DNA of 64,000 bases. Origin: Escherichia coli. Lineage in GTDB: Bacteria; Pseudomonadota; Gammaproteobacteria; Enterobacterales; Enterobacteriaceae. The notes beneath the pieces were generated by a model that was not told the DNA's origin, did no database searches, and worked only from the letters and a program-made list of their open reading frames with translations. The position numbers were made by a program, and so were the translations under genes. This document shows positions 1-64,000 of this stretch, piece by piece (positions within the stretch are counted from its first letter, which is position 1; each line of letters opens with the position of its first letter). The DNA lies in assembly GCA_023061495.1 (NCBI GenBank), contig GCA_023061495.1_3643.1; one strand, written 5' to 3'.

Positions 1-864
1 GAAGTTGTAACCGACATTCCGGCACGCCGTCGTGGCGGTGAGCGTAACTACGTTGGTAGTGAACGTGCTCAGGTTAAAAACCTGAACATCCCGTTCTTCC
101 CTCTGGACAAAGGCATCACTGCCGCAGATGTTCAGAACTTCCGTCGTTACTTCACCCCTGATGCTCCGAAAACTGTTCAGGATGTAGTAACCCGCGTTGT
201 TCGCCGTATCCGTGTTTCTCATGAAGCACTGCGTGAGAAAGCGCTGTTCCAGGCTATTCTGGGTAAATCCTATGCACCTGGTGACGCTACCTGTCAGTAT
301 GATTACTACACTCTGTGGGATGTGTCTCAGAAGTCTGTTGAGATTGACCCTGCAAAAGCAGATCAGGATCCTATGGAGGTTCTGGAAGAAGCTCGTCTGC
401 ACATCGCACTGCAAGCTGGCGATAACGCAGCTGGCTATCGTATTGTAGCTCTGTGCTCACCAGAGTTCTTCAGCGCTATTACCCATCACCCGCTGGTAGA
501 ACTGGCATACACCTATTACGGCTCTGCTCAGGAACCTCTGCGTCGCCGTCTGGGTGCTGGCGGTCAAGACAGCGTATACCGTGTGTTTGAACATAAAGGT
601 ATCACCTTTATCGAAGATATCTCTGGCAATATTCCTAAGAAAGAGGCTCGCATTCTGCCGATGGGTATTGATCAGATGTTCCAGCTGCACTTTGCTCCGG
701 CAGACGATGTTAACGAAGCAAACACTCCAGCACAGGAACTGTACATGTGGTACAAACACTCTGCATACCTGCGTGAAGAGAAGATTGAATCTGAAACTTC
801 TATGCTGGCAGTTAACACCCGTCCAGAGTTGGTTGTTAAAGTAACTCTGAAAAACGGTGGCTAA
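1..864 (+). CDS. virion structural protein, probable major capsid protein (5' end outside window)
   Basis: Frame-1 ORF open from nt 1 to TAA 862-864; strongly biased high-expression codon usage (CGT, CTG, GAA, AAA); followed directly by GC hairpin plus T-run; lies upstream of neck and tail genes. Product inferred from context only. Confidence 0.45.
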   Translation, partial: EVVTDIPARRRGGERNYVGSERAQVKNLNIPFFPLDKGITAADVQNFRRYFTPDAPKTVQDVVTRVVRRIRVSHEALREKALFQAILGKSYAPGDATCQYDYYTLWDVSQKSVEIDPAKADQDPMEVLEEARLHIALQAGDNAAGYRIVALCSPEFFSAITHHPLVELAYTYYGSAQEPLRRRLGAGGQDSVYRVFEHKGITFIEDISGNIPKKEARILPMGIDQMFQLHFAPADDVNEANTPAQELYMWYKHSAYLREEKIESETSMLAVNTRPELVVKVTLKNGG

Positions 865-888
865 TCACTAAGGTGATTCATCCCATAT

Positions 889-919
889 GGGGAGGGGGTT
901 CTCCCCTCCCCTTTTTTTA
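889..919 (+). terminator. rho-independent terminator
   Basis: GGGGAGGGGG-TTCT-CCCCTCCCC hairpin followed by TTTTTTT. Confidence 0.7.
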
Positions 920-946
920 TTTATTAGGGTTTAACAGGAGTGTCCC

Positions 947-1792
947 GTGAAGAGAGCCGTATATCCAGTTGAGTATGATCCTCTATTAAGAGTTTTCAAC
1001 AATCAGTTAAGTTTCTATCAATTTTTAGCACAATATAACCCAGAAATCAATGTTGGTTTATCAGCCTTGCTACCACCAACAGAATTCGTTATTGGCAGTG
1101 TTCACTATCCATGCAGAACTATTGTAGACTTCTTCGAGAAGATTGCAAAACATACAGGCCTGCCAATTGATACTGGTATTTCAACCATCCGTATGGGTGT
1201 TATTCTTCTGTTCTTCACAGAGAACCTTGATGAAAGCACTTTAACACTGCAAAGCGGAGATGTCAATATCACACTCACCCCGTCAGTGTTTAAAGAGGTA
1301 GATGCTGCTTTCAAAGTTTCCGTGGCAGAGGGACATCTGTGGGACCCTGTAGGGATGCCTAAAAAAGTGACCATAAACGATGAGCAATGCAGCATTGTTT
1401 ATGAAGAAGATACCCAAACTTTCACCATCGAATGGCCTAAGAAACGCTCTCAGGTTGTAAATCTTGGGCTGACCTCTACGATAGCTCCACCGCCTCAACC
1501 AGAGCCGGAGCCGCCTGTAGGTCCTACTGAACCTGGTGGTGGTGAAGAATCCCAAGGTCCGACTGTACCTGAGGGAGGCACTGAGCAGGATCCTGAACAG
1601 ACACAAGAATCAAGATCTTCTCGCAGTGATGTTGATGCCCTACTACAGCAGGCCGCAGCTCTTAACAACGAAGATGACAAAAGTGGTTCAAAAGATGCAC
1701 TCCAAACCTTCGCCAAAGAGCACGGTGTTACCTTAAGTAAGGCAAAAACTTTCCAAAATATGATGAAAGATTTTGAGGCTGCACTGGCATAA
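947..1792 (+). CDS. hypothetical virion-module protein with Pro/Glu-rich low-complexity linker
   Basis: GTG start at 947 preceded by AGGAG (936-940); 281 aa; linker PPPQPEPEPPVGPTEPGGGEE; own terminator downstream. Confidence 0.5.
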   Translation: MKRAVYPVEYDPLLRVFNNQLSFYQFLAQYNPEINVGLSALLPPTEFVIGSVHYPCRTIVDFFEKIAKHTGLPIDTGISTIRMGVILLFFTENLDESTLTLQSGDVNITLTPSVFKEVDAAFKVSVAEGHLWDPVGMPKKVTINDEQCSIVYEEDTQTFTIEWPKKRSQVVNLGLTSTIAPPPQPEPEPPVGPTEPGGGEESQGPTVPEGGTEQDPEQTQESRSSRSDVDALLQQAAALNNEDDKSGSKDALQTFAKEHGVTLSKAKTFQNMMKDFEAALA

Positions 1793-1802
1793 TTTTGTTA
1801 AG

Positions 1803-1836
1803 GCCCCTTCCAAATTAGGAATGGGGCTTTATTTTT
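1803..1836 (+). terminator. rho-independent terminator
   Basis: CCCCTTCC / GGAATGGGG hairpin followed by T-rich tract CTTTATTTTT. Confidence 0.55.
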
Positions 1837-1851
1837 ACGAGGTATTTTCAA

Positions 1852-2472
1852 ATGGCATGGTATGAAGATGAAGAGATTATCCCGTCCCCGCCTAACCATG
1901 ATGGTGCAGTAGATACCCCAGAAGAACCACCAAAAGAAGATCCTGTACCTCCGGAACCTGATCCAGACCAACCTCTTATTAATATTATGAGGTTGTTGCT
2001 TGGCAATGTTGATGAGGAAACCCTCCCTGACGAGGTAATTAAAACATTCCTTGACATGGAGAAGTTGAAACTAAATTATCCGGCAGATCCTGATAAGCTG
2101 CCTCTGCTTAAGTACAATGTGCTTGTGCAGCTTGTGCGGTGGCTGATGATGCAGGAAGTGTCCAGCGGTAATGCAAGTATAACTTCCCGTCTGGAAAAAA
2201 TAGGTGATGAGACCATAGAGATTCGTGGTGGATCTTCCTACGCCCAATGGAAAGATTTCCTTGATTGGCTGCTGGCACACCCAGACTATGTAGATTCTGA
2301 GTTAGATGCTTACAGCAGAATGATTATCATTGGTGGTGTTCGTGTAGACGAAGGAATTCGGGTTAAATTTAATGAAAACAGCAACGGACCGTTCGATGTC
2401 CAGGGGATTACACCTATCAGTGGTCTAAATAACCAACCTCCTCGCCACCCAAGACGCAAACGCAGTTTTTAA
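1852..2472 (+). CDS. hypothetical protein (acidic, Pro-rich N-terminus)
   Basis: ATG 1852, 206 aa ORF between two terminator/promoter elements; function unknown. Confidence 0.5.
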   Translation: MAWYEDEEIIPSPPNHDGAVDTPEEPPKEDPVPPEPDPDQPLINIMRLLLGNVDEETLPDEVIKTFLDMEKLKLNYPADPDKLPLLKYNVLVQLVRWLMMQEVSSGNASITSRLEKIGDETIEIRGGSSYAQWKDFLDWLLAHPDYVDSELDAYSRMIIIGGVRVDEGIRVKFNENSNGPFDVQGITPISGLNNQPPRHPRRKRSF

Positions 2473-2478
2473 AAATTG

Positions 2479-2507
2479 TTGCTTTTGATGTATCTTTGTG
2501 GTAAAAT
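2479..2507 (+). promoter_or_regulatory. sigma70-like promoter with extended -10 (TTGCTT, 17 bp, TGgTAAAAT)
   Basis: -35 TTGCTT 2479-2484, spacer 17, TG 2499-2500, -10 TAAAAT 2502-2507; member of a motif family recurring through the window. Confidence 0.5.
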
Positions 2508-2525
2508 ACATTAGTGAGGGATATA

Positions 2526-2984
2526 ATGCTAAAGGTTAAATGTCAAACAAGGTTCAACCTAAAGCGTTTAGATCGCTTCTACAAAGAACTTGTGAGACTT
2601 GAAAGTAAAACAATAACCTACGGCTTTTATGACGAACCTCACCCGTCAGGCTTAAATATGGCAACATTGGCAGCCATTCACAACTTCGGTTGGAACGGGC
2701 TGCCTGTTCGCAATTTCATGGAGACAGCCTTTGCATTTCACAGCACTCAACTACAGACCTTGACAGAAAAATTGTTGAGAGCTATGGCTAGAGGATCAAG
2801 TGCAGAGGCTATTCTTAAGCAGATGGGGGACACAGGGGCCAAAGCTATCCAGTTTGTTATTGAGGCTGGGCAGTTTAGTAATCCTACTGTTAGCGAGCAG
2901 TGGGCACAAGAGAAAGGCTTCAACGAGGCTATGCGGCATTACGATGTGCTGCTTGAATCTGCAACCTTTAAAATCGGACAGTAA
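2526..2984 (+). CDS. putative head-tail joining/neck protein (tentative HK97 gp10-like)
   Basis: ATG 2526 preceded by GAGGG (2516-2520); the track's GTG at 2514 would sit almost on the predicted transcription start; motif NGLPVRNF; position between capsid and tail genes. Confidence 0.4.
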   Translation: MLKVKCQTRFNLKRLDRFYKELVRLESKTITYGFYDEPHPSGLNMATLAAIHNFGWNGLPVRNFMETAFAFHSTQLQTLTEKLLRAMARGSSAEAILKQMGDTGAKAIQFVIEAGQFSNPTVSEQWAQEKGFNEAMRHYDVLLESATFKIGQ

Positions 2985-2999
2985 AAATAAGGGGGTTGA

Positions 3000-3425
3000 G
3001 TGGCAGCAGGTTATAAGCTGATAGGAAAGAACAGACTAATACCTCGTAAAACATTCAAAGGTCGCCACAGAGTGTATAACAAAACAGTTGGTGGCCCTTT
3101 TGCCAACGAGGGGTTAGAACTTGAGTATGAAGAGTTTGATGTCTTAGAGTGTGTTGTGCAACCGTTGACAGGAAGGGCAGCTAAAGATTACTCCTCTCAA
3201 ATAAATCCTGAAGGTGACAGACAGTACGAGGCTTTTACAGTTTACTCCTCAACCAAGTTGTGCAGTCCAGATGAAGGAACATATGCAATGGCTGATCAAA
3301 TTCAGCTGCCTGACATCCGTGGTGACTTGAAATGGTTTACCGTTTTAAAATGCGATGCATATGTCACATCTGGCGGTGGAAGATATAGATTTTTTGTGGT
3401 GGAAGAGCCTGAAGGAGAAAACTAA
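3000..3425 (+). CDS. putative neck/tail-completion protein
   Basis: GTG start 3000 preceded by AAGGGGG; 141 aa; within head-tail gene run. Confidence 0.45.
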   Translation: MAAGYKLIGKNRLIPRKTFKGRHRVYNKTVGGPFANEGLELEYEEFDVLECVVQPLTGRAAKDYSSQINPEGDRQYEAFTVYSSTKLCSPDEGTYAMADQIQLPDIRGDLKWFTVLKCDAYVTSGGGRYRFFVVEEPEGEN

Positions 3426-3976
3426 TGGAAGCTTTCGAAAAAGTTTTTTCTGATCTTGAAACAACCATTGCTAAGCTTGTCAAGGTTGCCACAGGAAGAA
3501 CTGTAGTTCTGGCAGAAAGCTCTACCATACCGAAGCCGGAAGGTGAGTTTGTACTTTTACAAACCTTGGCGATCAATCCCACCACTTGGGAAGATAATGA
3601 GTTTCAAGATGCGGAGGGTAATGCTTACGTAACACACAGTTACACTGTTACCTATCTGTTAACAGCTTATCGTGGCAGGGCACATGCTGCACTTGGCAGA
3701 GTATTGCAAGCAATAAACCTTCCAATGTTTTATGACAAGTATTTCCCTCTGGGATCGTGCTTTGCCTACTCTAACAATTCAACAATCTCACCTCAAAGAG
3801 TGCCGTTGAATAAGCAGGCGTATGAAAATAGGGCCACGGTAATGCTGACATTTAACGTAAGGTTTGTTGAGACAGACATTGGGGCTTTTGAGGATCTTCA
3901 GGGAATTAAGGCTGAAATAACCACACACTTCCCTCCACCCAATTCTGATAAATCGGTTACAGACAGTGGTCAGTAA
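3425..3976 (+). CDS. putative neck/tail terminator-type structural protein
   Basis: ATG overlaps upstream stop (TAATG), RBS GAAGGAGAAA; 183 aa; immediately upstream of the sheath candidate. Confidence 0.45.
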   Translation: MEAFEKVFSDLETTIAKLVKVATGRTVVLAESSTIPKPEGEFVLLQTLAINPTTWEDNEFQDAEGNAYVTHSYTVTYLLTAYRGRAHAALGRVLQAINLPMFYDKYFPLGSCFAYSNNSTISPQRVPLNKQAYENRATVMLTFNVRFVETDIGAFEDLQGIKAEITTHFPPPNSDKSVTDSGQ

Positions 3977-4048
3977 TCGTTATAATTGTGTAGTGTAATG
4001 ATTACACTGCGTGTTTGATATCCGTGCACAGATATTAAGAGGAAACAA

Positions 4049-5425
4049 ATGCCATATTTAGATAAAGTGGTAGATGTTACAGTTAACCTCGGAACCCAAC
4101 CTATTGACACTGTAGGTTTCGAAACTCCGCTGTTCATCGCTATCCACAACAACTTTACTGAGCGAGCTCGTGTATATGCTGAGCTGGATCAGATGGTGGA
4201 AGACGGTTTCGCACAAGGCTCTGCAGCGTATGAGTTTGCAGCAAAAGCTTTCGGCGGTGTATTCCCTCCACAGTATGTTATGATCGGCAGACAAGCCAAA
4301 GAAAAAACCACTGTAGATTTTAAAGGTATTGCTGCCGCAGCTGATACCGATGTCGTAATGACCATTGCAAAAGGTGGCTACAATACTTCTTTGATAGTCC
4401 CTATCTCTGGTGGAACAGGTGCAACTCAGATTGCAGAGGCAATGAAGACTAAAATCGAAGCCGATGATAACTTGGACGATATCACTGTAGAGGCTGCTGA
4501 AGGTGTTATCACCATCACTGGTAACTGCACTGTTGGTTATCATACTGGTAACTATACAATCAAAAATATCGCCAATGCTGAAAAACCTTCTACAGTAGTT
4601 GATAAGATCAATGCTGAGCGGGACAATTGGTACTTCCTGTGCCATGAAGACCACACCGACATTGAAGCATGTGCTAAGTGGGCTCAGGCTAACTACAAGC
4701 TGCATGTCTACTCTACTGCAGAAGATGTGACTGGCAAAGAAAGTAACATCGCCACCAAACTGATGGCTGCACAATATGATAGTGTCGGCATGTACGATCC
4801 TCGTGCGGATAAAGATTTTCCGGAGGGTGGTATCATAGGTGCTATGGCATCCAACGACCCGTCTTACGGTGACAGTTTGCACTTAAAACAGATGCCTGGT
4901 GTGATTGCACCATCTCTGACTTTGACTCAGCGTATGGCGATTTGGGAAAACCACGTTAACTTCTACAGAATGATTAACGGTGTTGGCGCTTTCTGGGAAG
5001 GTAAGTGTGCTTCAGGTCAGTATGCAGACGCTATTCGTTTTGCACACTGGATCAAGTTCAGATCTGAAGAATCCATGTTCGGGTACATGCATCGCCGCTC
5101 CAATATGGGTTTAAGCATGAAGATGTCTGATGATGATCTTCCGGTTATCAAGTCTGTTCTGATGAACAACCCGATCAATACTGGCATTAAGAATGGCGCG
5201 ATCCTGACAGGTTTTGACGAAGACAACAATGTGTTCTACGACCCGATCATCACAGTTCCTAAACGTGCAGAAATCCCAACCAATCAGTTGGCTGCTCGTG
5301 TTCTGGAAGGTGTGAAAGTAGAACTGGTGTATAACAACGCCTTGCACTTCGTTCGTATCCGGATCAACGTCCTCCTGGACAAAGTTGGTTCTAAATCCAC
5401 CAATGCTGTTGCAATGACTGAATAA
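4049..5425 (+). CDS. putative contractile tail sheath protein
   Basis: 458 aa, RBS AAGAGGAAA, high-expression codon usage; followed by a 157-aa tube candidate, frameshifted chaperones and tape measure (classic myovirus order). Confidence 0.5.
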   Translation: MPYLDKVVDVTVNLGTQPIDTVGFETPLFIAIHNNFTERARVYAELDQMVEDGFAQGSAAYEFAAKAFGGVFPPQYVMIGRQAKEKTTVDFKGIAAAADTDVVMTIAKGGYNTSLIVPISGGTGATQIAEAMKTKIEADDNLDDITVEAAEGVITITGNCTVGYHTGNYTIKNIANAEKPSTVVDKINAERDNWYFLCHEDHTDIEACAKWAQANYKLHVYSTAEDVTGKESNIATKLMAAQYDSVGMYDPRADKDFPEGGIIGAMASNDPSYGDSLHLKQMPGVIAPSLTLTQRMAIWENHVNFYRMINGVGAFWEGKCASGQYADAIRFAHWIKFRSEESMFGYMHRRSNMGLSMKMSDDDLPVIKSVLMNNPINTGIKNGAILTGFDEDNNVFYDPIITVPKRAEIPTNQLAARVLEGVKVELVYNNALHFVRIRINVLLDKVGSKSTNAVAMTE

Positions 5426-5435
5426 GGAAGACTAG

Positions 5436-5909
5436 ATGGAAACTCAAATTTTAACTCCTTATGCGTATGACCCTAAAAAGGTCAAACTGTATCTGATGCA
5501 GCAGCGTGTCACTGGCTTCGCTGCTGACACCAAGATCGTTGTTTCAAGAAACGAAGACAACATCTACCCTCACGTTGGTGTGGATGGTGAAATGTCTGCG
5601 GCACTGTCTCGTAACCAATCTGGTGTTATGACTGTATCCTTACAGAACACTTCTGTATGGAACGCTTACCTTTCTGACTGGCAGAAACAGGCATCGATTA
5701 CTGGTCTGGTATTCTTCCCGGTTCTGCTGGAAGGTAGCCAGGGTCCAGGCATTGCTACAATCGGTTGGATCCAGAAACAGCCTGACCTGACTTACGGAAC
5801 CGAAGTAGGTCAACTGGACTGGGATATCGGTATTCTGGATGCATGGCTCAACCGTGACAACATCACTGGTGCTCTCACTGGCCTCGCAGGTCTTGCAGGT
5901 ATTATCTAA
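5436..5909 (+). CDS. putative tail tube protein
   Basis: 157 aa, RBS AAGGAAG, directly after the sheath candidate; terminator downstream. Confidence 0.5.
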   Translation: METQILTPYAYDPKKVKLYLMQQRVTGFAADTKIVVSRNEDNIYPHVGVDGEMSAALSRNQSGVMTVSLQNTSVWNAYLSDWQKQASITGLVFFPVLLEGSQGPGIATIGWIQKQPDLTYGTEVGQLDWDIGILDAWLNRDNITGALTGLAGLAGII

Positions 5910-5927
5910 GAGCACACTCTAGCATAG

Positions 5928-5953
5928 GCCTCACCTTTGGGTGGGGCTTTTTG
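5928..5953 (+). terminator. rho-independent terminator
   Basis: GCCTCACC-TTTG-GGTGGGGC hairpin followed by TTTTT. Confidence 0.6.
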
Positions 5954-5964
5954 CTTTTAGGGTT

Positions 5965-5998
5965 TTGACATATTTGTTTGTTTTTAGTATCCTATAAT
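5965..5998 (+). promoter_or_regulatory. possible promoter for the homing endonuclease gene (perfect hexamers, non-canonical spacing)
   Basis: TTGACA 5965-5970 and TATAAT 5993-5998, but spacer is 22 bp; an alternative TAGTAT at 5985-5990 gives 14 bp. Confidence 0.25.
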
Positions 5999-6014
5999 AA
6001 AGGAGGAGACAGTC

Positions 6015-7640
6015 ATGGCTAAATTGAGTGCAGAAAGGTTTATCGAAAAAGCTCGTAGGGTTCACGGAGATAAGTACGACTATTCTCTTATAGAATACAA
6101 AACATGCAAAGATAAGATAGAAATAGTCTGCAATACCTGTGGTAACCACTTCAACCAGACACCGGATAACCATATAAATCTAAAAAGAGGATGCCCTGTT
6201 TGTGGAGCTGAGAGATCTGCAAAATCAAGAAAGGGTAAGAAATTCCCCCATGAGCGTGGTAACAGGTGCACTACAGAAGAGTGGATCAAGAAGGTACTAA
6301 AAAGATATCCTGAAAATGCTGAAAAGTATGATTATAGTCATGTAGTGTACAAGACCTCTGGAGATAAGGTTGAGATTCATTGCAAAATGTGCGGAAGAAT
6401 AATGCACCAGAAACCTAGCAAGCATTTGTCAGGGCAAGGATGCAAGACTTGCGCAGCAAGATCTGTTTCTGCGAAAAAAGTTCCTAGCTTCCAAGAAATA
6501 GTTGAGAGATGTGTAGAAGTACATGGTAGTGATTATGAGTATTTTGAAGACTCTTATGTGAACACCTCAACACCTATGATGATGCGCCACAAAGAGTGTG
6601 GGAATATCTTCATGCAGCGTCCTGAATTCCATTACGGGAAAGGACAAGGATGCCCTCGTTGCTGTCGAAATCAGTCTAATGGTGAGAAAGAGATCCTGAC
6701 GTTCATTAAAAGTGTGTATAGCGGCGATATTGAAGAGAACGTGCGTATTCTGGGCAACTTTAAGGATCCTTCCAAGAAAAAGATGGAGCTGGACATTTAT
6801 GTTCCGGAGCTTAAGCTTGCTGTGGAATATAATGGTGCCTACTGGCACTCTGTAGACAGTAAGGGGAAATGGTACCACATCCTGAAAAGGAAGGCCTGTG
6901 AAAAACAAGGTATTCGCATGTTGTCTATCTGGGATTGTGATTGGCAGGATGCTCGGAAAAGACCTATCATTGAGAGATATCTCAAGAATGCTTTAGGAGT
7001 CAAAGACGAGAAGACCGTCTATGCCAGAAAGTGCACAGTTAAAGATGTGGACAATAAAACTTACCGTGACTTTATGGAGAAAAACCACATTCAAGGGTAT
7101 GCCCCCGCCAAGGAAGTGAAGAAGGGTCTGTTTACATCTGACGGCGAGCTGGTAGCTTGTATGAGTTTTAAAATACTGAAAAACAGAGATCAAAAGGTAA
7201 CCCCTTTCGTTATGTGGGACATGGTAAGGTATGCAACAAGCTGTAACGTTCCTGGTGGGCGTAGTAAGCTGTTTAAGCATATCCGAGAAGAGTTTAAGAT
7301 GGATCATGTTCAATCCTTCCTTGACAGAGATTACTTCACAGGCGTGTCCTATAAGGAGGAGGATGGCTGGATTTTGGCAGAGGACGATCAGGTGTCTACG
7401 AGCTTCTGGAGCTACCGTGGTGGCAGAATGCCAAGGCAGGCGTGGTGGAAGTCAAACATCCCAGAGACACTGAAGCATCTCGGGTTGGACGAGTCCTTAT
7501 ACGATCCTGAGAAAACACAAGAGTGGAATGCCAAAAATGCAGGCTGCTATATCCTTGAAAACAGTGGCAACTCTCGCTTTGAATGGCACAGTGATGAAGG
7601 TAAAAATGATCCTGCATACTTGGATTGGTTGAAAGGTTAA
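6015..7640 (+). CDS. free-standing homing endonuclease candidate: three zinc-ribbon repeats plus PD-(D/E)xK (DUF559/Vsr-like) nuclease core
   Basis: 541 aa; three ~60-aa repeats each with HGDKYDYS...C-x2-C...GCP-x-C; central motif ELDIYVPELKLAVEYNGAYWHS; AT-rich with AGA/ATA codons unlike flanking genes; inserted between tail tube and chaperone genes. Confidence 0.55.
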   Translation: MAKLSAERFIEKARRVHGDKYDYSLIEYKTCKDKIEIVCNTCGNHFNQTPDNHINLKRGCPVCGAERSAKSRKGKKFPHERGNRCTTEEWIKKVLKRYPENAEKYDYSHVVYKTSGDKVEIHCKMCGRIMHQKPSKHLSGQGCKTCAARSVSAKKVPSFQEIVERCVEVHGSDYEYFEDSYVNTSTPMMMRHKECGNIFMQRPEFHYGKGQGCPRCCRNQSNGEKEILTFIKSVYSGDIEENVRILGNFKDPSKKKMELDIYVPELKLAVEYNGAYWHSVDSKGKWYHILKRKACEKQGIRMLSIWDCDWQDARKRPIIERYLKNALGVKDEKTVYARKCTVKDVDNKTYRDFMEKNHIQGYAPAKEVKKGLFTSDGELVACMSFKILKNRDQKVTPFVMWDMVRYATSCNVPGGRSKLFKHIREEFKMDHVQSFLDRDYFTGVSYKEEDGWILAEDDQVSTSFWSYRGGRMPRQAWWKSNIPETLKHLGLDESLYDPEKTQEWNAKNAGCYILENSGNSRFEWHSDEGKNDPAYLDWLKG

Positions 7641-7641
7641 A

Positions 7642-7670
7642 TTGACAATGCACTATAATCATGGTAAAAT
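7642..7670 (+). promoter_or_regulatory. sigma70-like promoter with extended -10 (TTGACA, 17 bp, TGgTAAAAT)
   Basis: -35 TTGACA 7642-7647, spacer 17, TG 7662-7663, -10 TAAAAT 7665-7670; precedes tail chaperone genes. Confidence 0.6.
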
Positions 7671-7713
7671 ACACAAATATGGTGCACAACATGACTAATA
7701 AGGATGCTATAAA

Positions 7714-8187
7714 ATGGCTATAAACTTTAGACCTACAACAGAGATTGATTTAGCAGGGCACAACTTTGTGATCACCCACTGGGGACCGATGAAAGCAATG
7801 AAAAACATGCCTAAAATCGGTAAGATTGTAGCTGTCCCGCTAGGTGCTATCGGTGGATCTATTCTCTCAGGCGGTCAGAATATGGCAGAGGTCCTTCCTA
7901 CAGCCCTGGCTTACCTGTTCCAAGAACTTGATGATAACTCTATCGAAGAGTTATTTAAAATCTTGTTTGAAGATATTACCGTGGATGGTGTGGATAAGCT
8001 TAACCCTGATGTTGTGTTTGCAGGGCATCTGCTGGAGATGATTAAGCTGGCAGGTAAGGTTCTGGAGGTTAACTACGGCTGTTTTTTCACACAAGACGGT
8101 TTAGGAAGCCTTCTGGAGATGTTACAGCAGATGGGTATGATTCAGCAGGTGAACAATCTGGATCAGACTCCGGAAGAGCAGGAATAA
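7714..8187 (+). CDS. tail assembly chaperone (lambda gpG analogue)
   Basis: 157 aa between tube and tape measure; contains slippery heptamer near its 3' end; downstream overlapping ORF in the -1 frame. Confidence 0.6.
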   Translation: MAINFRPTTEIDLAGHNFVITHWGPMKAMKNMPKIGKIVAVPLGAIGGSILSGGQNMAEVLPTALAYLFQELDDNSIEELFKILFEDITVDGVDKLNPDVVFAGHLLEMIKLAGKVLEVNYGCFFTQDGLGSLLEMLQQMGMIQQVNNLDQTPEEQE

Positions 8188-8447
8188 GCAAGGTTGTTGT
8201 GAGGGCCAGTGAGTGGGCAGCCAAGAACAGTTCACTCAACTGGTTCGACTTTCTTTGGTGCAGGGTGCTTAAGAATTTCAAAGGGGAAAATTTTGAATCG
8301 CTAAATCTTGCAGATATGGCGTATTTCCTGAAGCTCTGTGAGTATCTTGATATCGAAGAATTCCTAGATACCGTCCAAAACAGGGAAATGGAGCGGGAGC
8401 AGAAGGCTGCCGCAGCTGCTGCGAAAGCTAAGCGCAGGAGAGGATAA
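7714..8447 (+). CDS. tail assembly chaperone fusion product (gpGT analogue) via predicted -1 frameshift at 8082-8088
   Basis: Frame-1 ORF 7714-8187 and -1 frame ORF (open 8058-8447) overlap; X_XXY_YYZ heptamer 33 codons before the G-like stop. Confidence 0.45.
8082..8088 (+). other. predicted -1 programmed ribosomal frameshift slippery heptamer T_TTT_TTC
   Basis: Zero-frame codons TGT TTT TTC (8080-8088); the -1 frame is open from 8058 to 8447. Confidence 0.5.
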
Positions 8448-8451
8448 TCTA

Positions 8452-8488
8452 AGGGCCGGATTCCTTTTCTGGGATCTGGCCCTTTTTA
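8452..8488 (+). terminator. possible weak terminator or RNA hairpin
   Basis: Imperfect hairpin GGGCCGGA...TCTGGCCC followed by TTTTT; loop is large. Confidence 0.3.
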
Positions 8489-8501
8489 TTATGAGGAAAG
8501 C

Positions 8502-10841
8502 ATGGCTACAAACAAAATAGTTGCCACAACAGTCAACAAGATTGGCTTTGAGATAGAGAACTCCTCCTACAAAAAAGCTGTAGAGAAAATTCGCAGTATT
8601 GGGAGGGAGTTCAGGAAACTGGGCGAGGATTTTAACTCAGCCAACCCAATGAGTAGATGGCAGGCAGTGGCTGTTAAAACCCAGCAAACAATGCAGCGGG
8701 TTGCCAGACAGCAATCTCAGGCAAATGCTAAACTGCACAGGGAGAGCGTAGCACAAGCCAAGAAAGAGGCTGCAGTAAGGGCTGCAATAGAACGTAGGGA
8801 GAACGCAAGACGTAAACAAGCTGTGGGTAATCTTACCGCTAAAAATCCAGAAATGGCTAGGATGCGTAAGTTCTACCAGCAGCAAGCTAAAGAGGCCAAA
8901 AAGGCTGCCAAATCTGCACCAGTGTCTTACGGCGGTTATAAGGCACCCAAGGCAAGAGTTTTGGCTAATGCCAAATCTTTCAAGTATATCCCTGGTAACC
9001 CTAATATGGGTGGTGTGGCTTCCGACCCTAACCTTGTGAAAGCTCAGACAGCTGCTATGAATCGTTATCATAGACAGCTAAGAAGAGACAGTAAAGCTGG
9101 TATGGATAATAAGCTTATGTCTGATCGTGAGGCAAGGAGAACCCACCTATACAACTCTGCGATAAGACTTTCTGCCAAGTATGGGGCCGGATTCCGTGGA
9201 AGCTTGCCAGGATACTCAGAGTTAGAGTCTAGGTTTGCTCGCGGTGAGATGAAAAAGTCAACCTTTAACGCCCACCTGTCAGCTCTGCAGTCTGGATTTA
9301 AAAGCGCCACCAGCCAAACGCTTACACTGGGTGATGCCATGAGAGACTTACGTAGGTCTGTTATTAATGCAACAGCTGCGTATACAGCTTTCTCTGGATT
9401 TGCTGCGGTTAACAGATCCGGTCACATGATGGAGGGGGCAAGTGCTGCTCTTACTGCTGTTACTGGAGATCCAAACAAAGCCAACAGCGAGGTTGCGTTT
9501 GTCCAGCAAGAGGCTATGCGTCTTGGTTTTGATCTCAAATCTGGTCTTCAAGGTTACGCCCAGATGTCGGTAAACGCCAAAAACCAGATGACAAATCAGG
9601 AAGTGCATGAGCTGTTTTCTGCATACTCACAGTATGCTGCTGCTTACGGTGCCGATGAGGTAAAATACCAGCGTGGTATTATGGCAATCCAGCAAATGCT
9701 CGGTAAAGGGCAAGTAATGTCCGAAGAACTGAAGCAACAACTTGCTGAAGCATTGCCTGGTGCATACGAACCTTTTATCAAGGCCACCAAAGAGGCTTTT
9801 GGTCTTTCTGAACTCTCCATGGATCAGTTCATGGACATGATGAAGAAAGGCGAGGTTAAAACAGCCAAGATCATGAAGTATGTGGCTAAGTACATGAACG
9901 AGGCATCTGCAGCTGGTTATGAAAGAATGCAGAAGTCTAACGTACTGGCAGAAAACAGACTGAAAACCTTCATTGAACTGTCTCGTCAGAAACTATTCAC
10001 CCGTTGGGCTGATGAACTAACAGAGTTCTATTATACACTGATTCGCACTGGTGAGACTTTGCAATTTGTGTGGGATGCCTCTGGTGATTTTGTTAGTGGT
10101 TTTGTGAGAGGTCTCAACTGGGTAGTTGGTGAACTAAACAATACCATAGTCAAGATCCGCATGTTTTTCCTTGAATGGGGGATTAAATGGGGACTCATAA
10201 CAGCTAAGACGAAGGAATATTCTGAAGAGCTTAATGACACCTTTAGCTATGCTAAATGGGCAGGGTTTGCTGCTGCCATTATGCTGGTAGTGAACGCCCT
10301 GACAAAAGGTTTTGTCATGGCATCTATGCTTGTAAAAACCTTCAAATTCCTTAGTTCTATAAGAGGTGCAGCTGGAGCAGCAGGTGCAGGTGCAGCTACC
10401 ACAGAAGGATCTGGTGGTGGTGCGGCAGGAAAAGGGGGAGGTGGCCTCAAGACACCTGGTGGTAAAGTTGGCCTGCTTGGTAAGCTTGGTATTATCGGTA
10501 CAATATTAAGCGCCGTGGAGTTATTTAATGACCGTTTCAACCCACTGAGTGAGAGAAATCAGCAACTGGATACTGTCAGCGATATGATTCGCAAAGATAT
10601 CATATCTGGAGGTAACGGGTTTGTTGATCCTTTGGACACCTTACCGGGAGGGACTCTTCCGTTGCCAGGTGGCCCTGGTTTTGCTTCTCAATTAAGAACT
10701 ATGGAAATGCTCCCTTTAGAGATTAGTGATGGTAAAATCACGATTTCAATAGATGAGGGGGAGTTTAGCAAAATACTTGATGCAAAACTTGAGTGGGAGA
10801 ACAACAAGGATATTAACTTTATGTCAACAGATCTTTGGTAA
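8502..10841 (+). CDS. tail tape measure protein
   Basis: 779 aa directly after frameshifted chaperones; Lys/Ala/Gln-rich predicted coiled coil N-terminal half, Gly-rich tract (GAAGAAGAGAATTEGSGGGAAGKGGGG) and hydrophobic segments. Confidence 0.7.
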   Translation: MATNKIVATTVNKIGFEIENSSYKKAVEKIRSIGREFRKLGEDFNSANPMSRWQAVAVKTQQTMQRVARQQSQANAKLHRESVAQAKKEAAVRAAIERRENARRKQAVGNLTAKNPEMARMRKFYQQQAKEAKKAAKSAPVSYGGYKAPKARVLANAKSFKYIPGNPNMGGVASDPNLVKAQTAAMNRYHRQLRRDSKAGMDNKLMSDREARRTHLYNSAIRLSAKYGAGFRGSLPGYSELESRFARGEMKKSTFNAHLSALQSGFKSATSQTLTLGDAMRDLRRSVINATAAYTAFSGFAAVNRSGHMMEGASAALTAVTGDPNKANSEVAFVQQEAMRLGFDLKSGLQGYAQMSVNAKNQMTNQEVHELFSAYSQYAAAYGADEVKYQRGIMAIQQMLGKGQVMSEELKQQLAEALPGAYEPFIKATKEAFGLSELSMDQFMDMMKKGEVKTAKIMKYVAKYMNEASAAGYERMQKSNVLAENRLKTFIELSRQKLFTRWADELTEFYYTLIRTGETLQFVWDASGDFVSGFVRGLNWVVGELNNTIVKIRMFFLEWGIKWGLITAKTKEYSEELNDTFSYAKWAGFAAAIMLVVNALTKGFVMASMLVKTFKFLSSIRGAAGAAGAGAATTEGSGGGAAGKGGGGLKTPGGKVGLLGKLGIIGTILSAVELFNDRFNPLSERNQQLDTVSDMIRKDIISGGNGFVDPLDTLPGGTLPLPGGPGFASQLRTMEMLPLEISDGKITISIDEGEFSKILDAKLEWENNKDINFMSTDLW

Positions 10842-10854
10842 TAAACAGCACACA

Positions 10855-10880
10855 GGGGGCTCCGGCCCCCTTTATTTTAT
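10855..10880 (+). terminator. rho-independent terminator
   Basis: GGGGGC-TCCG-GCCCCC hairpin followed by TTTATTTTAT. Confidence 0.65.
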
Positions 10881-10885
10881 CGGTG

Positions 10886-10914
10886 TTGTAAAAACGGCTA
10901 TTTTATGATACAAT
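10886..10914 (+). promoter_or_regulatory. sigma70-like promoter with extended -10 (TTGTAA, 17 bp, TGaTACAAT)
   Basis: -35 TTGTAA 10886-10891, spacer 17, TG 10906-10907, -10 TACAAT 10909-10914. Confidence 0.5.
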
Positions 10915-10947
10915 ATTTAGATGGTATCGGAGTGTCCTGGAGAGGTT

Positions 10948-11832
10948 ATGCCAAGTAATATAGTTGATGAAAAAGACCTGTACAAGCCTCAAGAGGTTAA
11001 ATCTCCAAAGGCTGAAAAGGCAGAGCAACAAACTGAAAGCGATGTAAAGTACACTATGTTTGTCAGCGGTCTTAACCATGGTGGTCGCAATACGGAGATG
11101 AAGGGCAAAAACTTTACTAACGATCTTGCAATCATCTTCGATCAGATTGAGAATTACTCTTTCAAACATTCTGTTGATAAGACTGATTTTGCGGTGGAAG
11201 ATAAATCTACCCTGTCAGACCACGCTGTAATTAAAGATGGTGTATTTTCTTTTACTGGTAGGGTAAATACATCACCACATATAATCTATGAGCAAAACTA
11301 CATTGACAGGAATACTGACTCTAAAAACCCTGCAGCATCTATGCGACCAGGCGCTGCACTGGAGGCTTTGACTGAGATCATTAATAAGCGCCAGTTGGTT
11401 TCTTTGGTTACCGAGGAGAGGCTCCTTGAGAACTACATCATAACCAGTCTTTCTGCCAACAAGTCTGTTGGTGAAGGTGCTGCGATGGTGTTTGATGTAG
11501 AACTTACAGAGTTCCGCACATTCTACTTGAACAAGGTTGTTAATGCAACTGTATACAGCAACCCTAAGAAAGTAGGCAAGACCCAGCAAAAAGGTGCTGT
11601 CAACGATTGTAAGAATGGCAGTAACGTAGGTAACAAGAGGGACACAGGGGCATTTGCAGACACTGCATCCACAAATGCTGCAGAAGAGTGGCAGCCATAC
11701 AAATCTATGATGTGGACAGATGAAAACGGTGTTACCCAATCTGCTGCGGATTGGTATTACCAGGAATATGGAAGACCTTCTACCATAGTCCCATCTGAGC
11801 AGGGAAACTACAACAAAGTTAACGGAAAATAA
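10948..11832 (+). CDS. hypothetical tail/baseplate-module protein
   Basis: ATG 10948 preceded by GGAGAGG; the track's upstream start at 10921 lacks an RBS and lies at the predicted transcription start; 294 aa. Confidence 0.45.
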   Translation: MPSNIVDEKDLYKPQEVKSPKAEKAEQQTESDVKYTMFVSGLNHGGRNTEMKGKNFTNDLAIIFDQIENYSFKHSVDKTDFAVEDKSTLSDHAVIKDGVFSFTGRVNTSPHIIYEQNYIDRNTDSKNPAASMRPGAALEALTEIINKRQLVSLVTEERLLENYIITSLSANKSVGEGAAMVFDVELTEFRTFYLNKVVNATVYSNPKKVGKTQQKGAVNDCKNGSNVGNKRDTGAFADTASTNAAEEWQPYKSMMWTDENGVTQSAADWYYQEYGRPSTIVPSEQGNYNKVNGK

Positions 11833-11844
11833 GGGGAGCGTGTA

Positions 11845-12225
11845 ATGGAGCTTAAAGATTGGTGCATAATCACCTTTGTGTGGGACATTGACGGCTTTCC
11901 TGATCAAACCATGCGTGTTGTTTTAGACAATGAGACGTATGAAATGCGTATGCAATGGAATGAGAGGGATGAGTCCTGGTGGCTATCTCTTGGTCCGGTA
12001 GGTGACAGCCCTTTAGTAACCAGAAAAGTAACAGCTTGTCAAGATATTCTAGACGGACTGCATTACAGAGACGATTTACCGAAAGGTAGATTGATGGTGC
12101 TGTCGTTTAAAGACGATCAATATTGGGGACGGGTTGGAAGATACAACCTTGGAGCAAGATCTGAGCTGCAACTTGTATACGGTACCCCAGTTGATCTTTA
12201 CAAGGAACAGCAAGGGTTAGAATAA
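11845..12225 (+). CDS. hypothetical baseplate-module protein
   Basis: RBS AAGGGGAG; 126 aa; tightly packed with flanking tail genes. Confidence 0.45.
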   Translation: MELKDWCIITFVWDIDGFPDQTMRVVLDNETYEMRMQWNERDESWWLSLGPVGDSPLVTRKVTACQDILDGLHYRDDLPKGRLMVLSFKDDQYWGRVGRYNLGARSELQLVYGTPVDLYKEQQGLE

Positions 12226-13223
12226 TGGCAGAGTACAGACGTAGAACATGGCGACTGTTGTTTGGTCGTCCTGTAGAGCATGGCGGTAAATCAAAAACCA
12301 ATATCCCAAAATCTGTTGAAAAGAAAGGAGAGAGTGATTCCGGAGTTTATGAGATTAGCTCGGACACTGGTGCTGCCAATATAGAGTTTGACATACAAAA
12401 GGACAATACTAAAGAGCCAAACAAAGGCTATGTGACAGTTTACAACTTGTCTGACGATACAGTTAACTATCTAGATATGCATCAAGCTGATGCTCTTGCA
12501 GTTATGTTTGAGGCTGGCTATGATAATGAGAACCAGTTGATATTCTCCGGAACTGTAGAGTTTGTTGAGGACAGATGGGAAGGCCCGACCAGAAAAACTA
12601 AGTTCATCTTTGGTGATGGCACTGAGAACATCATTAAGTGCCAAAGCACAAGATCTTATCAGAAAGGTACACCTCTGAACTCTGTGCTTAATGACCTGCT
12701 GAAGGATATGAACTTGCCAAAAGGTAGGGTTGTTGGTTTTGGAAACCAGACTCTGCAATACTCCATGGCTTTCTCTGGAAACACTGCAGAGAACCTCCGC
12801 AGGTTTGCAAGGCTGACAAACTCAACATTCAGCGTTCAGGACGGTGCTTTATATTGGACCAAGGTTGGAAAAAGGTTCAAGGACTCTGTGTTTGAAATAA
12901 GTGCAGAGTCTGGGATGCACGGATCACCTACCCCTAAAAACCCAGAACCTGCTAAAAAACGAAAAGCTAAAGCTGCTGCGAAAGGTGGCACAAGTAAGAA
13001 AAAGAAAAACCCGAGAGAGGATGTTGGTCTTACTGTAACAACATGCCTTAACGGAGCTATCCTCCCAGAGTCCACCATTTATCTTAAAAGTAGGCAATAC
13101 ACAGGCTTCTATAAGGTGATCACGGTGCACCATAAGGGCACCATAGAGGGCGGTGATTACACTACAGAGCTTGGCCTTGGGGAAACAATAGGTGGAGTTG
13201 TTGACAAAACTGAGGAGGTATAA
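12225..13223 (+). CDS. putative baseplate hub-type protein (speculative)
   Basis: 332 aa, start overlaps upstream stop; basic Lys-rich segment near C-terminus; sits before the spike-like gene. Confidence 0.35.
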   Translation: MAEYRRRTWRLLFGRPVEHGGKSKTNIPKSVEKKGESDSGVYEISSDTGAANIEFDIQKDNTKEPNKGYVTVYNLSDDTVNYLDMHQADALAVMFEAGYDNENQLIFSGTVEFVEDRWEGPTRKTKFIFGDGTENIIKCQSTRSYQKGTPLNSVLNDLLKDMNLPKGRVVGFGNQTLQYSMAFSGNTAENLRRFARLTNSTFSVQDGALYWTKVGKRFKDSVFEISAESGMHGSPTPKNPEPAKKRKAKAAAKGGTSKKKKNPREDVGLTVTTCLNGAILPESTIYLKSRQYTGFYKVITVHHKGTIEGGDYTTELGLGETIGGVVDKTEEV

Positions 13224-13900
13224 TGGCAATAAATAGGAAAGATGCTGCCGTAAGATCCTTTATAGAAAAAATAATGAGGGACTACCACACCAGTATCAGG
13301 GCTAGAGTTGTCAGCGTAGATTACAGTATCCCTTCCGCAGCCGTGCAGCCAATAGCTGAAACCACGTTTGATGACGGAGATGTTGAGAGATACCCTCTTA
13401 TCTATGATGTGCCAATCCAGGTGATGTCTGCAAACAGTGGGAAGGCAAGGTTAACACTCCCTATTAAGGCTGGAGATGTTGTAGGATTGCAGTTTTCAGA
13501 GAGAAATGAAAACAACAACGATGATCAACAAACTCACGGCCTGTTTCCGGGGTGGGCAATAACCTCTGTTCATTCAGACTCTAACGCTCTGCAGATCGAT
13601 CCTGATAATGTAGAGTTATGGAATGATAAGGTTTATTTTAAGCTGACACCTTCTGGTGATTTTGAGCTTCAAACACCTGGTGGGACATTACGGTGCGACA
13701 GTAGCGGGGAGTTTTCTTTCACCAACGGAGCTGCCAATTTACGAGCTGCTGTGGATGGAAATATTAGAATGAATGGTGCCACAATAGACCCATCTGGTAG
13801 AATCATAACTGCTGCTGGTGTGGATTTGGACTCATTCTATGCAGAATATAAAGGTCATACCCACTCTTGCCCTGATGGTGAGACAAGTGGACCGCACTAA
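13223..13900 (+). CDS. putative baseplate central spike protein (gpV/gp5-like) with His-rich C-terminal tip
   Basis: 225 aa; RBS GAGGAGG; C-terminal YKGHTHSCPDGETSGPH resembles metal-binding HxH spike apex motifs. Confidence 0.45.
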   Translation: MAINRKDAAVRSFIEKIMRDYHTSIRARVVSVDYSIPSAAVQPIAETTFDDGDVERYPLIYDVPIQVMSANSGKARLTLPIKAGDVVGLQFSERNENNNDDQQTHGLFPGWAITSVHSDSNALQIDPDNVELWNDKVYFKLTPSGDFELQTPGGTLRCDSSGEFSFTNGAANLRAAVDGNIRMNGATIDPSGRIITAAGVDLDSFYAEYKGHTHSCPDGETSGPH

Positions 13901-13912
13901 TAGAGGGCTTGC

Positions 13913-14728
13913 ATGGCTACGCTTTATAGTGATATATTGATGGACCCACAGACAGGCGATTTGGCGATAGACAAAGGTCTTGAGTTGATAGACTCAAACC
14001 AAGTAAGTCTGCGCCAGCGCCTGTGGATGAGGTTTAATACCTGGAAAGGGAGCTGGTACTTTGACGAGTTGTTTGGCTTCCCTTATATGGACTTTCTCAG
14101 TAAGAAGGTCATGAAGACTGTTCTTGATAACAAGATTATGGAAGTGGCAAGACAAGAGCCGGATGTGCTAAACATCATAAACTTCCAATCTACTATGGAT
14201 CGAAGATCGAGAACATATCAAGCGTTCTTTGAGGTTGTTACCAAGGAGAACGAGATTGTAAGACTTGCTTTCGTAGGTCTTGATCAGTTTACCTATCCAC
14301 AGCCTGATGCTGGGACAACCTCTCTCTGTGATGATGAAGGTTGGATTAAGTGGGCTAATAAACTGTACTACCTGATCAACTTTAGATTGCCTAGAACCGG
14401 GGATGCCACATGGTGGAACCAGTATGCCGGTCCTGAGATGGAAAACCCGATCCCTGTAGGCTCTCTGTTGACTCAGGATAAAGATCTGCTGATGACTGAG
14501 GCAGAACAAACCATTAACCGCAATACCTGGACGCTTGCTCCAGATGAGCGCGAATATTCTGGTGTTATTGCTACATCTAATGATGAGGCTATTGCCAACC
14601 AGTCTGACGTNNNNNNNNNNNNNNNNNNNNNNNNNNNNNNNNNNNNNNNNNNNNNNNNNNNNNNNNNNNNNNNNNNNNNNNNNNNNNNNNNNNNNNNNNN
14701 NNNNGGTCGTGCTATTGATGTTAACTAA
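13913..14728 (+). CDS. putative baseplate wedge protein (gp25/gpW-like N-terminal region); internal part masked by N
   Basis: 271 codons including a 94-nt N-run; N-terminal VSLRQRLWMRFNTWKGSWYFDELFGFPY resembles gp25/W-type baseplate proteins; reading frame preserved across the N-run. Confidence 0.4.
   Translation: MATLYSDILMDPQTGDLAIDKGLELIDSNQVSLRQRLWMRFNTWKGSWYFDELFGFPYMDFLSKKVMKTVLDNKIMEVARQEPDVLNIINFQSTMDRRSRTYQAFFEVVTKENEIVRLAFVGLDQFTYPQPDAGTTSLCDDEGWIKWANKLYYLINFRLPRTGDATWWNQYAGPEMENPIPVGSLLTQDKDLLMTEAEQTINRNTWTLAPDEREYSGVIATSNDEAIANQSDXXXXXXXXXXXXXXXXXXXXXXXXXXXXXXXXGRAIDVN
14611..14704. other. run of 94 N (masked or unresolved sequence) inside a CDS
   Basis: Literal N characters; flanking ORF remains in frame. 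Confidence 0.95.
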
Positions 14729-14737
14729 GGGGAAATC

Positions 14738-15406
14738 ATGGCTGTAGCTTATCCTACAATACCAATTCCAGATCTTGAAGATGCAGAAACAGTCCTGAGT
14801 GATGACTTCTTGGTTGTCAATCAGACTGATGGGACAAGAAAGGCTAAGATTGACGATGTTGTCAACGATCTCAGCATTACTAAAATAGTCTATTTCACAG
14901 AGGGCGGCTATCTTAAGAGCAAGAAGGACTTTGCTTATGACCCAGAGACCAAGCGCTACTACACGTGGAACGGGGATTATCCTAAAATAATCCTCCCAGA
15001 CTCTACTGTAGATGGTGCTGGGGGTGTGTCTGCAAAAGCCTGGTCTGTTTTTGGAGAGCTTGCTGCAACTTCTTCTGGTAGAATAGTTGATTACGGGTCT
15101 ATTGGTGGTCAGCTTGATATGGACCTTGAAGTTGCTGACACTTTTAAAGTTCGACTAACTTCAAATACCACGATCTCTTTTGAGAATCAAACAGAAGGTC
15201 TTGAAGGGGTGGCGAGAACTATAACCGTATGCATTACTCAGACATCTGGCGGCAACAAAGTCTATTGGCCTGATAATGTTAAATGGGCATACGGAAGAGA
15301 TCCTATCCTAACATTTACAGCTGGTGCAACAGATATTTTCAAGTTAGAAACCTACGACAACGGGTTAACTTGGTACGGGGCACTGATTATCGCAGGAGCT
15401 ATCTAA
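14738..15406 (+). CDS. receptor-binding-protein anchor-domain protein (short)
   Basis: 222 aa; N-terminus (LSDDFLVVNQTDGTRKAKIDDVV ... FTEGGYL ... FAYDPE) is paralogous to the N-terminus of the 1478-aa fibre at 18041. Confidence 0.5.
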   Translation: MAVAYPTIPIPDLEDAETVLSDDFLVVNQTDGTRKAKIDDVVNDLSITKIVYFTEGGYLKSKKDFAYDPETKRYYTWNGDYPKIILPDSTVDGAGGVSAKAWSVFGELAATSSGRIVDYGSIGGQLDMDLEVADTFKVRLTSNTTISFENQTEGLEGVARTITVCITQTSGGNKVYWPDNVKWAYGRDPILTFTAGATDIFKLETYDNGLTWYGALIIAGAI

Positions 15407-15407
15407 G

Positions 15408-18005
15408 ATGCGTATTCAACACAACATTGATAACGTATTTCAGATGATTGAGGGGCACAGGAAGTGCCTCGATAATAACACAGGTATTACCAATCTCCCC
15501 ACGCAGAACAAACTGGTAAACCAGGATGGGCTTATAGCGTCAGGTTGGTCAGGGAGCAAGATAAATAATGATTGGGCAATGCATGAGTCCCAAGCTGTGT
15601 TGATTCTGGGATACATTGAAGCATACAGGGCATCGAAAAGCGATTTCTACTTGGATAGGGCAAAAGCTGCTTGGGAAGCTTACAATAGTCATCTTCTAGG
15701 TGCATATGCAGTAGAAAGTAAAATGCAAAGATTGTCCCACTACCCATTATCCACAGATGGGGTTCCATCGCATGGCGGGTTTAAAGATGTAGTGGTGTCT
15801 TTTACCAATGGTAGAGGAAAAATCCCAGCTGGATCTCCGACATGGGGTGAATACCTAGACAAGGCATTCCAAGCGTATAACGGTGTGCTAGGAAGAAACA
15901 CTGTAGACTCTGATGTTTACGGCGGCACGGATGCTAACCCAAATTGGACAACATCTGGATTAAGTTGGTGGGTTGAGTGGTATATAGCATGGGATGGTAA
16001 CCGCTATTGGGCCAACGGTAGCATAGCCGACAGTGGTCATACGTCTGCAGAGTTCGGCACAATCCAACTGCAGGATAAGGGTGTTACAGGCAGCCACAAG
16101 GTAACCTACTGTGTGAGATTGCCACAAGAGCAGGGTGGATCGGTGATATCTGCTGGATCCCCTGTAATTGTAAACCCTATAAATGTGGTTGCAGACAATC
16201 AAGCCCCAGAGTTGGACGGGGAAGAAATGTGGTGTGACGCTTGTTATCAACTCTACACTTTGACAGACGAGGAAAAGTATTACACCGCGTTTAAACAGTC
16301 TTACAACAAGTTGCTTAATTTCAGTGATATAAATGCCTACGACAAGTTGTTTAGAAAGACCACGTTGATTAAGGCACCGTTCACAGATGGTACTTGTCTC
16401 GTTGCAGGAACAGTTCCTGTCATGAGTAGGGACAGCGACGGGTATATCAATTTTAGAATGAACGCACGCCAGCCTTGCGAAATAATCCAAAAAGGGACTA
16501 CATACAAGATAGGCAGAGATGCTGAAATTGTTATGAATTTCGGAGGAGAGGGGGTTCTGTTCCAGCCACATTTCATCCTTAATGATGGCAACAATAACAA
16601 AAAACAGTATAGGATAGGGGTCCCTTTTGGAGGGTCAGAGGTAACAGAGACAGTTGCCAAGGTTACTGATTTCGTAGAGGTGGTTGGTAAAGACGGTAAC
16701 CCGTATCTTCTGCCAAAAGAGGAAAACATTGCCGTAAGCGGTGGCGCTAGTGTTAGTATGCAATATGATACCGACATTTACAACCACTCCGACAACTTCA
16801 CCCGTTGCAACATAGTAAGAGGCAAAGTAACTTTAAATTTTGGAAGGGAGATTTCTTTAAACTCAGTAACTTATCGATCAGATGATGAGATGGTAAGGGT
16901 CAAATTTCTTGACAAAGACCGTTGGTTATGGTATGCTGATCTATATGCCACTAACGGACAATGGATAACAGAAACTCTTACCCTAGGTGATTTTAAACTA
17001 GATCCAACACAACTTCATCACACAGAAGATGAGATTAAACCTTTCTTTGCCAACCCTAAAGGAATTACCTCTGTAGATTTCAGTCTGAGCGACAGGCAGA
17101 TAGGCAATGGCTTGTTCGATCTGTATTGCGTCAACACTCTGCCGCAATTTTATGTTGCAGATAGGGATGCTTATCTGATCTGGTTTAGTGTATGGATGGC
17201 AAGCAAGACAGAATCAACCGCTAAGGTTGGTGATTGCTATGTCAGAAACTACAAGCAAGGTGCCTACAGGCACACCCCAGGTGTGTTCCCTGCCGGAAAG
17301 GTGATAGACAAGGAAAATTATCTCTTAGAGGAAAGGCCAAATTGGCCCTATCCCGGAATGCAATATCCGGTAGTCTACTGTATGGGTGCGGAAAACATAG
17401 ATCGTCAAAGATTGGCAAATACAATTGGATTTATGTACGACTCCCAAGTTTGGTATAATAACACATTTAAAACAGAAGGACCAGTTGCATCCCGCTACGT
17501 ATGGCAGCGAGGTAATGAGGGGTTGACTGGTTGGTGGGAGATGGTAGATAACTCTAAACTCCAATCAAGAGCCTTTGTTGCTGCGTGCCGCACACTATAT
17601 GAGCTTAAGAAACATAAAGAACCTGTTGATGAAAGACTGTTCCTGTTCTGCCAGAAATGGGCATGGTTCCTCAACAGATTCCAGTCATCTCATTCCGGAA
17701 ATCTACCTACAGACTTTAACACCTCTGGTGGATATTCTTATCAAGACAGAGGGGACAGGATGTGGGTGGTAGGTGAATGGCTTGCAGGTTGCTGCTGGCT
17801 AGGTCTGTGCGGGTATTCAGAGACAATACCTCAAATAGATATTGTTGTAGAAGCCTGTGTGAAGTTACTGCAAAAGCACCACTTCATTAACGGGGATAAT
17901 GTTTTAAACGGCTGCTGGGCAGTTTCTGATCCGGTAGGCTATCACTCTGGCGAAATCCTTCGCGGTCTGGGACTTTATGCCCAATACCGTGGATTGTACC
18001 TTTAA
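15408..18005 (+). CDS. large tail-associated protein, possible glycan-degrading enzyme domain (speculative)
   Basis: 865 aa starting 2 nt after the anchor-domain gene; Trp/Tyr-rich; C-terminal region resembles alpha/alpha-toroid hydrolases by eye only. Confidence 0.45.
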   Translation: MRIQHNIDNVFQMIEGHRKCLDNNTGITNLPTQNKLVNQDGLIASGWSGSKINNDWAMHESQAVLILGYIEAYRASKSDFYLDRAKAAWEAYNSHLLGAYAVESKMQRLSHYPLSTDGVPSHGGFKDVVVSFTNGRGKIPAGSPTWGEYLDKAFQAYNGVLGRNTVDSDVYGGTDANPNWTTSGLSWWVEWYIAWDGNRYWANGSIADSGHTSAEFGTIQLQDKGVTGSHKVTYCVRLPQEQGGSVISAGSPVIVNPINVVADNQAPELDGEEMWCDACYQLYTLTDEEKYYTAFKQSYNKLLNFSDINAYDKLFRKTTLIKAPFTDGTCLVAGTVPVMSRDSDGYINFRMNARQPCEIIQKGTTYKIGRDAEIVMNFGGEGVLFQPHFILNDGNNNKKQYRIGVPFGGSEVTETVAKVTDFVEVVGKDGNPYLLPKEENIAVSGGASVSMQYDTDIYNHSDNFTRCNIVRGKVTLNFGREISLNSVTYRSDDEMVRVKFLDKDRWLWYADLYATNGQWITETLTLGDFKLDPTQLHHTEDEIKPFFANPKGITSVDFSLSDRQIGNGLFDLYCVNTLPQFYVADRDAYLIWFSVWMASKTESTAKVGDCYVRNYKQGAYRHTPGVFPAGKVIDKENYLLEERPNWPYPGMQYPVVYCMGAENIDRQRLANTIGFMYDSQVWYNNTFKTEGPVASRYVWQRGNEGLTGWWEMVDNSKLQSRAFVAACRTLYELKKHKEPVDERLFLFCQKWAWFLNRFQSSHSGNLPTDFNTSGGYSYQDRGDRMWVVGEWLAGCCWLGLCGYSETIPQIDIVVEACVKLLQKHHFINGDNVLNGCWAVSDPVGYHSGEILRGLGLYAQYRGLYL

Positions 18006-18009
18006 CATA

Positions 18010-18030
18010 GGGGGCTGTTTGCCCCCTTTC
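18010..18030 (+). terminator. hairpin, weak terminator
   Basis: GGGGGC-TGTTT-GCCCCC followed by only TTT. Confidence 0.35.
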
Positions 18031-18040
18031 AGGAGAAAGA

Positions 18041-21000
18041 ATGGCTGATATTAAAGTTGTCAGAATTGAATCTCTTCCTGCCACTACCGCAGTGACAGAG
18101 GATGATTACCTGGTTGTTCAACAACCAGACCTGACCCGTCGTGTAAAAATTGGCGATGTTGTCCATGTGGATGGGACTGTTTCTCATGTAATCTCCTTTA
18201 AGGAAGGTGGTAAGTTAAACGGCCCAATGGATTTTGCCTACTTCGAAGAGGAAGACCTCTACCTGCGTTGGAAAGGCGAATTTCCGCACACTGTTCCTGC
18301 ACTGTCTTCACCTTACGCTGATGGTGGGATTACCGATGCTGCATGGATGGTATATACAGATCCGTCCTTAAGGGAGGAGCTGGAATCTACCATTGGTGCA
18401 TCTATGATCATGACAGCCGAAGGGCAGTCTGTCCAGGATGTAATGGATGTTACGGTTCAGACAGCCAACGATGCTAAAGCGCTTGCACAGCGGGTAGATT
18501 TTGGTACAGTGCATACTGTAGGCGATGTCATTCACCTTGTCAACTTTGTTGGTCCTGCAGTTATTGAAGAGGGAAGAACCACTAACTACCCTTCTGAAGC
18601 AGCTGGTGAAAAATTTCTGAACGGTGTGGTATCTCGTCGTGATACTACAACTGTTGATGGTATTTTCCGTGGCGCTACCTCAGGAGCCATGTATACCATT
18701 GCAGTAACCAACGGTGTAGCAACAACAAAAAGAATAGCACTTCGTGATGAATTTAAACGCCTGGAGGCAAACAATCCAACAAGAACAGTTATCCGTGCTG
18801 GAGATGATTTAAACACAGCAGGGTACTTGCAGCTTGATGCAACAGGCCGTTGGGGTATGTGGAACCAGCAAACAGCCTCGTGGCAACCTCTTGCTATAGA
18901 GCAAGGCGGTACAGGAGCCAGAGATGCCGCTGGAGTCCGTATCAATATCGGTGCTTTCTATAAGCAACGTGCAGCCCTTGAGGCAAATTTTAATATCAAT
19001 AACTTGACTGGTAATCAGGACGGCATATACTATCAGCCGATGACTGCTAATGCAACTGAGGCAAATGGTTACCCTGCAGGTTCTGGTGCTGGTCACTTGA
19101 TTGTTTGGCAGAACAATGCTAACGGCGGTACAGGTTGTCGTCAGGAATACTATCCATTCTCTAACGTGGATGTTTGGTATTTGAGAACCTATCAGGCTAA
19201 CACAAACCAGTGGACTGCATGGCAGCCGATGGTCAGACCTCGGAATGATGACACCTTCAGATCTCATATCGGCCTTGGTAAAAACAACTCTCCTGCTTTC
19301 GGGCACCTTTACTTAGCGCAATACTCAGGAGATGTTAAATCTGCTTCAGGTATTCTCCATGGAGATAAATATAACACTGATGGTGTTCTAGAGCATGGCT
19401 ATAGGATCTACTCCGAGGTAAGAAACGACAATAAGGCGTGGTTAACAATCCACCTGCACAAAGGCGCAAAAGGATCTGAAACTCATAGATATTTAGGCTT
19501 CCGTGAGGATGGGGTCTTAGATTGTCCTAAATATATGCAGGTTGGTGATCTGAACGGTCAGCTGGCAAACTGGGGACTTGGAGAATGGATTCGTAGTTCA
19601 GGGGCAGAAAGAGGATTCTGGGGTTCCAAGAAAGCCGCCAAGATGGTAGTCTGGGATGGAGGGATGGACGAGTCCGGTAATGGTACTCTGGAATGGGGTG
19701 TTTATAACAACCGGAAGGCCAAGTGGGAACCTTTACCTCAGGCCGCAGGTGGCACTGGAGCTACAACTTTAGCAGATGCTCAGAATCTGTTCAAAGTTCC
19801 TGTAGCGGCAGGCGTAAAAGATTTCTTAACACTGCCAAGAACTGCAGGAATGGAAGATGGGAAATACTACCCAATCATCGTTAGAACAGATCCATACTAT
19901 GCGCCCACAACTGGTACTGATATTACTATAGTTACCAGATCGTCATCTGGCAGTGACCCTATGAACTGTGCGACCTTACAGTGTCACTATAGAACTGGTG
20001 GGTGGACAGACAGAGGGGATTCTTTCCAAGGGGTTATTAATTTCTACCAAAACGAGAAAGCAATTCTTGGATGTGTATCCCCAACCAGAGGAAAGCAGGA
20101 GTATGTTGCATTCTATGTTGAGTCGCGTGCTTTCCCTGTCAGTGTCTACACAAGCAGAAACGTTCTTGAGGTATTTACCAGAGAAAATGACTGGCAGGTA
20201 GGAAATGTTACTAATAACCAAGATGGTGTCAAGTTTTGCGCCCCTCTTGCGTCGGATAATTTAAGCCTTGCAATTAAAGGTGATGATGTAACAAACACTA
20301 GGATTCTTGCGGAGTTCAAGGGAACACCTGGGTTCTATACAGGCGGTAGTACAGATCGGCACTATATAGGCACACCTGACCGAATGGTTCTGATGAGTAA
20401 GACAGAAATGCCCCCTGTAGAGATGTGGTACAACGGTCTTAACTACATTTGCCCGGGTAGCCAAACCACTAGAAAAGCACTGTTCTCTAACGCAGGGTTC
20501 CAAGCTGCATCGGAAGGAACAGGGGATCTGATCAACAATACCTTTACCTCTAAATGCGGTAATGGCGCAAGACTGCAAGGACAGGCAGAGTTCAGATCTA
20601 CTCCAGAGGCTGGTCAAGTTATTGTTCGTGATGTTGTAGGTTCTGCTCACAGATTCTACAACTTCAACAAAGATGGCACTTTCTCAGCTCCTGGTGGTTT
20701 TGTATGCCACACTGGTGCAGACTGGAACAACCAGTTTGGGCCTAATAACCCGTCCAAAATACTGGCTGGTAACGTCAACGGGCCTGAAGGTTCAATGGTT
20801 GTTGGCGGGTTGTCTGTGGCGTTTTCTGGAAACTATGCTTTCCAGATGGCAGGTAGTTTAGATCAGCTGTACACCCGTTCCATAGAGCGGGGTAACCACA
20901 GAGCGTGGAACAAAGTTATTCAGCACCGTGGTCAAGGGTTGGGGACTAGTGACCTTAACGATTACAAAGCGGATCGCGAAGGTATTTACCATCAAGAGGC

Positions 21001-22477
21001 AAATGCCAACGCCACAGCGGAAAGACACTACCCACCAGGGAAGCAGATGGCTGGTACGCTGATCGTGCTTAGAAACTCTGCCAACGAAGGTACAGGTTGT
21101 GTCCAGATATATAAAATGTATCTTGGGGGAACGTGGGAAAGGTACTATAATAACACTGGCAGCGGAATGAACTGGAGCCCTTGGAAGAGAACGAGCTTCC
21201 CAGAAAGTACAACTGCCCCAGTCATGCCTGACCTGTGGTTGCCTTTAACCTCTAATCTAAAACCTGTACTAGGTGAAGGTGAGATGGTGTTCTCCAGACC
21301 TTCTACAGCAACATATTTCACTAAGCGCGGTGTCATGGCTGTTGCACAGGCAAACCAACCACGTTTCGAAAGAGATGGTCTGCTCATTGAAGGTCAAAGG
21401 ACAAATCTGATGCTTAACAGTGAAGACCCGAGCAAATGGGGAGCCCAGTCACAGATTACGGTCGGCAACACTGTAACAAACACCAACGGCACAAAAGGTG
21501 CAAGATTTACAGTAAGCAACGTATCCGGTGTAGAAACAACGGCGTTAAACCTGGCTACAGTTCCAGCCACCCGAGGTGCAGATGTAACAGGTGCTGAGAA
21601 ATTTTGTACTGGATCTATTATTGCAAGAGGTGGTAAAGCTCACCAGAGACTGCGTGTAAGATTCGACATGTATAACGGATCCACCACAGTATTCCAGGGT
21701 GATGCCTATGTTAACCTGTCAACACTTGAAGTTAAAACAACAGGTGGTGCAGCTGGGAGAATTAAAGTAAAAGCTGAGAGATGGCAAACAGCCGGACCTG
21801 CTTGGATAAGGGTTGTTGCTACGTTTGAGGCAGTGGCCTCTGACATGAATATTGGGTGCCAGTTCCAGATTGCCCCGCCGGAGGGTTCTCAACACGCCGC
21901 AGGGGATTGGATTGACGTCGCAATACCTCAGTTTGAGTTAGGATCTTGTGAGTCCTCGTTTATCCCTACAGGGTCTTCACCAGTGACTAGGGCAGCAGAC
22001 CTTTGTAAATTCCCAATGACTGATAATTTAGCACCTAGACCGTTCACCATCGCCGCTACTGTGGATGCCAACTGGAGAGGTTGGGGAAAAGCTCCTAACG
22101 CAGCTCCTAGGGTTATTGATACAGAGGGTCGCGCTGCATTTATCATGGGGTTTGGCTCTGCAGCGAATATTGCAGAAGATGGTTATCCATATTGCGATAT
22201 TGGTGGTTCAAACAGACGTGTTTATGAGATGGCTAAAGCACGTAAGTTGAAGATGGGGTTCAGGATAAAAGAAGATGGTAAAACCTGCTCTTTTGCCAAC
22301 GGTCTGGTGAGCACGGAAACACAATCTTCTTGGGAATTCCTGGCAGGAGGCGCTCTCATCCGTCTCGGCGGTCAAACAGCGACAGGAGAAAGACATTTGT
22401 TTGGTCATATTAAAGATGTAAGAGTTTGGAACTCTGCATTGACCGATACCCAGCTTATGATGGAGAGTGTTGAATAA
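18041..22477 (+). CDS. long tail fibre protein with N-terminal anchor module, internal duplication and C-terminal LamG/ConA-like lectin motif
   Basis: 1478 aa; RBS AGGAGAAAG; anchor shared with 14738 gene; duplicated segment (...GHLIVWQNNANGGTGCRQEYY... vs ...GTLIVLRNSANEGTGCVQIYK...); C-terminal LFGHIKDVRVWNSALTDTQL. Confidence 0.6.
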   Translation: MADIKVVRIESLPATTAVTEDDYLVVQQPDLTRRVKIGDVVHVDGTVSHVISFKEGGKLNGPMDFAYFEEEDLYLRWKGEFPHTVPALSSPYADGGITDAAWMVYTDPSLREELESTIGASMIMTAEGQSVQDVMDVTVQTANDAKALAQRVDFGTVHTVGDVIHLVNFVGPAVIEEGRTTNYPSEAAGEKFLNGVVSRRDTTTVDGIFRGATSGAMYTIAVTNGVATTKRIALRDEFKRLEANNPTRTVIRAGDDLNTAGYLQLDATGRWGMWNQQTASWQPLAIEQGGTGARDAAGVRINIGAFYKQRAALEANFNINNLTGNQDGIYYQPMTANATEANGYPAGSGAGHLIVWQNNANGGTGCRQEYYPFSNVDVWYLRTYQANTNQWTAWQPMVRPRNDDTFRSHIGLGKNNSPAFGHLYLAQYSGDVKSASGILHGDKYNTDGVLEHGYRIYSEVRNDNKAWLTIHLHKGAKGSETHRYLGFREDGVLDCPKYMQVGDLNGQLANWGLGEWIRSSGAERGFWGSKKAAKMVVWDGGMDESGNGTLEWGVYNNRKAKWEPLPQAAGGTGATTLADAQNLFKVPVAAGVKDFLTLPRTAGMEDGKYYPIIVRTDPYYAPTTGTDITIVTRSSSGSDPMNCATLQCHYRTGGWTDRGDSFQGVINFYQNEKAILGCVSPTRGKQEYVAFYVESRAFPVSVYTSRNVLEVFTRENDWQVGNVTNNQDGVKFCAPLASDNLSLAIKGDDVTNTRILAEFKGTPGFYTGGSTDRHYIGTPDRMVLMSKTEMPPVEMWYNGLNYICPGSQTTRKALFSNAGFQAASEGTGDLINNTFTSKCGNGARLQGQAEFRSTPEAGQVIVRDVVGSAHRFYNFNKDGTFSAPGGFVCHTGADWNNQFGPNNPSKILAGNVNGPEGSMVVGGLSVAFSGNYAFQMAGSLDQLYTRSIERGNHRAWNKVIQHRGQGLGTSDLNDYKADREGIYHQEANANATAERHYPPGKQMAGTLIVLRNSANEGTGCVQIYKMYLGGTWERYYNNTGSGMNWSPWKRTSFPESTTAPVMPDLWLPLTSNLKPVLGEGEMVFSRPSTATYFTKRGVMAVAQANQPRFERDGLLIEGQRTNLMLNSEDPSKWGAQSQITVGNTVTNTNGTKGARFTVSNVSGVETTALNLATVPATRGADVTGAEKFCTGSIIARGGKAHQRLRVRFDMYNGSTTVFQGDAYVNLSTLEVKTTGGAAGRIKVKAERWQTAGPAWIRVVATFEAVASDMNIGCQFQIAPPEGSQHAAGDWIDVAIPQFELGSCESSFIPTGSSPVTRAADLCKFPMTDNLAPRPFTIAATVDANWRGWGKAPNAAPRVIDTEGRAAFIMGFGSAANIAEDGYPYCDIGGSNRRVYEMAKARKLKMGFRIKEDGKTCSFANGLVSTETQSSWEFLAGGALIRLGGQTATGERHLFGHIKDVRVWNSALTDTQLMMESVE

Positions 22478-22809
22478 TGAATACTTTTACCCTTGGGTTT
22501 ACTGGTAGGGAGGATTTTAACGGTTTCATGGACGAAATCGGCTTTTACGAGAACGAGGTGTTGCAAAACACCCTTCTTGTAGAGGTTGTCGGGTTTATTT
22601 ACACAGAAACTGAAGACACTTATGAGGCCGAGGACGAGTTTGGCAACATGGTTGTCTACCCAGTTTGCGAGAAAAGTAAATTGTTTTATGTCAACGTTCT
22701 GGCTCTAGACGAGGATGCAGAAAACATCGTCTCGAAAAGCGGAAAAGTTGTAGATCCGATAAGGTTGAACATGTTCGACCAATCAGTATCTACCTTGGAA
22801 GCACTTTAA
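22477..22809 (+). CDS. hypothetical small acidic protein (possible fibre chaperone)
   Basis: 110 aa, start overlaps fibre stop (TAATG); followed by terminator. Confidence 0.4.
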   Translation: MNTFTLGFTGREDFNGFMDEIGFYENEVLQNTLLVEVVGFIYTETEDTYEAEDEFGNMVVYPVCEKSKLFYVNVLALDEDAENIVSKSGKVVDPIRLNMFDQSVSTLEAL

Positions 22810-22815
22810 AGTATT

Positions 22816-22841
22816 GCCCTCGCTTCGGCGGGGGCTTTTTG
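22816..22841 (+). terminator. rho-independent terminator with UUCG tetraloop
   Basis: GCCCTCGC-TTCG-GCGGGGGC hairpin followed by TTTTT; same hairpin family as 28735 and 54667. Confidence 0.7.
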
Positions 22842-22847
22842 TTTGTA

Positions 22848-22876
22848 TTGCGTATTAACTTAAAATCTGGTAAAAT
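22848..22876 (+). promoter_or_regulatory. sigma70-like promoter with extended -10 (TTGCGT, 17 bp, TGgTAAAAT)
   Basis: -35 TTGCGT 22848-22853, TG 22868-22869, -10 TAAAAT 22871-22876. Confidence 0.45.
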
Positions 22877-22906
22877 AACTATCATAATTGTTAACCGGGA
22901 GGCACA

Positions 22907-23497
22907 ATGTTTTTATGGGAAAGGCCTAGATACCTTCCAGATATTAGACTGGAGCTACTGGCAGACATCGTTACATTTAAAAGCCCGTTTACAGGTAAGA
23001 CGCAAAAAGTCACCTATGCCACGCCTAACTGGAAAGGCACTTTGACGGTTTCCAATATCAGCGAGTCTCAGTTGTTGGAGCTTAAAAGTTTTGTTGATCA
23101 GGTTTACAAAGATGGAAATATTTTTCTTATCAAGGCTTATGGGCATTCAGTGACCTCCAACGAGCCAATCGCTCTTGGACCAACTGGTAACGACGATTTT
23201 TTGAAGACGGTTGGTTGGGAGCCTAACAGGGATATAGCCAGAGCTGGGGATAAAATATCTGTCAATGATGAGTTGAAAGTGGTGACAGCCTCAGTACGAA
23301 GTGATGGTGTTGGGGCCGCTGTTATAAACATATCCCCAAGACTTAGGAAACCTATTGCCGCAGGGGATACCATGAAAATAATAACTCAATCTCCGAAGGG
23401 TAGATTTCATATCCGAGATCTTTATAAAATTAAGCAAAAGGTTGATGCTATGCAGAAAGGTGATAATATAGTTATCAACTTCTTTGAGGATTTCTAA
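22907..23497 (+). CDS. hypothetical distal-tail structural protein
   Basis: 196 aa, RBS GGGAGG; first gene of a run resembling a lambda-like tail-tip module. Confidence 0.4.
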   Translation: MFLWERPRYLPDIRLELLADIVTFKSPFTGKTQKVTYATPNWKGTLTVSNISESQLLELKSFVDQVYKDGNIFLIKAYGHSVTSNEPIALGPTGNDDFLKTVGWEPNRDIARAGDKISVNDELKVVTASVRSDGVGAAVINISPRLRKPIAAGDTMKIITQSPKGRFHIRDLYKIKQKVDAMQKGDNIVINFFEDF

Positions 23498-23498
23498 G

Positions 23499-24050
23499 AT
23501 GATAAGAGCGCCATTAGATAATTTATTTCTTGAAAAGCTAGAGCTTGATGGTGTTGAGATCTTAATTGCTGCAAAGCTAGAGCTGCCAACAGGGACTGTC
23601 AGGGTGTGCTCAGGAACTGGTGTTGTGGTTATTGAGGGGCAACATTTTATAGGGATAGGTGGATCAGCAACATTGACTGCTGTGTCTGAGAAAGATGCCA
23701 CCAACTTCGGATCTGTGGTAGCAACATTGAACGGGTTTGATCCTAAATATGTTGGCGATCTACTGAAGACGGAGTACTCTGGTTGCCGTGCCACGTTATA
23801 TATCACCGCTATGGAGAATGGTTTACCTGTCACAACTAATGGCTTGTTTGACGGCCTTATAACAGACATGGCTATTCAGACAGGGGAGAATAGTGCTCTG
23901 TCCATATCCATCTCTTCCATCTTCAACAGCTGGTTAAGAGGTTTTCCTTATCGATACACAGAGGAAAGCCATAGCTCAAGAAACGATAACGACAGATTTT
24001 TTAAATATGTGGATCAGGTGGCGAGCCGCCCGATCATTTGGGAGGTTTAA
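23499..24050 (+). CDS. hypothetical distal-tail structural protein
   Basis: ATG 23499 preceded by GAGGA (23486-23490), chosen over the track's TTG at 23484; 183 aa. Confidence 0.4.
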   Translation: MIRAPLDNLFLEKLELDGVEILIAAKLELPTGTVRVCSGTGVVVIEGQHFIGIGGSATLTAVSEKDATNFGSVVATLNGFDPKYVGDLLKTEYSGCRATLYITAMENGLPVTTNGLFDGLITDMAIQTGENSALSISISSIFNSWLRGFPYRYTEESHSSRNDNDRFFKYVDQVASRPIIWEV

Positions 24051-24475
24051 TGAGCACACATCCTCGTTTAGTAGACTGGCAAGAAAGGTTGTGGAAAGTA
24101 TTTGACGAAGAAGCCACCGTCCCGTTTGAATGGGGATTCCACGATTGTTGCACTTTTGCTGCTAAGTGTGTTGATGCCCAATACGGAACAGATTTTCTTT
24201 CTAACTTTGAAGGAACGTATAAAACAGAGTTGGAAAGCAAGAGATGGTGCATGCTTCGTTTCAAAACCACACACCTACCTACTGTTTTTGATCTCTTTTT
24301 GACTCGACTGGATACTCCTAAACAGGTCCAGCGTGGTGATATTGTTATTTTCGAAGGTCTGAACGGCCTCACCGCTGGTGTGTTTTGGAACAACCAGATT
24401 TGGGCGAAAGGTGATAAAGGGATCTTTACGTTCGATATGAAAGATTCTATCGTTGTTGATGTCTGGAGGTATTAA
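24050..24475 (+). CDS. tail-tip protein with Cys-containing motif, possible NlpC/P60-like (lambda gpK-like; speculative)
   Basis: ATG 24050 preceded by GGGAGG, chosen over the track's TTG at 24038; motif FEWGFHDCCTFAAKCVD; directly upstream of the J-like gene. Confidence 0.35.
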   Translation: MSTHPRLVDWQERLWKVFDEEATVPFEWGFHDCCTFAAKCVDAQYGTDFLSNFEGTYKTELESKRWCMLRFKTTHLPTVFDLFLTRLDTPKQVQRGDIVIFEGLNGLTAGVFWNNQIWAKGDKGIFTFDMKDSIVVDVWRY

Positions 24476-25131
24476 TGCCAATTGCAATGATTGATAACAT
24501 CGTTGCTTCTGCAAGATCTTCAAGTTATGACTGGAACGCATCCAAGGCAGCTCTGGCTGACAGCCTGAACACTGTTACCACCAGAACTCTGGATAAGATT
24601 TTCGAGGGCAACAAATCTTACAGAAGTCAGCAAGATAGACAAAAGCTTCTCAGATCTTCTGCTGCACCTTGCTCTGTAGTATATGGAAAGACACGCACAT
24701 CTGGATTGCTTGCGTTTTTGGAGCAGGACAGAGACAGAACCCTTCATTGTGCTATTGTTCTTGCCAATCACCCTCTGGAAGGTATAGAAGATATACTTAT
24801 CGACGGTAATCCTATTTCCTCGTATGGAGATTTGGTATCGTGGGAGCTGCATAACGACAGAAAAACCTCTGATCCTTTCATGGGCACACACTGCCCATCG
24901 TGGTCACCGGACATGATAGGTAGAGGGATCAGTTGGCTACGAGTCAGCTTCAGGTTTGACCCTAACAAGTTTCCTTTTGGGTTGCCAAACGTCACACTCG
25001 TCAAGGTTGGTAAAAAATGCNNNNNNNNNNNNNNNNNNNNNNNNNNNNNNNNNNNNNNNNNNNNNNNNNNNNNNNNNNNNNNNNNNNNNNNNNNNNNNNN
25101 NNNNNNNNNNNNNNNNAAAAAAATGCTATGA
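24475..25131 (+). CDS. tail-tip protein; either a separate gene or the N-terminal part of the J-like protein (unresolved because of N-run)
   Basis: RBS GGAGG then ATG 24475; frame-1 ORF runs into the N-run at 25021-25116 and stops four codons after it; the downstream J-like ORF is in another frame. Confidence 0.35.
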   Translation: MPIAMIDNIVASARSSSYDWNASKAALADSLNTVTTRTLDKIFEGNKSYRSQQDRQKLLRSSAAPCSVVYGKTRTSGLLAFLEQDRDRTLHCAIVLANHPLEGIEDILIDGNPISSYGDLVSWELHNDRKTSDPFMGTHCPSWSPDMIGRGISWLRVSFRFDPNKFPFGLPNVTLVKVGKKCXXXXXXXXXXXXXXXXXXXXXXXXXXXXXXXXKKML

Positions 25132-28100
25132 TCCTCGCACCAGTAAAGAGGTGTATACCAATAACGCTGCCTTGGTGATTCTGGACTATTTAAGAACATA
25201 CCTTAAATGTCCTGACGAAACCATCAACTGGGAGTCCTTCAAGGAGGCTGCCAACATATGCGACGAGGCTGTAAGAAACGCAGACGGAACCAGCGAGCGT
25301 CGTTACACCATTAATGGTGAGTTTGACATGGATGAAGCACCAGCGAGTATTATGGCAGAAATGCTGAAAGCTTGTGGTGCAGATCTTAGCTATGTAGCTG
25401 GTAAGTATGGTCTGCTGGTAGGTGCATACTATGGCCCGGCAACAATGACACTGAGTGAGGACTGTGTTTGCGGTGAGGTTAAGATCTATCCGGAAGCCTC
25501 TTTCGACAAGAGATCGAACACAATAACTGGCAGATTCACTAGTCCAACCAAAGGGTATTCTGAAACAGATTTTCCATCAGTGTTTGTCCCAGAGTGGATA
25601 GAGAAGGATGGAGAAAGAAAGATAATTGATATAGATTATCGTTTTGTTACCAGCCCTTATCAAGCTCAGCGTGTTTCTGCAATCTTCTTAAGACGTGCCC
25701 GAGCTGGCAGGATTATTGAAGTAACCTGCAATATGCGAGGTTTTAAATTTAAACCTGGGCGTTACGTTACGATGAATCTTCCAAGTATTGGTATAGTGGG
25801 CCAAGAAATGAGGGTTCTTGAATGGGAGTTCACCAAAAAGGGCGGTGTCAAGGTAAAACTCCGTCAAGATGCTAAAGAGTGGAATGATGCCACAGGGCAA
25901 CTTCCGGATTCTGGAGATGTGGATATTCCGATATCCCCGTCCGGCGTAGCTCAACCGCAAAACTTCAGATACTCTGTTCTTCAAGCTGGGGAAGTAACTC
26001 ATGGTGTTTTGGCTTGGGACAACGTTGGAACTTATGCTCAAAATATTGTGCAGGTAAGAAAGAACGGAGAGATTATTTGGACAGCACAGACAGTTGAGCA
26101 GTTTGTCCGCGTAGAAGGATTGACCAAAGGGTCATACACAGCAACCGTGGTTGCAACATCTTATAAAGGTGGTGTATCTCCAGAAGCTTACTGCGAGTTT
26201 AACATTCAAGCACCTGAAGCTCCTGTTTCTGTAGAAGTTAAGCAGGGATACTTTGCTATCACCTTGATTCCGCACAGCAGGGACTTAGCAAGTGTAAGCA
26301 CCCAGTATGATTTTTGGACATCTGGTATGACAAGGTTGCCGGACACAAGTGATGCAACCGTTACTTCAAAAGCCACCCGTATGGGTGTTGGTTCAACTTG
26401 GACATCTGAAGGTCTGCAGAACGATAAGATTTATTATTGGTATATTCGAACCACAAACGCTTTTGGTAGTTCTCAGTTTGTAGAATGCGCTGCACGCTGC
26501 TACACCTCTATTGAAGATTTGATGCCTCAGATAGATGCTGAATTTAAAAAGACAGAAACTTATAAAGAGTTGATGAGCACTTTAGATTCCTCTATCGAGG
26601 AGGTTGAAAATCGTGTCACAGAACTTAACAGGTACATGGATGGTAGAGTTGACGAGGCTTTTGACCGCATGGAAGGTGAGTTCTCTAGAGTAGACAAGCT
26701 GTATGCTCAGTTGGGGGATAGGGTTGGAATATTCATCCAAGAAACCCACGACAACTTCCAGGACGTTAATGGAACGCTTACCACTCTAGACCAGAAACTG
26801 GTAGCCACTCAGAACAAGTTTGCAGATGATCTTTCTAAAGAAAGTGGTAAGCTGACTTCTCTAATACAGACCACCAACAAAGCTACAACCGATCTGTTAA
26901 ATCAGAAAACTGAAGCTTTGGACGAGAAGATTGTTTCAACAAGGGGTGAATTGGAAGATGCTTTGGCACAGGAAAGCTCTGAGCTGAACTCTCTGATTGT
27001 TTCAACCAATAAAACGACTACAGATCTCCTTAATCGGAAAACCGAGGCTTTAGACAATAAGCTGACAGCAACGAAAGGTGAGTTGACCAACAATCTGCAA
27101 AATGAGAGTGCTAAACTATCATCCTTGATTGAGTCAACCAACAAATCCACCACTGATCTTCTTAATAAGAAAACAGAGGCGTTGGATGAAAAACTGGTTG
27201 CTGCACAGGGCGAGTTGACTGAGCAGATCGGAGATGTTGAAAAAGGCTATCTGGCTGGTGATAAGAGCCTAGAGGGCAAGTTGAATACTCAAAGATCTGA
27301 GTTGGATGCGAGCATTCTGAGCACTAACCAGGCCACTGTGGACTTGCTGAACAGAACTTCTGAGACTCTTGACCAGAAGATTAGCCAGACCAACGCCACA
27401 GTGTCCAAAAACTACACCACGCTTGATGGTAAGATAAACACCGCCAAGTCTGATCTTAATACGTTGATTTCTACCACCAACAAGGCCACAACTGACCTAT
27501 TGAATCAGAAAACGGCAGCTTTGACTGAGCAGTTAACCACTGCTAAAGGGCAGATTACAACCAACACCAATAACATTACCGGGTTGGATAATAAGCTGAC
27601 TCAGACTAAGAAAGAATTGTCTGCGAATATTTCTGAAACTAATAAGTCTACTGTTGACCTTATTAATGGCACAGCGTCAGCTATTCGTCAAGAACTTGCT
27701 GTTGCTAAGCAGGAGATTATTGATGATGTTGGAGATGTGACCGAACTCAGAGCTGCAGTGGCTACAACATCTAAGGCTGTGACCGACTTAGAGGGCAAAG
27801 TAAATGCTCAATGGGGCACAAAAATACAGGTAGACTCCGCAGGGAATAAGTATGTGGCAGGTATCCAGTTAGGCATGGAAGGCTCTGGAGGCCAAGTTCA
27901 GTCATATTTCATGGTTAGCGCAAACAACTTTGCGGTATACAACCCAGGCAATGGAACAGCAACCCTTGCTTTCGCAATCAAGAACAACCAAGCGTTCTTG
28001 AAAGACGCTTTTATAGAGAACGGCACGATCTCTTCTGCCAAGATCGCGCAAGAAATTTCGTCAAACAACTACGATGGCAACGGGTACCACAAATACGGTT

Positions 28101-28726
28101 GGTATATTAACAAGAACGGGCACGCCCAGTTTATGGATGTGTGGGTGAAAGGTAACATCAACGCTAGTGCAGGTAACTTCACAGGGGCAGTTAACGCCAC
28201 CAGTGGTACCTTCCGTGGAGATGTTTATGCCAACAATGGTAGCTTTAGAGGGACCATAGATGCAACAGGAGGTACATTCCGTGGACGTGTAGAAGCTTCC
28301 GTTATCCGTGCTAACCAGTTCGAAGGTGCGATTGTTGCACACAGGACTTACGGAGATTGTGCTCCAGTATATAACTCGCAGCAAAGGGTTTGCCGTTGGA
28401 GGTGGAGATATGTGGACAACGTGCAAGGCCAAGGTAAAAACGTAACATTCTTCTTTAAACTGAACGGTACTCGTGCCAACTCTCAACTAAATGCGTGGAT
28501 AGCTGGTCACCAACTACTTGCTGGCAAGAAGTACGGAAACGATAACGATGGCATGTGTGCAGTTGGGATAACAGGTCTAGGTGAACAAACTATAGACATT
28601 ATTATCGAGATTTACACACCATGGTCAACAGGGAACGTGACAGGCATTACAATATCTTGTCCTACAGTCGTTGTAAGTCGTTCTAACTCAAGTTTCCAAG
28701 GTCCTTGGAATGAGTCTCACGACTAA
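24956..28726 (+). CDS. host-specificity / central tail fibre protein, lambda gpJ-like (true start uncertain, probably within or before the N-run)
   Basis: About 1250 codons; post-mask region and the C-terminal block (YVAGIQLGMEGSGGQVQSYFMVSANNFAVYNPGNGTA...) resemble lambda J as recalled; internal coiled-coil repeat array; UUCG terminator downstream. Confidence 0.55.
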   Translation: MTLTSFLLGCQTSHSSRLVKNXXXXXXXXXXXXXXXXXXXXXXXXXXXXXXXXXKKCYDPRTSKEVYTNNAALVILDYLRTYLKCPDETINWESFKEAANICDEAVRNADGTSERRYTINGEFDMDEAPASIMAEMLKACGADLSYVAGKYGLLVGAYYGPATMTLSEDCVCGEVKIYPEASFDKRSNTITGRFTSPTKGYSETDFPSVFVPEWIEKDGERKIIDIDYRFVTSPYQAQRVSAIFLRRARAGRIIEVTCNMRGFKFKPGRYVTMNLPSIGIVGQEMRVLEWEFTKKGGVKVKLRQDAKEWNDATGQLPDSGDVDIPISPSGVAQPQNFRYSVLQAGEVTHGVLAWDNVGTYAQNIVQVRKNGEIIWTAQTVEQFVRVEGLTKGSYTATVVATSYKGGVSPEAYCEFNIQAPEAPVSVEVKQGYFAITLIPHSRDLASVSTQYDFWTSGMTRLPDTSDATVTSKATRMGVGSTWTSEGLQNDKIYYWYIRTTNAFGSSQFVECAARCYTSIEDLMPQIDAEFKKTETYKELMSTLDSSIEEVENRVTELNRYMDGRVDEAFDRMEGEFSRVDKLYAQLGDRVGIFIQETHDNFQDVNGTLTTLDQKLVATQNKFADDLSKESGKLTSLIQTTNKATTDLLNQKTEALDEKIVSTRGELEDALAQESSELNSLIVSTNKTTTDLLNRKTEALDNKLTATKGELTNNLQNESAKLSSLIESTNKSTTDLLNKKTEALDEKLVAAQGELTEQIGDVEKGYLAGDKSLEGKLNTQRSELDASILSTNQATVDLLNRTSETLDQKISQTNATVSKNYTTLDGKINTAKSDLNTLISTTNKATTDLLNQKTAALTEQLTTAKGQITTNTNNITGLDNKLTQTKKELSANISETNKSTVDLINGTASAIRQELAVAKQEIIDDVGDVTELRAAVATTSKAVTDLEGKVNAQWGTKIQVDSAGNKYVAGIQLGMEGSGGQVQSYFMVSANNFAVYNPGNGTATLAFAIKNNQAFLKDAFIENGTISSAKIAQEISSNNYDGNGYHKYGWYINKNGHAQFMDVWVKGNINASAGNFTGAVNATSGTFRGDVYANNGSFRGTIDATGGTFRGRVEASVIRANQFEGAIVAHRTYGDCAPVYNSQQRVCRWRWRYVDNVQGQGKNVTFFFKLNGTRANSQLNAWIAGHQLLAGKKYGNDNDGMCAVGITGLGEQTIDIIIEIYTPWSTGNVTGITISCPTVVVSRSNSSFQGPWNESHD
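25021..25116. other. run of 96 N (masked or unresolved sequence)
   Basis: Literal N characters; the reading frame changes across this run, unlike the other three N-runs. Confidence 0.95.
26850..27790 (+). repeat. tandem coding repeats (about six degenerate 40-60-aa coiled-coil units) inside the J-like gene
   Basis: Recurring units such as L-x-S-L-I-x-T-T-N-K-x-T-T-D-L-L-N-x-K-T-E-A-L-D-x-K-L visible in the translation. Confidence 0.6.
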
Positions 28727-28734
28727 CAGTAAAG

Positions 28735-28760
28735 CCCCGCTTCGGCGGGGTTTATTTTTA
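28735..28760 (+). terminator. rho-independent terminator with UUCG tetraloop
   Basis: CCCCGC-TTCG-GCGGGG followed by TTTATTTTTA. Confidence 0.7.
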
Positions 28761-28768
28761 TGCTCAGA

Positions 28769-28797
28769 TTGACTATTGTTACAAAATTTGGTAAAAT
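28769..28797 (+). promoter_or_regulatory. sigma70-like promoter with extended -10 (TTGACT, 17 bp, TGgTAAAAT)
   Basis: -35 TTGACT 28769-28774, TG 28789-28790, -10 TAAAAT 28792-28797. Confidence 0.6.
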
Positions 28798-28830
28798 ACC
28801 TTGTAGAGATTTTCATACCGGAGGAGTGAC

Positions 28831-30321
28831 GTGGCTAAGTATGGATTGACAGAGGCTGGTTTCGTTATACCAACCCTAAATGACCTAATCGTTGAAACTA
28901 AGCAAAGCCTGATCCGTGCTTTTGGCGAAAACTTCAACGTACAGAGTAACTCCGTTGCAGATAAGCTGACCACTATCTTCAACGAGCGAGAGTATCAACT
29001 TATTCTTATGGCAGCATCTGTATACGCATCGCAGACGCTGTATGGGGCAGAAGGTATTTACCTGGATGAGCTTCTTGGAAGACAGGGTATTTACCGAAGA
29101 GGCCGTTCTAAATCATCAGGTACCTGCCAGTTGACAATCAACACAACTGTGCCATACAATATGATTTATGATTCCAAAACTTATACGCTGGACAGTGGCA
29201 ACTTTGTTCTTAGCAACGATGTGCAGGTGGCGGGAAATCTTATTGCTCACAGAATAAACGCTCCAGACCTAAGAATTGGGAAATACAACTTTCAAATTAC
29301 CAACCAGACAGACGGAAGTATCAAAACAAAAAGTCTGGTTTTAACAGATAAGGCTCTGGACTCTTCTGATTTGCCAAGCTTTTACGGTGAGATTAAGCAA
29401 TTCATTGTCGATAATACAACCCTGCTGAATGATGATTTAATTCAGATAGATATGTTGACAGGGACGTTGTGGATAGGGTACAATTCGAATCTTGATCAAG
29501 TTGGACTTAATAGCAGGGTAGATTTCAGAGTATCCCCGATTGTAGGGGAAAGAACTATCACCCTAGATGTTATCGCTAACGAGGCTGGTGAGCTGTCAAG
29601 AGAGGCAGAAACCGTGACAACAATGTCACCTACTCCCAGTGGATTTATCAAGCTTACCAACCGAGAAAGATTCAATGAGGGCAGGGATGTTGAGAAAGAC
29701 TCTGAGTATCGCTTAAGAGCTTCCAGCACTAAACAGCTGACATCTAAAGCTACCCGTCCTGCAATTCTTAGCGCTGTAAGCGAGGTGAAAGGTGTTGAGA
29801 AAGTAAGAGTGTTCTCTAACAACACCGATAAAACGGATGCGAAAGGTATACCACCTTATAAGTTTCAAGTGGTGGTGTTTGGTGGTGCAACAGAGGATAT
29901 CTGTCAGGCGCTGTATCAAACCATAGCTTGCACAAACAGAACTTATGGGAATATCTTCTACGATATTACCACATCAGACGGTCAGACTGAAAGGATTTAT
30001 TACTCCAAGGCAAATACCTACCGCCTAGATGTAAGAATTACCTACTCAGGTGCTGCGCTTTCCACAACCGAAAAAGATGCCATTGTAGAGGCTCTTTTGC
30101 AGGTTGTTAACGGACTGGATGTTGCAGATACGTTGTACAATATCCAATTGGTTGGTGCTGCATCAGCTGCTGTGTCAATAGGCAGATTTAACAGACTTGT
30201 GATTCAAGTAAAACCTGTGGGAGCCTCTGATGAAGCTTACACTACAAACGATATTGTTGCAAACATGACTGAGGTGTTTGACCTAGACGAAAGTAATATA
30301 ACTTTCCAACAAACTATTTAA
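28831..30321 (+). CDS. putative baseplate wedge protein (Baseplate_J / gp6-like)
   Basis: GTG start 28831 preceded by GGAGGAG; 496 aa; N-terminal region fits the baseplate J-like pattern as recalled. Confidence 0.5.
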   Translation: MAKYGLTEAGFVIPTLNDLIVETKQSLIRAFGENFNVQSNSVADKLTTIFNEREYQLILMAASVYASQTLYGAEGIYLDELLGRQGIYRRGRSKSSGTCQLTINTTVPYNMIYDSKTYTLDSGNFVLSNDVQVAGNLIAHRINAPDLRIGKYNFQITNQTDGSIKTKSLVLTDKALDSSDLPSFYGEIKQFIVDNTTLLNDDLIQIDMLTGTLWIGYNSNLDQVGLNSRVDFRVSPIVGERTITLDVIANEAGELSREAETVTTMSPTPSGFIKLTNRERFNEGRDVEKDSEYRLRASSTKQLTSKATRPAILSAVSEVKGVEKVRVFSNNTDKTDAKGIPPYKFQVVVFGGATEDICQALYQTIACTNRTYGNIFYDITTSDGQTERIYYSKANTYRLDVRITYSGAALSTTEKDAIVEALLQVVNGLDVADTLYNIQLVGAASAAVSIGRFNRLVIQVKPVGASDEAYTTNDIVANMTEVFDLDESNITFQQTI

Positions 30322-30332
30322 GGCGGTGAGAT

Positions 30333-31019
30333 ATGGCAGAGATTAAGTCGGATGTCAACCACATCCACACTCTGCCAGATTTTGTTCAGGGAGGTCTTGA
30401 TTACCTGCCTGGAGATTTTCTGGCTGAGAAGGTTAATTTAGTCACATTCTTAACCGTGTACCTTAAAAGGTTGGAGGATGTTGATAAAATGCTGGTAGGC
30501 TTGGCTGAAGGAAGATTGCTTAACAATGCCAGCGGGAGATACCTTGACGAAGTTGGTAATCAACTCGGTATTCTTCGGAATGGGCTTTCAGATGCGGATT
30601 TTCGTGCTACCCTGGTTATTCAGCAAGCAGCAGCATCAAGGGGTGGGACTCGCGAAGATGTCATCTCCACCTTGCGACAATTGTTCGGAAGAGACAATTT
30701 CGATACGTGGAAAGGTGACAATTTCAGGTTTGACATAAACATTAGAAAAACTTGCTTTGACATATTGCAGTCTATCGACCAGATCTTAGATATGCTGCCA
30801 TTGCCTTGTCATTTGCGTCTTACGGAGTCGCAAGGGCAAGCTTTTGGTTTTGAAGGGGACTCTACAACTCTCGGCTTCGGATCAGTGTGGGAAGAAAACC
30901 AGTTCGGGGTTGGTGGGCTGGCTACTTTGTTATATGTTCCTGACGTAAGACCTGATTGGGATACCACAACCATTTATTGTGAAAGTATTACAGTAAACGC
31001 AACTAGACAGGAGGGTTAA
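30333..31019 (+). CDS. putative baseplate protein (P2 gpI / Mu gp48-like, tentative)
   Basis: 228 aa directly after the J-like baseplate gene; motif YLDEVGNQLGILRNGLSDADFR. Confidence 0.4.
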   Translation: MAEIKSDVNHIHTLPDFVQGGLDYLPGDFLAEKVNLVTFLTVYLKRLEDVDKMLVGLAEGRLLNNASGRYLDEVGNQLGILRNGLSDADFRATLVIQQAAASRGGTREDVISTLRQLFGRDNFDTWKGDNFRFDINIRKTCFDILQSIDQILDMLPLPCHLRLTESQGQAFGFEGDSTTLGFGSVWEENQFGVGGLATLLYVPDVRPDWDTTTIYCESITVNATRQEG

Positions 31020-33091
31020 TGGCAACAGCTGTTTTTAAACCTTACCGTGATTACTCTACAATGGCTGCACGGTTTCATTACCGCACAGTTCAGGATACTG
31101 CAGTTCCGGGTAGGGATTATGATCATGTTGAGGGCGATGTAACTATCCCGGTTGGGGCAACCAGTATTGAGATCCCTGTAGAAATTGTTGACAAATTGCC
31201 AAACAGGTTGCCAAGAAGCTTCTTTATGGAGTTTTCATCAAACTCCCAAGGGGTTATGATTGGAACACAAAGAGCGAAATGTACAATAGTTTCAGATGAG
31301 AATCTTGACAGAATATCTTGGGATACCGTTGAGGAGAGAATGTTTCACCCAAGATACTGGGTTACAACCACACAGCAGACTGAAAGCACCTGTATTGTTG
31401 CGGATAATAACTGCTGTATTAACCGTTTAGTGTCAAGAACATATGGGGGCATGGCTGGGTGCATTTGGGAAACAGTTGACAAGTATGACCATTTCGGCAT
31501 TGGATTTGATGATCACTACGAGATGAGAAACACCAAGCTTTGGTTCAGAATGTCAATAACCAATGCCAGCAACTTCTCCACCCCTGAAAAGATGATTATG
31601 ACTGTAGACCTTGTTGATGGTACAATCATCTATGTTCCTTTAGCTCAATATGCTGTCAGCATCTCAGAGGATAAGAATGTTGCAGAAATTCATATTGATT
31701 TCGAGGACTGCGTCGGGATGGACCAGAACAACAACATGATGGGTGTTGATCCTCGGCAGGTGAGAAGGATTCTAATACCACTTATGCCTAAAGATTGGGT
31801 AGGTAATAGCACAGACCCGAGAACGGAAAATGTAGAGTGTGAGTTGCGTCTAGATCTTCTTCAGCCGGATACAGGCTGGAAAATGATGCAACTTAACAAT
31901 ATTCAGGTGAAAGAACACGATGTTGGGATCTGCACAGCATATGACGATATGTGGAACGTATCCCCTTTAAGGGTGTTGAGCAATATCAAGCGTCTGGGCT
32001 ATACAGGAACCATAAACCATTATGTTGGTATGAGCCATTATTATGACTACACATGGTCAGGAACCCAATGGTCTATAAACAAAACAGGAGCTCTAAACGC
32101 TGCAGCTTATAAATGGCATGATGATTTTATGTACAATGCCAAACGACATGACTTCGACGTTATGCAGTCTGTAAGCTTTGAGCTTTATAGCGATGCCTGT
32201 CCGTTGGAATGGACCCAGAGAGACTGGAACGATAACTATGCTAAAACAGGCTATACGCCTTGTAGTTACCTCCTGTCTCCAACCATTGAAGAGGGCATGA
32301 ATTTCCTTACTGCAGTATTTAAGAATTTTGCATCAGCCGCTATGAGAAACAACCTGCCAGTGATTATGCAGATTGGTGAACCGTGGTGGTGGTTCAATAC
32401 CGATACTCGTAAGCCTTGTATTTATGACTACCCTACAAAGCAGGCGTTTTATGATGAGACTGGTGAATATGCACTAGACATTGGGACTATTGACGATCCT
32501 AAAACTGGCGGTGTTTATGACAAGTATGTAGCATTTTGTCGTGGTAAGCTTGGCGCTCGTATTGCAGCCATTTCAAAGGCAATAAAAGCACACGCTGCAT
32601 CGGCTCAGATGACAGCTTTACTGTTTTTCCCCACTATTATGGAAACCGAGCTTACGCAAAAACTGAACCTTGCTGACCAATATAAAAAGGAAGCAGGTGC
32701 TCTTGATTTCTTCTGCACTGAGTGCTACGATTGGGTGATGCAGGGAGGTATTGAAAAGGCAAAAGAGTCTGTAAACATACCTATCGTTAAGTTAGGTTGG
32801 AAACCGTCTGAAATACAATACCTTGCAGGGTTCGTTCCTAGCAAAGAGCTTGCTCCGGTATATGGCTACGACCCAACCAGGAATTACCAAGAATTTTTAT
32901 GGAGATGTATTTGCGGAAACATGGCAACCATAGAGTATAGATACCCTGAGGTAAAACAGTATGTGTGGGCATACCCGCAAGTAATGTCTGACAGCATCAC
33001 TGTTACCGCCAGAGATTCTACTGTTCTGCATATGGGGCAGGTTGCTCTGAAAGGGTATGTAGAAGATGTTGTTCCGCCAGACTTCTCATAA
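31019..33091 (+). CDS. tail-associated protein with Calx-beta-like N-terminal motif, possible enzymatic tailspike
   Basis: 690 aa; start overlaps upstream stop; N-terminal DYDHVEGDVTIPVGATSIEIPVEIVD resembles a Calx-beta motif; Trp-rich remainder. Confidence 0.45.
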   Translation: MATAVFKPYRDYSTMAARFHYRTVQDTAVPGRDYDHVEGDVTIPVGATSIEIPVEIVDKLPNRLPRSFFMEFSSNSQGVMIGTQRAKCTIVSDENLDRISWDTVEERMFHPRYWVTTTQQTESTCIVADNNCCINRLVSRTYGGMAGCIWETVDKYDHFGIGFDDHYEMRNTKLWFRMSITNASNFSTPEKMIMTVDLVDGTIIYVPLAQYAVSISEDKNVAEIHIDFEDCVGMDQNNNMMGVDPRQVRRILIPLMPKDWVGNSTDPRTENVECELRLDLLQPDTGWKMMQLNNIQVKEHDVGICTAYDDMWNVSPLRVLSNIKRLGYTGTINHYVGMSHYYDYTWSGTQWSINKTGALNAAAYKWHDDFMYNAKRHDFDVMQSVSFELYSDACPLEWTQRDWNDNYAKTGYTPCSYLLSPTIEEGMNFLTAVFKNFASAAMRNNLPVIMQIGEPWWWFNTDTRKPCIYDYPTKQAFYDETGEYALDIGTIDDPKTGGVYDKYVAFCRGKLGARIAAISKAIKAHAASAQMTALLFFPTIMETELTQKLNLADQYKKEAGALDFFCTECYDWVMQGGIEKAKESVNIPIVKLGWKPSEIQYLAGFVPSKELAPVYGYDPTRNYQEFLWRCICGNMATIEYRYPEVKQYVWAYPQVMSDSITVTARDSTVLHMGQVALKGYVEDVVPPDFS

Positions 33092-33103
33092 TCAGGAGAT
33101 AAA

Positions 33104-34144
33104 ATGTCAAAACCTAGTTTTCCATTAGAGATTTGGGCAGAGGAGGATCAGGTTCTGCCTAACACCCACAGACAGAACAGGCTACGCCCGATTGATGATT
33201 TGTGGAGAAAAGGTTGGGATCTTGGTCAAAAGCCGTCATGTGAAGAACTTAACTATATTTTCAATATGCTCGGGACTTGGGCAAAATATATTGCTGACGA
33301 GCAGATCCCAGCCCAAGAGGGCCGTTATCTGGTACGTGATAATAACCTGAGCGATCTTCTGAACATTCCTGTCGCCCGTAGAAACCTTGGGGTTATTACT
33401 AAGGAAGAGGCAGACGCCAGGTATGTAAAAGTTACAGGCGATACAATGACAGGCCCCTTAGGTTTGCAGCGTATCAACTTTAAAGCTGCCGAGACAGATA
33501 AGGCTTGGATAGAGACAACTATTGGTCCAGATAAGACAACTCTCGACTTTGGGTTAAGTGATAACACTGGGTCGTTTGATGATGGTGGCACATCTACAGT
33601 AGATGCGTTTCGTTGGAGATTCCAGCCAACTCAGCCAGACATTAATCCAGAGTTCACTTTGATGTACCTGAACGCGATCACGGCTAACCGTGCGCTGTTG
33701 AAAGTGGTAGGTAATGTTGAAGTTGTCGATAACATGCGGTGTAACAACCTTACCATTAGCAGCACAGCAACATTCACCAACTGTAATGTGGCTAGTCAGT
33801 TGACAGCTGGGTCCGTATATGTTAATGGCGGCGCAAGTTGTGACAGTATGGTTGTAAGAAGCCAGCATTGTGTTGTAGGTAACAGAAATGTGGTGCGCTC
33901 TGTGAATGGAGTGACGGCTAACGGTAACGGCGATGTAACGATCACCATCCCGCAGACAGGGGTACAGGATATCAGAATCGGTGCAAGACTTGTTGATGGT
34001 GTTTCTGAATCTCCAGTTCGCAACGGCTACGTTGTCACAGGTTGGCATTTTGGTGATAAAAAAGAGATGCGTGGTTCAACCTACTGGGCAGGACCTTTAC
34101 AAAAACTTGTAAATGGTCAATGGATCACTGTTAATTATGCGTAG
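33104..34144 (+). CDS. tail fibre protein (paralogue of the 35160 gene)
   Basis: 346 aa; N-terminus (KPSFPLEIWAEEDQVL) and C-terminus (YWAGPLQKLVNGQWITVNYA) match the shorter gene at 35160-35615. Confidence 0.55.
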   Translation: MSKPSFPLEIWAEEDQVLPNTHRQNRLRPIDDLWRKGWDLGQKPSCEELNYIFNMLGTWAKYIADEQIPAQEGRYLVRDNNLSDLLNIPVARRNLGVITKEEADARYVKVTGDTMTGPLGLQRINFKAAETDKAWIETTIGPDKTTLDFGLSDNTGSFDDGGTSTVDAFRWRFQPTQPDINPEFTLMYLNAITANRALLKVVGNVEVVDNMRCNNLTISSTATFTNCNVASQLTAGSVYVNGGASCDSMVVRSQHCVVGNRNVVRSVNGVTANGNGDVTITIPQTGVQDIRIGARLVDGVSESPVRNGYVVTGWHFGDKKEMRGSTYWAGPLQKLVNGQWITVNYA

Positions 34145-34158
34145 ATCGGAGGACTAGC

Positions 34159-34743
34159 ATGAAAATACTTCAAGAGTTTAAACTTTACCAGCCGGGATCT
34201 GGCGAATACTACACCAACAAGGAGACCAAGGAGCTGACTCCTCAGGAGGTTGAGGATTACACAGCATACACTGGATATTTTTTACGTAATGATGATGGCG
34301 ATTGGTATGTGCAATCACGAACACTGCGACAAGAAAATCCAGGCTGTATCTTCTTACTTGTTGACGAGAAGGGTATTCTTAAGACATCTACAGAAGAACC
34401 TGATGCCTTGTGGCCTGCTCCAGGTCTTCGTGTGGTTATCGCCAAAAAAGAAGAGGTACCAGAAAACATTATGCTCCACCACGACGCTTTGCGTTTAGTT
34501 GGTGATGAATTTGTCACAGACAATGAATTCTTTGTTCAACAGGCAGAGGGTGTCATAGAGACAGAACTTGCTTGGGCTACTGCTAGAATTGGTGCCTATC
34601 AAGACATGATTGACCTTGAATACGATCTTACTGATGACCAAAAACGCAACATCAGGGATTTGAAAATGTACAGGGTAAAACTTCTTGAAATAGATACATC
34701 TAAAGCCCCTGACATTTTCTTCCCGGAACGACCTACCCTCTAA
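34159..34743 (+). CDS. tail fibre assembly chaperone (Tfa-like)
   Basis: 194 aa immediately after a fibre gene; C-terminal motif ...DLKMYRVKLLEIDTSKAPDIFFPERP typical of tail fibre assembly proteins. Confidence 0.55.
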   Translation: MKILQEFKLYQPGSGEYYTNKETKELTPQEVEDYTAYTGYFLRNDDGDWYVQSRTLRQENPGCIFLLVDEKGILKTSTEEPDALWPAPGLRVVIAKKEEVPENIMLHHDALRLVGDEFVTDNEFFVQQAEGVIETELAWATARIGAYQDMIDLEYDLTDDQKRNIRDLKMYRVKLLEIDTSKAPDIFFPERPTL

Positions 34744-34754
34744 GAGGAGGTGTT

Positions 34755-35069
34755 GTGGAGTTGGATTTGGCGGCATTGTACGGTATCTGCATGGGTACCG
34801 TTGTCCCGATCTGTGTATGGGCTTTCAACCAGTGGCACACCAAATGGAAAGGCATTTCCAAGAGGTTGGATGAGCTGGAGAAAGACCTTATTTTAGTGAA
34901 AAATAGCATGGTTACAAAAGATAGACTTGATTCCATTATTGAAACCCGGTTAAGTAAGCTAGAGGCTGATATCAACGACCTTAAGCAAGATGTCAGGACA
35001 GATGTCTCCGGTATCAGAGCTGATGTGCAAAAGATTTTACACATGCTTGTAGAGCATAGTAAAAGGTAA
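34755..35069 (+). CDS. small membrane-anchored coiled-coil protein (function unknown)
   Basis: GTG start preceded by AGGAGG; 104 aa; hydrophobic N-terminal segment (LAALYGICMGTVVPICVWAF) then a predicted coiled coil. Confidence 0.4.
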   Translation: MELDLAALYGICMGTVVPICVWAFNQWHTKWKGISKRLDELEKDLILVKNSMVTKDRLDSIIETRLSKLEADINDLKQDVRTDVSGIRADVQKILHMLVEHSKR

Positions 35070-35078
35070 ACAAAGGCC

Positions 35079-35112
35079 AGAACGGCAAGGATGCCGTTCT
35101 TGCATTTTGTTC
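35079..35112 (+). terminator. rho-independent terminator
   Basis: Perfect 9-bp stem AGAACGGCA-AGGA-TGCCGTTCT followed by a T-rich tract; overlaps the next promoter -35. Confidence 0.65.
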
Positions 35113-35128
35113 TCTAAAGTGTTAAAAT
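35100..35128 (+). promoter_or_regulatory. sigma70-like promoter with extended -10 (TTGCAT, 17 bp, TGtTAAAAT)
   Basis: -35 TTGCAT 35100-35105, TG 35120-35121, -10 TAAAAT 35123-35128. Confidence 0.5.
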
Positions 35129-35159
35129 AGTCCTTAAGGAATTTTCTCAGGAGAACGTG

Positions 35160-35615
35160 ATGACTAAACCAGTTATCCCTCTTGATATTTGGGCCAATCA
35201 GGATGTTGTGCTTGAAAATACGGGAGAATTGAATAAGTCCCAACCAAAAAAAGAAGAGAGATTGAAAGGTTGGGATATGACACAAAGAGTGGCATGTGAG
35301 GTTGTTAACTTTGAACTTCACATGCTTTCTGCGTGNNNNNNNNNNNNNNNNNNNNNNNNNNNNNNNNNNNNNNNNNNNNNNNNNNNNNNNNNNNNNNNNN
35401 NNNNNNNNNNNNNNNNNNNNNNNNNNNNNNNGGGTGTTGAAGATGTAAGGATAGCAAACCGCTTCAGAACCACCTACAGAGAATCAAGAGTATACCCTGG
35501 GCATGTAATGTGCTCCGGCAATTACGCCTATAAACACCCGTATCAAGGTGACTATTGGACTGGTGCTATTCAAAAATTTGTAAACGGTCAATGGATTACC
35601 ATATCTTATGCTTAA
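35160..35615 (+). CDS. short tail fibre paralogue (middle masked by N)
   Basis: ATG 35160 preceded by CAGGAGA; shares N- and C-terminal motifs (YWTGAIQKFVNGQWITISYA) with the 33104 gene; frame preserved across a 96-nt N-run. Confidence 0.5.
   Translation: MTKPVIPLDIWANQDVVLENTGELNKSQPKKEERLKGWDMTQRVACEVVNFELHMLSAXXXXXXXXXXXXXXXXXXXXXXXXXXXXXXXXXGVEDVRIANRFRTTYRESRVYPGHVMCSGNYAYKHPYQGDYWTGAIQKFVNGQWITISYA
35336..35431. other. run of 96 N (masked or unresolved sequence) inside a CDS
   Basis: Literal N characters; flanking ORF remains in frame. Confidence 0.95.
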
Positions 35616-35624
35616 AGAGGGTAA

Positions 35625-35891
35625 ATGAAATTAACTCAGTTTTTATGGGGGTTGGTTGCGGCATCTGATGACCCTACGAAAGTGTCCCAATCTAAGCTAT
35701 GGTCAAACATAGGCATGGCAGTGATGACTGGGGTGTTTATTCATATGGGGTACAATGATACGCTTCCTGAATGGTATGCGTGGATATACGCACCTTCGGT
35801 AGCTTGCCCCCAGCTTATTAGCAAATTCATCTCGCTCCGGTGGGGTTGCCAGCACCCTGACCACGTTAAAAACGAAGAGCAAAAAGCTTAA
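35625..35891 (+). CDS. small hydrophobic protein (holin-like candidate, speculative)
   Basis: 88 aa, RBS AGAGGG; two hydrophobic segments (LTQFLWGLVAA; WSNIGMAVMTGVFIHMGY). Confidence 0.35.
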   Translation: MKLTQFLWGLVAASDDPTKVSQSKLWSNIGMAVMTGVFIHMGYNDTLPEWYAWIYAPSVACPQLISKFISLRWGCQHPDHVKNEEQKA

Positions 35892-35900
35892 GGAGAAATC

Positions 35901-37646
35901 ATGGCGCAAGACATGACAAGCTTCGAGCAGGCGGTAGATCAAGTAATTGTTGATTCTGAACGTTTGCACTTGATTGTCAACGGTAACGCTGTGGATGAAG
36001 TTGTCGTAGAGGATGGGACCACTATCCCTACGGTACGAAAAGCCATGCTTGACACCCTTTATTTTAAAACGCCACCAATCCCTTGGGCGTATGGTGCATC
36101 CACAACAGTTTTTAACCAGTTGTATGAGTTTAAAGGGGATACAGGCACTCAGTGGTGGTACGCCCCAGCAGCATCAAAATCTAACCCAGTTAGGATGCCA
36201 GCAGATCCTTCACAATCTCCGAACTGGAGATTATATACCGATTCTGCAGTAATGGCAAAATACTACGCAAAACTTAACAGCCCAAGGTTCGAAGGTGACC
36301 CGAGAGTACCTACACCCCCAATGGACGATAAGTCTGAGTCTATAGCAAACACAGAGTTTGTTGTTGACTATGTGGATAGCATATTTAAAGCCATGGAGGG
36401 GATGAAAGTTACTGTAGGGTCTTTGGTGGTAAAAGGTCTTACAGAACTAGCTAACACCATAGTTGGGGGCACCCTTACCTTACATGGGCCTGTTAATGGA
36501 GCAGATTCTACTGCACGCTTCAGGAACCTAATCCTCACGGCAAATACTTCTACACTTACTTTTGCGTGGAGCGATCCTAAGCATGCAGACTGGAGAAGCA
36601 CAGAGCTGCAACCTCATGAAGTGTCCACCCACAGGGTTATAGCTGACACTATAACCTCTGGGAAACCAGTGGCTAATAATAACGATGTACATTTTGATGG
36701 TCTTGGTAATAACTTTTTTGACTACGTGTACATTCGTGGTAATGCCATGAAGGCAGCAACCGAACCTACATTGCAGGTCGATGGGACCGCCAGGGTTAAG
36801 AACCTTGAGGTGACAGGCACCGTTACAGGGATAACCTACTCTGTTGATGGTACCATGATCTACCCTAGCTATATTGAAAGCACGGGTGATGCATTGATAA
36901 ATGGCGATTTAGAGGTTGGTGGGTCTGTAGTTATTCGAGGTACAGCCTCTATCCAAAACATAGCTCTGAACACTCTGAGAGTCAATGAGCGTGCAACTTT
37001 TGAAGGGGAAGGGCTTACAGCTAACAAAGGCATAATTACCGAGCTGACAACAACTACTTTAACTGCAACAACTGCAAACTCTGAAAACTGCAACGTTACC
37101 AGAAACTTGCAGGTAAACGGCGATGTTAGCTTAAATGACAACGGCACAGGAACAACACGCCTTCATAACCTTGAAATATCCGGCACAGTGACTGGGTGGC
37201 TGCCAGACTTCTCTAATGTCAATTTTGTTTGTAATGGTATTAACTCCAGCGGTAAGATAACCACCTCTCAAGGAATTGAGGCTGGTAAAACCATCACTGC
37301 CCCTACTTTCCACGCAGGAAAAGTAGACTTTGACTTAGAGGAGGTTGACGCATCTAGTGGGACATGGACACCTAACGGGCAGGCCAGTATGTATGTTGTC
37401 CACGCTAAAGGGGATTTTACAATAGGGCAGTGGCCTGGGACATCAGCGGAAGATAAACCTTATCCATTCACTGCAGTTATCTATGTCATTCAGGATGCCG
37501 TAGGTCACAACGTGACTTTGCACGATAAGTATGCTATCCTGTCGGCAACACCTGTTATTAACAACAAGGCTAACAGTGTTACCCTGCTGCAATTAACATA
37601 TTGTGGTGTTGGTGATATCGTAGACGTAGTAATTGCACAACGTTAA
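35901..37646 (+). CDS. tail fibre/tailspike protein
   Basis: 581 aa, RBS AAGGAGAAA; repeated beta-strand-like segments in the C-terminal half; terminator downstream. Confidence 0.5.
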   Translation: MAQDMTSFEQAVDQVIVDSERLHLIVNGNAVDEVVVEDGTTIPTVRKAMLDTLYFKTPPIPWAYGASTTVFNQLYEFKGDTGTQWWYAPAASKSNPVRMPADPSQSPNWRLYTDSAVMAKYYAKLNSPRFEGDPRVPTPPMDDKSESIANTEFVVDYVDSIFKAMEGMKVTVGSLVVKGLTELANTIVGGTLTLHGPVNGADSTARFRNLILTANTSTLTFAWSDPKHADWRSTELQPHEVSTHRVIADTITSGKPVANNNDVHFDGLGNNFFDYVYIRGNAMKAATEPTLQVDGTARVKNLEVTGTVTGITYSVDGTMIYPSYIESTGDALINGDLEVGGSVVIRGTASIQNIALNTLRVNERATFEGEGLTANKGIITELTTTTLTATTANSENCNVTRNLQVNGDVSLNDNGTGTTRLHNLEISGTVTGWLPDFSNVNFVCNGINSSGKITTSQGIEAGKTITAPTFHAGKVDFDLEEVDASSGTWTPNGQASMYVVHAKGDFTIGQWPGTSAEDKPYPFTAVIYVIQDAVGHNVTLHDKYAILSATPVINNKANSVTLLQLTYCGVGDIVDVVIAQR

Positions 37647-37654
37647 TATATCTA

Positions 37655-37680
37655 ACCGCTCCTGACGGGGCGGTTTTCTT
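37655..37680 (+). terminator. rho-independent terminator
   Basis: ACCGCTCC-TGAC-GGGGCGGT hairpin followed by TTTTCTT. Confidence 0.55.
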
Positions 37681-37694
37681 ATCTGGAGAACACA

Positions 37695-40600
37695 ATGCTT
37701 CCAATCCCTTTGCTAAAACTTGGTCGTCATTTCCTCGATAAGAGGGGTGGAATTAAGGAACTTGCTGTTCTGTCATACCCAATAGACAACAGTGATGGCA
37801 CAAGCACTACAGTACCCTATGTAAATAGCTTAGCTATACTTTTTGATGATGGTCAACTTAATATCACGGGATATAACAGGTTCGGAGAGTGCCGCACTGG
37901 GGATCTTGACACGATAAACTATCCCAACGAGGCTGCCTGGAACGTTGATCATGTGTGGAGAGCAGACCGTGCGTTTGTGATCCGAACTTTTGATAACCAG
38001 TTTTTCTACATCGGCTGCACTGCAGGGCTTATTGGGTCTGATGCTGCAGGCGGTAATGATGTTTGTGTAAGAGAGTGGACACCTCTTCCTGAACAGATCG
38101 TTAAAGGGTTGCACCTTGACACCCACCCAGAGCGCCTTATTGAGGTGATGGGTGGTATTAACAACACTGTCTGGGTTATTGCAGAGGCAGAAGGCACAGG
38201 CATACTGAATCTGTATGGGTCTGGTAACAACACCTACGGATCTTTGCATGTAGATAAAAATCAGCATGCAACCCCTGTAAAGATCGGTGAGACATCGGAA
38301 AATCCTGAAACAGGCCCTTGGAAAAACCCAAGCATTAACTGCGAGGTGCATGACAACTCTGTTATTTTCGGTGGTCCTAGAGGTTTCTGGATTGCTGGAT
38401 ACGACTTTCTGAGAAATAACAGTAGAAACGACCTTGTTTGGCCTCCTGTGCAGATTACTCGTAACGATTTGAGAGGCATTCCTGCAGATGAGGAGTGGAA
38501 AGGGTTTATGTGTGGTCCTAACGGGGCAATAATTGCCACACAGAGGATGCACAAACCTAATGACCAGCAGCTTGTTAACGTATTCTACGGGCAAGACGTC
38601 TGGGGAGATGACACATGGCGTTCCTTAAATATCACCTACACCCATGAGGTGATAATGGCTCGTGGATACGGAACAAGTGGCATTTTCTTCAATAATGGCA
38701 CTAAGCAGTATCGTGGGTTCTCTCGCAACTTGTGTAATGATATTGGTGCACAATCTGCAAACAATAGCCCTAGGGCCAATTTTATCCACTATCAAGCTCT
38801 TGCTACAGCTAAATATGTTGAGCAACGCCTGCCAGTTAGCTGGACAGAGAGTGTTTATTTCCAAGGCATCCACAGAGAAGGTTTCTTAGGGACCTTTACT
38901 GTTGTTAATGGTAAACTTTGGTGGTCAGGCATCCCGAGGGGAAGTTTTGCAGGATCTAACAACCTGTTTGGCGGCAGACTTAATAGTCAGGGGTTCACAG
39001 AGGTTCCTGAGAATTGGTATAAAAATGTCCCAGTAGACAGTTGGGGTGTTGATGATATTTTCGATGTTAACGGTGTTAGCAGCGTTAGCAATATCTACAT
39101 TGGTGACACGGTCAAGATGAAACTGAAGCCTCAGCCAGAGGGGGCTACGTTCATTATTGACAAAATTGAACTGGTAAATGCTGCAGGCACGGTTGTTACA
39201 GATGCAAATTACCAATTCTCCGCCAACTGGAACCACGGTGGGGCCAACGAAGTTGTTGTTACCCAATATAACAGAAATGTTAACAGACGTGGACTGTACT
39301 CTGTAAAAATAACCTATCATGACAAACATGGCACAGGCAGAACCCACACAACAAGGACTTTGAACTGGAACACTATCGTCCCAGCGTACCCGTCTGATGG
39401 TAAATGGCATACTGTCGGTAGAAACAAACAGTTCCATGTCAACGATACTGTATACTTTGGGTTGAATGCGGCCCAGCCTGCAGTAGAAGGGGATACATCG
39501 TATATGGTCAGACTCCATAGAATGGATGCTGGATCAGTAACTTATGATGTTACTCAAGAGATTTATAATCAGCGACGAAATACCTATGATAACTTGGTGC
39601 AGACACAGGCCTTATGGGAGTTCAACCCAAACGGCAGAGGTGGTAAAATGTTGCAGGTCAACGAACAAAACGGGACATCGTTGACGGTTCACGAACACCC
39701 AAACCCTTGGCCTGATCCTGGAAAACCTAACTCTGGTGCTCGTACATTAAAAATTGTCAGCCATGACGTAGGATATTTCGGAATACGCTGGGAAGCCACA
39801 GTAAGATATGCTGACGGGACGACAAACAATATTGGGATCACCCTTGGTGGCACTAGTGAGGATAACTCACTGAAAATTGCCTACACTCCTAGAGGCATTT
39901 CTATTGATAATATGGATGTTGTTCGCAACGGTTACGGGGATGTGAACATCAAAGTCACCCTTGGTGAACATCTTGGTGGGGAAAGAATCATCATGTATGC
40001 CTTTGATCATGACCCTCGCACCAACGGAACATATGCAGACCAGGCGTGGAGTTACCTGATAAGTGCACCTGAGCCAAATACTAAAGAATTCTACTACGGT
40101 ATGAAGCGCAATGTGTGCAAGAAAACAGGGACACATGACTGGATTGCAATCTGCGTTAAGGATGAGCGTACTGCTTGGAACGAACCTGTTAATAGATGGT
40201 TCGTAGGTATTCCCACCCGAAGTGATAAATACGTTGAAGAATATATTGTGTGCATGGGCGGCACCAACCTTAATATGTGTTGGAACGAGGATGCAAACAA
40301 CAAATACTCTGATTATGACTATATGCGGGACTATTCTTGCAATCAGTGGTTTAACCAACCTGGATATGCTGATCGACAGGCAAGAGTGAATCCTGCAATC
40401 TTCACAGATACTCAGGTTTTCTTGACAAAACAGGCTAACGAGGTTCAGACCTTCAAGAACAAATACGATCCTAACAAGTGGTTTTATAACTGTTATGGCG
40501 CATTTTTCTGGGGTCCTGGCGAACTACCTAATGGAGGATCTTGCTTCGAGGCTGCAACTTACGCCAGTGACAGGTTTATGGGGCAGGTTAAGAAGTACAA

Positions 40601-43430
40601 GATAATCCCTGGTCCTGAAACTCTGGGCAATGCCGTTGACCCTTATATCGTCATGACCGTGCTGAGATCAAACATGGATGGGACATCCATGTCTATGCAA
40701 GTTCCAGTAACAAACGGGTACAAACGTGTTGTGATGATCATTAAGTGCGACTTAATAGGTAAGCAAGTTCTTGCAGAAAACGGAACCTCAACACATTTAT
40801 TCGAGACTGCTCTGCATTATCAGTTTGCTGATTCACCTTTTGCAGGGGATAAGAGAATATCTGATACAGACAATGCTCGATGCAAGAAATTTATGCTTGG
40901 TGGTGGATGGTGGTGGTATGAATTTGATTTAACAGACAAATTCACCGACACGTCTAAAGTGGTGACAGGGCTTCGTCTAGATCTTGGCGAAAACATGCAC
41001 AAAAGTGTTTGTGATGGCACCTACGGTGACCCAACAATCTACTTAAAGTATGTTTCTTTTGAGCACCCAGAGGATGTCGTTTATGGTCCAAAACTGAGAC
41101 TGTTTGGCAATTGGATTGCTAAAGACAGGGCAGGTATGGGTAAAAAGGTGAGAGGGTTCTTAGTTGATGCAGGAACAGAAGACATGTTGGTTAATGCAGT
41201 GTGGCCTGAATTACCGGGAACTCAGTGGGACAATTCTGCTAAGTCTATAAACTGGTTCAATATCCACAGAGCTATGTGGGCAACTAACTGCTATCTGTGG
41301 AAAGAGTTGAATGACGGCGCTTTCGGGTTTACTGGTGGCAGAAGAATGGCAATCATTTGCTGGACAACGCTGCAGAGATGTTATGACCATGACTACGAGA
41401 TTGGAGGCAGGGCATGGAAAAATATAAGGGATAGAATCATAACTAACTTTGCAGATCCTAACGGTGGCGGGGCGTATGGTTTCGACTGCAGCAGGCTTAT
41501 CCATTTGAACGGATCTTCGGCCTATAAGAAAGAAGGCTACTCTGGGGCCATGATTGAATGGGGCTTGGTAAAAGATTCTCGTGTGTTGATGGGTCAGCAA
41601 CTTGCTGCTGCAATAGGACCGAACGCAGTACAATCTGTTAAACCAGCATGGTTCGATATCCCATTATGGTCCTCTGGAACACCAGGAACTGCTGCAATCA
41701 ACCCTACCACTGGGGATCTGGAAATCTCCTGGGAGGACCTGAAGCAGGTCGGTGGCTGGGATAAGGCAGGGTACCAGGTGCAATGGTGGAGATCTGACGG
41801 ATCATTGGCGGCTGATGAGTTTGTTAAGGACAATTTCTACACCATGTCCTCTGCAAAAGCACAGCAATTGTTTGGTCAGGCCACTCCGTCAACGATCACC
41901 ATGTCCATGTGCTGTAAAGACACCAGGACTGGAGCTCTGGGGCCAAGGGTTGCTAAAGTTTTCTCAGGTATTAAATGGAATCTCCCTGTTCAAAGTGTTT
42001 CATGGAAGCAAATAGGTGATAACAAGCTGCTGGTTACCCCAGCTTGTCAGTTCAGCGCAACTCTTAACGTTGATCCTGCTGTTGCGGCAAACTCAGCTAA
42101 AGCTTCTGACTTCTCTGTGTCTAACACTGCTATGGCAGATGTGAGGAAGATTGACACGCTGAACGCCAGAATTACCTGTAAAAACACTTATGGCACATTC
42201 CAGATCATCAACAACTTCACAGATGCTGATTCTAAGGTAGTGAGGACAGCAAGCCAAACTCTGAGTTTAGGAACTCTGGCCTACGCGGCCCTGATCACTG
42301 AACAGTCGGCAACACTCCAAGGAGGCGGTGTAGGCAAGTCCATTGCAACACCTGTGTGGAAGCCAAATGAGTGGGTTGTGTTTGATTTAACTGTGGACTT
42401 CTCCAGCGATAATAACTGGACATGGGTAAGGAATTNNNNNNNNNNNNNNNNNNNNNNNNNNNNNNNNNNNNNNNNNNNNNNNNNNNNNNNNNNNNNNNNN
42501 NNNNNNNNNNNNNNNNNNNNNNNNNNNNNNNNNTTCTTGTCACAACTGATGGGTGGCCCAAACTCAGTTAGTGATAGCCAAGACTCCACTGACCCGAGTG
42601 TGTTTCAGGTGGGTAAAACTCACCCAGAAACTGGGGCACCGTTGCCTGACAGGAAGTATGCTTTGGTTTGCATCTCTTACGGAAAAGCAGATGTAACCTT
42701 CTCAGGGACACACACATATAACGGCACTTACAACTTCTCTAAAAAGTACAGCCTCAAGGCAGGTAACATTGTAGACGAGGTTGGTGCGTTGTATAATCCA
42801 GGAAACGGGATAGGGATTGTAGGTGGTAAACTGCAGATGCAGGAACCTTCTATTACCCCTTCCAATGTGCCAGGAATCAGAAAGACTTGGGAAAGTAGTA
42901 ATACCAACATTGCAACAGTGGATGCTACCACAGGGCTGGTAACATTTAAAGCTACTGGGAATGTCACTATAAAGTTTGTAGTTACAGATGATGCAGGGCG
43001 CAAAACGTCTTCAACATCTTTTACTGTCAAACAGATGGCACCACAGTGGAGAATGTGGATAGGTACAGCAACAAACGGGGCATATCCTAATCCGGCAGGG
43101 ACTTCTGGTATGAAGACTTTCTCTACAAGCAAGCCGATGGAGTACGGCAGCGGTCCTAAGGTAGGGCAGATGGTGTACTTTGGTGCGTATATTCCTGAAA
43201 TTATAGGGCTTCCGAGAAGTCAGCTTCAGTTGCTGTTTGGGGCTGGTGTTGACGATCTTGCCACTTTCGGGTATAGAGACAACATCGATGCTGCAAGGAG
43301 TTCAGGATGGGTAGGGTTCAGAATGGAGTCTGGAAAGGAAGGCAGGATTCTAGGGACAGCCTCTATAGGTGTTATGTTCCCTGGTGACCAGCAGTATCGT
43401 CTAGAAGCCTACGCAACCTTTTCTCGTTAA
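37695..43430 (+). CDS. giant virion-associated protein (1911 aa) with bacterial Ig-like (Big_2-type) domain; part masked by N
   Basis: Single ORF preserved in frame across a 98-nt N-run; segment PSNVPGIRKTWESSNTNIATVDATTGLVTFKATGNVTIKFVVTDDAGRKTSSTSFTVK resembles Big_2 domains; ends at a bidirectional terminator. Confidence 0.55.
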   Translation: MLPIPLLKLGRHFLDKRGGIKELAVLSYPIDNSDGTSTTVPYVNSLAILFDDGQLNITGYNRFGECRTGDLDTINYPNEAAWNVDHVWRADRAFVIRTFDNQFFYIGCTAGLIGSDAAGGNDVCVREWTPLPEQIVKGLHLDTHPERLIEVMGGINNTVWVIAEAEGTGILNLYGSGNNTYGSLHVDKNQHATPVKIGETSENPETGPWKNPSINCEVHDNSVIFGGPRGFWIAGYDFLRNNSRNDLVWPPVQITRNDLRGIPADEEWKGFMCGPNGAIIATQRMHKPNDQQLVNVFYGQDVWGDDTWRSLNITYTHEVIMARGYGTSGIFFNNGTKQYRGFSRNLCNDIGAQSANNSPRANFIHYQALATAKYVEQRLPVSWTESVYFQGIHREGFLGTFTVVNGKLWWSGIPRGSFAGSNNLFGGRLNSQGFTEVPENWYKNVPVDSWGVDDIFDVNGVSSVSNIYIGDTVKMKLKPQPEGATFIIDKIELVNAAGTVVTDANYQFSANWNHGGANEVVVTQYNRNVNRRGLYSVKITYHDKHGTGRTHTTRTLNWNTIVPAYPSDGKWHTVGRNKQFHVNDTVYFGLNAAQPAVEGDTSYMVRLHRMDAGSVTYDVTQEIYNQRRNTYDNLVQTQALWEFNPNGRGGKMLQVNEQNGTSLTVHEHPNPWPDPGKPNSGARTLKIVSHDVGYFGIRWEATVRYADGTTNNIGITLGGTSEDNSLKIAYTPRGISIDNMDVVRNGYGDVNIKVTLGEHLGGERIIMYAFDHDPRTNGTYADQAWSYLISAPEPNTKEFYYGMKRNVCKKTGTHDWIAICVKDERTAWNEPVNRWFVGIPTRSDKYVEEYIVCMGGTNLNMCWNEDANNKYSDYDYMRDYSCNQWFNQPGYADRQARVNPAIFTDTQVFLTKQANEVQTFKNKYDPNKWFYNCYGAFFWGPGELPNGGSCFEAATYASDRFMGQVKKYKIIPGPETLGNAVDPYIVMTVLRSNMDGTSMSMQVPVTNGYKRVVMIIKCDLIGKQVLAENGTSTHLFETALHYQFADSPFAGDKRISDTDNARCKKFMLGGGWWWYEFDLTDKFTDTSKVVTGLRLDLGENMHKSVCDGTYGDPTIYLKYVSFEHPEDVVYGPKLRLFGNWIAKDRAGMGKKVRGFLVDAGTEDMLVNAVWPELPGTQWDNSAKSINWFNIHRAMWATNCYLWKELNDGAFGFTGGRRMAIICWTTLQRCYDHDYEIGGRAWKNIRDRIITNFADPNGGGAYGFDCSRLIHLNGSSAYKKEGYSGAMIEWGLVKDSRVLMGQQLAAAIGPNAVQSVKPAWFDIPLWSSGTPGTAAINPTTGDLEISWEDLKQVGGWDKAGYQVQWWRSDGSLAADEFVKDNFYTMSSAKAQQLFGQATPSTITMSMCCKDTRTGALGPRVAKVFSGIKWNLPVQSVSWKQIGDNKLLVTPACQFSATLNVDPAVAANSAKASDFSVSNTAMADVRKIDTLNARITCKNTYGTFQIINNFTDADSKVVRTASQTLSLGTLAYAALITEQSATLQGGGVGKSIATPVWKPNEWVVFDLTVDFSSDNNWTWVRNXXXXXXXXXXXXXXXXXXXXXXXXXXXXXXXXXFLSQLMGGPNSVSDSQDSTDPSVFQVGKTHPETGAPLPDRKYALVCISYGKADVTFSGTHTYNGTYNFSKKYSLKAGNIVDEVGALYNPGNGIGIVGGKLQMQEPSITPSNVPGIRKTWESSNTNIATVDATTGLVTFKATGNVTIKFVVTDDAGRKTSSTSFTVKQMAPQWRMWIGTATNGAYPNPAGTSGMKTFSTSKPMEYGSGPKVGQMVYFGAYIPEIIGLPRSQLQLLFGAGVDDLATFGYRDNIDAARSSGWVGFRMESGKEGRILGTASIGVMFPGDQQYRLEAYATFSR
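42436..42533. other. run of 98 N (masked or unresolved sequence) inside a CDS
   Basis: Literal N characters; flanking ORF remains in frame. Confidence 0.95.
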
Positions 43431-43449
43431 CAAGGGGGTAAATAAAAAA

Positions 43450-43476
43450 GGGGCCAAACGGCCCCTTTCTTTTTAT
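43450..43476. terminator. bidirectional rho-independent terminator between convergent transcription units
   Basis: GGGGCC-AAAC-GGCCCC hairpin flanked by an A-run upstream and a T-run downstream; separates the + strand structural genes from the - strand early genes. Confidence 0.7.
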
Positions 43477-43478
43477 AG

Positions 43479-43679
43479 TTAGTAATACTCCCAACATGCC
43501 CCATCTTCAGACGGCTTGACGCGCTTACCTTTATGGTCAACATAGGTATAGCCACAACCTTCACAAATAACAGGTGCTGCATAGCCTTCCTTCCACTGAT
43601 CCTCAGTGATCAGACCTTCCAAATCTTTGCAGTCAAAGCCAAACAACTCTTCAGAGCAATCTTTACAAAAATCAGCCAT
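43479..43679 (-). CDS. small zinc-ribbon protein
   Basis: 66 aa; C-x2-C ... C-x2-C spacing (CKDC ... CEGC); RBS GAGGA. Confidence 0.5.
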   Translation of the reverse strand: MADFCKDCSEELFGFDCKDLEGLITEDQWKEGYAAPVICEGCGYTYVDHKGKRVKPSEDGACWEYY

Positions 43680-43682
43680 TTC

Positions 43683-44090
43683 TCAGTCCTCGCATTTAAC
43701 AAATTTTTCTACAGATCCGCCAAGCACAGCTTGTTGCTTGATGGCACTTCCTTCATCATGGTGGATAGATTTATGCTCCGTTCCACCAAACTTCCCTGTG
43801 TGGAAGGTGTGCACCCAAATCTCTTTGGGAAGGGATTTATTCTCTTCTCCCACCAATTCCCACATACCCCACAAGTGATCTGTGATATCTCTGATGAAAT
43901 ATCCCTCACCGAGGTTTGTATTCACACTATAGGCCGATTCGTGATCTCCGTGAGTATAACGGAAGGCAGTGTACTCTTTCCCCGGTGTGAAGTGGGTATC
44001 CATCAGTATAGCTGTTAGAGAATTAGGGTCTCGAAAGCCCAAGAACTTTAGTTTAACAACTTCTACGTTTACACTTGCAAGATTATCCAT
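43683..44090 (-). CDS. hypothetical His-rich protein (possible metal-dependent enzyme)
   Basis: ATG at 44090 preceded by GAGGAGA; the track's start at 44165 would read through this RBS; 135 aa with DTHF, HGDHE and HHDEG motifs. Confidence 0.45.
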   Translation of the reverse strand: MDNLASVNVEVVKLKFLGFRDPNSLTAILMDTHFTPGKEYTAFRYTHGDHESAYSVNTNLGEGYFIRDITDHLWGMWELVGEENKSLPKEIWVHTFHTGKFGGTEHKSIHHDEGSAIKQQAVLGGSVEKFVKCED

Positions 44091-44120
44091 GACAATCTCC
44101 TCTGTTGGGTTGGTGAGATA

Positions 44121-44149
44121 ATCATATATAAATCTGGTGTTAGTGTCAA
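44121..44149 (-). promoter_or_regulatory. internal sigma70-like promoter on the minus strand (TTGACA, 17 bp, TATGAT)
   Basis: Minus-strand -35 TTGACA (44149-44144), spacer 17, -10 TATGAT (44126-44121); about 25 nt upstream of the RBS of the 43683-44090 gene. Confidence 0.5.
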
Positions 44150-44253
44150 GCTTAATTTTAAGCAATTTGAGAGGGTATTTTATTCAGAAGGGTAATCGCA
44201 CATAGGTAGGAAGTTTATGAAGGCACAGGCCTCGTTTGAGGCCTTAAAATCGA

Positions 44254-44634
44254 TTATGACACTTTGACGTAGCGCTCTGACAAAGCTGGAAAGCCAACAG
44301 CAGTACCTATGCTGCCGTATGCTATCCACCATTGAAGTTCATCGTGACACCATTTTCCGATCAGAAAGGTGCTGGGGTAGCGAGTCAGTATTTTGGCATA
44401 AGCTTTAGGGTCTGCATCCTCTGGGATAATGATGCTTGGAGCATCTTTGTTATGACCACAGCAGCAGTTTATAGTTTTCAATCCTGCCGCCCATAGACTC
44501 ATGATAGGCTTAGCCATGCACTTATCAAGGCACACACGTTTTTTGCAGTCACGGAGCTTTTTAGGCACATCAACGATAACATTTGGATGCTTGGCACCTT
44601 TAACTTTCCAATTATAGGATTTACACTTGCACAT
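44254..44634 (-). CDS. hypothetical Cys-rich protein
   Basis: 126 aa, RBS GGAGA; about 11 Cys including CKCK and CCCGH motifs. Confidence 0.45.
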   Translation of the reverse strand: MCKCKSYNWKVKGAKHPNVIVDVPKKLRDCKKRVCLDKCMAKPIMSLWAAGLKTINCCCGHNKDAPSIIIPEDADPKAYAKILTRYPSTFLIGKWCHDELQWWIAYGSIGTAVGFPALSERYVKVS

Positions 44635-44685
44635 TTAATCAGTCTCCATTTAGAAATCCACACTATTACGTTTTTGAGGCATACC

Positions 44686-44856
44686 TTACTTAAAGTCTTT
44701 GTCACCTATTACGATTGCACGAATCCACTCATTGTGATGCTTAATGGCGGTAAGGTGTAACATAATGTAGTGATTGTCATTACCAAACACGGCGCGATAA
44801 GCTTTAGCAGCACCATGGTATAACTTCCACATCAAGTAATGGTATCTTCGTTTCAT
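44686..44856 (-). CDS. small hypothetical protein (56 aa)
   Basis: Short ORF filling the gap between flanking genes; its ATG overlaps the upstream gene's stop (ATGA); below the ORF-track length cutoff. Confidence 0.3.
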   Translation of the reverse strand: MKRRYHYLMWKLYHGAAKAYRAVFGNDNHYIMLHLTAIKHHNEWIRAIVIGDKDFK

Positions 44857-45332
44857 GGCTCTTTCTCCGGTTCAGGATCTGGGTAATCTTCAATAATAAA
44901 GGGCCATCCGTTACGCTTAGCGTCAGACTTATACTCAATTTCCTTCATTGCAAACTCTAACTGATTCTTAGCCGGAATGCAAGCTGGAGAATCATCAACC
45001 CAGATGTCTGGGTAGATATCAAACTGCGCCAGATAAGCGGCCTTCTGAACGCCTCCAGTATAAAACACTCCAACATCGAGCTCCTTGCGCCAGTATTCGA
45101 TGTCCACGTTGTCTTGAGTGATGAATCGGAAAGTCACAAGATAGACTGTCCACCCCTCCTTCTTCAGGTCCTTAATAAGGCGGGAGAAGATGAAAGGGCT
45201 CGCATTAAACGTTCCATCAAAGTCAATAGCAATGATATGCGTGCAGTGACGAGTCTCATATGGATTGCTCGTGGTGAGATTGCTGTAGTTAAAAGGTACT
45301 TCTTCTCCGCAGTAGCTGTAGTCCATATTCAC
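44853..45332 (-). CDS. HAD-superfamily phosphatase-like protein
   Basis: 159 aa; motif I IAIDFDGTF (DxDGT) and later WVDDS; RBS GAGAAGGTG. Confidence 0.5.
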   Translation of the reverse strand: MNMDYSYCGEEVPFNYSNLTTSNPYETRHCTHIIAIDFDGTFNASPFIFSRLIKDLKKEGWTVYLVTFRFITQDNVDIEYWRKELDVGVFYTGGVQKAAYLAQFDIYPDIWVDDSPACIPAKNQLEFAMKEIEYKSDAKRNGWPFIIEDYPDPEPEKEP

Positions 45333-45604
45333 ACCTTCTCGTTGATAAATTTACGGGCGGTTTGGTGAGTTGTTTCTGCTGTCTTCAGAATGATATTAAT
45401 TTTATTGTCAAGATCATTCATCTCAGCAGTTAATTCAGGAATCTCTCCAGCATGCATGGTGAAATCATACATAGACATACCCAGGATCTCATTGATTCGG
45501 CGGTTGCATTCTGCAGCACGTTGGTTCATTTTCCAAGCTAACACTAGAGCCTCTTGCGTAGCCTCTAGTGCAAAGTCTAATACGTCAGCTTCTTCTTTCG
45601 TCAT
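45329..45604 (-). CDS. hypothetical protein
   Basis: 91 aa, overlapping stop/start with the downstream gene; function unknown. Confidence 0.45.
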   Translation of the reverse strand: MTKEEADVLDFALEATQEALVLAWKMNQRAAECNRRINEILGMSMYDFTMHAGEIPELTAEMNDLDNKINIILKTAETTHQTARKFINEKV

Positions 45605-45660
45605 CTCAGTCTCTCTTGTTGTATTGTTGATAGGTGTATGAATGCTTTATAACTCACCTT

Positions 45661-46227
45661 TTATTCAAACTGCAATAGCAAATCCACCACCGCGCTAGGT
45701 CTGTCAACAAACTCACCGGGCCCACATGCCCACAGAGGGTATCCGTCTACATACCGCCAAATCCAACCTGCAGTGTGGAGTTCTAGCAGGGCAGTACCGT
45801 CCTTACTGTCAACCACTCTTTCCCACAGTGTTGGGCAGCGAAGCTTGAGGATCGGATCCCCTCCCTTATACCCATCCATGTAGATACCCATTGCAAAGTT
45901 CAGCATCATCTTTTTGTGCACTGACCTCTTACTGAGGGTGCTCATCACTTCCTCTTTGTGGATGTTTGTAAGCTTCTCCTTGGCTACCTGCAGATCGTTG
46001 CAGCCATTGTTCAGAAGATCTTCCAGACACTTGACCCGAAGGTCGTGAATATCTTTGTCGTGCACCGTTGGTACAGGGTCGTAGCGATATAGCACTGTTG
46101 ATACAAGGTTGCTCGGGTGTGGGTCTGACAGCAACCCATAACCCCAATACTCCTCTGTATCTGAAAGGACAAGACACCCAATGTCTCTGTCAAGCTTTCC
46201 TGTGTTGTAAGCCACATTGACCGCCAT
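45661..46227 (-). CDS. hypothetical protein
   Basis: 188 aa, RBS GGAG with 8-nt spacer; function unknown. Confidence 0.45.
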   Translation of the reverse strand: MAVNVAYNTGKLDRDIGCLVLSDTEEYWGYGLLSDPHPSNLVSTVLYRYDPVPTVHDKDIHDLRVKCLEDLLNNGCNDLQVAKEKLTNIHKEEVMSTLSKRSVHKKMMLNFAMGIYMDGYKGGDPILKLRCPTLWERVVDSKDGTALLELHTAGWIWRYVDGYPLWACGPGEFVDRPSAVVDLLLQFE

Positions 46228-46229
46228 AA

Positions 46230-46475
46230 TTATAGCTCCACTAGCAAAGTGCTCTCAAAATGCCTCTCATGCAGACCACTATAAGGAACCACTTCCACAA
46301 CACCGTCGCGGATGTATGGAGTCATCATGGTGACATAATCACCGAACGGGTTGGCATTATCACTAACCACGACCACATGCTGCCCCTCCTTGGCAGAGTG
46401 CCAGATAGATCTGCACTTCATCATGTGTTCGAGAGCGCCAGGTAAAATCTTGTTACGTTCTTTACGGGTCTTCAT
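46230..46475 (-). CDS. hypothetical small protein
   Basis: 81 aa; start overlaps upstream gene stop; function unknown. Confidence 0.4.
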   Translation of the reverse strand: MKTRKERNKILPGALEHMMKCRSIWHSAKEGQHVVVVSDNANPFGDYVTMMTPYIRDGVVEVVPYSGLHERHFESTLLVEL

Positions 46476-46921
46476 AACAGATATAGCTCCTTATGAAAGT
46501 GGGCTTTCAATTTCTCACCGAGAAACTTCTTGATACCTTCCTCTAAAGTGTTTTCGATGTAGTCCAGCTTAACTGCTTCGATAGACATATCATAGATCGC
46601 CAGCTCTAAGCTGTCAAGTCCCATCATAGCATGAACCATAAGATTTTCATCTTCAGATACATTCAGGGGACTTCCTATAACATCTGGAGGCAGAATAGTT
46701 TCCCAATTATTCTGGGCGGTAGATCTCCCGCCATCCACCTTACGTCTCAGCTCGAATGTATTCTTAGTGTAGAACACTTCATAAGAAACGATACGACTGT
46801 CACTCTCATAATAGACGAAGTTCAAGTAGGAGCCCAGCCGTAGTCGGCAAACTTCTACCCCAAACCATTGTTTCTTATAAGAATTCAGGCTAATGCTGTC
46901 GCATTCACGTTTGCTCAACAC
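46472..46921 (-). CDS. hypothetical protein
   Basis: 149 aa, GTG start preceded by AAGGAGAGAG; function unknown. Confidence 0.4.
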   Translation of the reverse strand: MLSKRECDSISLNSYKKQWFGVEVCRLRLGSYLNFVYYESDSRIVSYEVFYTKNTFELRRKVDGGRSTAQNNWETILPPDVIGSPLNVSEDENLMVHAMMGLDSLELAIYDMSIEAVKLDYIENTLEEGIKKFLGEKLKAHFHKELYLL

Positions 46922-46937
46922 GGCTCTCTCCTTCTTG

Positions 46938-47171
46938 TTAATCTTCGTAAATAATGATTTCTGCTTTAGGTTTTCGTGCTTTCAGGTCCAGCTCTATCCA
47001 GTGCACCATCGCTGTTTCAAGAAAAACAGCCTGGATGCATCCGTCTTCAGCGTGCCCTACCAGCATAACAAGATCTTCACATTCATCATCTGCATCACGG
47101 ACATACAAGATCTCTCCAGATTCAAAGTCTTTCACAACCTGATTGCTGGATAATTTACGAATTTTTGCCAT
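46938..47171 (-). CDS. small early protein, divergent member of a tandem paralogue family (D)
   Basis: 77 aa; RBS AGAGGG; shares N-terminal basic region and G-x-(V/I)-hydrophobic core pattern with the three 87-aa genes upstream. Confidence 0.45.
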   Translation of the reverse strand: MAKIRKLSSNQVVKDFESGEILYVRDADDECEDLVMLVGHAEDGCIQAVFLETAMVHWIELDLKARKPKAEIIIYED

Positions 47172-47172
47172 A

Positions 47173-47436
47173 TCAGAAACCCTCTAAAAAGCTCTTGTAG
47201 AAAATAATCTCAGTATCCACACCAGTCACGATCTTGTCGTTCCTGATTTCATCTGTAAGATAGGTGTCAAAACGCAGCACCTGTGTGGTATTGTCACACA
47301 TCCACTCGGCTGTTACCATGGCAAAAATCTTAGCATCTTCATTATCTGGTGTAAATGTTACCACCTCACCGCATTTAAACTTTTCGATAGGTTGCGTGTT
47401 AGCTTTTGGTTCTGCAATGGTGATTTTCGTGGTCAT
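47173..47436 (-). CDS. small early protein, tandem paralogue family (C)
   Basis: 87 aa; RBS AGGAGGAG; motif KCGEVVTF aligns with PCGTVVSC and APGTVVMF of the neighbours. Confidence 0.5.
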   Translation of the reverse strand: MTTKITIAEPKANTQPIEKFKCGEVVTFTPDNEDAKIFAMVTAEWMCDNTTQVLRFDTYLTDEIRNDKIVTGVDTEIIFYKSFLEGF

Positions 47437-47699
47437 TATTCTCCTCCTTCTTTTGAATAGCTTGTCTCTCCAAGGATGGTAATTTTGGTGTCAAGCTCTG
47501 TAACTTTCATGTTTGGTGGCAGATCGTACAACTCATTATTTTCTAAATCGAACCCCCATACACAATGTTCCCCTGTTTTGACAATCATAACTATGTTTTG
47601 AATGCCGTCTCCGTCACAACTTACCACGGTCCCACATGGAAAACTGTCTGCACGCTTTTTGTTCTTCACTTTAGAATTGAATACAATGCTAGTAGCCAT
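47436..47699 (-). CDS. small early protein, tandem paralogue family (B)
   Basis: 87 aa; RBS GGAGGA; 1-nt start/stop overlap with neighbours; clear similarity to paralogue A. Confidence 0.5.
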   Translation of the reverse strand: MATSIVFNSKVKNKKRADSFPCGTVVSCDGDGIQNIVMIVKTGEHCVWGFDLENNELYDLPPNMKVTELDTKITILGETSYSKEGGE

Positions 47700-47962
47700 T
47701 ATTGTTCCTCCACCATAACTTCGCCAAGAATTTCTATGCAGGCATCCATTTCTGTAACAACCAAGGTGTGAGGTAGTTCTGCAAACACCTTTCTGAACAG
47801 GTCAAATACCCCAACATATATGTTTGCAGGATGTGATCTCACAACAAGTGCTGTATTCACATCTCCAAGTTCATCAACAAACATCACCACAGTACCTGGA
47901 GCTACTGAAGACAGATACTTCTTAGTTTTACGGTTGGATGCAAATTTTAACTCTGTTGCCAT
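47699..47962 (-). CDS. small early protein, tandem paralogue family (A)
   Basis: 87 aa; RBS GGAGGAG; MATELKFASNRKTKKY...APGTVVMF...VGVFDL...LGE. Confidence 0.5.
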   Translation of the reverse strand: MATELKFASNRKTKKYLSSVAPGTVVMFVDELGDVNTALVVRSHPANIYVGVFDLFRKVFAELPHTLVVTEMDACIEILGEVMVEEQ

Positions 47963-47977
47963 AAATAATCTCCTCCT

Positions 47978-49438
47978 TTATTTAACGTACTCGATTAATT
48001 CCACAGTTTTCCCAAAGCTCGGGATATAATTTTTATTATACCCTTCAGTGAGAACCCATAAAGTATCGTACTTTTTCCACTTGTTGTCAACAGCCTTTTG
48101 TTCAAAGTTATGCTCAAAGTAGAGATCGGTAAGGACGATGACATCTTTTGCATTCGGTATGTTAGCATCCAGATACTCGAACACGCAGGCGGCTGTTGTG
48201 CCCCATGTTGAGTGGACCTCATAGTTGATCATCTCATCGATGTTACCGCGAGTGTATACTTTAACCTCTCCAACCTCGGTTGACCAACAGAACATCGTAA
48301 CCTTAAACTCTTTATACAAATTGCACAACCCGGTGATCTCATTAAACATTTTCTTTAAAGTTCTTTGTGAGATCGATCCAGAAACGTCTAAAGCCACTAC
48401 AATATCTATAGTGTTTTCCGGATTACGACCAGGAACAATAACGTGTTGATTCTTGTTTATAGCTCCAACTTTTCGCATTGTGGTGGTCAAAGACCCAGAT
48501 CGGCGACCAGGTTTTCTGTAGGTTAACTCAGCCTTTCTTTTAGATAACATACGTTGCTTAATAATATCTATATAATTGATTACAGGCTTGCCTCTGTTTT
48601 TGACAAACTCGCGCACCGCCTCGGGGCAACGACCTCCTGAAGCTTGCATTGCTGCTTCCAACATGTCACCAGAATCCTGCATGGCCTGATCTTTATCAGA
48701 TTGACTGATTACTGGTTGCGGCTGATCATACCCCATAGCCTTTCCAAGATCATCACTAGTGCCACCGTTCCCGCTCATGTGATCATCGGTTTGTCGTTTA
48801 TCTCCTTGGGAGTTCTCACCTTTACCGTTCTTACTTTTACCGCCATTCTGATCTCTTTGTTTATCAAGAACTGCATAGACGTTCTCAGCAATCCATCCAT
48901 GAAACTTCATGTCGCAGTAGCAATTAGCTAAGAAGCCAAAAGGCTTACCTTTTACGAACTCAGTGCTTTTCCCCTTCGGGAAGAAAACACAAGGAGGCTT
49001 GCTAAAGTCAACCACAAGACCTGTGTTGATAACGTGATCACAAGCAATATTGAACAGTTCCGGCTCAAAGCTTTTACCACGGACCAGATGATCACAGATA
49101 ATATGCCCCACCTCATGTGACAGAAGAAATGCCACCTCTTTCACAGATTTTGGGGAATAGAAAACCTCAGCCATCTCAAACTGCTTGTCAGTCAGAGATG
49201 CTTTAAGAATGGTTTTACGCTCATCTGCCAACCCCATAATGAACTCAGGGCTGTAGTAGATGCGTTTATGGTCTGTTGCCATAGTGGAGCACCATGTGTG
49301 GTTTTCTACGAACTGCAACCCTGACAACAGTGTGCCATAAAACGGCAGCTTTTCAAGAAGATACATGCGAGCGGCCTGCAGCATTCGCAAGGCATCATCT
49401 TTTTGTGCGGTAATGATTTCTGAACTTCTGCTATCCAT
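47978..49438 (-). CDS. vWA-domain protein with N-terminal HExxH metallopeptidase-like motif
   Basis: ATG at 49438 preceded by GGAG, chosen over the track's TTG at 49459; HEVGH zinc motif; MIDAS-type VVALDVSGSIS. Confidence 0.6.
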   Translation of the reverse strand: MDSRSSEIITAQKDDALRMLQAARMYLLEKLPFYGTLLSGLQFVENHTWCSTMATDHKRIYYSPEFIMGLADERKTILKASLTDKQFEMAEVFYSPKSVKEVAFLLSHEVGHIICDHLVRGKSFEPELFNIACDHVINTGLVVDFSKPPCVFFPKGKSTEFVKGKPFGFLANCYCDMKFHGWIAENVYAVLDKQRDQNGGKSKNGKGENSQGDKRQTDDHMSGNGGTSDDLGKAMGYDQPQPVISQSDKDQAMQDSGDMLEAAMQASGGRCPEAVREFVKNRGKPVINYIDIIKQRMLSKRKAELTYRKPGRRSGSLTTTMRKVGAINKNQHVIVPGRNPENTIDIVVALDVSGSISQRTLKKMFNEITGLCNLYKEFKVTMFCWSTEVGEVKVYTRGNIDEMINYEVHSTWGTTAACVFEYLDANIPNAKDVIVLTDLYFEHNFEQKAVDNKWKKYDTLWVLTEGYNKNYIPSFGKTVELIEYVK

Positions 49439-49471
49439 TAAAACTCCAGAAGGGGCCAATGGCCCCTGTCA

Positions 49472-50449
49472 TTATTTAACGTGCTTGAAAATACCAGCCA
49501 ACTCGGTCATTGTCATGCGGGTGGTCTTCATAAGGTCTGTCATAGCTTTTTCCATGATTGGAGATACCACCATGAAGTTACCTTTGGTGAAACCTTTGTT
49601 CCAGTCGGTAACTAATAGTGGTTTAAGTCCGGCCCCGAGACGCTCACCAGTTAAAGCACAACATTTTCGAATGTATGTGCTCTTAAATTGGCTGAACGAC
49701 AGATCAACTTTCATGCCTACATCGTAGAACGTTTGACAATAGAAGGTGTAAGCTTTGGCAATCTCAACATCATCAGGTAGTGCAGGAACCTCTTCTGTAA
49801 GCCCCTCTTCGACCTCCTGAGTCTCTTTTTCCTCTTCATGTACCTGTTGCGTCATTTCTTCAATCTCTTCTGCGATAGGTTCGTTTACAATGTCAGAAAT
49901 GTGCTTCTTGGGTGCACGATAAGTAACTTTAGACATAGGTAGCATATCTTCCTCCTCTTCTTCGTCAAAGAGTGCTAGTTTATCCTCTTCCGTTCCATAT
50001 TGCAAGATGAAATCTTCAAAAGTATAATCACCTTTCAATTTCTCCATACGCTCTTCGCTCAGGTGGAGCATCATCTGCTGGACAATTTTTCGATCAGTTT
50101 TGTCTTTAATCAAGACTGCGGTCTTTTTATCTACCAGACAGTCCTTCAGGGAGTTGCACCTTAACCCAACCACACAACAGTTATCAATTGCGTAAGGACC
50201 TTCATCATCTATCCGCTCTAAGGATGGGTAGAAAGGATTCCCCAACCCGTTTTCATCTGTGTGCATGTCAAAAGGTATAAGGGTATAGTCGCACACCCCC
50301 TCTCCTAAAAGTTTTTTACCAAATAGGAGGTATTCTTCCCATGACAGGTTGAACTCTATATCTCGTTTCCGTGCATTATTTTGTTTGCGTCTGTATTTTT
50401 TTAGCAGGCGCTCTAATTCTTCTGGTGTATAATATTTTTCAAGATTCAT
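49472..50449 (-). CDS. first early gene of the minus-strand unit; protein with degenerate HNH-like motif and acidic linker
   Basis: ATG at 50449 lies about 25 nt downstream of the predicted minus-strand transcription start; the track's TTG at 50515 would precede the promoter; motif SLERIDDEGPYAIDNCCVVGLRCNSLK. Confidence 0.45.
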   Translation of the reverse strand: MNLEKYYTPEELERLLKKYRRKQNNARKRDIEFNLSWEEYLLFGKKLLGEGVCDYTLIPFDMHTDENGLGNPFYPSLERIDDEGPYAIDNCCVVGLRCNSLKDCLVDKKTAVLIKDKTDRKIVQQMMLHLSEERMEKLKGDYTFEDFILQYGTEEDKLALFDEEEEEDMLPMSKVTYRAPKKHISDIVNEPIAEEIEEMTQQVHEEEKETQEVEEGLTEEVPALPDDVEIAKAYTFYCQTFYDVGMKVDLSFSQFKSTYIRKCCALTGERLGAGLKPLLVTDWNKGFTKGNFMVVSPIMEKAMTDLMKTTRMTMTELAGIFKHVK

Positions 50450-50480
50450 AAGTTGTCTCTTGTGCTTTGTAGGTGAAGAA

Positions 50481-50509
50481 ATCTTATCAAGTGCCTCAAC
50501 AGATGTCAA
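50481..50509 (-). promoter_or_regulatory. early promoter, minus strand (TTGACA, 17 bp, TAAGAT)
   Basis: Minus-strand -35 TTGACA (50509-50504), spacer 17, -10 TAAGAT (50486-50481); back to back with the plus-strand promoter. Confidence 0.55.
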
Positions 50510-50522
50510 CCTCAAAAACGTG

Positions 50523-50551
50523 TTGACTTTACTCTAAATCCACGATATAGT
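50523..50551 (+). promoter_or_regulatory. early promoter, plus strand (TTGACT, 17 bp, TATAGT)
   Basis: -35 TTGACT 50523-50528, spacer 17, -10 TATAGT 50546-50551; divergent from the minus-strand early promoter. Confidence 0.55.
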
Positions 50552-50591
50552 GCACCCATTCGAAAGAAAACGAACACAGGATCACTTAATC

Positions 50592-51491
50592 ATGTCAAAT
50601 CTTAACAGCTTTAGCACTCGGTGGAAACAAGATATCACAACCAATCTCTCAGCAGGAGATATCCTTTCTGCAATTTACGAGGCCTTGGATGATAAAGCTA
50701 CTTCAAAATCGGTCTGTACCAACCCGCTAATTCCTATAGTAATGAAGGTGATTGAACGTAGGTTGGTATCCGGATCCGATAAGTGGACATATCTTGATAA
50801 TGGGGGACACACTTACTCCAACGGATATGTTGATATAAAAGTAGAATACGCAGTATCATACCGACGGAGCGGTTCTGTAACTTTCAACTTCTCTGGAGGT
50901 TTCCGATCTCTGGCAACTTCACCTTTTGTTTCCTCAGAGCAAAAGTTTGAACTTCCGTTCCTTTGGATGATGGCTAACGCGACAGGCAAAACCCCTGTAA
51001 GCATTCGCGTAAAATACAACTACAACGGATCTAGTAAGATCTATGCCGAGAGTGTATCAGCAAGTTTTTATTTTGTGATGGGGGATGGAATCCTCAAACA
51101 TATAAAGATGTGCGATATGCATGATGTTATAAATGAAGTGACTGATAAGAATGTCCTAGTGAAAGACCTCAATAATTTTTATACACCTGGAGACTATTAC
51201 GTCAACCGCCCACTGTGCATCTTTAATGCCGCACACCCTTTAGGTGAGTATTTGATCGCCAATAGCGATATTGCCAATAATCGCTTCGAGGTAGCAAGAG
51301 TACAGAATGAGGTGTTGACATCTTGCAAGAGCGGTGATAAGTTTACCGAAGAAGAGATGGGTGTTTTAGAGATGATGGGATATAAGTGTAGCCTTTGGGT
51401 AGATGAGGTGTTTAATGACGGCATCTATGGACAGGATATTTACCCACTAAAGAAGTATACTGATTCCAGTTTAATTTACGCGGAGATTTGA
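50592..51491 (+). CDS. hypothetical early protein
   Basis: ATG 50592 downstream of the predicted transcription start; the track's start at 50550 would overlap the -10; 299 aa. Confidence 0.5.
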   Translation: MSNLNSFSTRWKQDITTNLSAGDILSAIYEALDDKATSKSVCTNPLIPIVMKVIERRLVSGSDKWTYLDNGGHTYSNGYVDIKVEYAVSYRRSGSVTFNFSGGFRSLATSPFVSSEQKFELPFLWMMANATGKTPVSIRVKYNYNGSSKIYAESVSASFYFVMGDGILKHIKMCDMHDVINEVTDKNVLVKDLNNFYTPGDYYVNRPLCIFNAAHPLGEYLIANSDIANNRFEVARVQNEVLTSCKSGDKFTEEEMGVLEMMGYKCSLWVDEVFNDGIYGQDIYPLKKYTDSSLIYAEI

Positions 51492-51698
51492 CTATGATGA
51501 AGTCATGTGGTAGTGTATATTATGTTGGTGAGAATGTTCAGGCAGATAGTGTGTGGAAATCACCACCGATGATGCCTTCTTGAGCGGGTTATGTTTCCCC
51601 AATCCTGGGGACATTCTCCCTCACCCTGGAGATTTTGTTGTCAACAAGACAGACGGTTATACCGTGTGCCTGATGGTTGAAAAAATCTTTTTAGACAC

Positions 51699-51727
51699 TA
51701 GACACAATCACCGTCTTGTGCTAAAAT
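51699..51727 (+). promoter_or_regulatory. sigma70-like promoter with extended -10 (TAGACA, 17 bp, TGcTAAAAT)
   Basis: -35 TAGACA 51699-51704, TG 51719-51720, -10 TAAAAT 51722-51727. Confidence 0.45.
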
Positions 51728-51768
51728 TTCAAGAATGTAAAATGACAGTTGCCTAAGGAGGCCTATCA

Positions 51769-52125
51769 ATGTCTAAAGTTACTTATCGTGCAGCTATTTA
51801 CTGCAATGAGCAACCAATCAATAGTGATGGTCACTGCTTTTTTAAAGAAAATCAGTTGGGCTGTATTGCCCTCCCTGATGAAGGGGAAGGTTATATGATT
51901 GCATTGACAGGGTTTGAGCCTGAAGCCTTGGAAGCCAATCTGGACTACATGGTAGAGAAGGGTGCTGCAGACTTGGTTGCCAATGGCCTCTCCATAAGCC
52001 TTGAAGAAGTGGAGCGCTTCATGGGCAATTACCGTGTAGTGCGTGAGTTTACTGTCGAGGTGGAAACTCCAGAGTGGGGTGGCACTGAAACTAATGCTGA
52101 AGAAAAAGAAGAGGAGGTAGAATAA
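51769..52125 (+). CDS. hypothetical early protein (acidic C-terminus)
   Basis: RBS AAGGAGG; 118 aa. Confidence 0.5.
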   Translation: MSKVTYRAAIYCNEQPINSDGHCFFKENQLGCIALPDEGEGYMIALTGFEPEALEANLDYMVEKGAADLVANGLSISLEEVERFMGNYRVVREFTVEVETPEWGGTETNAEEKEEEVE

Positions 52126-52382
52126 TGAAAGTGCAAATCTTGACTAATGCCGAGAAGATGTTTATCGAAGATACGCCTTTTGAAACTGGTGAGCTACAGT
52201 TTGTATATTTTGTTGACTTAGATAAGGTTTTTCCTGCGCTGAACCTAGGTTTGGAGAAAGTACCTTATAAAACTCTATGCCAGGTTGTCCGTGCCTTAGC
52301 GGCAGATGGGGAGTTCCACACCATTGAAGATATCCAGACCTATGGGTATCTTGAACTGCAACGAGAAGAAGAGGTGGACTGA
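52125..52382 (+). CDS. hypothetical early protein
   Basis: RBS AGAGGAGG; start overlaps upstream stop; 85 aa. Confidence 0.5.
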   Translation: MKVQILTNAEKMFIEDTPFETGELQFVYFVDLDKVFPALNLGLEKVPYKTLCQVVRALAADGEFHTIEDIQTYGYLELQREEEVD

Positions 52383-52384
52383 TA

Positions 52385-52765
52385 ATGGCCCAGTGGAAGA
52401 CAACAGTTGACCTTCATGATCAGTGGTTAGGACGCATCACCGAAGACGGGAAACTAGTGGAGTGGGACAACAAGCATGTTAGCGAGTTGGCAAGTATTGT
52501 GGCTGGCAAATTACGCTCCAAGTTCCCTGAACAACTGGATCCTGATAGTTCAAAGTTCGATCCTGAGTTGGAGGATGTTGTATACTACTTCGATACCGTT
52601 GATGACTACGACGCGTGGTTTGCAGCACGTGAGCTTTACCCTCAAGGCTCTGCTATGCGCCAGATGGAAGAAGATTATCCTCCGTGTGAGCAATTCAACA
52701 ATGCAATGGCTTGCCTTTACGATTGGGCAGATAAGAACCTTGTCTGGATTCGGACTGCATTCTAG
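52385..52765 (+). CDS. hypothetical early protein
   Basis: RBS GAGGTGGA; 126 aa. Confidence 0.5.
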   Translation: MAQWKTTVDLHDQWLGRITEDGKLVEWDNKHVSELASIVAGKLRSKFPEQLDPDSSKFDPELEDVVYYFDTVDDYDAWFAARELYPQGSAMRQMEEDYPPCEQFNNAMACLYDWADKNLVWIRTAF

Positions 52766-52809
52766 TAGGTAGGGATGGCGGCAAGGATGCTGCTTAAGGA
52801 GCAGTAGAT

Positions 52810-53079
52810 ATGTTATACCAGCAGTACGAACTTCGTGCAGAAAAAGAATTAAATTTTGACAAAGATATTCACAGATATTATTATGGGAAAGTTAGAGGGC
52901 AAGCAAGAAAGTGTACTCCAACACTCTTTTATGCCAGCAGACGACTGCCTCCAGAAGAGGCAACAGCAGAAAGGGTTGCGTACAACTGGGGAGTCACGTA
53001 TGATATTGACAGATCCGATGTGATATCTGTTTTGGAAAACTTTGAAAACACTTACACACAAGTAGAGGACTTTTACTAA
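52810..53079 (+). CDS. hypothetical early protein
   Basis: RBS TAAGGAG; 89 aa. Confidence 0.45.
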   Translation: MLYQQYELRAEKELNFDKDIHRYYYGKVRGQARKCTPTLFYASRRLPPEEATAERVAYNWGVTYDIDRSDVISVLENFENTYTQVEDFY

Positions 53080-54263
53080 TGTCAAGAAACGTATTCGAAA
53101 GTGGTCAAATCACTGTCCGCGAGTTGCCAGCTATTATTCAATTTGCCCAGCGTCATAACCGATCTGTCCTGATTTTAGGACCGATGGGTGTGGGAAAGAG
53201 TCAGGTTATGAAGCAGATTGCTGATAATATGTTCGGTGAGCGAGATGACAACCTGGTTGACGTGCGGCTGTCAGATAAAGATCCTGCTGACTTATCTGGA
53301 CTGCCTATCCCTGTAGAGGTAGATGGAGCTACACGTACAGTGTTTGCAATTCCAGAATTTTGGCCTGCAGACTCAGACTGGAGCGGAATTATCTTTCTGG
53401 ATGAGCTTACTCATGCAGATAACTACCTGCAGAAGGTTGCAATGCAAATTATGCTCGACCACAAGTGCGGCACCTATGCATTTCCTAAGGGCTCTGTTTT
53501 TGTAGCTGCAGGTAACCGTGCTACAGATGGTGCTGTTCTTTCAGCGCTCGAAGCTCCTCTGGCTAACCGCTTTATCATTGTAGAAGTTACAAGCAATGCA
53601 GAGGTATTTATTGAGGACTACGCATTCCTTAATGGTGTGCATTCCTCTGTAATTGGATATCTGAAAAGAGTTCCATCAGCTATCGATAATTATGAGGCTA
53701 TGGCTGAGATTAATTGTCCGTCTTTTGCCACACCGCGATCTTGGGTTGCTGCATCTGACATCCTGCACGATTTTGACAGCGGTATTATTTCTGACGCTAT
53801 GGCTCGTGTTCTTCTGCAAGGTGCTATCGGTCACACTGCAGCGGTAGAAATCTGGACCTACCACACCAAGAAACGAAACTTGCCAGAAATCGGTCGGATT
53901 ATGGCAGGGGGTTGCAAAGAGTATGTAGGTCCTAAGCAGCCAGATATCTTGTGGATTCTGGGGTCTGAAGGGTGTATCGCTATTCGTAACATGATGGAAA
54001 ATGCAAGTATCTCCGACGAAGATCTTGTCAGCTGTGTGGCAAACTTCCTTGATTTCCTTTGGGAAAATTTCAAGGATGAGAACCGAGACTTTGTATTCTC
54101 AGTCTTTATGGCGATGATGAAACCCAACGCCCTAGGAAATGCCTTACTTATTGGTAAAGGCCGGGACAAGATCGTTGCTCAGCTGATCAAAGCATACCCG
54201 AACCTGATGAAGATTGTAAAAGAGTTTGGTGAAGAGTTTAGCGCCATTTTAGCTAAAGCTTGA
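53079..54263 (+). CDS. AAA+ ATPase, MoxR/AAA_5-like
   Basis: 394 aa; Walker A LILGPMGVGKS; Walker B IIFLDELTHA; start overlaps upstream stop. Confidence 0.65.
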   Translation: MSRNVFESGQITVRELPAIIQFAQRHNRSVLILGPMGVGKSQVMKQIADNMFGERDDNLVDVRLSDKDPADLSGLPIPVEVDGATRTVFAIPEFWPADSDWSGIIFLDELTHADNYLQKVAMQIMLDHKCGTYAFPKGSVFVAAGNRATDGAVLSALEAPLANRFIIVEVTSNAEVFIEDYAFLNGVHSSVIGYLKRVPSAIDNYEAMAEINCPSFATPRSWVAASDILHDFDSGIISDAMARVLLQGAIGHTAAVEIWTYHTKKRNLPEIGRIMAGGCKEYVGPKQPDILWILGSEGCIAIRNMMENASISDEDLVSCVANFLDFLWENFKDENRDFVFSVFMAMMKPNALGNALLIGKGRDKIVAQLIKAYPNLMKIVKEFGEEFSAILAKA

Positions 54264-54272
54264 GGAGGTTGT

Positions 54273-54653
54273 ATGGCTAAAGTAGGTAAGCGGGGAAACT
54301 ACTTGGTGGTATTGACCGAGGAGCCGGAGAAGGAGTACGAATGCAGCTCCACTTGCGTGATCGATATCCGAGGAAAAGATGTAGATGAAATCTGGTTTAA
54401 AATATTGGACGCTTGCGACAGCAGTGACTATTTCTTCATCTATGTCAACGATAAAGCGGGGTTCTTCCATGACGATGGAGAGTTACCGTATGAAATCTAT
54501 GAGCTTGTAGAGGCTTGCCATCGTGGAGATGCGGAGTTGTTTGGTCTACGGCTGAAAAGCGGTAAGTTCTTCTACCAAGACGAATGCATGAATCTTCACA
54601 ACTTCGTAGAGGGAACTTGCAACGATGGAGAGATTCTGGCACACTACGACTAA
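54273..54653 (+). CDS. hypothetical protein
   Basis: RBS GAGGAGG; 126 aa; terminator hairpin downstream. Confidence 0.5.
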   Translation: MAKVGKRGNYLVVLTEEPEKEYECSSTCVIDIRGKDVDEIWFKILDACDSSDYFFIYVNDKAGFFHDDGELPYEIYELVEACHRGDAELFGLRLKSGKFFYQDECMNLHNFVEGTCNDGEILAHYD

Positions 54654-54666
54654 TTTCTAAGACCAC

Positions 54667-54692
54667 CCCCGCTTCGGCGGGGATTTTCTATT
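54667..54692 (+). terminator. rho-independent terminator with UUCG tetraloop
   Basis: CCCCGC-TTCG-GCGGGG followed by ATTTTCTATTT; same hairpin as at 28735. Confidence 0.6.
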
Positions 54693-54702
54693 TGGAGTTA
54701 TT

Positions 54703-55203
54703 GTGAAAATTAAAATCTTTGCTATTATTTTGAGCGCATTTTTATCGCTGCCTGTTGTTGCAGCACCAAAACAAAAAGTATATCACACCTGCAAGCCATC
54801 GGATACTAAGGAGAACATTCTGGCATGCAATATCTACAGGGAAGCTAGAGGAGATGGCACGATGGGTATGCTGGCATCTGGGTTTGCCACACTAAACAGG
54901 AAATCTCACCCTAAATACCCAGACACTATAAGAAAGATTGTCTACCAACCTAACCAGTTTTCGTGGACAAACCACGGCAAAACTTTTAAGGTGACAGAAA
55001 AAGATTCATGGGATCACGCTAAAAGTCTTGCAAAGATGCTTCTAAAGGTCTATAATAACAACCATGTTGCATACATGGCTATGGATATAACAGGTGGAGC
55101 AACACACTATCATACAACAAAAGTACGACCGAAATGGGCAAAAAAGATGCAGAGGACAGCTCAATTCGGGAGTCATATCTACTACAAGGAGCGCAATAAA
55201 TGA
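54703..55203 (+). CDS. secreted cell-wall hydrolase (SleB/CwlJ-like Hydrolase_2 domain) with Sec-type signal peptide; endolysin candidate
   Basis: GTG start preceded by GGAG; N-terminal MKIKIFAIILSAFLSLPVVAAP; catalytic-domain motif CNIYREARGDG...ATLNR...PDTIRKIVYQPNQFSW. Confidence 0.6.
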   Translation: MKIKIFAIILSAFLSLPVVAAPKQKVYHTCKPSDTKENILACNIYREARGDGTMGMLASGFATLNRKSHPKYPDTIRKIVYQPNQFSWTNHGKTFKVTEKDSWDHAKSLAKMLLKVYNNNHVAYMAMDITGGATHYHTTKVRPKWAKKMQRTAQFGSHIYYKERNK

Positions 55204-57182
55204 TTGTAAACAGTAATGAAACTAAAGCAGTGCTAACTGGGAATTTGGAGGTCACAAGGGGATCAATTTCTCTGAACAAAGAGACTTTTGGGTTAATCAT
55301 TAAAGGGATTTATGAAGATAAGGTGCTGGCAAGCTGCCGTGAACCAATCTTCAATGCTGTGGACTCCCATGTTGAGTCTGGACGGAGTGATGTACCGATC
55401 ATCATTCACTCCCCTACAGACCTTGAACCATACTTCTTTGTGCAGGACGTTGGATTGGGCATGTCAGAAGAGATGGTCCGCAACACCTTCATGAACTTGG
55501 GGGAATCCACCAAGCGCAACAGTAATGCCTTGGTAGGTAATAAAGGTGTTGGTTCAAAGGCCCCGTTCAGCATGGTAGACACTTTTGATGTGATCAGTGT
55601 GCACAACGGTGTGGAAAGCACATACCTATTGTTCTTGGATCAAGGCATCCCAAATGTCACCAAGATCCGTGAGCGGAAGACTGAAGAGCATAACGGGGTA
55701 AAAGTTCAGTTTCATGTTAAGAAAGAGCATGTTCTGAAATATCGCACTGCTATTGCATCGTGCCTACGCTATGCAAAATTCCCGTTCACCGTCACCGATC
55801 CAATGACGAGCAAGATGCTGGAGGGAGATAAGGTAGAGGCGCAGTACTATTATGAAAAAGATGGTTGGAAGATGACCATCCTGAAGGGCTATACCAGCTC
55901 CGACGAGAGTCGTGTGGTAATGGGCCACCAACCTTACCGTTCTAAGTTCCTGGAAACATTGACAGACTATCCTGCAATCTGTGTAGAGATCCCTATCGGG
56001 GATTGCAATATTAACCCTGGGCGCGAATGGACCATAGAGGGTCACGATGATGGTGGATTCCAAGAGCGTCTGGAGGCTTTTGTCAAAGAGGGTATCCGTC
56101 TTCGTGGGGCAGAAGTTGTTGCGGAATTGGAAACAGCAAAAACATCCTCAGAAGCACGCGAGATGATGAAGAACAGTGGAGTGTTCGGGCACATCTTCGG
56201 TAAGAATTTTATGTGGGAACGATGGGAAGAGACAGGCCTAGGAAATTTGGGAGACTGTGAGATCTTCGCTGGCGGCTTAAATAAAGGCCGCATAGGTTAC
56301 GCTTGTTACGGAAAGGTAGAATTCTTACGGGGAGTCTATTTAGTATTTAACGACGGAGACGGCAAATATAACCGAAATAAGTGTAACTACTTAAGCGAGA
56401 TCACCGGACGCAACGTTTTCTATTGCCGGAACACGGATCTGGTGAAAGAGTTTAAAGAGGCGGCACACCATCCGTTCTTTGCAGATACGGTCAAATTGTT
56501 ATCAGAGCTCCCTCGCCGACCTGCGAAGAAAGGTGAAACAAAAACTCATTATGAGCCAGGCTATTGGGTTAAAAAACTTGAGAAGGATGGTTACTTCCGT
56601 CGTGAGCGTATTACTAAGGCAGAGTTCAAGAAGATTAAGCACTGCATTCCTTATGAGGGTGATATCCAACGTGGAAGTTGTTGGCTGGGGCAGCTGAGTA
56701 ACATCTACCAGCAAAATTATGACCGTGTGCGTGCGGCACTCCAGATTCCTGAAGGGGAAGATCTGTACCTGGTATCAGAATCTCGTCTGCTTTGGACCGA
56801 TCCTGATTGCCAGTATGTTACAGAGAAGAGTGTGGAACATTTGTTGAAAGAGGATGCTTGGAAATTCTTACTGACTCGCGCAGCAAATGAAACTTCATAT
56901 GACAGCCTGTATAGACAATTAGGGAAAGTTATTCCCATGCAAGATTTTGGAAATTATCGGCCACATTTCCACAAGTGGGAAGGTAATACCGCGTGGAAGC
57001 ATAGTGAGCTAAATCATCGTGCCAAAATCTTAATCGCCAACCGAGTCAAATGCGGGAAGGCCTATATTGCAAGATTGGAAAAGAAATATCCACTTTTGAA
57101 GCATGTAGGCTTGAAATATTGGGACACCCCTGCTATGATTGAATACCGTGAACTGATCGATACAAAGAATAACATCAAATAA
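55200..57182 (+). CDS. rIIA: rIIA-like protein with N-terminal GHKL-type ATPase motifs
   Basis: 660 aa; GHKL-like motifs FNAVDSH, VQDVGLGMS, GNKGVGSKAPF; directly upstream of the rIIB-like gene. Confidence 0.55.
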   Translation: MIVNSNETKAVLTGNLEVTRGSISLNKETFGLIIKGIYEDKVLASCREPIFNAVDSHVESGRSDVPIIIHSPTDLEPYFFVQDVGLGMSEEMVRNTFMNLGESTKRNSNALVGNKGVGSKAPFSMVDTFDVISVHNGVESTYLLFLDQGIPNVTKIRERKTEEHNGVKVQFHVKKEHVLKYRTAIASCLRYAKFPFTVTDPMTSKMLEGDKVEAQYYYEKDGWKMTILKGYTSSDESRVVMGHQPYRSKFLETLTDYPAICVEIPIGDCNINPGREWTIEGHDDGGFQERLEAFVKEGIRLRGAEVVAELETAKTSSEAREMMKNSGVFGHIFGKNFMWERWEETGLGNLGDCEIFAGGLNKGRIGYACYGKVEFLRGVYLVFNDGDGKYNRNKCNYLSEITGRNVFYCRNTDLVKEFKEAAHHPFFADTVKLLSELPRRPAKKGETKTHYEPGYWVKKLEKDGYFRRERITKAEFKKIKHCIPYEGDIQRGSCWLGQLSNIYQQNYDRVRAALQIPEGEDLYLVSESRLLWTDPDCQYVTEKSVEHLLKEDAWKFLLTRAANETSYDSLYRQLGKVIPMQDFGNYRPHFHKWEGNTAWKHSELNHRAKILIANRVKCGKAYIARLEKKYPLLKHVGLKYWDTPAMIEYRELIDTKNNIK

Positions 57183-57192
57183 GGAGACCAAG

Positions 57193-58398
57193 ATGATTTT
57201 CATCTACGAACATTTCAAAACCCGTAAAGAAGCACGAGACCGCCGTGCAGAACTTGAGAAGAAAGGTTTCACATGCGCTATTGAGAAAGGTGACACAACC
57301 TGGACACTGGCAGTGGGTGCCCCAGAGGTGTTCGATCCTGACCGTGACAGCGTCTGCTACACCCGTGAGGATTTTGAAACCCGTGAAGAGGCCCGTTTAT
57401 TTCGATATGGGTTGGAAGATAACGGTAAGTACGCCATGATCTTAGACTTAGGCGAAGGTTCCGTTAAACGTTGGGGCGTGGTATACCCACTGTGTGTTGT
57501 TCACGGTGTGGGGTTCACTGGGGTAGCAGTTAAGTCAGAAGAACCTTCGGTAGAAGTCAAAGACCCGGTGCTGGAGGTGGTGAGCAGTGTGTCTCAGCAA
57601 CAGACTCGAAGCATCGAGCCTTTGGTAGTTATTTGCGGAGAACTCCTCCAGATCACCTGTAACGAAGGTATTTTTGAAATTCGCCGTAGCGAAAGTGAGG
57701 AAGTTTACCAGAAAGTCTTCGACCATATCTCTGTTCAGGAATATGACGAGGCAATTGGTGAAATCCTTATCTGGCTGGAACGCAAGAATGAGTTCACTAC
57801 ACTGGCAGACAACCTGATTATGAAAGATGGTAAGCTCTACTACTACGGTGTAGAGATGCGATCTACCATTGCAAAGAAAATTGAGAAAGATTATGCAGAT
57901 GGAACACTGGATGACCGCTATGTGAAATTCCTAGTTCGCCTGTTACGCAATCCGTCTGCAAAATCTGTAAACATGCTCTACGATTTTATGCAGGCAAACG
58001 ACATTCAGATTGCAGAAGATGGTCGAATCATTTGCTACAAAGGGGTTCAGTTTAACGGCGACAAGTGGGTGGATTGGCACAGTGGTAAAGTCCCACAATA
58101 CCAGGGTGCTTTTGTATCCATGCCTCGTAACTTTGTAGAGGATGATCCGGAAGCTGCATGCTCTTATGGCCTGCACTGTGCCAGCAAAGAGTATGCAAAG
58201 AGCTACGGCACTGTGATGACGGTTATGGTTGACCCTGCTGATGTAGTCAGTGTACCTTACCAACACAACAGCGCTAAGTGCCGTGCATGCCGCTACGAAA
58301 TCGTAGTAGCTCCAGAATCGCGCAAAGATGGAGACCCAATCGAGTACGTGATTGACCGCGACGGCAACACTATCGACATTATCTACGAGGAGGCGTAA
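57193..58398 (+). CDS. rIIB: rIIB-like protein
   Basis: 401 aa; C-terminal block (NPSAKSVNMLYDFMQANDIQIAEDG...SMPRNFVEDDPEAACSYGLHCASKEYA...DPADVVSVPYQHNSAKCRACRYEIV) matches the T4 rIIB C-terminal region as recalled from memory. Confidence 0.55.
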   Translation: MIFIYEHFKTRKEARDRRAELEKKGFTCAIEKGDTTWTLAVGAPEVFDPDRDSVCYTREDFETREEARLFRYGLEDNGKYAMILDLGEGSVKRWGVVYPLCVVHGVGFTGVAVKSEEPSVEVKDPVLEVVSSVSQQQTRSIEPLVVICGELLQITCNEGIFEIRRSESEEVYQKVFDHISVQEYDEAIGEILIWLERKNEFTTLADNLIMKDGKLYYYGVEMRSTIAKKIEKDYADGTLDDRYVKFLVRLLRNPSAKSVNMLYDFMQANDIQIAEDGRIICYKGVQFNGDKWVDWHSGKVPQYQGAFVSMPRNFVEDDPEAACSYGLHCASKEYAKSYGTVMTVMVDPADVVSVPYQHNSAKCRACRYEIVVAPESRKDGDPIEYVIDRDGNTIDIIYEEA

Positions 58399-59768
58399 TG
58401 GAAAAAGGGCAGTACGATGTAGGCACAGATGCTGCCCTTGTTGCAATCATGAGTGGTGAGAATGTCTTCGTAAGTGGACCGGGTGGAACCGGGAAGACAT
58501 ATCTTATCAACATGATCCAGTCTATGTATGGAGACTCTTGCATAACGGTTGCCCCGACAGGGGTAGCCGCTTTAAACGTTAATGGAGCAACAGCGCACCG
58601 AACTTTCGATCTTGCCGCAGGTGTGAGCATGGAGTCAGACTGGACAGCAATAAGGGCAAAAACAGCAAAGCCTCTGAAAAGCAAGGCATTTACCATCCTA
58701 ATTATCGATGAAATCTCTATGATCCGTGCTGACAAGTTCATAGAGATGGATAGAAAACTTCGCTTTCTTCGGAAAAATGACAAACCTTTCGGAGGCATTC
58801 AGGTACTATTGTTTGGAGATTTCTACCAAGCACCTCCAGTTGTCTCTTCCATGGAGAAAGAAGCCTACTTCAACTTCTACCACACAGATCTGTGTTGTTA
58901 TACAGAATCTTGGGAGGATCTTAATCTTCACAATATAGCCTTAGTAGACCAGTTCCGTCAGGAATCTGTTCGCTTCGCCACAATGTTGAACTGTGTTCGT
59001 GAAGGTCGCCGCATAAAAGAGGTTGTAGCAGAGCTTAACACTCGTTGCTATCATGGTGGTGTCCCAACAGATGCCTTGACCATCTGCGCCACCAATAAGC
59101 AAGCAGAGGAGGTGAACAGACGTTTCTATGATGCCATCCAGGCCCCAGAGAAGACCTACATTGGTAAAATGAAGGGTAAGTTCCCTTCCACACTGCCTGT
59201 GGAGCAGGAAATGAGGCTGAAGATAGGGATGAAGGTTATGATAACCTCAAACGATGTTGACCCTACTCACAAAGTTCCGTATTATGTCAACGGGACACGT
59301 GCCACAGTGGTAAAATTCAAGACCAAATCCGTGGTAGTTGAGCTAGAAGACGGGGCACAGGTTGAAATTGAGCCGAGATTGTGGGAGAATAACGAGTACA
59401 AACCTTCCCAGAGGTACAATATTGCCGAAAGGAAGATGGAGAAGTTCATAGAGAGGGTTGTGATCGGGTCTTATGAGCAACTTCCTTTGAAATCTGGGTA
59501 CGCAGTAACATCTCATAAAAGTCAAGGACTTACGTTAGATTGTTACAACCTAGACCTCGGAAAGAACGGAGCTTTCTCTCCCGGAATGACGTATGTTGCC
59601 TTGAGTCGGGTTAAGACGATACAAGGAATAAACTTGTTGCGTCCATTAAGAGAGGTGGATATTATTGTTGACCCGCGAGTCGTAGAGTTTTATAATACAA
59701 CTTTCCCTGGCTTAGACGAGAAGGTCAGGAAAGATTTTGAAACTAGAGCAGAAAAGGGGGACGTATGA
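58398..59768 (+). CDS. SF1B DNA helicase (Dda/RecD/Pif1-like)
   Basis: 456 aa; Walker A GPGGTGKT; Walker B IIDEISM; motif VTSHKSQGLT; start overlaps upstream stop. Confidence 0.7.
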   Translation: MEKGQYDVGTDAALVAIMSGENVFVSGPGGTGKTYLINMIQSMYGDSCITVAPTGVAALNVNGATAHRTFDLAAGVSMESDWTAIRAKTAKPLKSKAFTILIIDEISMIRADKFIEMDRKLRFLRKNDKPFGGIQVLLFGDFYQAPPVVSSMEKEAYFNFYHTDLCCYTESWEDLNLHNIALVDQFRQESVRFATMLNCVREGRRIKEVVAELNTRCYHGGVPTDALTICATNKQAEEVNRRFYDAIQAPEKTYIGKMKGKFPSTLPVEQEMRLKIGMKVMITSNDVDPTHKVPYYVNGTRATVVKFKTKSVVVELEDGAQVEIEPRLWENNEYKPSQRYNIAERKMEKFIERVVIGSYEQLPLKSGYAVTSHKSQGLTLDCYNLDLGKNGAFSPGMTYVALSRVKTIQGINLLRPLREVDIIVDPRVVEFYNTTFPGLDEKVRKDFETRAEKGDV

Positions 59769-60103
59769 GTTTGTGGAGAAATATAGTTAACTACGTGTGT
59801 GGCAATCCAAATCCTGAAGAGAAGGATGTTGTGATTCACGATTTTACTAAAAGATCTCGTGAAAAAGACCTCCTGCTAACAAAGGTGATCGATAAAGACC
59901 CTATAGGAGACTGGGCAGGGTTTGCGTTTACATCTGACAAGTACACCTTTAACAAAGGTGACTACCTCGTTGTGGATTTTAACGAAGACATAGAGGGTGC
60001 TGAACCTTACTATCAGACCCTTGTCGTTGCAGAGTGTGTTGAGCTCTCTGCAAACATGCACAGTTTGATTCTTTTTGAGCTTGACTCTGAAGACCTTCAG
60101 TAG
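59765..60103 (+). CDS. hypothetical protein
   Basis: RBS AAGGGGGA; overlapping start/stop (ATGA); 112 aa. Confidence 0.5.
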   Translation: MSLWRNIVNYVCGNPNPEEKDVVIHDFTKRSREKDLLLTKVIDKDPIGDWAGFAFTSDKYTFNKGDYLVVDFNEDIEGAEPYYQTLVVAECVELSANMHSLILFELDSEDLQ

Positions 60104-60163
60104 TAAGATGTGAGTATAAAGGGGAGGAGTTACTCCCCACAAAACCGAGGAGAGCACCAAACG

Positions 60164-60466
60164 ATGAAGCGTTATAAACCATACACTTTTGAAATCGATT
60201 TCGAACTTGACGATATGCTCACTGTAGAAGCTCAGGCAGTTGTCCAGTTGCCAGATCCGGAGTGCCGTGATTCTGATGTTGATTATTATGGATTTAGACA
60301 GATTACCGATGTGCATGTTTACCACAACGGGGAAGAGGTGGGCTTTCACCAGCTGCCAAACGATCTGCGCCACTCGATTTACAAACGTGCAGCACGTGAA
60401 CTAGAGTCCTATCTGGATGCAGCGACAACGGCAGCAGCATTTGCTGAAGAAGTAGGGGGATTCTAA
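60164..60466 (+). CDS. hypothetical protein
   Basis: ATG 60164 preceded by GAGGAGAG, chosen over the track's GTG at 60110 which lacks an RBS; 100 aa. Confidence 0.45.
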   Translation: MKRYKPYTFEIDFELDDMLTVEAQAVVQLPDPECRDSDVDYYGFRQITDVHVYHNGEEVGFHQLPNDLRHSIYKRAARELESYLDAATTAAAFAEEVGGF

Positions 60467-60861
60467 TGATTACAGATGTGAAGATTATCCAATACCACTT
60501 AACCAAATTAGAAGATGCTGAAAAAGAGCTTGCAGAAGTTCTGAATAGTGGGTATACTTTACTGGCATGCTCCTGTTCAGACACATACATTGTGTGGACA
60601 CTTGTTAAGAAGGAAGATCCAGCAGGGATCTTGGTGCCAAACCCTAAGATTATTAGCGAGGTGGACGACTACTCTCAGGATGGCCTGCCAGAGGGTTGGG
60701 AAGCATGGGAAGGTGGTGAAAACCCTGTACCAGGTAAGTGGGTAAAATACAAACTACGCAGCGGTGCACAATATGCTGACTACTCTGATGACCTAGACTG
60801 GAGTCACTCTTCACTAGGATCGTCTGCAAGTGCATATGATATCGTTGCTTTTCAGGAATAA
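60466..60861 (+). CDS. hypothetical protein
   Basis: RBS AGGGGGA; 131 aa. Confidence 0.5.
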   Translation: MITDVKIIQYHLTKLEDAEKELAEVLNSGYTLLACSCSDTYIVWTLVKKEDPAGILVPNPKIISEVDDYSQDGLPEGWEAWEGGENPVPGKWVKYKLRSGAQYADYSDDLDWSHSSLGSSASAYDIVAFQE

Positions 60862-60872
60862 GGGGGAGTGTT

Positions 60873-61355
60873 ATGTCAGACTTCATGTGGAAGGTAGGCT
60901 ATGCCTCTCCTGAAATGTGTGAGGCTTGCTTTGTGAAAATAGGCCGCGAGGATATTGACAAAGTGATCCTTAAGTTTCGTGATGTGGCTGTAATCGGAAA
61001 CCGAGTGCTTAAGCACTTAAAGAATCTGAAGCTCACCAAGAAGAAGTTCTTCGGACTTTTCGAAGAGAAAGTTGATGCTTGGGCACATTGCATTCAGGAA
61101 GCCAAATCTCACTACAGTGCTATCGTTACCCCAGAACGGGTAGCCAAGATGGAAGGATTTATCAACAGCACAGAGTTTGAGTGCCTAAAGGCTGCTCTTG
61201 ATAGTTATCCAAAGTGCCTCAAACACCTTGACAAGTATGTAGAGAAGGATGGGGAAATGTATCTCACCCTGGACGCATACTATGAGATGCAAGAAATTTT
61301 AAATTTAGATTTGACATTGGTATCCACCGAGTATACAATAGGTATCCGGGTTTAA
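60873..61355 (+). CDS. hypothetical protein
   Basis: RBS AAGGGGGAG; 160 aa; terminator downstream. Confidence 0.5.
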   Translation: MSDFMWKVGYASPEMCEACFVKIGREDIDKVILKFRDVAVIGNRVLKHLKNLKLTKKKFFGLFEEKVDAWAHCIQEAKSHYSAIVTPERVAKMEGFINSTEFECLKAALDSYPKCLKHLDKYVEKDGEMYLTLDAYYEMQEILNLDLTLVSTEYTIGIRV

Positions 61356-61361
61356 CACTAG

Positions 61362-61388
61362 GCCCTGCCCGAAAGGGTGGGGCTTTTT
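61362..61388 (+). terminator. rho-independent terminator (GAAA loop)
   Basis: CCCTGCCC-GAAA-GGGTGGGG hairpin followed by CTTTTT. Confidence 0.55.
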
Positions 61389-61406
61389 GCATTAGGAGAC
61401 AGCAAA

Positions 61407-62168
61407 TTGAAATTTATCTACAAAGAACACTACCACAAAGGTGTTGTGTGGAGTCTATTTGACGGGTCTGGGGGTGCAGTCATTGACTGGGCAAAAGCTG
61501 GGTATCTGTGCCTGTGCTTTAATGCAGAAGGGGCTGACCATGGCAGTTATGCAGAGGTGATAACCGATCATCCCAATATTCACTATGTGGATTATTGGAT
61601 TGACCCGTGGTTCCCGCAGGAAACTTTTTGCATGTATCCGGCTCCAGACTTTATTCTTGCATTTCCTCCGTGCACGCATTTGGCGGTATCAGGTGCTGCG
61701 CATTTTAAGAAAAAGCTGGCTAAGGACCCTCTGATCCAAATTAATGCTGTAAAAGATGCTAGGGTTGCAGAAGAGTTGGGAGAGATTTACGATTGCCCGT
61801 GGCATGTAGAGAATCCTGTGGGTGTTATGTCCACACTGTGGCGCAAACCTGATTACCGTTTTCACCCTTCGGATTATGGCGGGTATTTACCGGAAGATGA
61901 TGTAAACCCATGGTTTCCTGAATTTATAGCTCCACGTGATGCCTATCCAAAAATAACTTGCGGATGGATAGGTAATGGATTTATAATCCCGGCCACAAAA
62001 CCTGTCCCGCAAATAGTTGACGTGGTTAGCGGGTATTCCATGCAACACGCCAAGCTGGGTGGAAAGAGTGCAAGAACGAAGATGATTCGAAGCCTCACAC
62101 CACGTGGCTGGGCAAAAGCTGTATTCTTAGCAAACGAGCCTGTAGTAAGGAGAAGGGCCAATGGTTGA
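61407..62168 (+). CDS. DNA C5-cytosine methyltransferase-like protein with atypical catalytic motif (PCT instead of PCQ)
   Basis: Probable TTG start 61407 preceded by AGGAG; the track's GTG at 61377 lies inside the terminator hairpin; motifs LFDGSGG (motif I-like), FPPCTHLAVSG (motif IV-like), VENPVG (motif VI-like); short at 253 aa. Confidence 0.4.
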   Translation: MKFIYKEHYHKGVVWSLFDGSGGAVIDWAKAGYLCLCFNAEGADHGSYAEVITDHPNIHYVDYWIDPWFPQETFCMYPAPDFILAFPPCTHLAVSGAAHFKKKLAKDPLIQINAVKDARVAEELGEIYDCPWHVENPVGVMSTLWRKPDYRFHPSDYGGYLPEDDVNPWFPEFIAPRDAYPKITCGWIGNGFIIPATKPVPQIVDVVSGYSMQHAKLGGKSARTKMIRSLTPRGWAKAVFLANEPVVRRRANG

Positions 62169-62832
62169 CTGGAGCAAGTATTTCACCTACAGTGATGGCA
62201 AACTGTTCTGGGCGTACACTGCAAAAGCCGGAAGGGGCAGGGTTATACATTACGCAGGTGAGGAGGCCACAGGTACAGATAAAAATGGCTATAGAGTGAT
62301 ATATGTGTCAGGTGTTGGGAGTGTTCGTAGGCATAGAATAGTTTGGGAGATGCATTACGGGGAGATACCTGAAGGACTTGTTGTGCGGCACAAGAACGAC
62401 ATAGCAGGCGATGATAGGGTAGAGAACTTAGTCCTAGGTACACAGGGTGATAATGCAAGAGACATGATCTACAGTGACAAACTGAGCATTAACAATACCT
62501 CAGGGTGTCGAGGTGTACGCTACCATAGAGGCATAAAAAGATGGATTGCATCTGTTGGAGACATATACTTAGGGTGTTTTAAGACAAAAGAGGCTGCAAT
62601 TGCATGCAGAAAGTTATGGGAGAAGGGAAAATTCGTCCCGCAAGAGTTGGATGTTAGAAACACTAGCGGTGTAACAGGGGTGTTCTATGTGCCGAGCTCT
62701 GGAAGGTGGAGAGTCAGGGTGCAAAGCGGCAAAAAGAGAAAGAGCTATGGCACTTACAATACTTTAGAAGAAGCAAAAGCTGCACGAGATAGAGTGATGA
62801 AAGAGATTGAGGAGTTTAAAGATGGGGAATAA
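62161..62832 (+). CDS. HNH homing endonuclease with two AP2 DNA-binding domains
   Basis: 223 aa; HNH region HRIVWEMHYGEIPEGLVVRHKNDIAGDDRVENL; two AP2-like units (SGCRGVRYH...KRWIASV; SGVTGVFYV...RWRVRVQ); AGA/AGG/ATA-rich codon usage; overlaps both neighbouring genes. Confidence 0.6.
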   Translation: MVDWSKYFTYSDGKLFWAYTAKAGRGRVIHYAGEEATGTDKNGYRVIYVSGVGSVRRHRIVWEMHYGEIPEGLVVRHKNDIAGDDRVENLVLGTQGDNARDMIYSDKLSINNTSGCRGVRYHRGIKRWIASVGDIYLGCFKTKEAAIACRKLWEKGKFVPQELDVRNTSGVTGVFYVPSSGRWRVRVQSGKKRKSYGTYNTLEEAKAARDRVMKEIEEFKDGE

Positions 62833-64000
62833 GTTTATATCCTCTGCATATAGCCGCTATGGAGAACCTAACCCGGTTGCAACAAGATACAAAAGTGGGG
62901 GCAGTATGAAACGAGACTATCGTGATGAAAAAGAGGTTGAAACTGTAGAGACTGTTTTAGAAAATACTAAAATTGTCCCTGTTCCACAACAGAATATAGG
63001 TCTAATGGCTGCTCAATATTTTGGTGTGCGATCAGCATTATCCCAAGAAGATGGTGTGACAGTCACTGCAACATATTTCCCATATTATGACCGCTACGGA
63101 AATCTGTCTGGTTTCAAAAAACGTGATTGGTCTAAGCCGAAAGAGCAGAAAGGACACTGGTCTGTAGTAGGCATAGTAAAGGCCAACTCTCAGATGTTTG
63201 GTCAAAAGCTGTGTGCATCCTCCAACAACCGTAAACAGATTAACGTTTGCGAGGGGGAGGGTGATGTTATTGCAGCATGGCAAGCTGCATATCAGATACA
63301 AGTGAAAGGTATTCTCACCAATGCTAAAGCCCCAGCGAAGGTGAAGCAGTGGGCTAAAGAAGTTCAAGATGGGATTGATGCAGTTATCAACGGCGGGGAT
63401 CTGGCAGGAAAACCCTGCCTGCCTTTTGTTGGAATTAACTGCGGGTGTGCAAACGCCGTAGATACTTTTGCTAACAATGAGAAATTTATCCGTAGCTACG
63501 GAACAGTGGTCCTTGCAATGGACAACGATGCAGCTAACGAGGTAGAGAAGCAAAAACACGTTATCAAAGGTGTTGAGGCCACACATAATATCGCAGCATT
63601 TTTGATGGCGGATAACGTTTACCACGTGGAATATCCAGGTGAGGTAAACGACCCTGATGGTGTAAAAGATATTCGTGACATGCTGAAGGCTAAAAAGCTG
63701 GAAGATATTGTCAACATGTTCCGTCACCCAGTCAAATATGTGCCTGATGCTGTATCTGATTTAGAAGACTTCTCCATTGAATCTCTTCGTAAGAAGACTT
63801 CCAATGGCGTGGATATCAGTGCGGAGTTCCCTAAATTGCAGAAGATGCTGAAAGGGCTCCACAAAGGCACCTTGATGATGCTAACAGGTCCGTCTGGCGG
63901 TGGTAAAACAACTGTAGCCAAGAAGCTGGAACACTGCATTGCAAGATACTTGATGGATCCAACATGCCCTAAAGCTGATGATTATGAAGAGGATGATCGC
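62822..64000 (+). CDS. primase-helicase (Toprim domain followed by DnaB-like P-loop helicase), 3'-truncated by window edge
   Basis: ORF open from ATG 62822 (RBS GGAG) to the window end with no stop (checked codon by codon); Toprim motifs CEGEGD and LAMDNDAAN; Walker A LTGPSGGGKTT; not in the ORF track because it has no stop. Confidence 0.6.
   Translation, partial: MGNKFISSAYSRYGEPNPVATRYKSGGSMKRDYRDEKEVETVETVLENTKIVPVPQQNIGLMAAQYFGVRSALSQEDGVTVTATYFPYYDRYGNLSGFKKRDWSKPKEQKGHWSVVGIVKANSQMFGQKLCASSNNRKQINVCEGEGDVIAAWQAAYQIQVKGILTNAKAPAKVKQWAKEVQDGIDAVINGGDLAGKPCLPFVGINCGCANAVDTFANNEKFIRSYGTVVLAMDNDAANEVEKQKHVIKGVEATHNIAAFLMADNVYHVEYPGEVNDPDGVKDIRDMLKAKKLEDIVNMFRHPVKYVPDAVSDLEDFSIESLRKKTSNGVDISAEFPKLQKMLKGLHKGTLMMLTGPSGGGKTTVAKKLEHCIARYLMDPTCPKADDYEEDDR

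Follow-up and report, generated by a model that had tools for sequence, protein, structure and literature searches.

The closest described counterparts of the elements considered here come from phage rV5, for which "putative late promoters" with the motif TggTAaAAtA, preceding late genes 27-66, have been tabulated (Kropinski et al., 2013, Virol J 10:76; PMC3606486, Table S4C). The rV5 authors stressed the likeness of these promoters to the late promoters of T4 (TATAAATA, where gp55 acts together with gp33 and the gp45 clamp). T4, too, is a large virulent myovirus, and its virion genes are preceded by an A/T-rich motif in the -10 region. A second point of reference is the host sigma70 extended -10 class (TGnTATAAT), with its TG at -15/-14, A-11 and T-7, a weak or dispensable -35, and, where a -35 exists, a 17-bp spacer. 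Extended -10 promoters are also known from Thermus phage P23-45, whose middle and late genes have promoters of this kind without a discernible -35, and in which gp39 and gp76 have been described (Tagami et al., 2014; PMC3950348). Within the same phage subfamily as rV5, an early promoter, AAAA-N4-TGTTGAC-N17-TATAAT, has been defined for the Certreviruses, for which a late motif was not reported (Buttimer et al., 2020; PMC7344957).

The 64-kb window (the whole stretch of DNA analyzed) belongs to a Vequintavirus, an rV5-like myovirus with 93-98% identity to known E. coli phages. A preliminary description of it had proposed at least seven intergenic promoter-like sites, six of which, at 2479, 7642, 10886, 22848, 28769 and 35100, correspond in that order to rV5 P056, P051, P048, P040, P036 and P030. 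Compared with rV5 Table S4C, the six show 0-4 mismatches over 37 nt, three being identical, and they share with the rV5 elements the motif, the position upstream of late genes, and the interpretation; in phage Gotham, all six homologous sites carry PhagePromoter features. The six-site class is real and conserved, but it was already published for rV5 in 2013. What is new here is its conservation at orthologous junctions across genera, a sharp peak of TTG at a 17-bp spacing, and the absence of both TGnTATAAT and the T4-type TATAAATA. When the literature was searched for the motif itself, only unrelated papers came up.

Motif statistics in the window

All seven sequences, the seventh at 51699, are present at the coordinates given; in each, a 6-mer is followed by exactly 17 bp, the last three reading TGn, and then by a -10 hexamer. 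The class formed by the first six can be written TTG-N17(ending TGn)-TA[A/C]AAT. When the window was scanned for the composite TTG-N17(TGN)-TAMAAT, exactly these six sites were recovered (6 matches vs 0.10 expected), every one intergenic and on the late coding strand. The shorter pattern TGNTAAAAT matched 11 times, solely on the + strand (3.6 +/- 1.9 in shuffled sequence); the five matches outside the class (10730, 30482, 39641, 59162 and 59308) lie in coding DNA without TTG, at chance expectation. A generic sigma70 scan stayed near the shuffle background (per 20 kb, 44 vs 31.8, 36 vs 33.0 and 47 vs 34.6), so that the signal resides in the specific composite motif and not in general promoter-likeness. 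In the whole rV5 genome, with spacers of 16-18 bp allowed, 8 of 13 matches fall within the late module, on its late strand, and an additional match, at 123662, precedes the EndoVII gene block.

The site at 51699 (51699-51727, + strand; TAGACA-N17(TGC)-TAAAAT-T) does not belong to this class. It lies in the early/middle gp10-to-gp1 unit, its -35 is not of the TTG type, and alignment to rV5 ORF9 places it in coding sequence (...RLVLKFQ...) close to the 3' end of the ORF9 homologue, the window's copy of which carries a 10-bp frameshifting deletion. The intergenic location claimed for all seven sites does not hold for this one, which is coding in relatives, and two sites depart from the claimed TTGACA-like/TAAAAT composition, 51699 through its TAGACA and 10886 through its TGATACAAT. 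Site 51699 also falls outside the published set: it has no entry in rV5 Table S4 and no promoter annotation at the corresponding point in Gotham, and it scores only 10/12 in the near-background generic scan. It is probably a chance sigma70-like match.

That match, together with the near-background level of generic sigma70-like sequences, is what could be said for viewing the whole set as chance sequences in AT-rich intergenic DNA, or else as RNA-level signals for processing or translation. Against this reading stand the 6 matches vs 0.10 expected, the strict strand and position specificity, and the cross-genus conservation of the motif while its flanks turn over. No Rfam family matched in the window, and a search for a shared operator, dyad or hairpin at the promoters turned up only unrelated short inverted repeats. 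Moreover, four of the sites lie just downstream of terminators, so that the motif would be untranscribed in most transcripts. We regard both versions of this reading as very improbable indeed.

Predicted late promoters and terminators of the tail, baseplate and fiber blocks

All six sites lie on the coding strand, with -10 ends 18-43 nt upstream of the first gene in a tail, baseplate or fiber block, so that the Shine-Dalgarno sequence stays within the transcript. P056 (2479-2508, + strand; TTGCTT-N17(TGG)-TAAAAT-A) is identical to rV5 P056 and has its -10 end 18 nt upstream of the neck1/tail-completion gene (2526-2984; PHROG annotation), and its operon extends through the tail sheath (4049-5425) and tube (5436-5909) genes. 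A reading of its TTGCTT as a MotA box was dropped because the other sites are without it. P051 (7642-7671, + strand; TTGACA-N17(TGG)-TAAAAT-A), with 11/12 matches plus TG, differs by 1 mismatch from rV5 P051, has a promoter annotation at its site in both the rV5 and Gotham records, and precedes the tail assembly chaperone genes (7714-8447) by 43 nt. P048 (10886-10915, + strand; TTGTAA-N17(TGA)-TACAAT-A) precedes the baseplate-hub block (10948-22809) by 33 nt. Its published register in rV5 (TGTTGTAAAAAC) is probably wrong, since orthologues reading TTGTTT-N14-TGATAAAAT after the tape-measure gene in TH18, SSE121, a Klebsiella phage and pEa56 support TTGTAA-N17-TGATACAAT over the MEME register of Table S4C.

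The three remaining promoters stand before fiber and wedge genes. P040 (22848-22877, + strand; TTGCGT-N17(TGG)-TAAAAT-A), which has 1 mismatch to rV5 P040 and a PhagePromoter feature in Gotham, lies 30 nt before the distal-tail/tail-fiber block (22907-28726). P036 (28769-28798, + strand; TTGACT-N17(TGG)-TAAAAT-A), identical to rV5 P036, is separated by 33 nt from the baseplate wedge gene (28831-30321) and heads an operon reaching 35069. P030 (35100-35129, + strand; TTGCAT-N17(TGT)-TAAAAT-A) matches rV5 P030 and lies 31 nt before the fiber block at 35160-37646.

The suggestion that several of the sites sit immediately after intrinsic terminators is borne out at 10886, 22848, 28769 and 35100, was true of 7642 only ancestrally, and fails at 2479. 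On the + strand, the terminator following the tape-measure gene (rV5 t049; 10854-10881, hairpin 10854-10871) lies 14 nt before the P048 -35, and that at 22816-22845 (rV5 t041; hairpin 22816-22835) lies 12 nt before the P040 -35. The fiber gene at 24475-28726 is followed by a terminator at 28732-28763 (+ strand; hairpin 28732-28753; ARNold-annotated in Gotham), 15 nt before the P036 -35. At P030, a hairpin with a weak T-run (35079-35110, + strand) overlaps the -35 through the end of the hairpin proper (35079-35100). The terminator that follows the tail tube gene (rV5 t052; 5926-5959, + strand) ancestrally lay about 50 nt upstream of P051, and an inserted HNH gene now parts the terminator, at 5926-5949, from that promoter.

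Two further terminators on the + strand have no such partner. A strong one (rV5 t050; 8451-8494) separates the chaperone genes from the tape-measure gene and is not followed by a promoter, and another (rV5 t028; 37654-37685), before the 1911-aa gene at 37695-43430, is not followed by a promoter of the class. The first is likely an attenuator, and both may act as attenuators inside operons. A bidirectional terminator (rV5 t026/t027; 43447-43478) closes the late module. Because most of the sites follow intrinsic terminators, on the coding strand and at the heads of gene blocks, segmented transcription of the late genes, as originally suggested, is the natural reading. On this reading, these compact terminator-promoter cassettes would stop transcription of one tail, baseplate or fiber block at the terminator and restart it a few bases on, so that the 41-kb late module would be expressed as about six separately initiated operons.

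Conservation at orthologous junctions

The motif is kept at orthologous junctions (at the head protease, at neck1, after the tape measure, and at the baseplate wedge) in TH18, SSE121, a Klebsiella phage, pEa56 and A5-4, lineages of or near the Vequintavirinae. For example, orthologues of P056 reading TTGATT/TTGCTT...TGGTAAAATA precede neck1 in all five. For the wedge protein, relatives were drawn from GenBank phages and a metagenome scan, since viral_contigs gave just 3 near-identical loci; in every lineage with a wedge protein of at least 51% identity, metagenomic relatives included, the junction holds a terminator followed by TG[GA]TAAAATA, the motif persisting while the rest of the spacer and the flanks have turned over. 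P030 is similarly kept with a diverged spacer in the roughly 80% lineage (L021/L039). The class is absent from the orthologous junctions of Felix O1 and the Phapecoctavirus Ro121c4YLVW. Among relatives at 29-31% identity, some have isolated TGCTAAAATA sites.

When k-mers were counted without prior selection in the late-module intergenic DNA of six other genomes, TAAAATA ranked first among 7-mers (9.6-fold enriched), with terminator k-mers next. In late-module intergenic DNA, seven genomes together have 29 copies of TGnTAAAAT on the late strand and none on the opposite strand, and TGn precedes 29 of 37 late-strand TAAAAT boxes there, compared with 24 of 108 in coding DNA.

Promoter architecture and its possible readers

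The sigma70-type extended -10 architecture put forward in the preliminary description is supported. TG stands at -15/-14, with TGn directly before the -10 hexamer at 6/6 window sites, and 21 of 27 cross-genus sites have TTG across a spacer of exactly 17 bp, the optimum for sigma70. These sites were chosen without TTG as a criterion and, not being phylogenetically independent, represent roughly a dozen junctions or origins. At spacers of 12-16 and 18-19 bp, TTG occurs in none of the 27; the G is missing in the other six, and some lineages have TTTATA, TTTTAA or TTTTTT in place of the -35. Within the window, only one of six sites has the full TTGACA, and the -10 hexamers (TAAAAT at five sites, TACAAT at one) all keep A-11 and T-7 and each agree with TATAAT at 5/6 positions. 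The late class differs from the familiar sigma70 extended -10 class in that the -10 is fixed as TAAAAT and then A, the A at -6 being conserved in 21/27 sites, and in that the consensus TGnTATAAT is never found in late intergenic DNA (0 vs the 29 TGnTAAAAT of the seven genomes).

The late sites also contrast with the early promoters of rV5. TTGACA is present in 20/24 early vs 1/8 late sites (Fisher p = 0.0007), T at the third -10 position in 16/24 vs 0/8 (Fisher p = 0.002), and TG in 8/24 vs 8/8 (Fisher p = 0.002). In the rV5 lists, earlier genes thus use -10/-35 promoters and later genes extended -10 promoters. In the window, the early class is represented by the divergent promoters at 50481-50551, P011 (- strand; TTGACA-N17-TAAGAT) and P010 (+ strand; TTGACT-N17-TATAGT). 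The Certrevirus early promoter corresponds to this early class, with its UP-like A tract and TTGACA, and not the late one.

The distinctness of the late class, the fixed TAAAAT(A) (rarely TACAAT) with TATAAT wholly absent, and the conserved A at -6 could all be taken to favor a phage-specific late promoter, in which TGnTAAAATA would be read by host core polymerase with a phage sigma-like or sigma-modifying factor in the style of T4 gp55/gp33, an analogy that the rV5 authors had proposed. However, the 17-bp TTG, which points to a sigma70 region 4 contact, is absent from T4 late promoters, and TG at -15/-14 is a classical sigma70 region 3.0 contact. There are also 0 occurrences of TATAAATA on either strand of the 64-kb window; homologues of gp33, gp45 and gp55 are reported to be absent from rV5 (PMC3606486); and neither a sigma-like domain (Pfam and PHROGs) nor any transcription-related domain (Pfam) was found among the ten early window proteins scanned. 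We consider a phage-specific late promoter unlikely, and a T4-type one was rejected, as TATAAATA is absent from the window; the invariant TG and the TTG peak at 17 bp argue instead for a sigma70 extended -10 architecture.

The two-class structure (A-rich upstream tract and TTGACA early, with TG in a third; weak -35 and obligatory TG late) also recalls P23-45 and T4 AsiA, in which one class of genes has -10/-35 promoters and later genes have extended -10 promoters, all read by host polymerase. By this precedent, an early protein would displace sigma region 4 or modify alpha-CTD, shutting off UP/TTGACA-dependent early and host promoters and sparing the extended -10 late promoters. The early class shared with the Certreviruses and the outright loss of the -35 in some lineages are consistent with such a switch, as is an Srd-like "decoy of sigma70" gene at the head of an early operon. 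This gene, the gp11 homologue (49472-50407, - strand), is the first after P011, is Srd-like in the rV5 annotation, and matches the PHROGs "Srd anti-sigma factor" (1.8e-10) and "decoy of host sigma70" (1.2e-11), with no Pfam match; it is a weak candidate for a phage factor acting on host sigma, and the only candidate for an AsiA/gp39-type role. T4 Srd itself is not known to have a proven part in transcription. Unlike the P23-45 promoters, most of these late promoters keep a -35 TTG, whose retention at 17 bp in 21/27 sites would be pointless were sigma region 4 displaced when they fire, and neither a sigma4- or beta-flap-binding factor nor an AsiA-like or gp39-like protein is known here. Such a switch seems to us improbable.

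We favor, with a probability of roughly 0.7, the view that the six sites are Vequintavirus late-operon promoters, most likely read by host sigma70 holoenzyme as extended -10 promoters. Their sequence, position, statistics, geometry and cross-genus conservation are direct observations, from which we infer firing in vivo, sigma70 as the reader, and lateness. Sigma region 2/3 would contact TGnTAAAAT(A), and region 4 the partial -35 (TTG) exactly 17 bp upstream. A literature search on Vequintavirus and rV5-like phages found no transcription-start, RNA-seq, time-course or in vitro transcription data. Promoters with TTG, TG and a 5/6 -10 would be expected to fire on naked DNA as soon as infection begins, an expectation that does not account for late timing; perhaps that timing is set by gene dosage after replication, by the loss of competition from strong UP/TTGACA early promoters, or by a phage factor.

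A fixed TAAAAT without TATAAT is not predicted by a plain sigma70 reading. Because this -10 is fixed at about a dozen independent junctions in at least seven lineages and is never TGnTATAAT, a factor partnering sigma70 becomes a candidate. Perhaps a Vequintavirinae factor acts together with sigma70, with region 4 on TTG, and either alters -10 recognition or is needed for open-complex formation; we give this only a small chance of being correct.

The relevance of these findings lies mainly in annotation: the published names of the rV5 late promoters apply to the six elements, and terminator-bounded operons can now be drawn across the late module, with the register of one published site, P048, probably corrected. 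With the cross-genus comparison, they are among the best-supported predicted promoters in a poorly studied, therapeutically used phage subfamily. If a sigma70-partner factor does operate at these promoters, it would represent a late-transcription mechanism unlike T4 gp55/gp33, AsiA/MotA, or P23-45 gp39.

Six putative late promoters and their published counterparts

A total of 124 GenBank phage records matched a 14-kb piece of the window at 90-99% identity, nearly all of them Escherichia phages of the rV5-like myovirus genus Vequintavirus (B9-1, ECP26/32 and Gotham among them). The first 43.4 kb of the + strand hold the late module, with the end of the major capsid gene, the genes for neck, sheath, tube, chaperones, tape measure and baseplate, and several fibre genes. 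It is followed by small early genes in a block on the - strand (43.5-50.5 kb) and, after these, by a + strand gp10-to-gp1/rIIA-rIIB unit. Among the records matching positions 22000-36000, eighteen bear the name 'Campylobacter phage' (C2, A140-A142 and others); most give Campylobacter jejuni as host, the four listed are 93-95% identical, and the group is probably made up of mislabelled or contaminant phages. Four runs of N, 94-98 each, in late genes (14611-14704, 25021-25116, 35336-35431 and 42436-42533) break up ORF calls, for example in the fibre gene at 24475-28726. Within the early region, three tandem 87-aa genes of unknown function (47173-47962, - strand; two of PHROG 10698, one of PHROG 12861) look like a local duplication.

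The preliminary description had listed seven promoter-like elements, at 2479, 7642, 10886, 22848, 28769, 35100 and 51699, and all seven sequences are present exactly there, each with a hexamer separated by 17 bp, the last three of them TGn, from a -10 hexamer. The proposed TAAAAT holds for six, 10886 reading TACAAT, while a TTG-type -35 and an intergenic location hold for the first six only. The composite TTG-N17(TGN)-TAMAAT matched the window six times against 0.10 expected, at exactly these first six sites, every one intergenic. The shorter TGNTAAAAT matched 11 times, on the + strand only, against 3.6 +/- 1.9 expected; its remaining five matches lie in coding DNA, lack TTG and are in line with chance expectation. 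A generic sigma70 scan of the window stayed near background, so the signal resides in the specific composite motif. The promoter class is real and conserved, with six of the seven sites as members. The seventh, 51699, has TAGACA at -35 and lies inside the ORF9 homologue (51494-51766), towards its 3' end, where it encodes …RLVLKFQECK…, and neither rV5 nor Gotham has a promoter annotated at this position. Relative to rV5, this homologue carries a 10-bp deletion at about 51560, and the resulting frameshift leaves only a 67-codon GTG-started ORF (51553-51756).

This promoter class is already described in the literature. For rV5, 33 sigma70-like promoters were reported, of which 11 have an extended -10, and MEME found TggTAaAAtA eight times upstream of late genes 27-66 (sequences in Table S4C), a motif that the authors likened to the T4 late promoter TATAAATA (Kropinski et al., 2013; PMC3606486). 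Six Table S4C sequences map to the window with 0-4 mismatches, namely P056 (2479), P051 (7642), P048 (10886), P040 (22848), P036 (28769) and P030 (35100), and at these six junctions PhagePromoter features are also annotated in Gotham's GenBank entry, mostly downstream of ARNold terminators; our finding is therefore a rediscovery. The MEME register of rV5 P048 (TGTTGTAAAAAC; window 10873-10909) is probably off by about 20 nt, and we favour TTGTAA-N17-TGATACAAT because orthologues in four other genera support it.

The suggested position immediately after intrinsic terminators was borne out at four sites (gaps of 0-15 nt); 2479 has no terminator upstream, and 7642 (P051) followed one directly only ancestrally, before an HNH homing endonuclease gene separated them. 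This 541-aa gene (6015-7640, + strand; PHROG 559, E = 1e-110) lies between terminator t052 (5926-5949) and P051, its stop codon ending 1 nt upstream of the -35, and has its own promoter-like sequence, TTGACA-N17-TATCCT (5965-5993). No gene occupies this junction in Gotham, nor apparently in rV5.

Conservation across lineages

We compared the late modules of TH18, Seunavirus SSE121, a Klebsiella phage, Henunavirus pEa56 and A5-4, from five other lineages of or near Vequintavirinae; the set was extended by an Aeromonas Plateaulakevirus, Felix O1, a Phapecoctavirus and the complete genome of rV5. In an unbiased count over six non-window genomes, TAAAATA was the top k-mer of late-module intergenic DNA (16 of 39 genome-wide copies, 9.6-fold enriched), followed by terminator k-mers such as GCTTCGGC. 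Late intergenic DNA from seven genomes contained 29 copies of TGnTAAAAT, all on the late strand, and none of TGnTATAAT. The motif is found at orthologous junctions 5' of the head protease, 5' of neck1, 3' of the tape measure and 5' of the baseplate wedge; at such junctions the class is absent from Felix O1 and the Phapecoctavirus. In a wedge-protein alignment scan of metagenomes (48 loci), the terminator and TG[GA]TAAAATA were kept 5' of the wedge gene in every lineage of at least 51% identity, with the -35, spacer and 5' leader replaced, and the motif was absent from this junction at 43% identity or below. An equivalent of P030 is kept with a new spacer in a lineage of about 80% identity. The -10 variant may extend beyond Vequintavirinae to more distant myovirus relatives.

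Isolated TTG...TGCTAAAATA sites were seen in three metagenome loci with wedge proteins 29-31% identical (L036, 2895; L043, 660; L045, 763). In rV5 as a whole, 13 sites match the composite when the spacer may be 16-18 bp, and eight of these lie on the late strand within the late module. Another of the 13, a class-type TTGTAA-N17-TGCTAAAATA outside the window (rV5 123662-123690, locus L012), falls within the gap 5' of ORF215-213, a block including endonuclease VII, in a region that is otherwise early. Also outside it, 'P064' (rV5 57995-58023, locus L011; TTGCCA-N17-TGGTACAATA) lies upstream of terminator t064ABC, not downstream, so that the portal transcript would carry the hairpin in its 5' leader.

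Two promoter classes and the probable reader of the late one

In rV5 three features set the late class apart from the early one: TTGACA at -35 occurs in 20/24 early promoters and 1/8 late sites (Fisher p = 0.0007), TG at -15/-14 in 8/24 and 8/8 (p = 0.002), and T at the third -10 base in 16/24 and 0/8 (p = 0.002). An A-rich upstream tract is frequent in early promoters, a design shared with the Certrevirus early promoter.

Among 27 curated cross-genus sites, which are not independent samples and for which TG and TA.AAT were selection criteria, the columns outside the selection showed TT at -35/-34 in 27/27, G at -33 in 21/27 and A at -6 in 21/27; TTG stood at exactly 17 bp in 21/27 and at 12-16 or 18-19 bp in none. 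TTG peaks sharply at the spacing that is optimal for sigma70, and this peak and the TG at -15/-14 together give the sites the build of a sigma70 extended -10 promoter whose -35 is partial; the host-sigma70 reading offered initially is the best supported. We give a probability of roughly 0.7 to the host sigma70 holoenzyme as the reader, since T4 late promoters have neither feature and the late sites here have both, and since TATAAATA has no occurrence in the window. The rV5 authors reported no gp33, gp45 or gp55 homologues (PMC3606486). Our literature search found no transcription-start or expression data for the subfamily.

Plain sigma70 recognition does not predict the fixed A at the third -10 base or the missing, stronger TGnTATAAT; either the strength of the late promoters is deliberately held below its maximum, or recognition has some further contributor. 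A switch of the AsiA/gp39 type between the promoter classes would fit their two-class structure, but accords poorly with the TTG retained at -35. The sole candidate factor seen in the part of the window's proteome that was scanned is the homologue of gp11 (49472-50407), called Srd-like in rV5 (PMC3606486), which shows no Pfam domain and has PHROG matches annotated as 'Srd anti-sigma factor' and 'decoy of host sigma70'.

Predicted late transcription units

The first start codon lies 18-43 nt downstream of the end of the -10 box. P056 would drive the neck, sheath and tube genes as far as t052, and P051 the chaperone genes and, past the putative attenuator t050, the tape-measure gene, ending at t049. 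P048 would serve nine baseplate and fibre genes up to t041; P040, the distal tail gene and a large fibre gene, up to a terminator; and P036, the wedge gene and five more, up to a hairpin overlapping P030. P030 itself would transcribe three genes and, past terminator t028, the 1911-aa gene, ending at the bidirectional t026/t027. The 72-nt gap 5' of the tail sheath gene holds a 12-pair GC-poor hairpin (3987-4013, + strand) and no class promoter. Two strong intrinsic terminators inside late operons, before the tape-measure gene (8451-8484, + strand) and before the 1911-aa gene (37654-37675, + strand), have no promoter after them and look like attenuators that set expression ratios.

Follow-up and report, generated by a model that had tools for sequence, protein, structure and literature searches.

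A probable free-standing Hef-like homing endonuclease gene with a Mom-like C-terminal domain in the tail module of an Escherichia coli phage

Background

The prototype of the 'EDxHD' family of homing endonucleases is I-Bth0305I (PDB 3r3p), an intron-encoded protein of 266 aa, which combines NUMOD/HTH DNA binding with a C-terminal nuclease and contains no GNAT domain (PMC3239194). Hef-type proteins have been assigned to the same family (Taylor et al. 2011, PMC3239194). In phage U5 the hef gene replaces mobE, as the title of one report has it (Sandegren 2005), and U5 Hef cleaves nrdB according to a review (PMC2988022). Barth et al. 2023 (PMC10448857) described repeated zinc fingers of the CapR/DUF723/DUF4379 type as a means by which phage homing endonucleases bind DNA.

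The Mom protein of phage Mu is a GNAT, which transfers glycine from Gly-tRNA to the N6 of adenine in double-stranded DNA, and for which residues H58, R111, S124, D149, R151 and Y159 are essential. Mom domains fused to REase-fold nucleases occur in jumbo phages, with five in PA5oct, and have been read as restriction-modification-like (Iyer et al. 2021, PMC7824862).

In this work we focused on an open reading frame in the tail module of a Vequintavirus, an rV5/FV3-like myophage of E. coli, represented by a stretch of 64,000 nucleotides that is referred to below as the window. Most likely, it is a free-standing Hef-like homing endonuclease gene of the Vsr-fold, 'EDxHD' type, lodged in the spacer that runs from the terminator of the tail-tube gene to the promoter of the chaperone gene.

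Results

All features described here lie on the + strand. The open reading frame runs from 6015 to 7640, starts with ATG, encodes 541 aa and is a genuine gene, identified as a Hef-like homing endonuclease by PHROG and homologue searches. A ribosome-binding site, AAGGAGGAG (6000-6008), can be read off the sequence 6 nt 5' of the ATG. The gene is preceded by the tail tube gene (5436-5909) and followed by those of the tail assembly chaperone (7714-8187) and the tape-measure protein (8502-10841), and thus parts the tube gene from the tail chaperones, as the initial annotation had stated. By tblastn no paralogue was found elsewhere in the 64-kb window, in which no tRNA genes were found either. The region from 5400 to 8300 matched no intron or other Rfam family at E values up to 1. 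An endonuclease encoded by a group I or group II intron was therefore rejected, given this result and the intergenic location of the gene, with a terminator on one side and a promoter on the other. The genomes of HMD-6 and JEP1 in GenBank already contain the gene, its product being listed there as a 'hypothetical protein'.

The protein matched PHROG 559 with an E value of 1.3e-110 over residues 2-528, and PHROG 3339 with an E value of 1.6e-66. The family comprises 1205 homologues, and 1112 phage records contained a match. Genes annotated as 'Hef-like homing endonuclease' and F-LimX were among the tblastn matches, as was a gene of the T-even phage N2 (E 3e-22), which lies between nrdA and nrdB and served as a stand-in for Hef in the comparison with Hef-type proteins. 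Its position is consistent with U5 hef, the product of which cleaves nrdB. The N2 protein and the 541-aa protein have 42 invariant columns in common. Scans with the single sequence yielded only sub-threshold DUF4379 and DUF723 matches in Pfam, nothing meaningful in NCBIfam and, by phmmer against the PDB, 3r3p at an E value of 0.42. Since the single sequence stays below the Pfam thresholds for every domain, family profiles were needed for the domain assignments given below. The architecture had initially been placed outside the standard homing endonuclease families; the PHROG 559 match, the tblastn matches and the comparison with N2 place it instead among the Hef-like proteins of the Vsr-fold 'EDxHD' family.

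The N-terminal part is built of a module of about 70 aa that occurs three times in tandem. The ligand pairs of the three copies are in register, and pairwise BLASTP gave E values of 1e-16, 6e-12 and 4e-8, in agreement with the three zinc-ribbon repeats first proposed. Module 1 covers residues 1-72 (6015-6230; C39, C42, C60 and C63) and weakly matches Pfam DUF723 (E 0.054). Module 2 covers residues 84-155 (6264-6479; C123, C126, C143 and C146), of which residues 101-148 match DUF4379, a treble-clef zinc finger, at a sub-threshold E value of 0.0027. Module 3, delimited by internal repeat comparison, covers residues 156-220 (6480-6674; H192, C195, C213 and C216), and the last two of these ligands do not vary within the family. 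Among 58 relatives, DUF4379 was matched by 55, DUF723 by 50 and CapR by 18. By analogy with CapR (PMC10448857), these modules, which are of the CapR/DUF723/DUF4379 type, would bind zinc and recognise DNA sequence-specifically.

The repeats are followed by a Vsr-type nuclease domain (residues 221-328; 6675-6998) of the PD-(D/E)xK superfamily, homologous to I-Bth0305I, which bears out the PD-(D/E)xK-like core reported for this protein. Its conserved residues are E224, D260, E271, N273, H278, H288 and K291. The catalytic residues D260, E271, H278, H288 and K291 are present, invariant in the family and aligned to D196/H213 of I-Bth0305I. When the EDxHD motif of the latter (E170, D196, N208, H213 and D222) is taken as reference, D260, N273 and H278 align exactly. 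Upstream of them, a conserved Glu (E224) stands where the motif would lead one to expect it, although this stretch falls outside the I-Bth0305I alignment. The last position of the motif is occupied by the invariant H288 instead of Asp, and the T4-type Hef-like protein likewise has a His there. The dN/dS ratio of the domain is 0.055.

The C-terminal 213 residues, overlooked in the initial annotation, adopt a GNAT fold and are probably homologous to the Mom protein of phage Mu (residues 329-541; 6999-7637; conserved R338, F353, H358, R405, G414, S417, D437 and Y446). In hhalign the alignment of this domain matched a 27-member Mom alignment with 93.8% probability (E 1.8e-7), and Mu Mom as a single sequence with only 22.6% probability. 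The Pfam family PF25680 (Mom) was matched by 6 of the 58 relatives (best E 3.6e-8). A Pfam scan of the domain alone gave no Mom or GNAT match for the 541-aa protein, the N2 protein, F-LimX or the protein of phage sp. 30-2 (Wroclawvirus). In a fold search Mom ranked 8th among GNATs, though with the longest alignment, so that Mom is not singled out by fold alone. In the profile alignment five of the six Mom-essential residues are identical, H358, R405, S417, D437 and Y446 corresponding to Mom H58, R111, S124, D149 and Y159. The sixth, R151, aligns with D439 in this clade, adjacent to R438, whereas most other family members have an Arg at this position. With a dN/dS of about 0.03, the domain is the most constrained part of the protein.

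On the 5' side, the intrinsic terminator of the tail-tube gene (5926-5959) consists of a stem-loop (5926-5949) plus a T run. It is kept in all empty-site relatives, and the annotation of phage Murica gives it as the terminator of the tube gene. The flanking terminator initially ascribed to the gene thus exists, but it lies upstream and is a signal of the host phage; judged from these alignments, it is host sequence outside the mobile gene. The promoter-like element attributed to the gene was confirmed by reading the sequence and by junction alignment, as a predicted sigma-70-like promoter, TTGACA-N17-TATCCT (5965-5993). Similar forms, TTGACA-N17-TATCAT, TATAGT or TATACT, precede the gene in three diverged alleles (PDX/A147, L008 and L009). 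Its -35 hexamer (5965-5970) is common to the empty allele, and its -10 lies inside the gene-specific segment.

Junction alignment with FV3, WalterGehring and Murica delimited a segment without counterpart in the empty allele, from 5971 to 7618 (about 1642 nt net), with boundaries accurate to a few bases. The last 7 codons plus stop, CTTGGATTGGTTGAAAGGTTAA (7619-7640), are identical at 20 of 22 positions in the empty allele. In the diverged L008 and L009 alleles the codons homologous to this stretch (YLEW) are ordinary coding sequence, and the chaperone/tape-measure promoter overlaps the 3' end of the endonuclease gene. In the window this predicted promoter, TTGACA-N17-TAAAAT with a TG extension (7642-7670), is common to the empty alleles and, on this comparison, belongs to the host phage.

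Among the Vequintavirus genomes of the phage collection, the tube/chaperone spacer contains the gene in 5, and a contiguous 162-nt empty spacer in at least 112. These counts were obtained with a 4.45-kb query, of which 5 records covered at least 80% and all other listed records 63%, lacking about 1642 nt, and with the empty allele as query, which was contiguous in at least 112 records. The junctions are identical across the empty alleles examined. Insertion-free alleles, the absence of which would have spoken against an inserted gene, are thus the great majority.

The gene is 99.0-99.5% identical to its counterparts in HMD-6 and JEP1, whereas the adjoining sheath and tube genes are 96.3-96.7% identical. 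SNPs at 5911, 5960 and 7654 are linked to the presence of the gene. PDX/A147 carry at the same site an allele with four zinc modules, with 77-79% nucleotide identity and synonymous sites near saturation, on backbones that are 93-98% identical. Homologues with 62-66% identity occupy the same site in phages with an 87% identical tube protein, paralogues with about 50% identity are found at other sites, including a fragmented nrdD, and some phages hold many copies of the family per genome. The near-identity of the gene in three phages with flanks about 96.5% identical, together with the second, four-module allele at the same site, supports mobility of the gene, as far as can be judged from these comparisons. 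Ordinary recombination without endonuclease drive could also raise the identity of the gene above that of its flanks.

The empty allele retains an orphan TTGACA in addition to the 3' end of the reading frame. In Mydovirus and Seunavirus the spacers are only about 80 nt long, with neither the orphan TTGACA nor the 3'-end remnant. Judged by its sequence, the prevalent 'empty' allele resembles a scar left when the same cassette was deleted, which would fit the invasion-loss-reinvasion cycle of homing genes. As to the cleavage site, the sequence offered only a lead, namely four TTGA motifs spaced 13-9-13 nt in the empty allele.

The gene had also been described as AT-rich and as using rare codons, and neither description held. 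Its GC content is 43.1%, vs 44.6% for the window (15th percentile of windows of the same size), and lower GC is limited to the zinc-module third of the gene (40.7%). Its codon adaptation, calculated leave-one-out, came to 0.77 and placed it 18th among 27 genes, its AGA/AGG use matches the rest of the phage, and its codon use is typical for the phage. Compositional foreignness, tested by GC content and codon adaptation, was therefore rejected.

Discussion

The initial proposal of a homing endonuclease is supported by a free-standing gene that encodes a Vsr-type nuclease, is optional at a fixed site and is homologous to PHROG 559 and Hef-like proteins. According to the mechanism that we propose, the gene would be transcribed from its own sigma-70-like promoter. 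As suggested by the family, the three tandem CapR/DUF723-type modules would read a long DNA site, and the Vsr-type domain (D260, E271, H278 and H288), by comparison with Hef and I-Bth0305I, would cut a co-infecting, gene-less genome near the spacer. Recombinational repair off the carrier genome would then copy the gene and a short flank into the recipient, as indirectly indicated by the population patterns. The Mom-like domain is probably an essential part of the enzyme and not a decaying appendage. Our best guess is that it engages DNA at or near the target, where it would bind a flipped base and possibly acylate it, and that it perhaps also dimerises the protein.

Several other explanations were weighed. 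The protein might be a single-chain weapon resembling a restriction-modification system, its Mom-like domain modifying the phage's own adenines and its nuclease attacking unmodified host or competitor DNA; this reading is compatible with homing, and we consider it rather unlikely. It draws on the published Mom-REase fusions (PMC7824862) and on the Mom-like domain, which keeps most of the essential residues under the strongest constraint in the protein. The Wroclawvirus jumbo phage sp. 30-2 matches the 541-aa protein in five places. PA5oct presumably also belongs to the genus Wroclawvirus. However, about 96% of the phages that are otherwise nearly identical do without the gene, which rules out a general genome-protection system, and within a shared cytoplasm modification cannot tell the phage's own DNA from that of a co-infecting phage. 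The distribution over fixed intergenic sites and nrd hot spots, with many copies in one genome, is that of homing genes, and Mom R151 is not conserved in this clade. An ancestral tail-module gene that is undergoing loss by deletion, and is not actively mobile, could equally account for a presence in no more than about 4% of relatives. The single junction of all empty alleles examined, with its 3' remnant and orphan -35 box, is in line with such a loss, as are the homologues that a more distant phage clade carries at this site. We nevertheless regard it as improbable, because divergence among carriers is five times lower in the gene than in the tube gene next to it, because closely similar backbones carry two alleles whose synonymous divergence is saturated, because the carrier backbones are no closer to the window than that of the empty-site phage FV3, and because the gene is unrelated to tail function.

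A domesticated DNA-binding regulator that has lost cutting, like the CapR of PLE, would account for the CapR profile matches among the relatives, and CapR itself derives from homing endonuclease zinc-finger domains (PMC10448857). The invariance of the nuclease catalytic residues under purifying selection and the retention of the full three-part architecture make this very improbable. An HNH endonuclease is favoured by the label of PHROG 559 alone and was rejected, its probability being negligible: the nuclease fold is that of Vsr and I-Bth0305I, and HNH families of Pfam were absent both from the matches of the protein itself and from the 25 most frequent of the 32 families matched by the 58 relatives. 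We retain the homing endonuclease reading as the most probable one.

As a homing endonuclease of an rV5-like phage, the gene is an ordinary member of a large known family. The widely used label 'HNH endonuclease' of PHROG 559 is wrong, the nuclease being Vsr-type. The jumbo-phage Mom-REase fusions (PMC7824862) probably belong to the same protein family as the 541-aa protein, and the 'Hef-like homing endonuclease' and the 'Mom-REase restriction-modification-like fusion' are thus probably two published views of one family. In the literature we found nothing that joins 'Hef-like' with acetyltransferase, and nothing relevant for the combination of Mom, homing endonuclease and GNAT. The under-appreciated feature is the well-conserved Mom-related C-terminal domain. 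It is conceivable, albeit doubtful, that Hef-like homing endonucleases are two-enzyme machines, in which the zinc array brings a Vsr nuclease and an active Mom-type adenine modifier to one site. If so, the modifier would be aminoacyl-tRNA-dependent or acyl-CoA-dependent, and local base modification would decide which molecules are cut, for instance through immunity of carrier or converted DNA. Hef-like endonucleases would then be the first homing elements to carry a chemical immunity of their own, and Mom chemistry would have a second use in nature, one directed to a specific site. The E. coli phage is small and culturable, and both carrier and empty-site strains occur naturally, so that what the Mom-like domain does in homing is open to direct experiment. 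The locus also illustrates the homing cycle cleanly, since two alleles that have diverged deeply and an apparent deletion scar are found at a single site.

The closest described systems share parts of this architecture. I-Bth0305I has a homologous Vsr-fold nuclease domain, but its motif ends in Asp where the 541-aa protein has H288. The repeated modules resemble the CapR/DUF723/DUF4379 arrays of T5orf172 (GIY-YIG-type) phage homing endonucleases (PMC10448857), including a number that varies between alleles, three here and four in PDX/A147, whereas the catalytic part attached to them is here Vsr-type plus Mom-like. Mu Mom (PF25680; PDB 8bv8) is a stand-alone enzyme, in contrast to the domain described here, which is joined to a nuclease and has D439 in place of R151. 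The Mom-REase fusions are from jumbo phages (PMC7824862), whereas the phage considered here, of 138 kb, is not a jumbo phage, and its gene lies at a site that is polymorphic. U5 Hef and the Hef-like proteins (N2; F-LimIII/VII/VIII/X of Dickeya phage LIMEstone1) also combine a Vsr-type nuclease with a GNAT/Mom-like C-terminal core, with invariant columns including D260, E271, H278, H288, K291, R338, H358, R405, G414, S417 and Y446. Their genes are likewise free-standing in intergenic spacers beside conserved genes, one LIMEstone copy adjoining the tail tube gene. Compared with these relatives, the present gene occupies another genomic site in another phage lineage, overall identity is only 27-28%, and its product has three regular CapR/DUF723-type modules where the N-terminal DNA-binding region of N2 and F-LimX is less regular.

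An optional gene in the tail module

The window comes from an rV5/FV3-like myophage of E. coli, a Vequintavirus, in which a 541-aa Hef-like homing endonuclease ORF (6015-7640, + strand, AAGGAGGAG upstream of the start) follows the tail sheath (4049-5425) and tail tube (5436-5909) genes and precedes a tail assembly chaperone gene (7714-8187), a small ORF and the tape-measure gene (8502-10841). A nucleotide search of the phage collection with the 4.45 kb around the gene matched 136 phage records, mostly at 95-99% identity. The tube/chaperone spacer is occupied in only five records, by the same 541-aa gene in HMD-6 and JEP1 and by a longer allele in PDX, A147 and A135; approximately 1642 nt are missing from all other records listed. 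Used as query, the empty allele was contiguous in at least 112 records, so that the insertion-free alleles by which the initial annotation could be checked exist and are the rule. No intron signature was found at the gene in an Rfam scan of 5400-8300 (E up to 1).

Eighteen records named 'Campylobacter phage' (MG065644, MG065690, MG065654 and others) are Vequintavirus genomes with ~97% identity to E. coli phages, and the single one opened, A147, is flagged UNVERIFIED; Campylobacter looks doubtful as their host. The window itself has a private TTCG to TTTG change at 5938, in the tube-gene terminator loop, absent from 7/7 relatives compared, and four masked N runs of 94-98 bases each (14611-14704, 25021-25116, 35336-35431, 42436-42533), the first of which breaks the ORF at 13913-14728.

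Mobility and selection

Carriers are 99.0-99.5% identical in the gene and 96.3-96.7% identical in the adjoining sheath and tube genes; the window and HMD-6 differ at 8 positions in the 1626-nt gene and at 12 in the 474-nt tube gene. SNPs 5911, 5960 and 7654 occur only with the three-module allele. The empty-site phage FV3 matches the carriers in the closeness of its flanks to the window (99.7% over the chaperone region, 7714-8500, and only 97.2% over sheath and tube, 4049-5909), and the backbone around the insertion site is mosaic, judging by sequence identities.

The four-module allele of PDX and A147 has the same junctions in backbones 93-98% identical, yet its own nucleotide identity is only 77-79% and its synonymous sites are almost saturated (pS 0.57-0.82). 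In metagenomic phages with an 87% identical tube protein, this site is taken by homologues at 62-66% identity, and ~50% identical paralogues lie elsewhere, one in a 53-kb Salmonella phage and one beside a fragmented nrdD. At the latter locus (L016, 89-7854) the paralogue (51% identity) follows nrdD broken into at least 5 ORFs, and a DUF723+MUG113 (T5orf172-type) endonuclease gene lies directly upstream of nrdG; mobile genes are densely packed there. In L008, from a related metagenomic phage, an HNH_3 endonuclease gene splits the tape-measure gene (6695-9866), and between the tube and Hef-like genes there is an additional ORF of 108 aa (3579-3905), which has a terminator of its own.

Selection is purifying and uneven, with dN/dS of ~0.03 in the C-terminal Mom-like domain (residues 329-541), 0.055 in the nuclease domain (221-328) and a six- to eightfold excess of non-synonymous change in the first two zinc modules. 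By this measure the gene is no remnant in decay, and constraint on it is strongest in the Mom-like domain.

Junctions and a putative deletion scar

The empty spacer reads ...GGTTTTGACA CACGTTCTTGAATTGC TTGAAAGGTTAA ATTGACAATGCAC... The gene-specific segment begins immediately 3' of TTGACA (5965-5970), which forms with N17 and TATCCT, the -10 inside the insert, the gene's own promoter-like element noted initially. A flanking terminator is likewise present (5926-5949), but not as part of the mobile gene: like the strong promoter at 7642-7670, it is common to all alleles, and both are the host phage's own. The right boundary falls within the ORF, whose last 22 nt, CTTGGATTGGTTGAAAGGTTAA, are 20/22 identical in the empty allele; in diverged alleles the corresponding codons (YLDW/YLEW) form part of the normal reading frame. 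The spacer is only ~80 nt long in the more distant Vequintavirinae Mydovirus and Seunavirus, and neither the TTGACA box nor the ORF 3' remnant was found there. Since the common empty allele retains both, we infer that it arose from this cassette by deletion, with an orphan -35 box and the ORF 3' end left as a scar.

In two diverged alleles at this site (L009, 5590-5725, and the L008 equivalent) the chaperone promoter, TTGACA-N17-TAAAAT, lies within the last endonuclease codons, so that the cassette may have brought this promoter along. The empty allele of FV3 (L002, 2350-2524) displays four TTGA motifs spaced by 13-9-13 nt, two of which are TTGACA -35 boxes (window 5965-5970 and 7642-7647); in carriers one is altered (TTGG or absent) and the first displaced by 1.6 kb. 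These motifs may be binding sites of the zinc modules, or due to chance.

Domain architecture and composition

Three tandem zinc-ribbon repeats, as first described, occupy residues 1-72, 84-155 and 156-220. Their ligand pairs are in register, and the repeats resemble one another significantly (pairwise BLASTP, E 1e-16, 6e-12 and 4e-8). The window protein alone gave sub-threshold Pfam matches to DUF4379 'treble clef' (E 0.0027) and DUF723 (E 0.054), and among 58 relatives DUF4379 was matched by 55, DUF723 by 50 and CapR by 18. The initial annotation was confirmed in part: these modules and the insertion between the tube and chaperone genes stand, and AT-richness and rare codons were not borne out. 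The GC content of the gene is 43.1% versus 44.6% for the window (15th percentile among windows of equal size), with a lower value, 40.7%, in the zinc-module third alone; codon adaptation to other phage genes is 0.77 (rank 18/27), and AGA/AGG account for 19/33 Arg codons versus 277/550 in reference genes.

Pfam Mom (PF25680) was matched by 6/58 relatives (best E 3.6e-8) and ordinary GNAT models by 5/58. In a profile-profile comparison the family alignment of the Mom-like domain matched a 27-member Mom alignment at 93.8% probability (E 1.8e-7), placing H358, R405, S417, D437 and Y446 on Mom H58, R111, S124, D149 and Y159. Mutating any of these Mom residues abolishes or strongly reduces its activity, and R111 is Mom-specific among GNATs. 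The motif VQSF.D is literally common to both.

The protein matches PHROG 559 (E 1.3e-110) and PHROG 3339, 'homing endonuclease' (E 1.6e-66). The PHROG 559 label, 'HNH endonuclease', is a misfit for this large family, whose nuclease is Vsr-type and whose C-terminus is Mom-like. Matches by tblastn were obtained in 1112 phage records, often in many copies per genome, with annotations including 'Hef-like homing endonuclease', 'F-LimX homing endonuclease' and 'nuclease/acetyltransferase'.

Proposed mechanism and comparison with known systems

Architecture, homologies, polymorphism and constraint were established directly here. The initial reading as a homing endonuclease gene inserted in the tail module is supported. 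By analogy with the family, the zinc modules would bind DNA, the Vsr-type domain would cut a gene-less genome in co-infection, and repair would copy the gene with short flanks. Our best guess is that the Mom-like domain works on the target DNA, where it would bind a flipped base and perhaps acylate it; it might also dimerise the protein, as Mom does. A restriction-modification-like role has been proposed for Mom-REase fusions (Iyer et al. 2021, PMC7824862), but protective modification of the whole genome by this domain is unlikely here, because ~96% of near-identical phages lack the gene.

The element is of an already known kind; its modest appeal lies in the Mom-like domain, for which this phage offers an easy test system. 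The nuclease and Mom-like core, with 42 invariant columns, is common to the window protein, the N2 Hef-like protein, F-LimX and the homologue of Wroclawvirus jumbo phage sp. 30-2. The Wroclawvirus genome, from what we take to be the genus of PA5oct, gave five tblastn matches to the window protein. In jumbo phages, Mom domains are fused to REase-fold nucleases, with five such fusions in PA5oct (Iyer et al. 2021, PMC7824862). Given the common core and these numbers, Hef-like homing endonucleases and jumbo-phage Mom-REase fusions are probably one family seen from two sides. Hef-type proteins have been assigned to the EDxHD family, whose prototype is I-Bth0305I (Taylor et al., PMC3239194). The hef gene of phage U5 is reported to replace mobE (Sandegren 2005), and in a review (PMC2988022) it cleaves nrdB; the T4-type member in phage N2 (530 aa), between nrdA and nrdB, has a position consistent with the hef site. 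Unlike phage Mu Mom, the window clade has D439 in place of R151, with SFADRRW in many other family members. Phage homing endonucleases have been described that bind DNA through repeated CapR/DUF723/DUF4379 zinc fingers, whose number shifts by recombination (Barth et al. 2023, PMC10448857); the present family likewise varies, with four modules in the PDX/A147 allele versus three in the window allele.

Follow-up and report, generated by a model that had tools for sequence, protein, structure and literature searches.

General features of the locus

The region at 14738-43430 of the window (the whole stretch of DNA analysed, 64,000 nucleotides) carries the baseplate and tail-fibre genes that are standard for an rV5-like (Vequintavirus) E. 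coli phage, and we are highly confident that a late-gene cluster of such a myophage is the best explanation overall. Over 100 sequenced rV5-like E. coli phages share 92-95% DNA identity with the window; a 24-kb query matched 128 phage records, and in 108 of these the match, at 90-95% identity, extended over at least 80% of the query. Across the region, gene order is identical in six annotated relatives. All open reading frames listed for it are present in their places on the plus strand, with strong matches to tail and fibre families (Pfam, PHROGs) and an annotated orthologue in the six relatives, and a domain or fold could be assigned to every protein. The counterpart is the rV5 gp27-gp44 locus (closest in HMD-6, ECP26, ECP32 and EmilHeitz/Bas49), which agrees in gene content and gene order, at 92-100% DNA identity, and likewise has two short-fibre paralogues with a Tfa chaperone and N4 gp65-like, J-like and giant Ig-like proteins. 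The same three genes are variable, and the window differs only in its combination of alleles, its assembly being gapped.

The nine or more fibre and spike genes counted in the earlier note are all present together with the Tfa chaperone, and correspond to the "nine annotated tail fiber proteins" reported in EmilHeitz (Bas49) and MaxBurger (Bas54), on whose baseplates a 'fiber network' has been imaged (RBPseg paper, PMC12143355). They do occupy about 28 kb, but not alone, as at least eight non-fibre genes lie among them (two for wedge proteins, one for a Dit-like protein, two for small tail-tip proteins, and ORFs of 110, 104 and 88 aa). The branched, multivalent and modular arsenal that had been proposed is supported; published work already sees rV5-like and phi92-like phages in this way (PMC8594841, PMC12143355), with three co-expressed lateral fibre sets likened to a Swiss army knife on the nanoscale (Maffei et al. 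2021, PMC8594841). Absence of these proteins from particles, the finding named as speaking against that proposal, has largely been tested for on the relative rV5, and the test is largely passed because mass spectrometry of rV5 virions detected orthologues (gp27, 30, 32, 33, 36, 37, 41, 42 and 43; PMC3606486). The locus is real but ordinary, its nine fibre genes and multi-fibre baseplate having already been described and imaged in close relatives; the present analysis adds the (alpha/alpha)6 barrel of the 865-aa protein and the collinearity of the J module with the Seuratvirus tail tip.

The window is a draft scaffold with four N runs (14611-14704, 25021-25116, 35336-35431 and 42436-42533). Runs 1, 2 and 4 hide essentially nothing, their flanks abutting or overlapping by 1-10 nt; with these gaps removed, the J-like protein is intact at 1381 aa, the giant protein has 1878 aa and the first baseplate protein 238/239 aa.

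Anchor protein, barrel enzyme and lateral fibre

The non-fibre context gene at 13913..14728 (+) encodes the rV5 gp44 orthologue, a baseplate protein whose apparent 271 aa are inflated by the first N run. It is syntenic with the 238-aa 'baseplate protein' of relatives, matches phrog_4233 and phrog_120 (baseplate wedge subunit), and its position directly after the spike gene, like that of phi92 gp139, suggests a sheath initiator. The 222-aa anchor or adaptor protein (14738..15406, +; rV5 gp43) has a TSP1/gp66-type anchor in residues 1-105, followed by a small C-terminal domain. It scores 41.9 bits against Pfam Tail_spike_N (cut-off 25) and matches phrog_7760 tail fiber (E 1.5e-118); its PDB matches are CBA120-type tailspike N-termini, and its orthologue rV5 gp43 is found in virions (PMC3606486). 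A common N-terminal anchor in the proteins at 14738 and 18041, as previously claimed, is borne out by 38% identity over 99 aa (E 3e-18), both proteins being above the cut-off for Pfam Tail_spike_N (PF18668). In an all-against-all BLASTP of the locus proteins, this anchor pair and the short-fibre pair are the only internal paralogies. The same domain is found in CBA120 (TSP1-4) and G7C (gp63.1/gp66), where it mediates attachment, whereas the window baseplate is of a different myovirus type; neither an adaptor accepting Tail_spike_N anchors nor a branching adaptor of TSP2/TSP4 or gp66 type was found in the locus.

The 865-aa protein (15408..18005, +; rV5 gp42) lacks the anchor module and has an (alpha/alpha)6 barrel of glycoside-hydrolase type, broken up by beta-rich insertions; it is probably a polysaccharide-degrading enzyme. 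The 1478-aa lateral fibre (18041..22477, +; rV5 gp41 position) combines the same anchor as the 222-aa protein with a conserved shaft of ~1050 aa and a tip allele, and matches Pfam Tail_spike_N, phrog_6578 and phrog_1419. Its last ~429 aa are the 'lectin-like head' allele, 30-47% identical to lateral fibres of T1-like, T5-like, Seuratvirus and Dhillonvirus phages. Against the ECP32 allele, identity is 87% over the first 1050 aa, after which the two are unrelated, the ECP32 tip being Peptidase_S74; replacement of the one tip by the other has been described and imaged (PMC12143355). The 110-aa ORF that follows (22477..22809, +; phrog_1361, function unknown) accompanies the lectin-head allele, being present in EmilHeitz, HMD-6, ev146, FFH2 and LL12 and absent from phages with the Peptidase_S74 allele (ECP32). 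Its product may be a tip assembly factor.

J-like tail-tip module and giant protein

Judged from sequence comparison, the next four genes are a siphovirus-type tail-tip module, collinear with its counterpart in Seuratvirus VogelGryff (bas25_0017-0020; a Queuovirinae tail tip of the lambda M-L-K-J type). The 196-aa Dit-like protein (22907..23497, +; phrog_1302 distal tail protein, E 3.7e-49) is 32% identical to the product of the VogelGryff gene directly after the tape measure gene, the 183-aa tail-tip protein (23499..24050, +; phrog_2048 tail protein) 38% to bas25_0018, and the 141-aa DUF6950 protein (24050..24475, +; Pfam, E 2.7e-34) 45% to bas25_0019, a 'putative minor tail protein'. The fourth is the J-like protein (24475..28726, +; rV5 gp37), rightly recognised as such before, and reconstructed by removing the second N run and a 10-nt contig overlap. 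Its orthologue matches Pfam Ig_J_second and Phage_Tail_Tip and, in the PDB, lambda J and the J C-terminal domain. It is 53% identical to Seuratvirus J over 694 aa, with the hub, Ig-like and C-terminal tip domains conserved, but has an additional coiled coil of ~270 aa. J alleles differ in coiled-coil length, and the long one carried here occurs in 13 known phages. Unlike that of VogelGryff, the module does not adjoin the tape measure gene, and the phage has its own contractile-tail hub and spike.

The giant protein (37695..43430, +; rV5 gp27) had been described as Ig-like and 1911 aa long. Its Ig-like character holds (Pfam Big_2, E 1.5e-7; phrog_15684 and phrog_215; a weak intimin match), but the length does not, as the fourth N run adds 33 spurious codons. 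Possibly, though we think it rather unlikely, the true arsenal is smaller, not all nine proteins being receptor-binding fibres and the giant and/or the J module being sited off the baseplate periphery, where they might, for instance, decorate the neck or head or serve as scaffolds in assembly. The phrog_215 match, to 'head and packaging: structural protein with Ig domain', lies at the giant C-terminus, and rV5 gp27 was detected in virions at just 3.1% coverage, with non-tryptic peptides (PMC3606486). Of the nine fibres, just three (the short fibre and those of the 581-aa and 1478-aa types; PMC12143355) were placed in cryo-EM density of relatives, and since the phage owns a hub and spike, a J trimer would have no obvious central position. 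Against this, both gp37 and gp27 are present in rV5 virion preparations (PMC3606486), both genes lie inside the late fibre cluster, and each ranks in the top three of the locus for variability, as is typical of host-contact proteins.

Wedge proteins and associated fibres

Two context genes of the rV5-like cluster encode wedge components. The first (28831..30321, +; rV5 gp36) specifies the 496-aa baseplate wedge 2, a fibre docking platform with Pfam Baseplate_J and PDB matches to phiTE wedge 2 (E 1e-158) and phi92 gp145 (E 9e-56). The second (30333..31019, +; rV5 gp35) specifies a 228-aa protein matching phrog_4056 baseplate protein (E 6.5e-103), which from its position beside wedge 2 is probably wedge 1. 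The 690-aa protein (31019..33091, +; rV5 gp34) had been called Calx-beta-like, a term that fits a minor, sub-threshold match at its N-terminus (25.6 bits, cut-off 27); the body is an N4 gp65-type TIM barrel, a deacetylase-like domain (Pfam TIM-barrel_NCTSP, E 6.7e-80; NCTSP_N, E 1e-12; PDB N4 Gp64, E 1.4e-24). This gp65-like protein is a candidate binder of the NGR glycan (PMC8594841 and further literature on NGR binding).

Short tail fibre 1 (346 aa; 33104..34144, +; rV5 gp33; phrog_4465) matches the phiTE short tail fibre in its N-terminal 108 aa (E 1.3e-19) and Mu tail fibre protein S at its C-terminus (E 1.8e-6). It is followed by the tail fibre assembly chaperone of Tfa/gpU type (194 aa; 34159..34743, +; rV5 gp32; Pfam Caudo_TAP, E 1e-11; phrog_136). 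The 581-aa fibre (35901..37646, +; rV5 gp28; phrog_4549) is a homologue of the phiTE long tail fibre, with residues 8-325 matching PDB 9cuy_g (E 4.3e-77), and is probably the TC8 class fitted in the Bas49/Bas54 maps (PMC12143355).

Wedge 2, the N-terminal half of the long fibre (E 4e-77) and the short-fibre N-terminus (E 1e-19) thus have homologues in phiTE (a Pectobacterium myophage; PDB 9CUY/9MJN), which therefore provide a docking geometry for the window fibres; in phiTE, a helical bundle at the N-terminus of the long fibre has its docking site on wedge 2 and the sheath initiator (phiTE structure paper). The phiTE fibres, however, differ in their distal parts and are longer (793 and 554 aa), and the phiTE paper names only three fibres. 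In phi92 (Justusliebigvirus), which has fibres I, II and III on each wedge, the concept of several co-displayed enzymatic fibres is the same, as is the core order of tape measure, tube initiator, plug, hub, spike and sheath initiator, then fibres, wedges and short fibre. phi92 differs from the window in its single short fibre, its endosialidase (gp143) and its spike that degrades colanic acid (gp150), and, compared by description, the phi92 fibre and baseplate genes named in published accounts include no counterpart of the siphovirus-type J module.

Predicted mode of adsorption

The contractile tail would carry several different fibre and spike systems on each of the six wedges of its baseplate. 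Going by solved structures of homologues, the short fibres would dock on wedge 1 through their N-terminal ~100 residues and the 581-aa fibre on wedge 2 and the sheath initiator, through a helical bundle at its N-terminus, while the 1478-aa fibre would sit in the wedge-proximal fibre network. For the 222-aa/865-aa pair, the J module, the 690-aa protein and the giant protein, we infer the virion positions. The N4 gp65-like protein might bind the conserved NGR surface glycan, leading to passage through the O-antigen layer; the barrel enzyme, probably carried by the anchor protein encoded directly upstream, would act on polysaccharides; and other, strain-specific polysaccharides could be acted on by the 1478-aa fibre, the J-like fibre and the giant through their variable tips. 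Last, the Mu-S-like pair of short fibres, folded with help from the Tfa chaperone, would bind the LPS core and set off contraction; LPS core glucose is reported as the terminal receptor (PMC8594841). On this analysis 'multivalent' would denote a capacity rather than a demonstrated use, because the locus is mostly highly conserved between phages and because, with E. coli K-12 as host, they behave as effectively monovalent (PMC8594841).

Module exchange and mosaicism

Comparison with related phages, suggested earlier as a route to exchanged cassettes, did find them: the tip swap, the J length alleles and the blocks of mosaic identity are real, mostly published, cases of module exchange. Between 26.5 and 36 kb the sequence is 99-100% identical to ECP32; HMD-6 is matched at 98-100% in parts of 17-22 kb, and EmilHeitz at 97-99% in 37.5-38.5 kb. 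For a patch of 500 nt at 20.0-20.5 kb, rV5_ev168 and MaxBurger are the closest (92.5%). The allele combination joins a lectin-head tip as in HMD-6/EmilHeitz to a long J as in ECP32/NHEP1. It is improbable that this mosaic is an assembly chimera of several co-occurring Vequintavirus strains and not a natural recombinant. The sequence is indeed a scaffold with four gaps, and three contig ends abut or overlap, as is typical when strain variation breaks the graph, but the block boundaries lie off the gaps (the ECP32-like block crosses gap 3 and starts 1.4 kb inside a contig), and like allelic mosaics are documented among isolate genomes (PMC8594841, PMC12143355).

Short tail fibre 2 (35160..35615, +; rV5 gp30) is incomplete in the assembly, with only ~59 N-terminal and ~61 C-terminal residues readable on alignment with a 347-aa orthologue. 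The third N run stands for ~685 nt of the gene (its flanks map to L001 28826 and 29512), so the '152-aa' ORF at 35157/35160 is an assembly artefact, and a 152-aa fibre is rejected in favour of a normal 347-aa paralogue behind a scaffold gap. The proteins at 33104 and 35160 had been said to share their termini: they are paralogues (346 and 347 aa in intact relatives, 44% identical along the whole length), and the restriction to the termini comes from the gap. A true 152-aa remnant of internal deletion or shuffling, as an ORF in frame across an N run of just 96 bases might suggest, is very improbable, given that the other three N runs (94-98 bases) represent ~0 nt, so that N length is uninformative on gap size, that the flanks are 99.8-100% identical to ECP32, whose 1044-nt gene is intact, and that the gene is full-length in 6/6 relatives examined.

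A consensus scan places a terminator-like hairpin after the 110-aa ORF (22816..22835, +) and others at 28732-28753, 35079-35100, 37654-37675 and 43447-43468. The total count in the scan is not above shuffled expectation; these five, the strongest matches and all intergenic, split the locus into five units, the ends of which coincide with cassette ends.

Identity and organization of the locus

Megablast comparison of window positions 14000–38000 with 50,697 phage records returned 128 matching records, in 108 of which at least 80% of the 24-kb query is covered at 90–95% identity. Almost without exception they come from Escherichia phages in the genus Vequintavirus (rV5-like myophages), and the best matches are HMD-6, ECP26 and B9-1 (about 94.5%). 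Gene content and order are the same as in the window in all six annotated relatives (EmilHeitz, HMD-6, ECP32, rV5_ev146, FFH2 and LL12). The shared order leads from the tail sheath to the tape measure, tube initiator, plug, hub, spike and 238-aa baseplate protein, and on across the whole baseplate and tail-fibre span (14738–43430). By nucleotide identity, full synteny and the presence of orthologues of rV5 gp27–gp49, the window belongs to Vequintavirus. Every gene from 322 to 43430 is on the + strand, and GC skew and gene orientation both switch at about 43.5 kb. Besides fibres, the span encodes wedge 2 (496 aa; similar to phiTE wedge 2, E 1e-158, and to phi92 gp145), a 228-aa baseplate protein, a Dit-like protein, two small tail-tip proteins and ORFs of 110, 104 and 88 aa.

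For phages 92–100% identical to the window, publications already cover the locus with its nine fibre genes, the replacement of a fibre tip and the multi-fibre baseplate. As a discovery the locus matters little; its value is as a check, the accepted interpretation having been reached by the earlier note from the sequence only. That note proposed a branched, multivalent adsorption apparatus, in agreement with the multi-fibre apparatus published for the relatives, and the fibre locus it described is real, although partly distorted by assembly gaps.

Upstream of the span, the tail tube and assembly chaperone genes are separated by a 541-aa HNH/homing-endonuclease ORF (6015–7640, + strand; phrog_559, E 1e-110); since it occurs in HMD-6 but not in EmilHeitz, it is probably a mobile insertion. 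A tandem trio of 86–87-aa ORFs at 47173–47962 (− strand), two in PHROG 10698 and one in PHROG 12861, looks like a small local gene family. The database matches include 18 unannotated GenBank records labelled “Campylobacter phage” (MG0656xx, host Campylobacter jejuni); they share 92–93% identity with the present E. coli Vequintavirus locus and probably represent mislabelled or contaminating genomes.

Assembly gaps and gene models

The window is a scaffolded draft, as seen from its four runs of N (14611–14704, 25021–25116, 35336–35431 and 42436–42533; 94–98 N each). When the 60-nt flanks of every run were placed on the EmilHeitz genome, those of the first, second and fourth abutted or overlapped (with overlaps of 10 nt for the second run and 1 nt for the fourth), so that these three are scaffold placeholders with no sequence hidden in them. 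Removing the runs and overlaps leaves open frames for the J-like protein (1381 aa), the giant Ig-like protein (1878 aa) and the baseplate protein (238/239 aa). The seeming frameshift in the J-like gene, which appears as raw ORFs 24475–25131 and 24956–28726, and the 1911 aa attributed to the giant in the earlier note, are both artefacts of N runs.

At the third run the flanks lie 685 nt apart in EmilHeitz. The ORF around it (35157–35615) aligns near-perfectly with its EmilHeitz orthologue over residues 1–59 and over the last ~61 residues, with only X between, and is therefore an ordinary 347-aa second short fibre whose middle is unread. In all, the four runs simulated a frameshift, inflated two ORFs and made one gene look “truncated”, illustrating how N runs in draft assemblies can mimic truncated or “shuffled” genes. 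Masked real insertions, such as small mobile elements, were rejected as an explanation because the flanks of three of the four runs abut or overlap in all relatives; one such insertion would also disrupt the J reading frame.

Fibre and spike proteins

When all proteins of the locus were compared with one another by BLASTP, exactly the two pairs of internal paralogues in the earlier note were recovered and no others. Both pairs are truly related, but for the short fibres the wording in terms of shared termini does not hold. In intact relatives these two paralogues share 44% identity over their full length, and rV5 gp30 and gp33 have been reported at 42.3% identity (PMC3606486); the common N- and C-termini of the genes at 33104 and 35160, which had been read as shuffling, are what is left of full-length paralogy around a scaffold gap. 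Short fibre 1 (33104–34144, 346 aa; rV5 gp33) matches the phiTE short fibre at its N-terminus and Mu protein S at its C-terminus, and the chaperone that follows it matches Pfam Caudo_TAP. The arrangement is thus one of two Mu-S-like short-fibre paralogues flanking a Tfa chaperone, the first intact and the second interrupted by the gap.

The other pair was correctly described as sharing an N-terminal anchor module. Residues 8–105 of the 222-aa protein (14738–15406; rV5 gp43) are 38% identical in BLASTP to residues 7–105 of the 1478-aa fibre (18041–22477), with E 3e-18. Both pass the cut-off of 25 bits for Pfam Tail_spike_N (PF18668; the TSP1/gp66 N-terminal domain), at 41.9 and 38.4 bits respectively, and both have PDB matches to the N-terminal parts of CBA120- and G7C-type tailspikes of known structure. 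The TSP1/gp66-type attachment domain of the branched CBA120/G7C tailspike complex is therefore present in these two proteins; searches of Pfam, PHROGs and PDB sequences recognised no branching adaptor accepting Tail_spike_N among the locus proteins.

Between them, the 865-aa protein (15408–18005) is predicted to form an (alpha/alpha)6 barrel in an AlphaFold2 model built on an alignment of 36 sequences from an exhaustive HMMER search. A model from a four-sequence alignment (three homologues, found by a word-indexed search) was unusable, with a pLDDT of 38. Some 865-like proteins carry N-terminal extensions of ~270 aa, which by BLASTP and phmmer have no significant similarity to the 222-aa protein; the single exception, P0061, is an oddly arranged 293-aa fragment (E 2e-6) that was not counted as evidence. 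A fused-gene (“Rosetta stone”) tie between the 222-aa and 865-aa proteins was accordingly rejected.

The 690-aa protein (31019–33091; rV5 gp34), previously called Calx-beta-like, is mainly a TIM barrel of the N4 gp65 type (PF23845, E 6.7e-80; PDB N4 Gp64, E 1.4e-24); a Calx-beta match does exist, but below the Pfam cut-off. It is thus an N4 gp65-like deacetylase/TIM-barrel fibre, and a candidate binder of the N4 glycan receptor (NGR). The 581-aa fibre (35901–37646; rV5 gp28) has a homologue in the long tail fibre of phiTE (E 4.3e-77), and the giant (37695–43430; rV5 gp27) has Big_2/intimin-like Ig domains. Self-BLAST of the large fibres revealed no internal repeats.

Tip replacement and mosaicism

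The 1478-aa fibre is 87% identical to its 1269-aa allele in ECP32 over the first 1050 residues, beyond which the two are unrelated. At its end the ECP32 allele has a Peptidase_S74 domain, an intramolecular chaperone, whereas the window allele has a 429-aa tip, about 96% of which aligns at 30–47% identity with lateral fibres from siphoviruses (T1-like, T5-like, Dhillonvirus, Seuratvirus and Nonagvirus). Only 36 Vequintavirus records have this tip at 80% identity or more. The same replacement, of a lectin-like head in EmilHeitz (Bas49) for S74 in MaxBurger (Bas54), was described in the RBPseg study and confirmed by cryo-EM (PMC12143355). Directly after the lectin-head tip lies a 110-aa ORF (22477–22809), which is absent from ECP32. 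It accompanies only the lectin-head allele and not the tips that end with the S74 self-chaperone, a linkage which suggests that it may be a dedicated tip assembly factor.

A 500-nt sliding comparison with the six relatives gave a mosaic picture: 26.5–36 kb is 99–100% identical to ECP32, parts of 17–22 kb are 98–100% identical to HMD-6, and 37.5–38.5 kb is 97–99% identical to EmilHeitz. One patch in the shaft of the 1478-aa fibre (20.0–20.5 kb) shows only 70–75% identity with the six otherwise close relatives but 92.5% with rV5_ev168, rV5_ev158 and MaxBurger, and represents a small internal patch of recombination. In a scaffolded draft such blocks could also have arisen as an assembly chimera, but their edges do not fall at the scaffold gaps, making natural recombination more likely than a chimera. 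Variation is greatest in the three genes also named by Maffei et al. (PMC8594841), and strong terminator-like hairpins are predicted in the five intergenic gaps bounding the cassettes. Modular exchange, as the earlier note had it, is thus real in the tip replacement, the J alleles and the mosaic blocks, most of it already described, but the short-fibre termini were a gap artefact.

The adsorption apparatus

The span has the organization of a phi92-type locus, with several fibres and spikes bearing varied glycan-related domains in one late cluster: the predicted (alpha/alpha)6 barrel, the deacetylase-like TIM barrel, the lectin-head tip, the Mu-S-like tip and the Ig-like domains. In phi92, three kinds of fibre sit on the wedges as six trimers each (PMC13450770). 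The phi92-type apparatus displays its fibres together, whereas here the set is read from the genes, display being known from the relatives only. Nine annotated fibre proteins were counted in EmilHeitz and MaxBurger, and their fibre network was reconstructed; three of the nine could be fitted in cryo-EM maps (EMD-51868 and EMD-51869), namely the short fibre, a class that combines two beta-helices with a helical bundle at the N-terminus, and the modular fibre of the 1478-aa type (PMC12143355). Mass spectrometry of rV5 virions found gp27, 30, 32, 33, 36, 37, 41, 42 and 43 (PMC3606486). In phiTE, the short fibre attaches to wedge 1 via N-terminal loops, and the long fibre to wedge 2 and the sheath-initiator C-terminus via an N-terminal helical bundle (PMC11972413); the short and 581-aa fibres of the window are homologous to phiTE over exactly these attachment parts.

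Genetics point to a conserved glycan as the first receptor of the relatives, which are effectively monovalent on K-12; Maffei et al. assigned it to ECA (PMC8594841). This glycan was later identified as NGR, bound by the gp65-like protein. In a plausible sequence of events, lateral proteins would bind and degrade the surface glycan first, the short fibres would then bind the LPS core, and contraction would follow last.

A siphovirus-like tail-tip module

The J-like protein (24475–28726, 1381 aa) corresponds to rV5 gp37. Its orthologue matches Pfam Ig_J_second and Phage_Tail_Tip as well as lambda J in the PDB; in NCBIfam there is a match to lambda_TipJ that is sub-threshold only; the Dit-like protein found no PDB sequence match below E 0.1. 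Together with a 183-aa protein and a DUF6950 protein, these two form a module (22907–28726; order Dit-like, 183-aa, DUF6950, J-like) that is collinear with the four genes after the tape measure of VogelGryff, a siphovirus of the genus Seuratvirus (7001–11217 in its genome), at amino acid identities of 32%, 38%, 45% and 53% in that order. The four collinear homologues amount to a whole siphovirus tail-tip module, which this myophage has beside its own hub and spike. As in the lambda-type tail-tip complex, a J protein with hub, Ig-like and tip domains follows a Dit-like and two small tip proteins. However, the lambda-type module adjoins the tape measure and closes the end of the tail tube, while that of the window lies 12 kb downstream of its tape measure, with separate genes for tube initiator, hub and spike at 10921–13900.

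Outside Vequintavirus, homologues of the Dit-like protein and of the N-terminal half of J occur, among the matches listed, in phages of ~33–83 kb, of which the closest (Seuratvirus, Nonagvirus and PY54) are siphoviruses. For both proteins, identities are at least 80% or 90% within Vequintavirus and at most 58% elsewhere, with no values between. One tentative reading, which we consider rather improbable, is that the module is a complete siphovirus tail-tip complex, nearest to Queuovirinae, captured and mounted peripherally on the contractile baseplate, which already has its own hub and spike, to form an autonomous appendage. The homology itself is evident from the compared sequences, while the direction of capture and an autonomous assembly at the periphery are conjectural. 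If true, this would be an unusual way of making a fibre, from the tail tip of another morphotype, and would concern the genus as a whole and not the window alone. The kinship is not discussed in the cited rV5-like literature, although annotation pipelines already apply the labels “distal tail protein” and “central tail fiber J”.

The J-like protein also contains an inserted coiled coil of ~270 aa, whose repeats are too diverged to be detected by Tandem Repeats Finder, which found no arrays within 14–44 kb. At least three alleles of the gene exist (1199, 1279 and 1381 aa), differing in the number of coiled-coil units, and 13 known phages have the long allele carried by the window.
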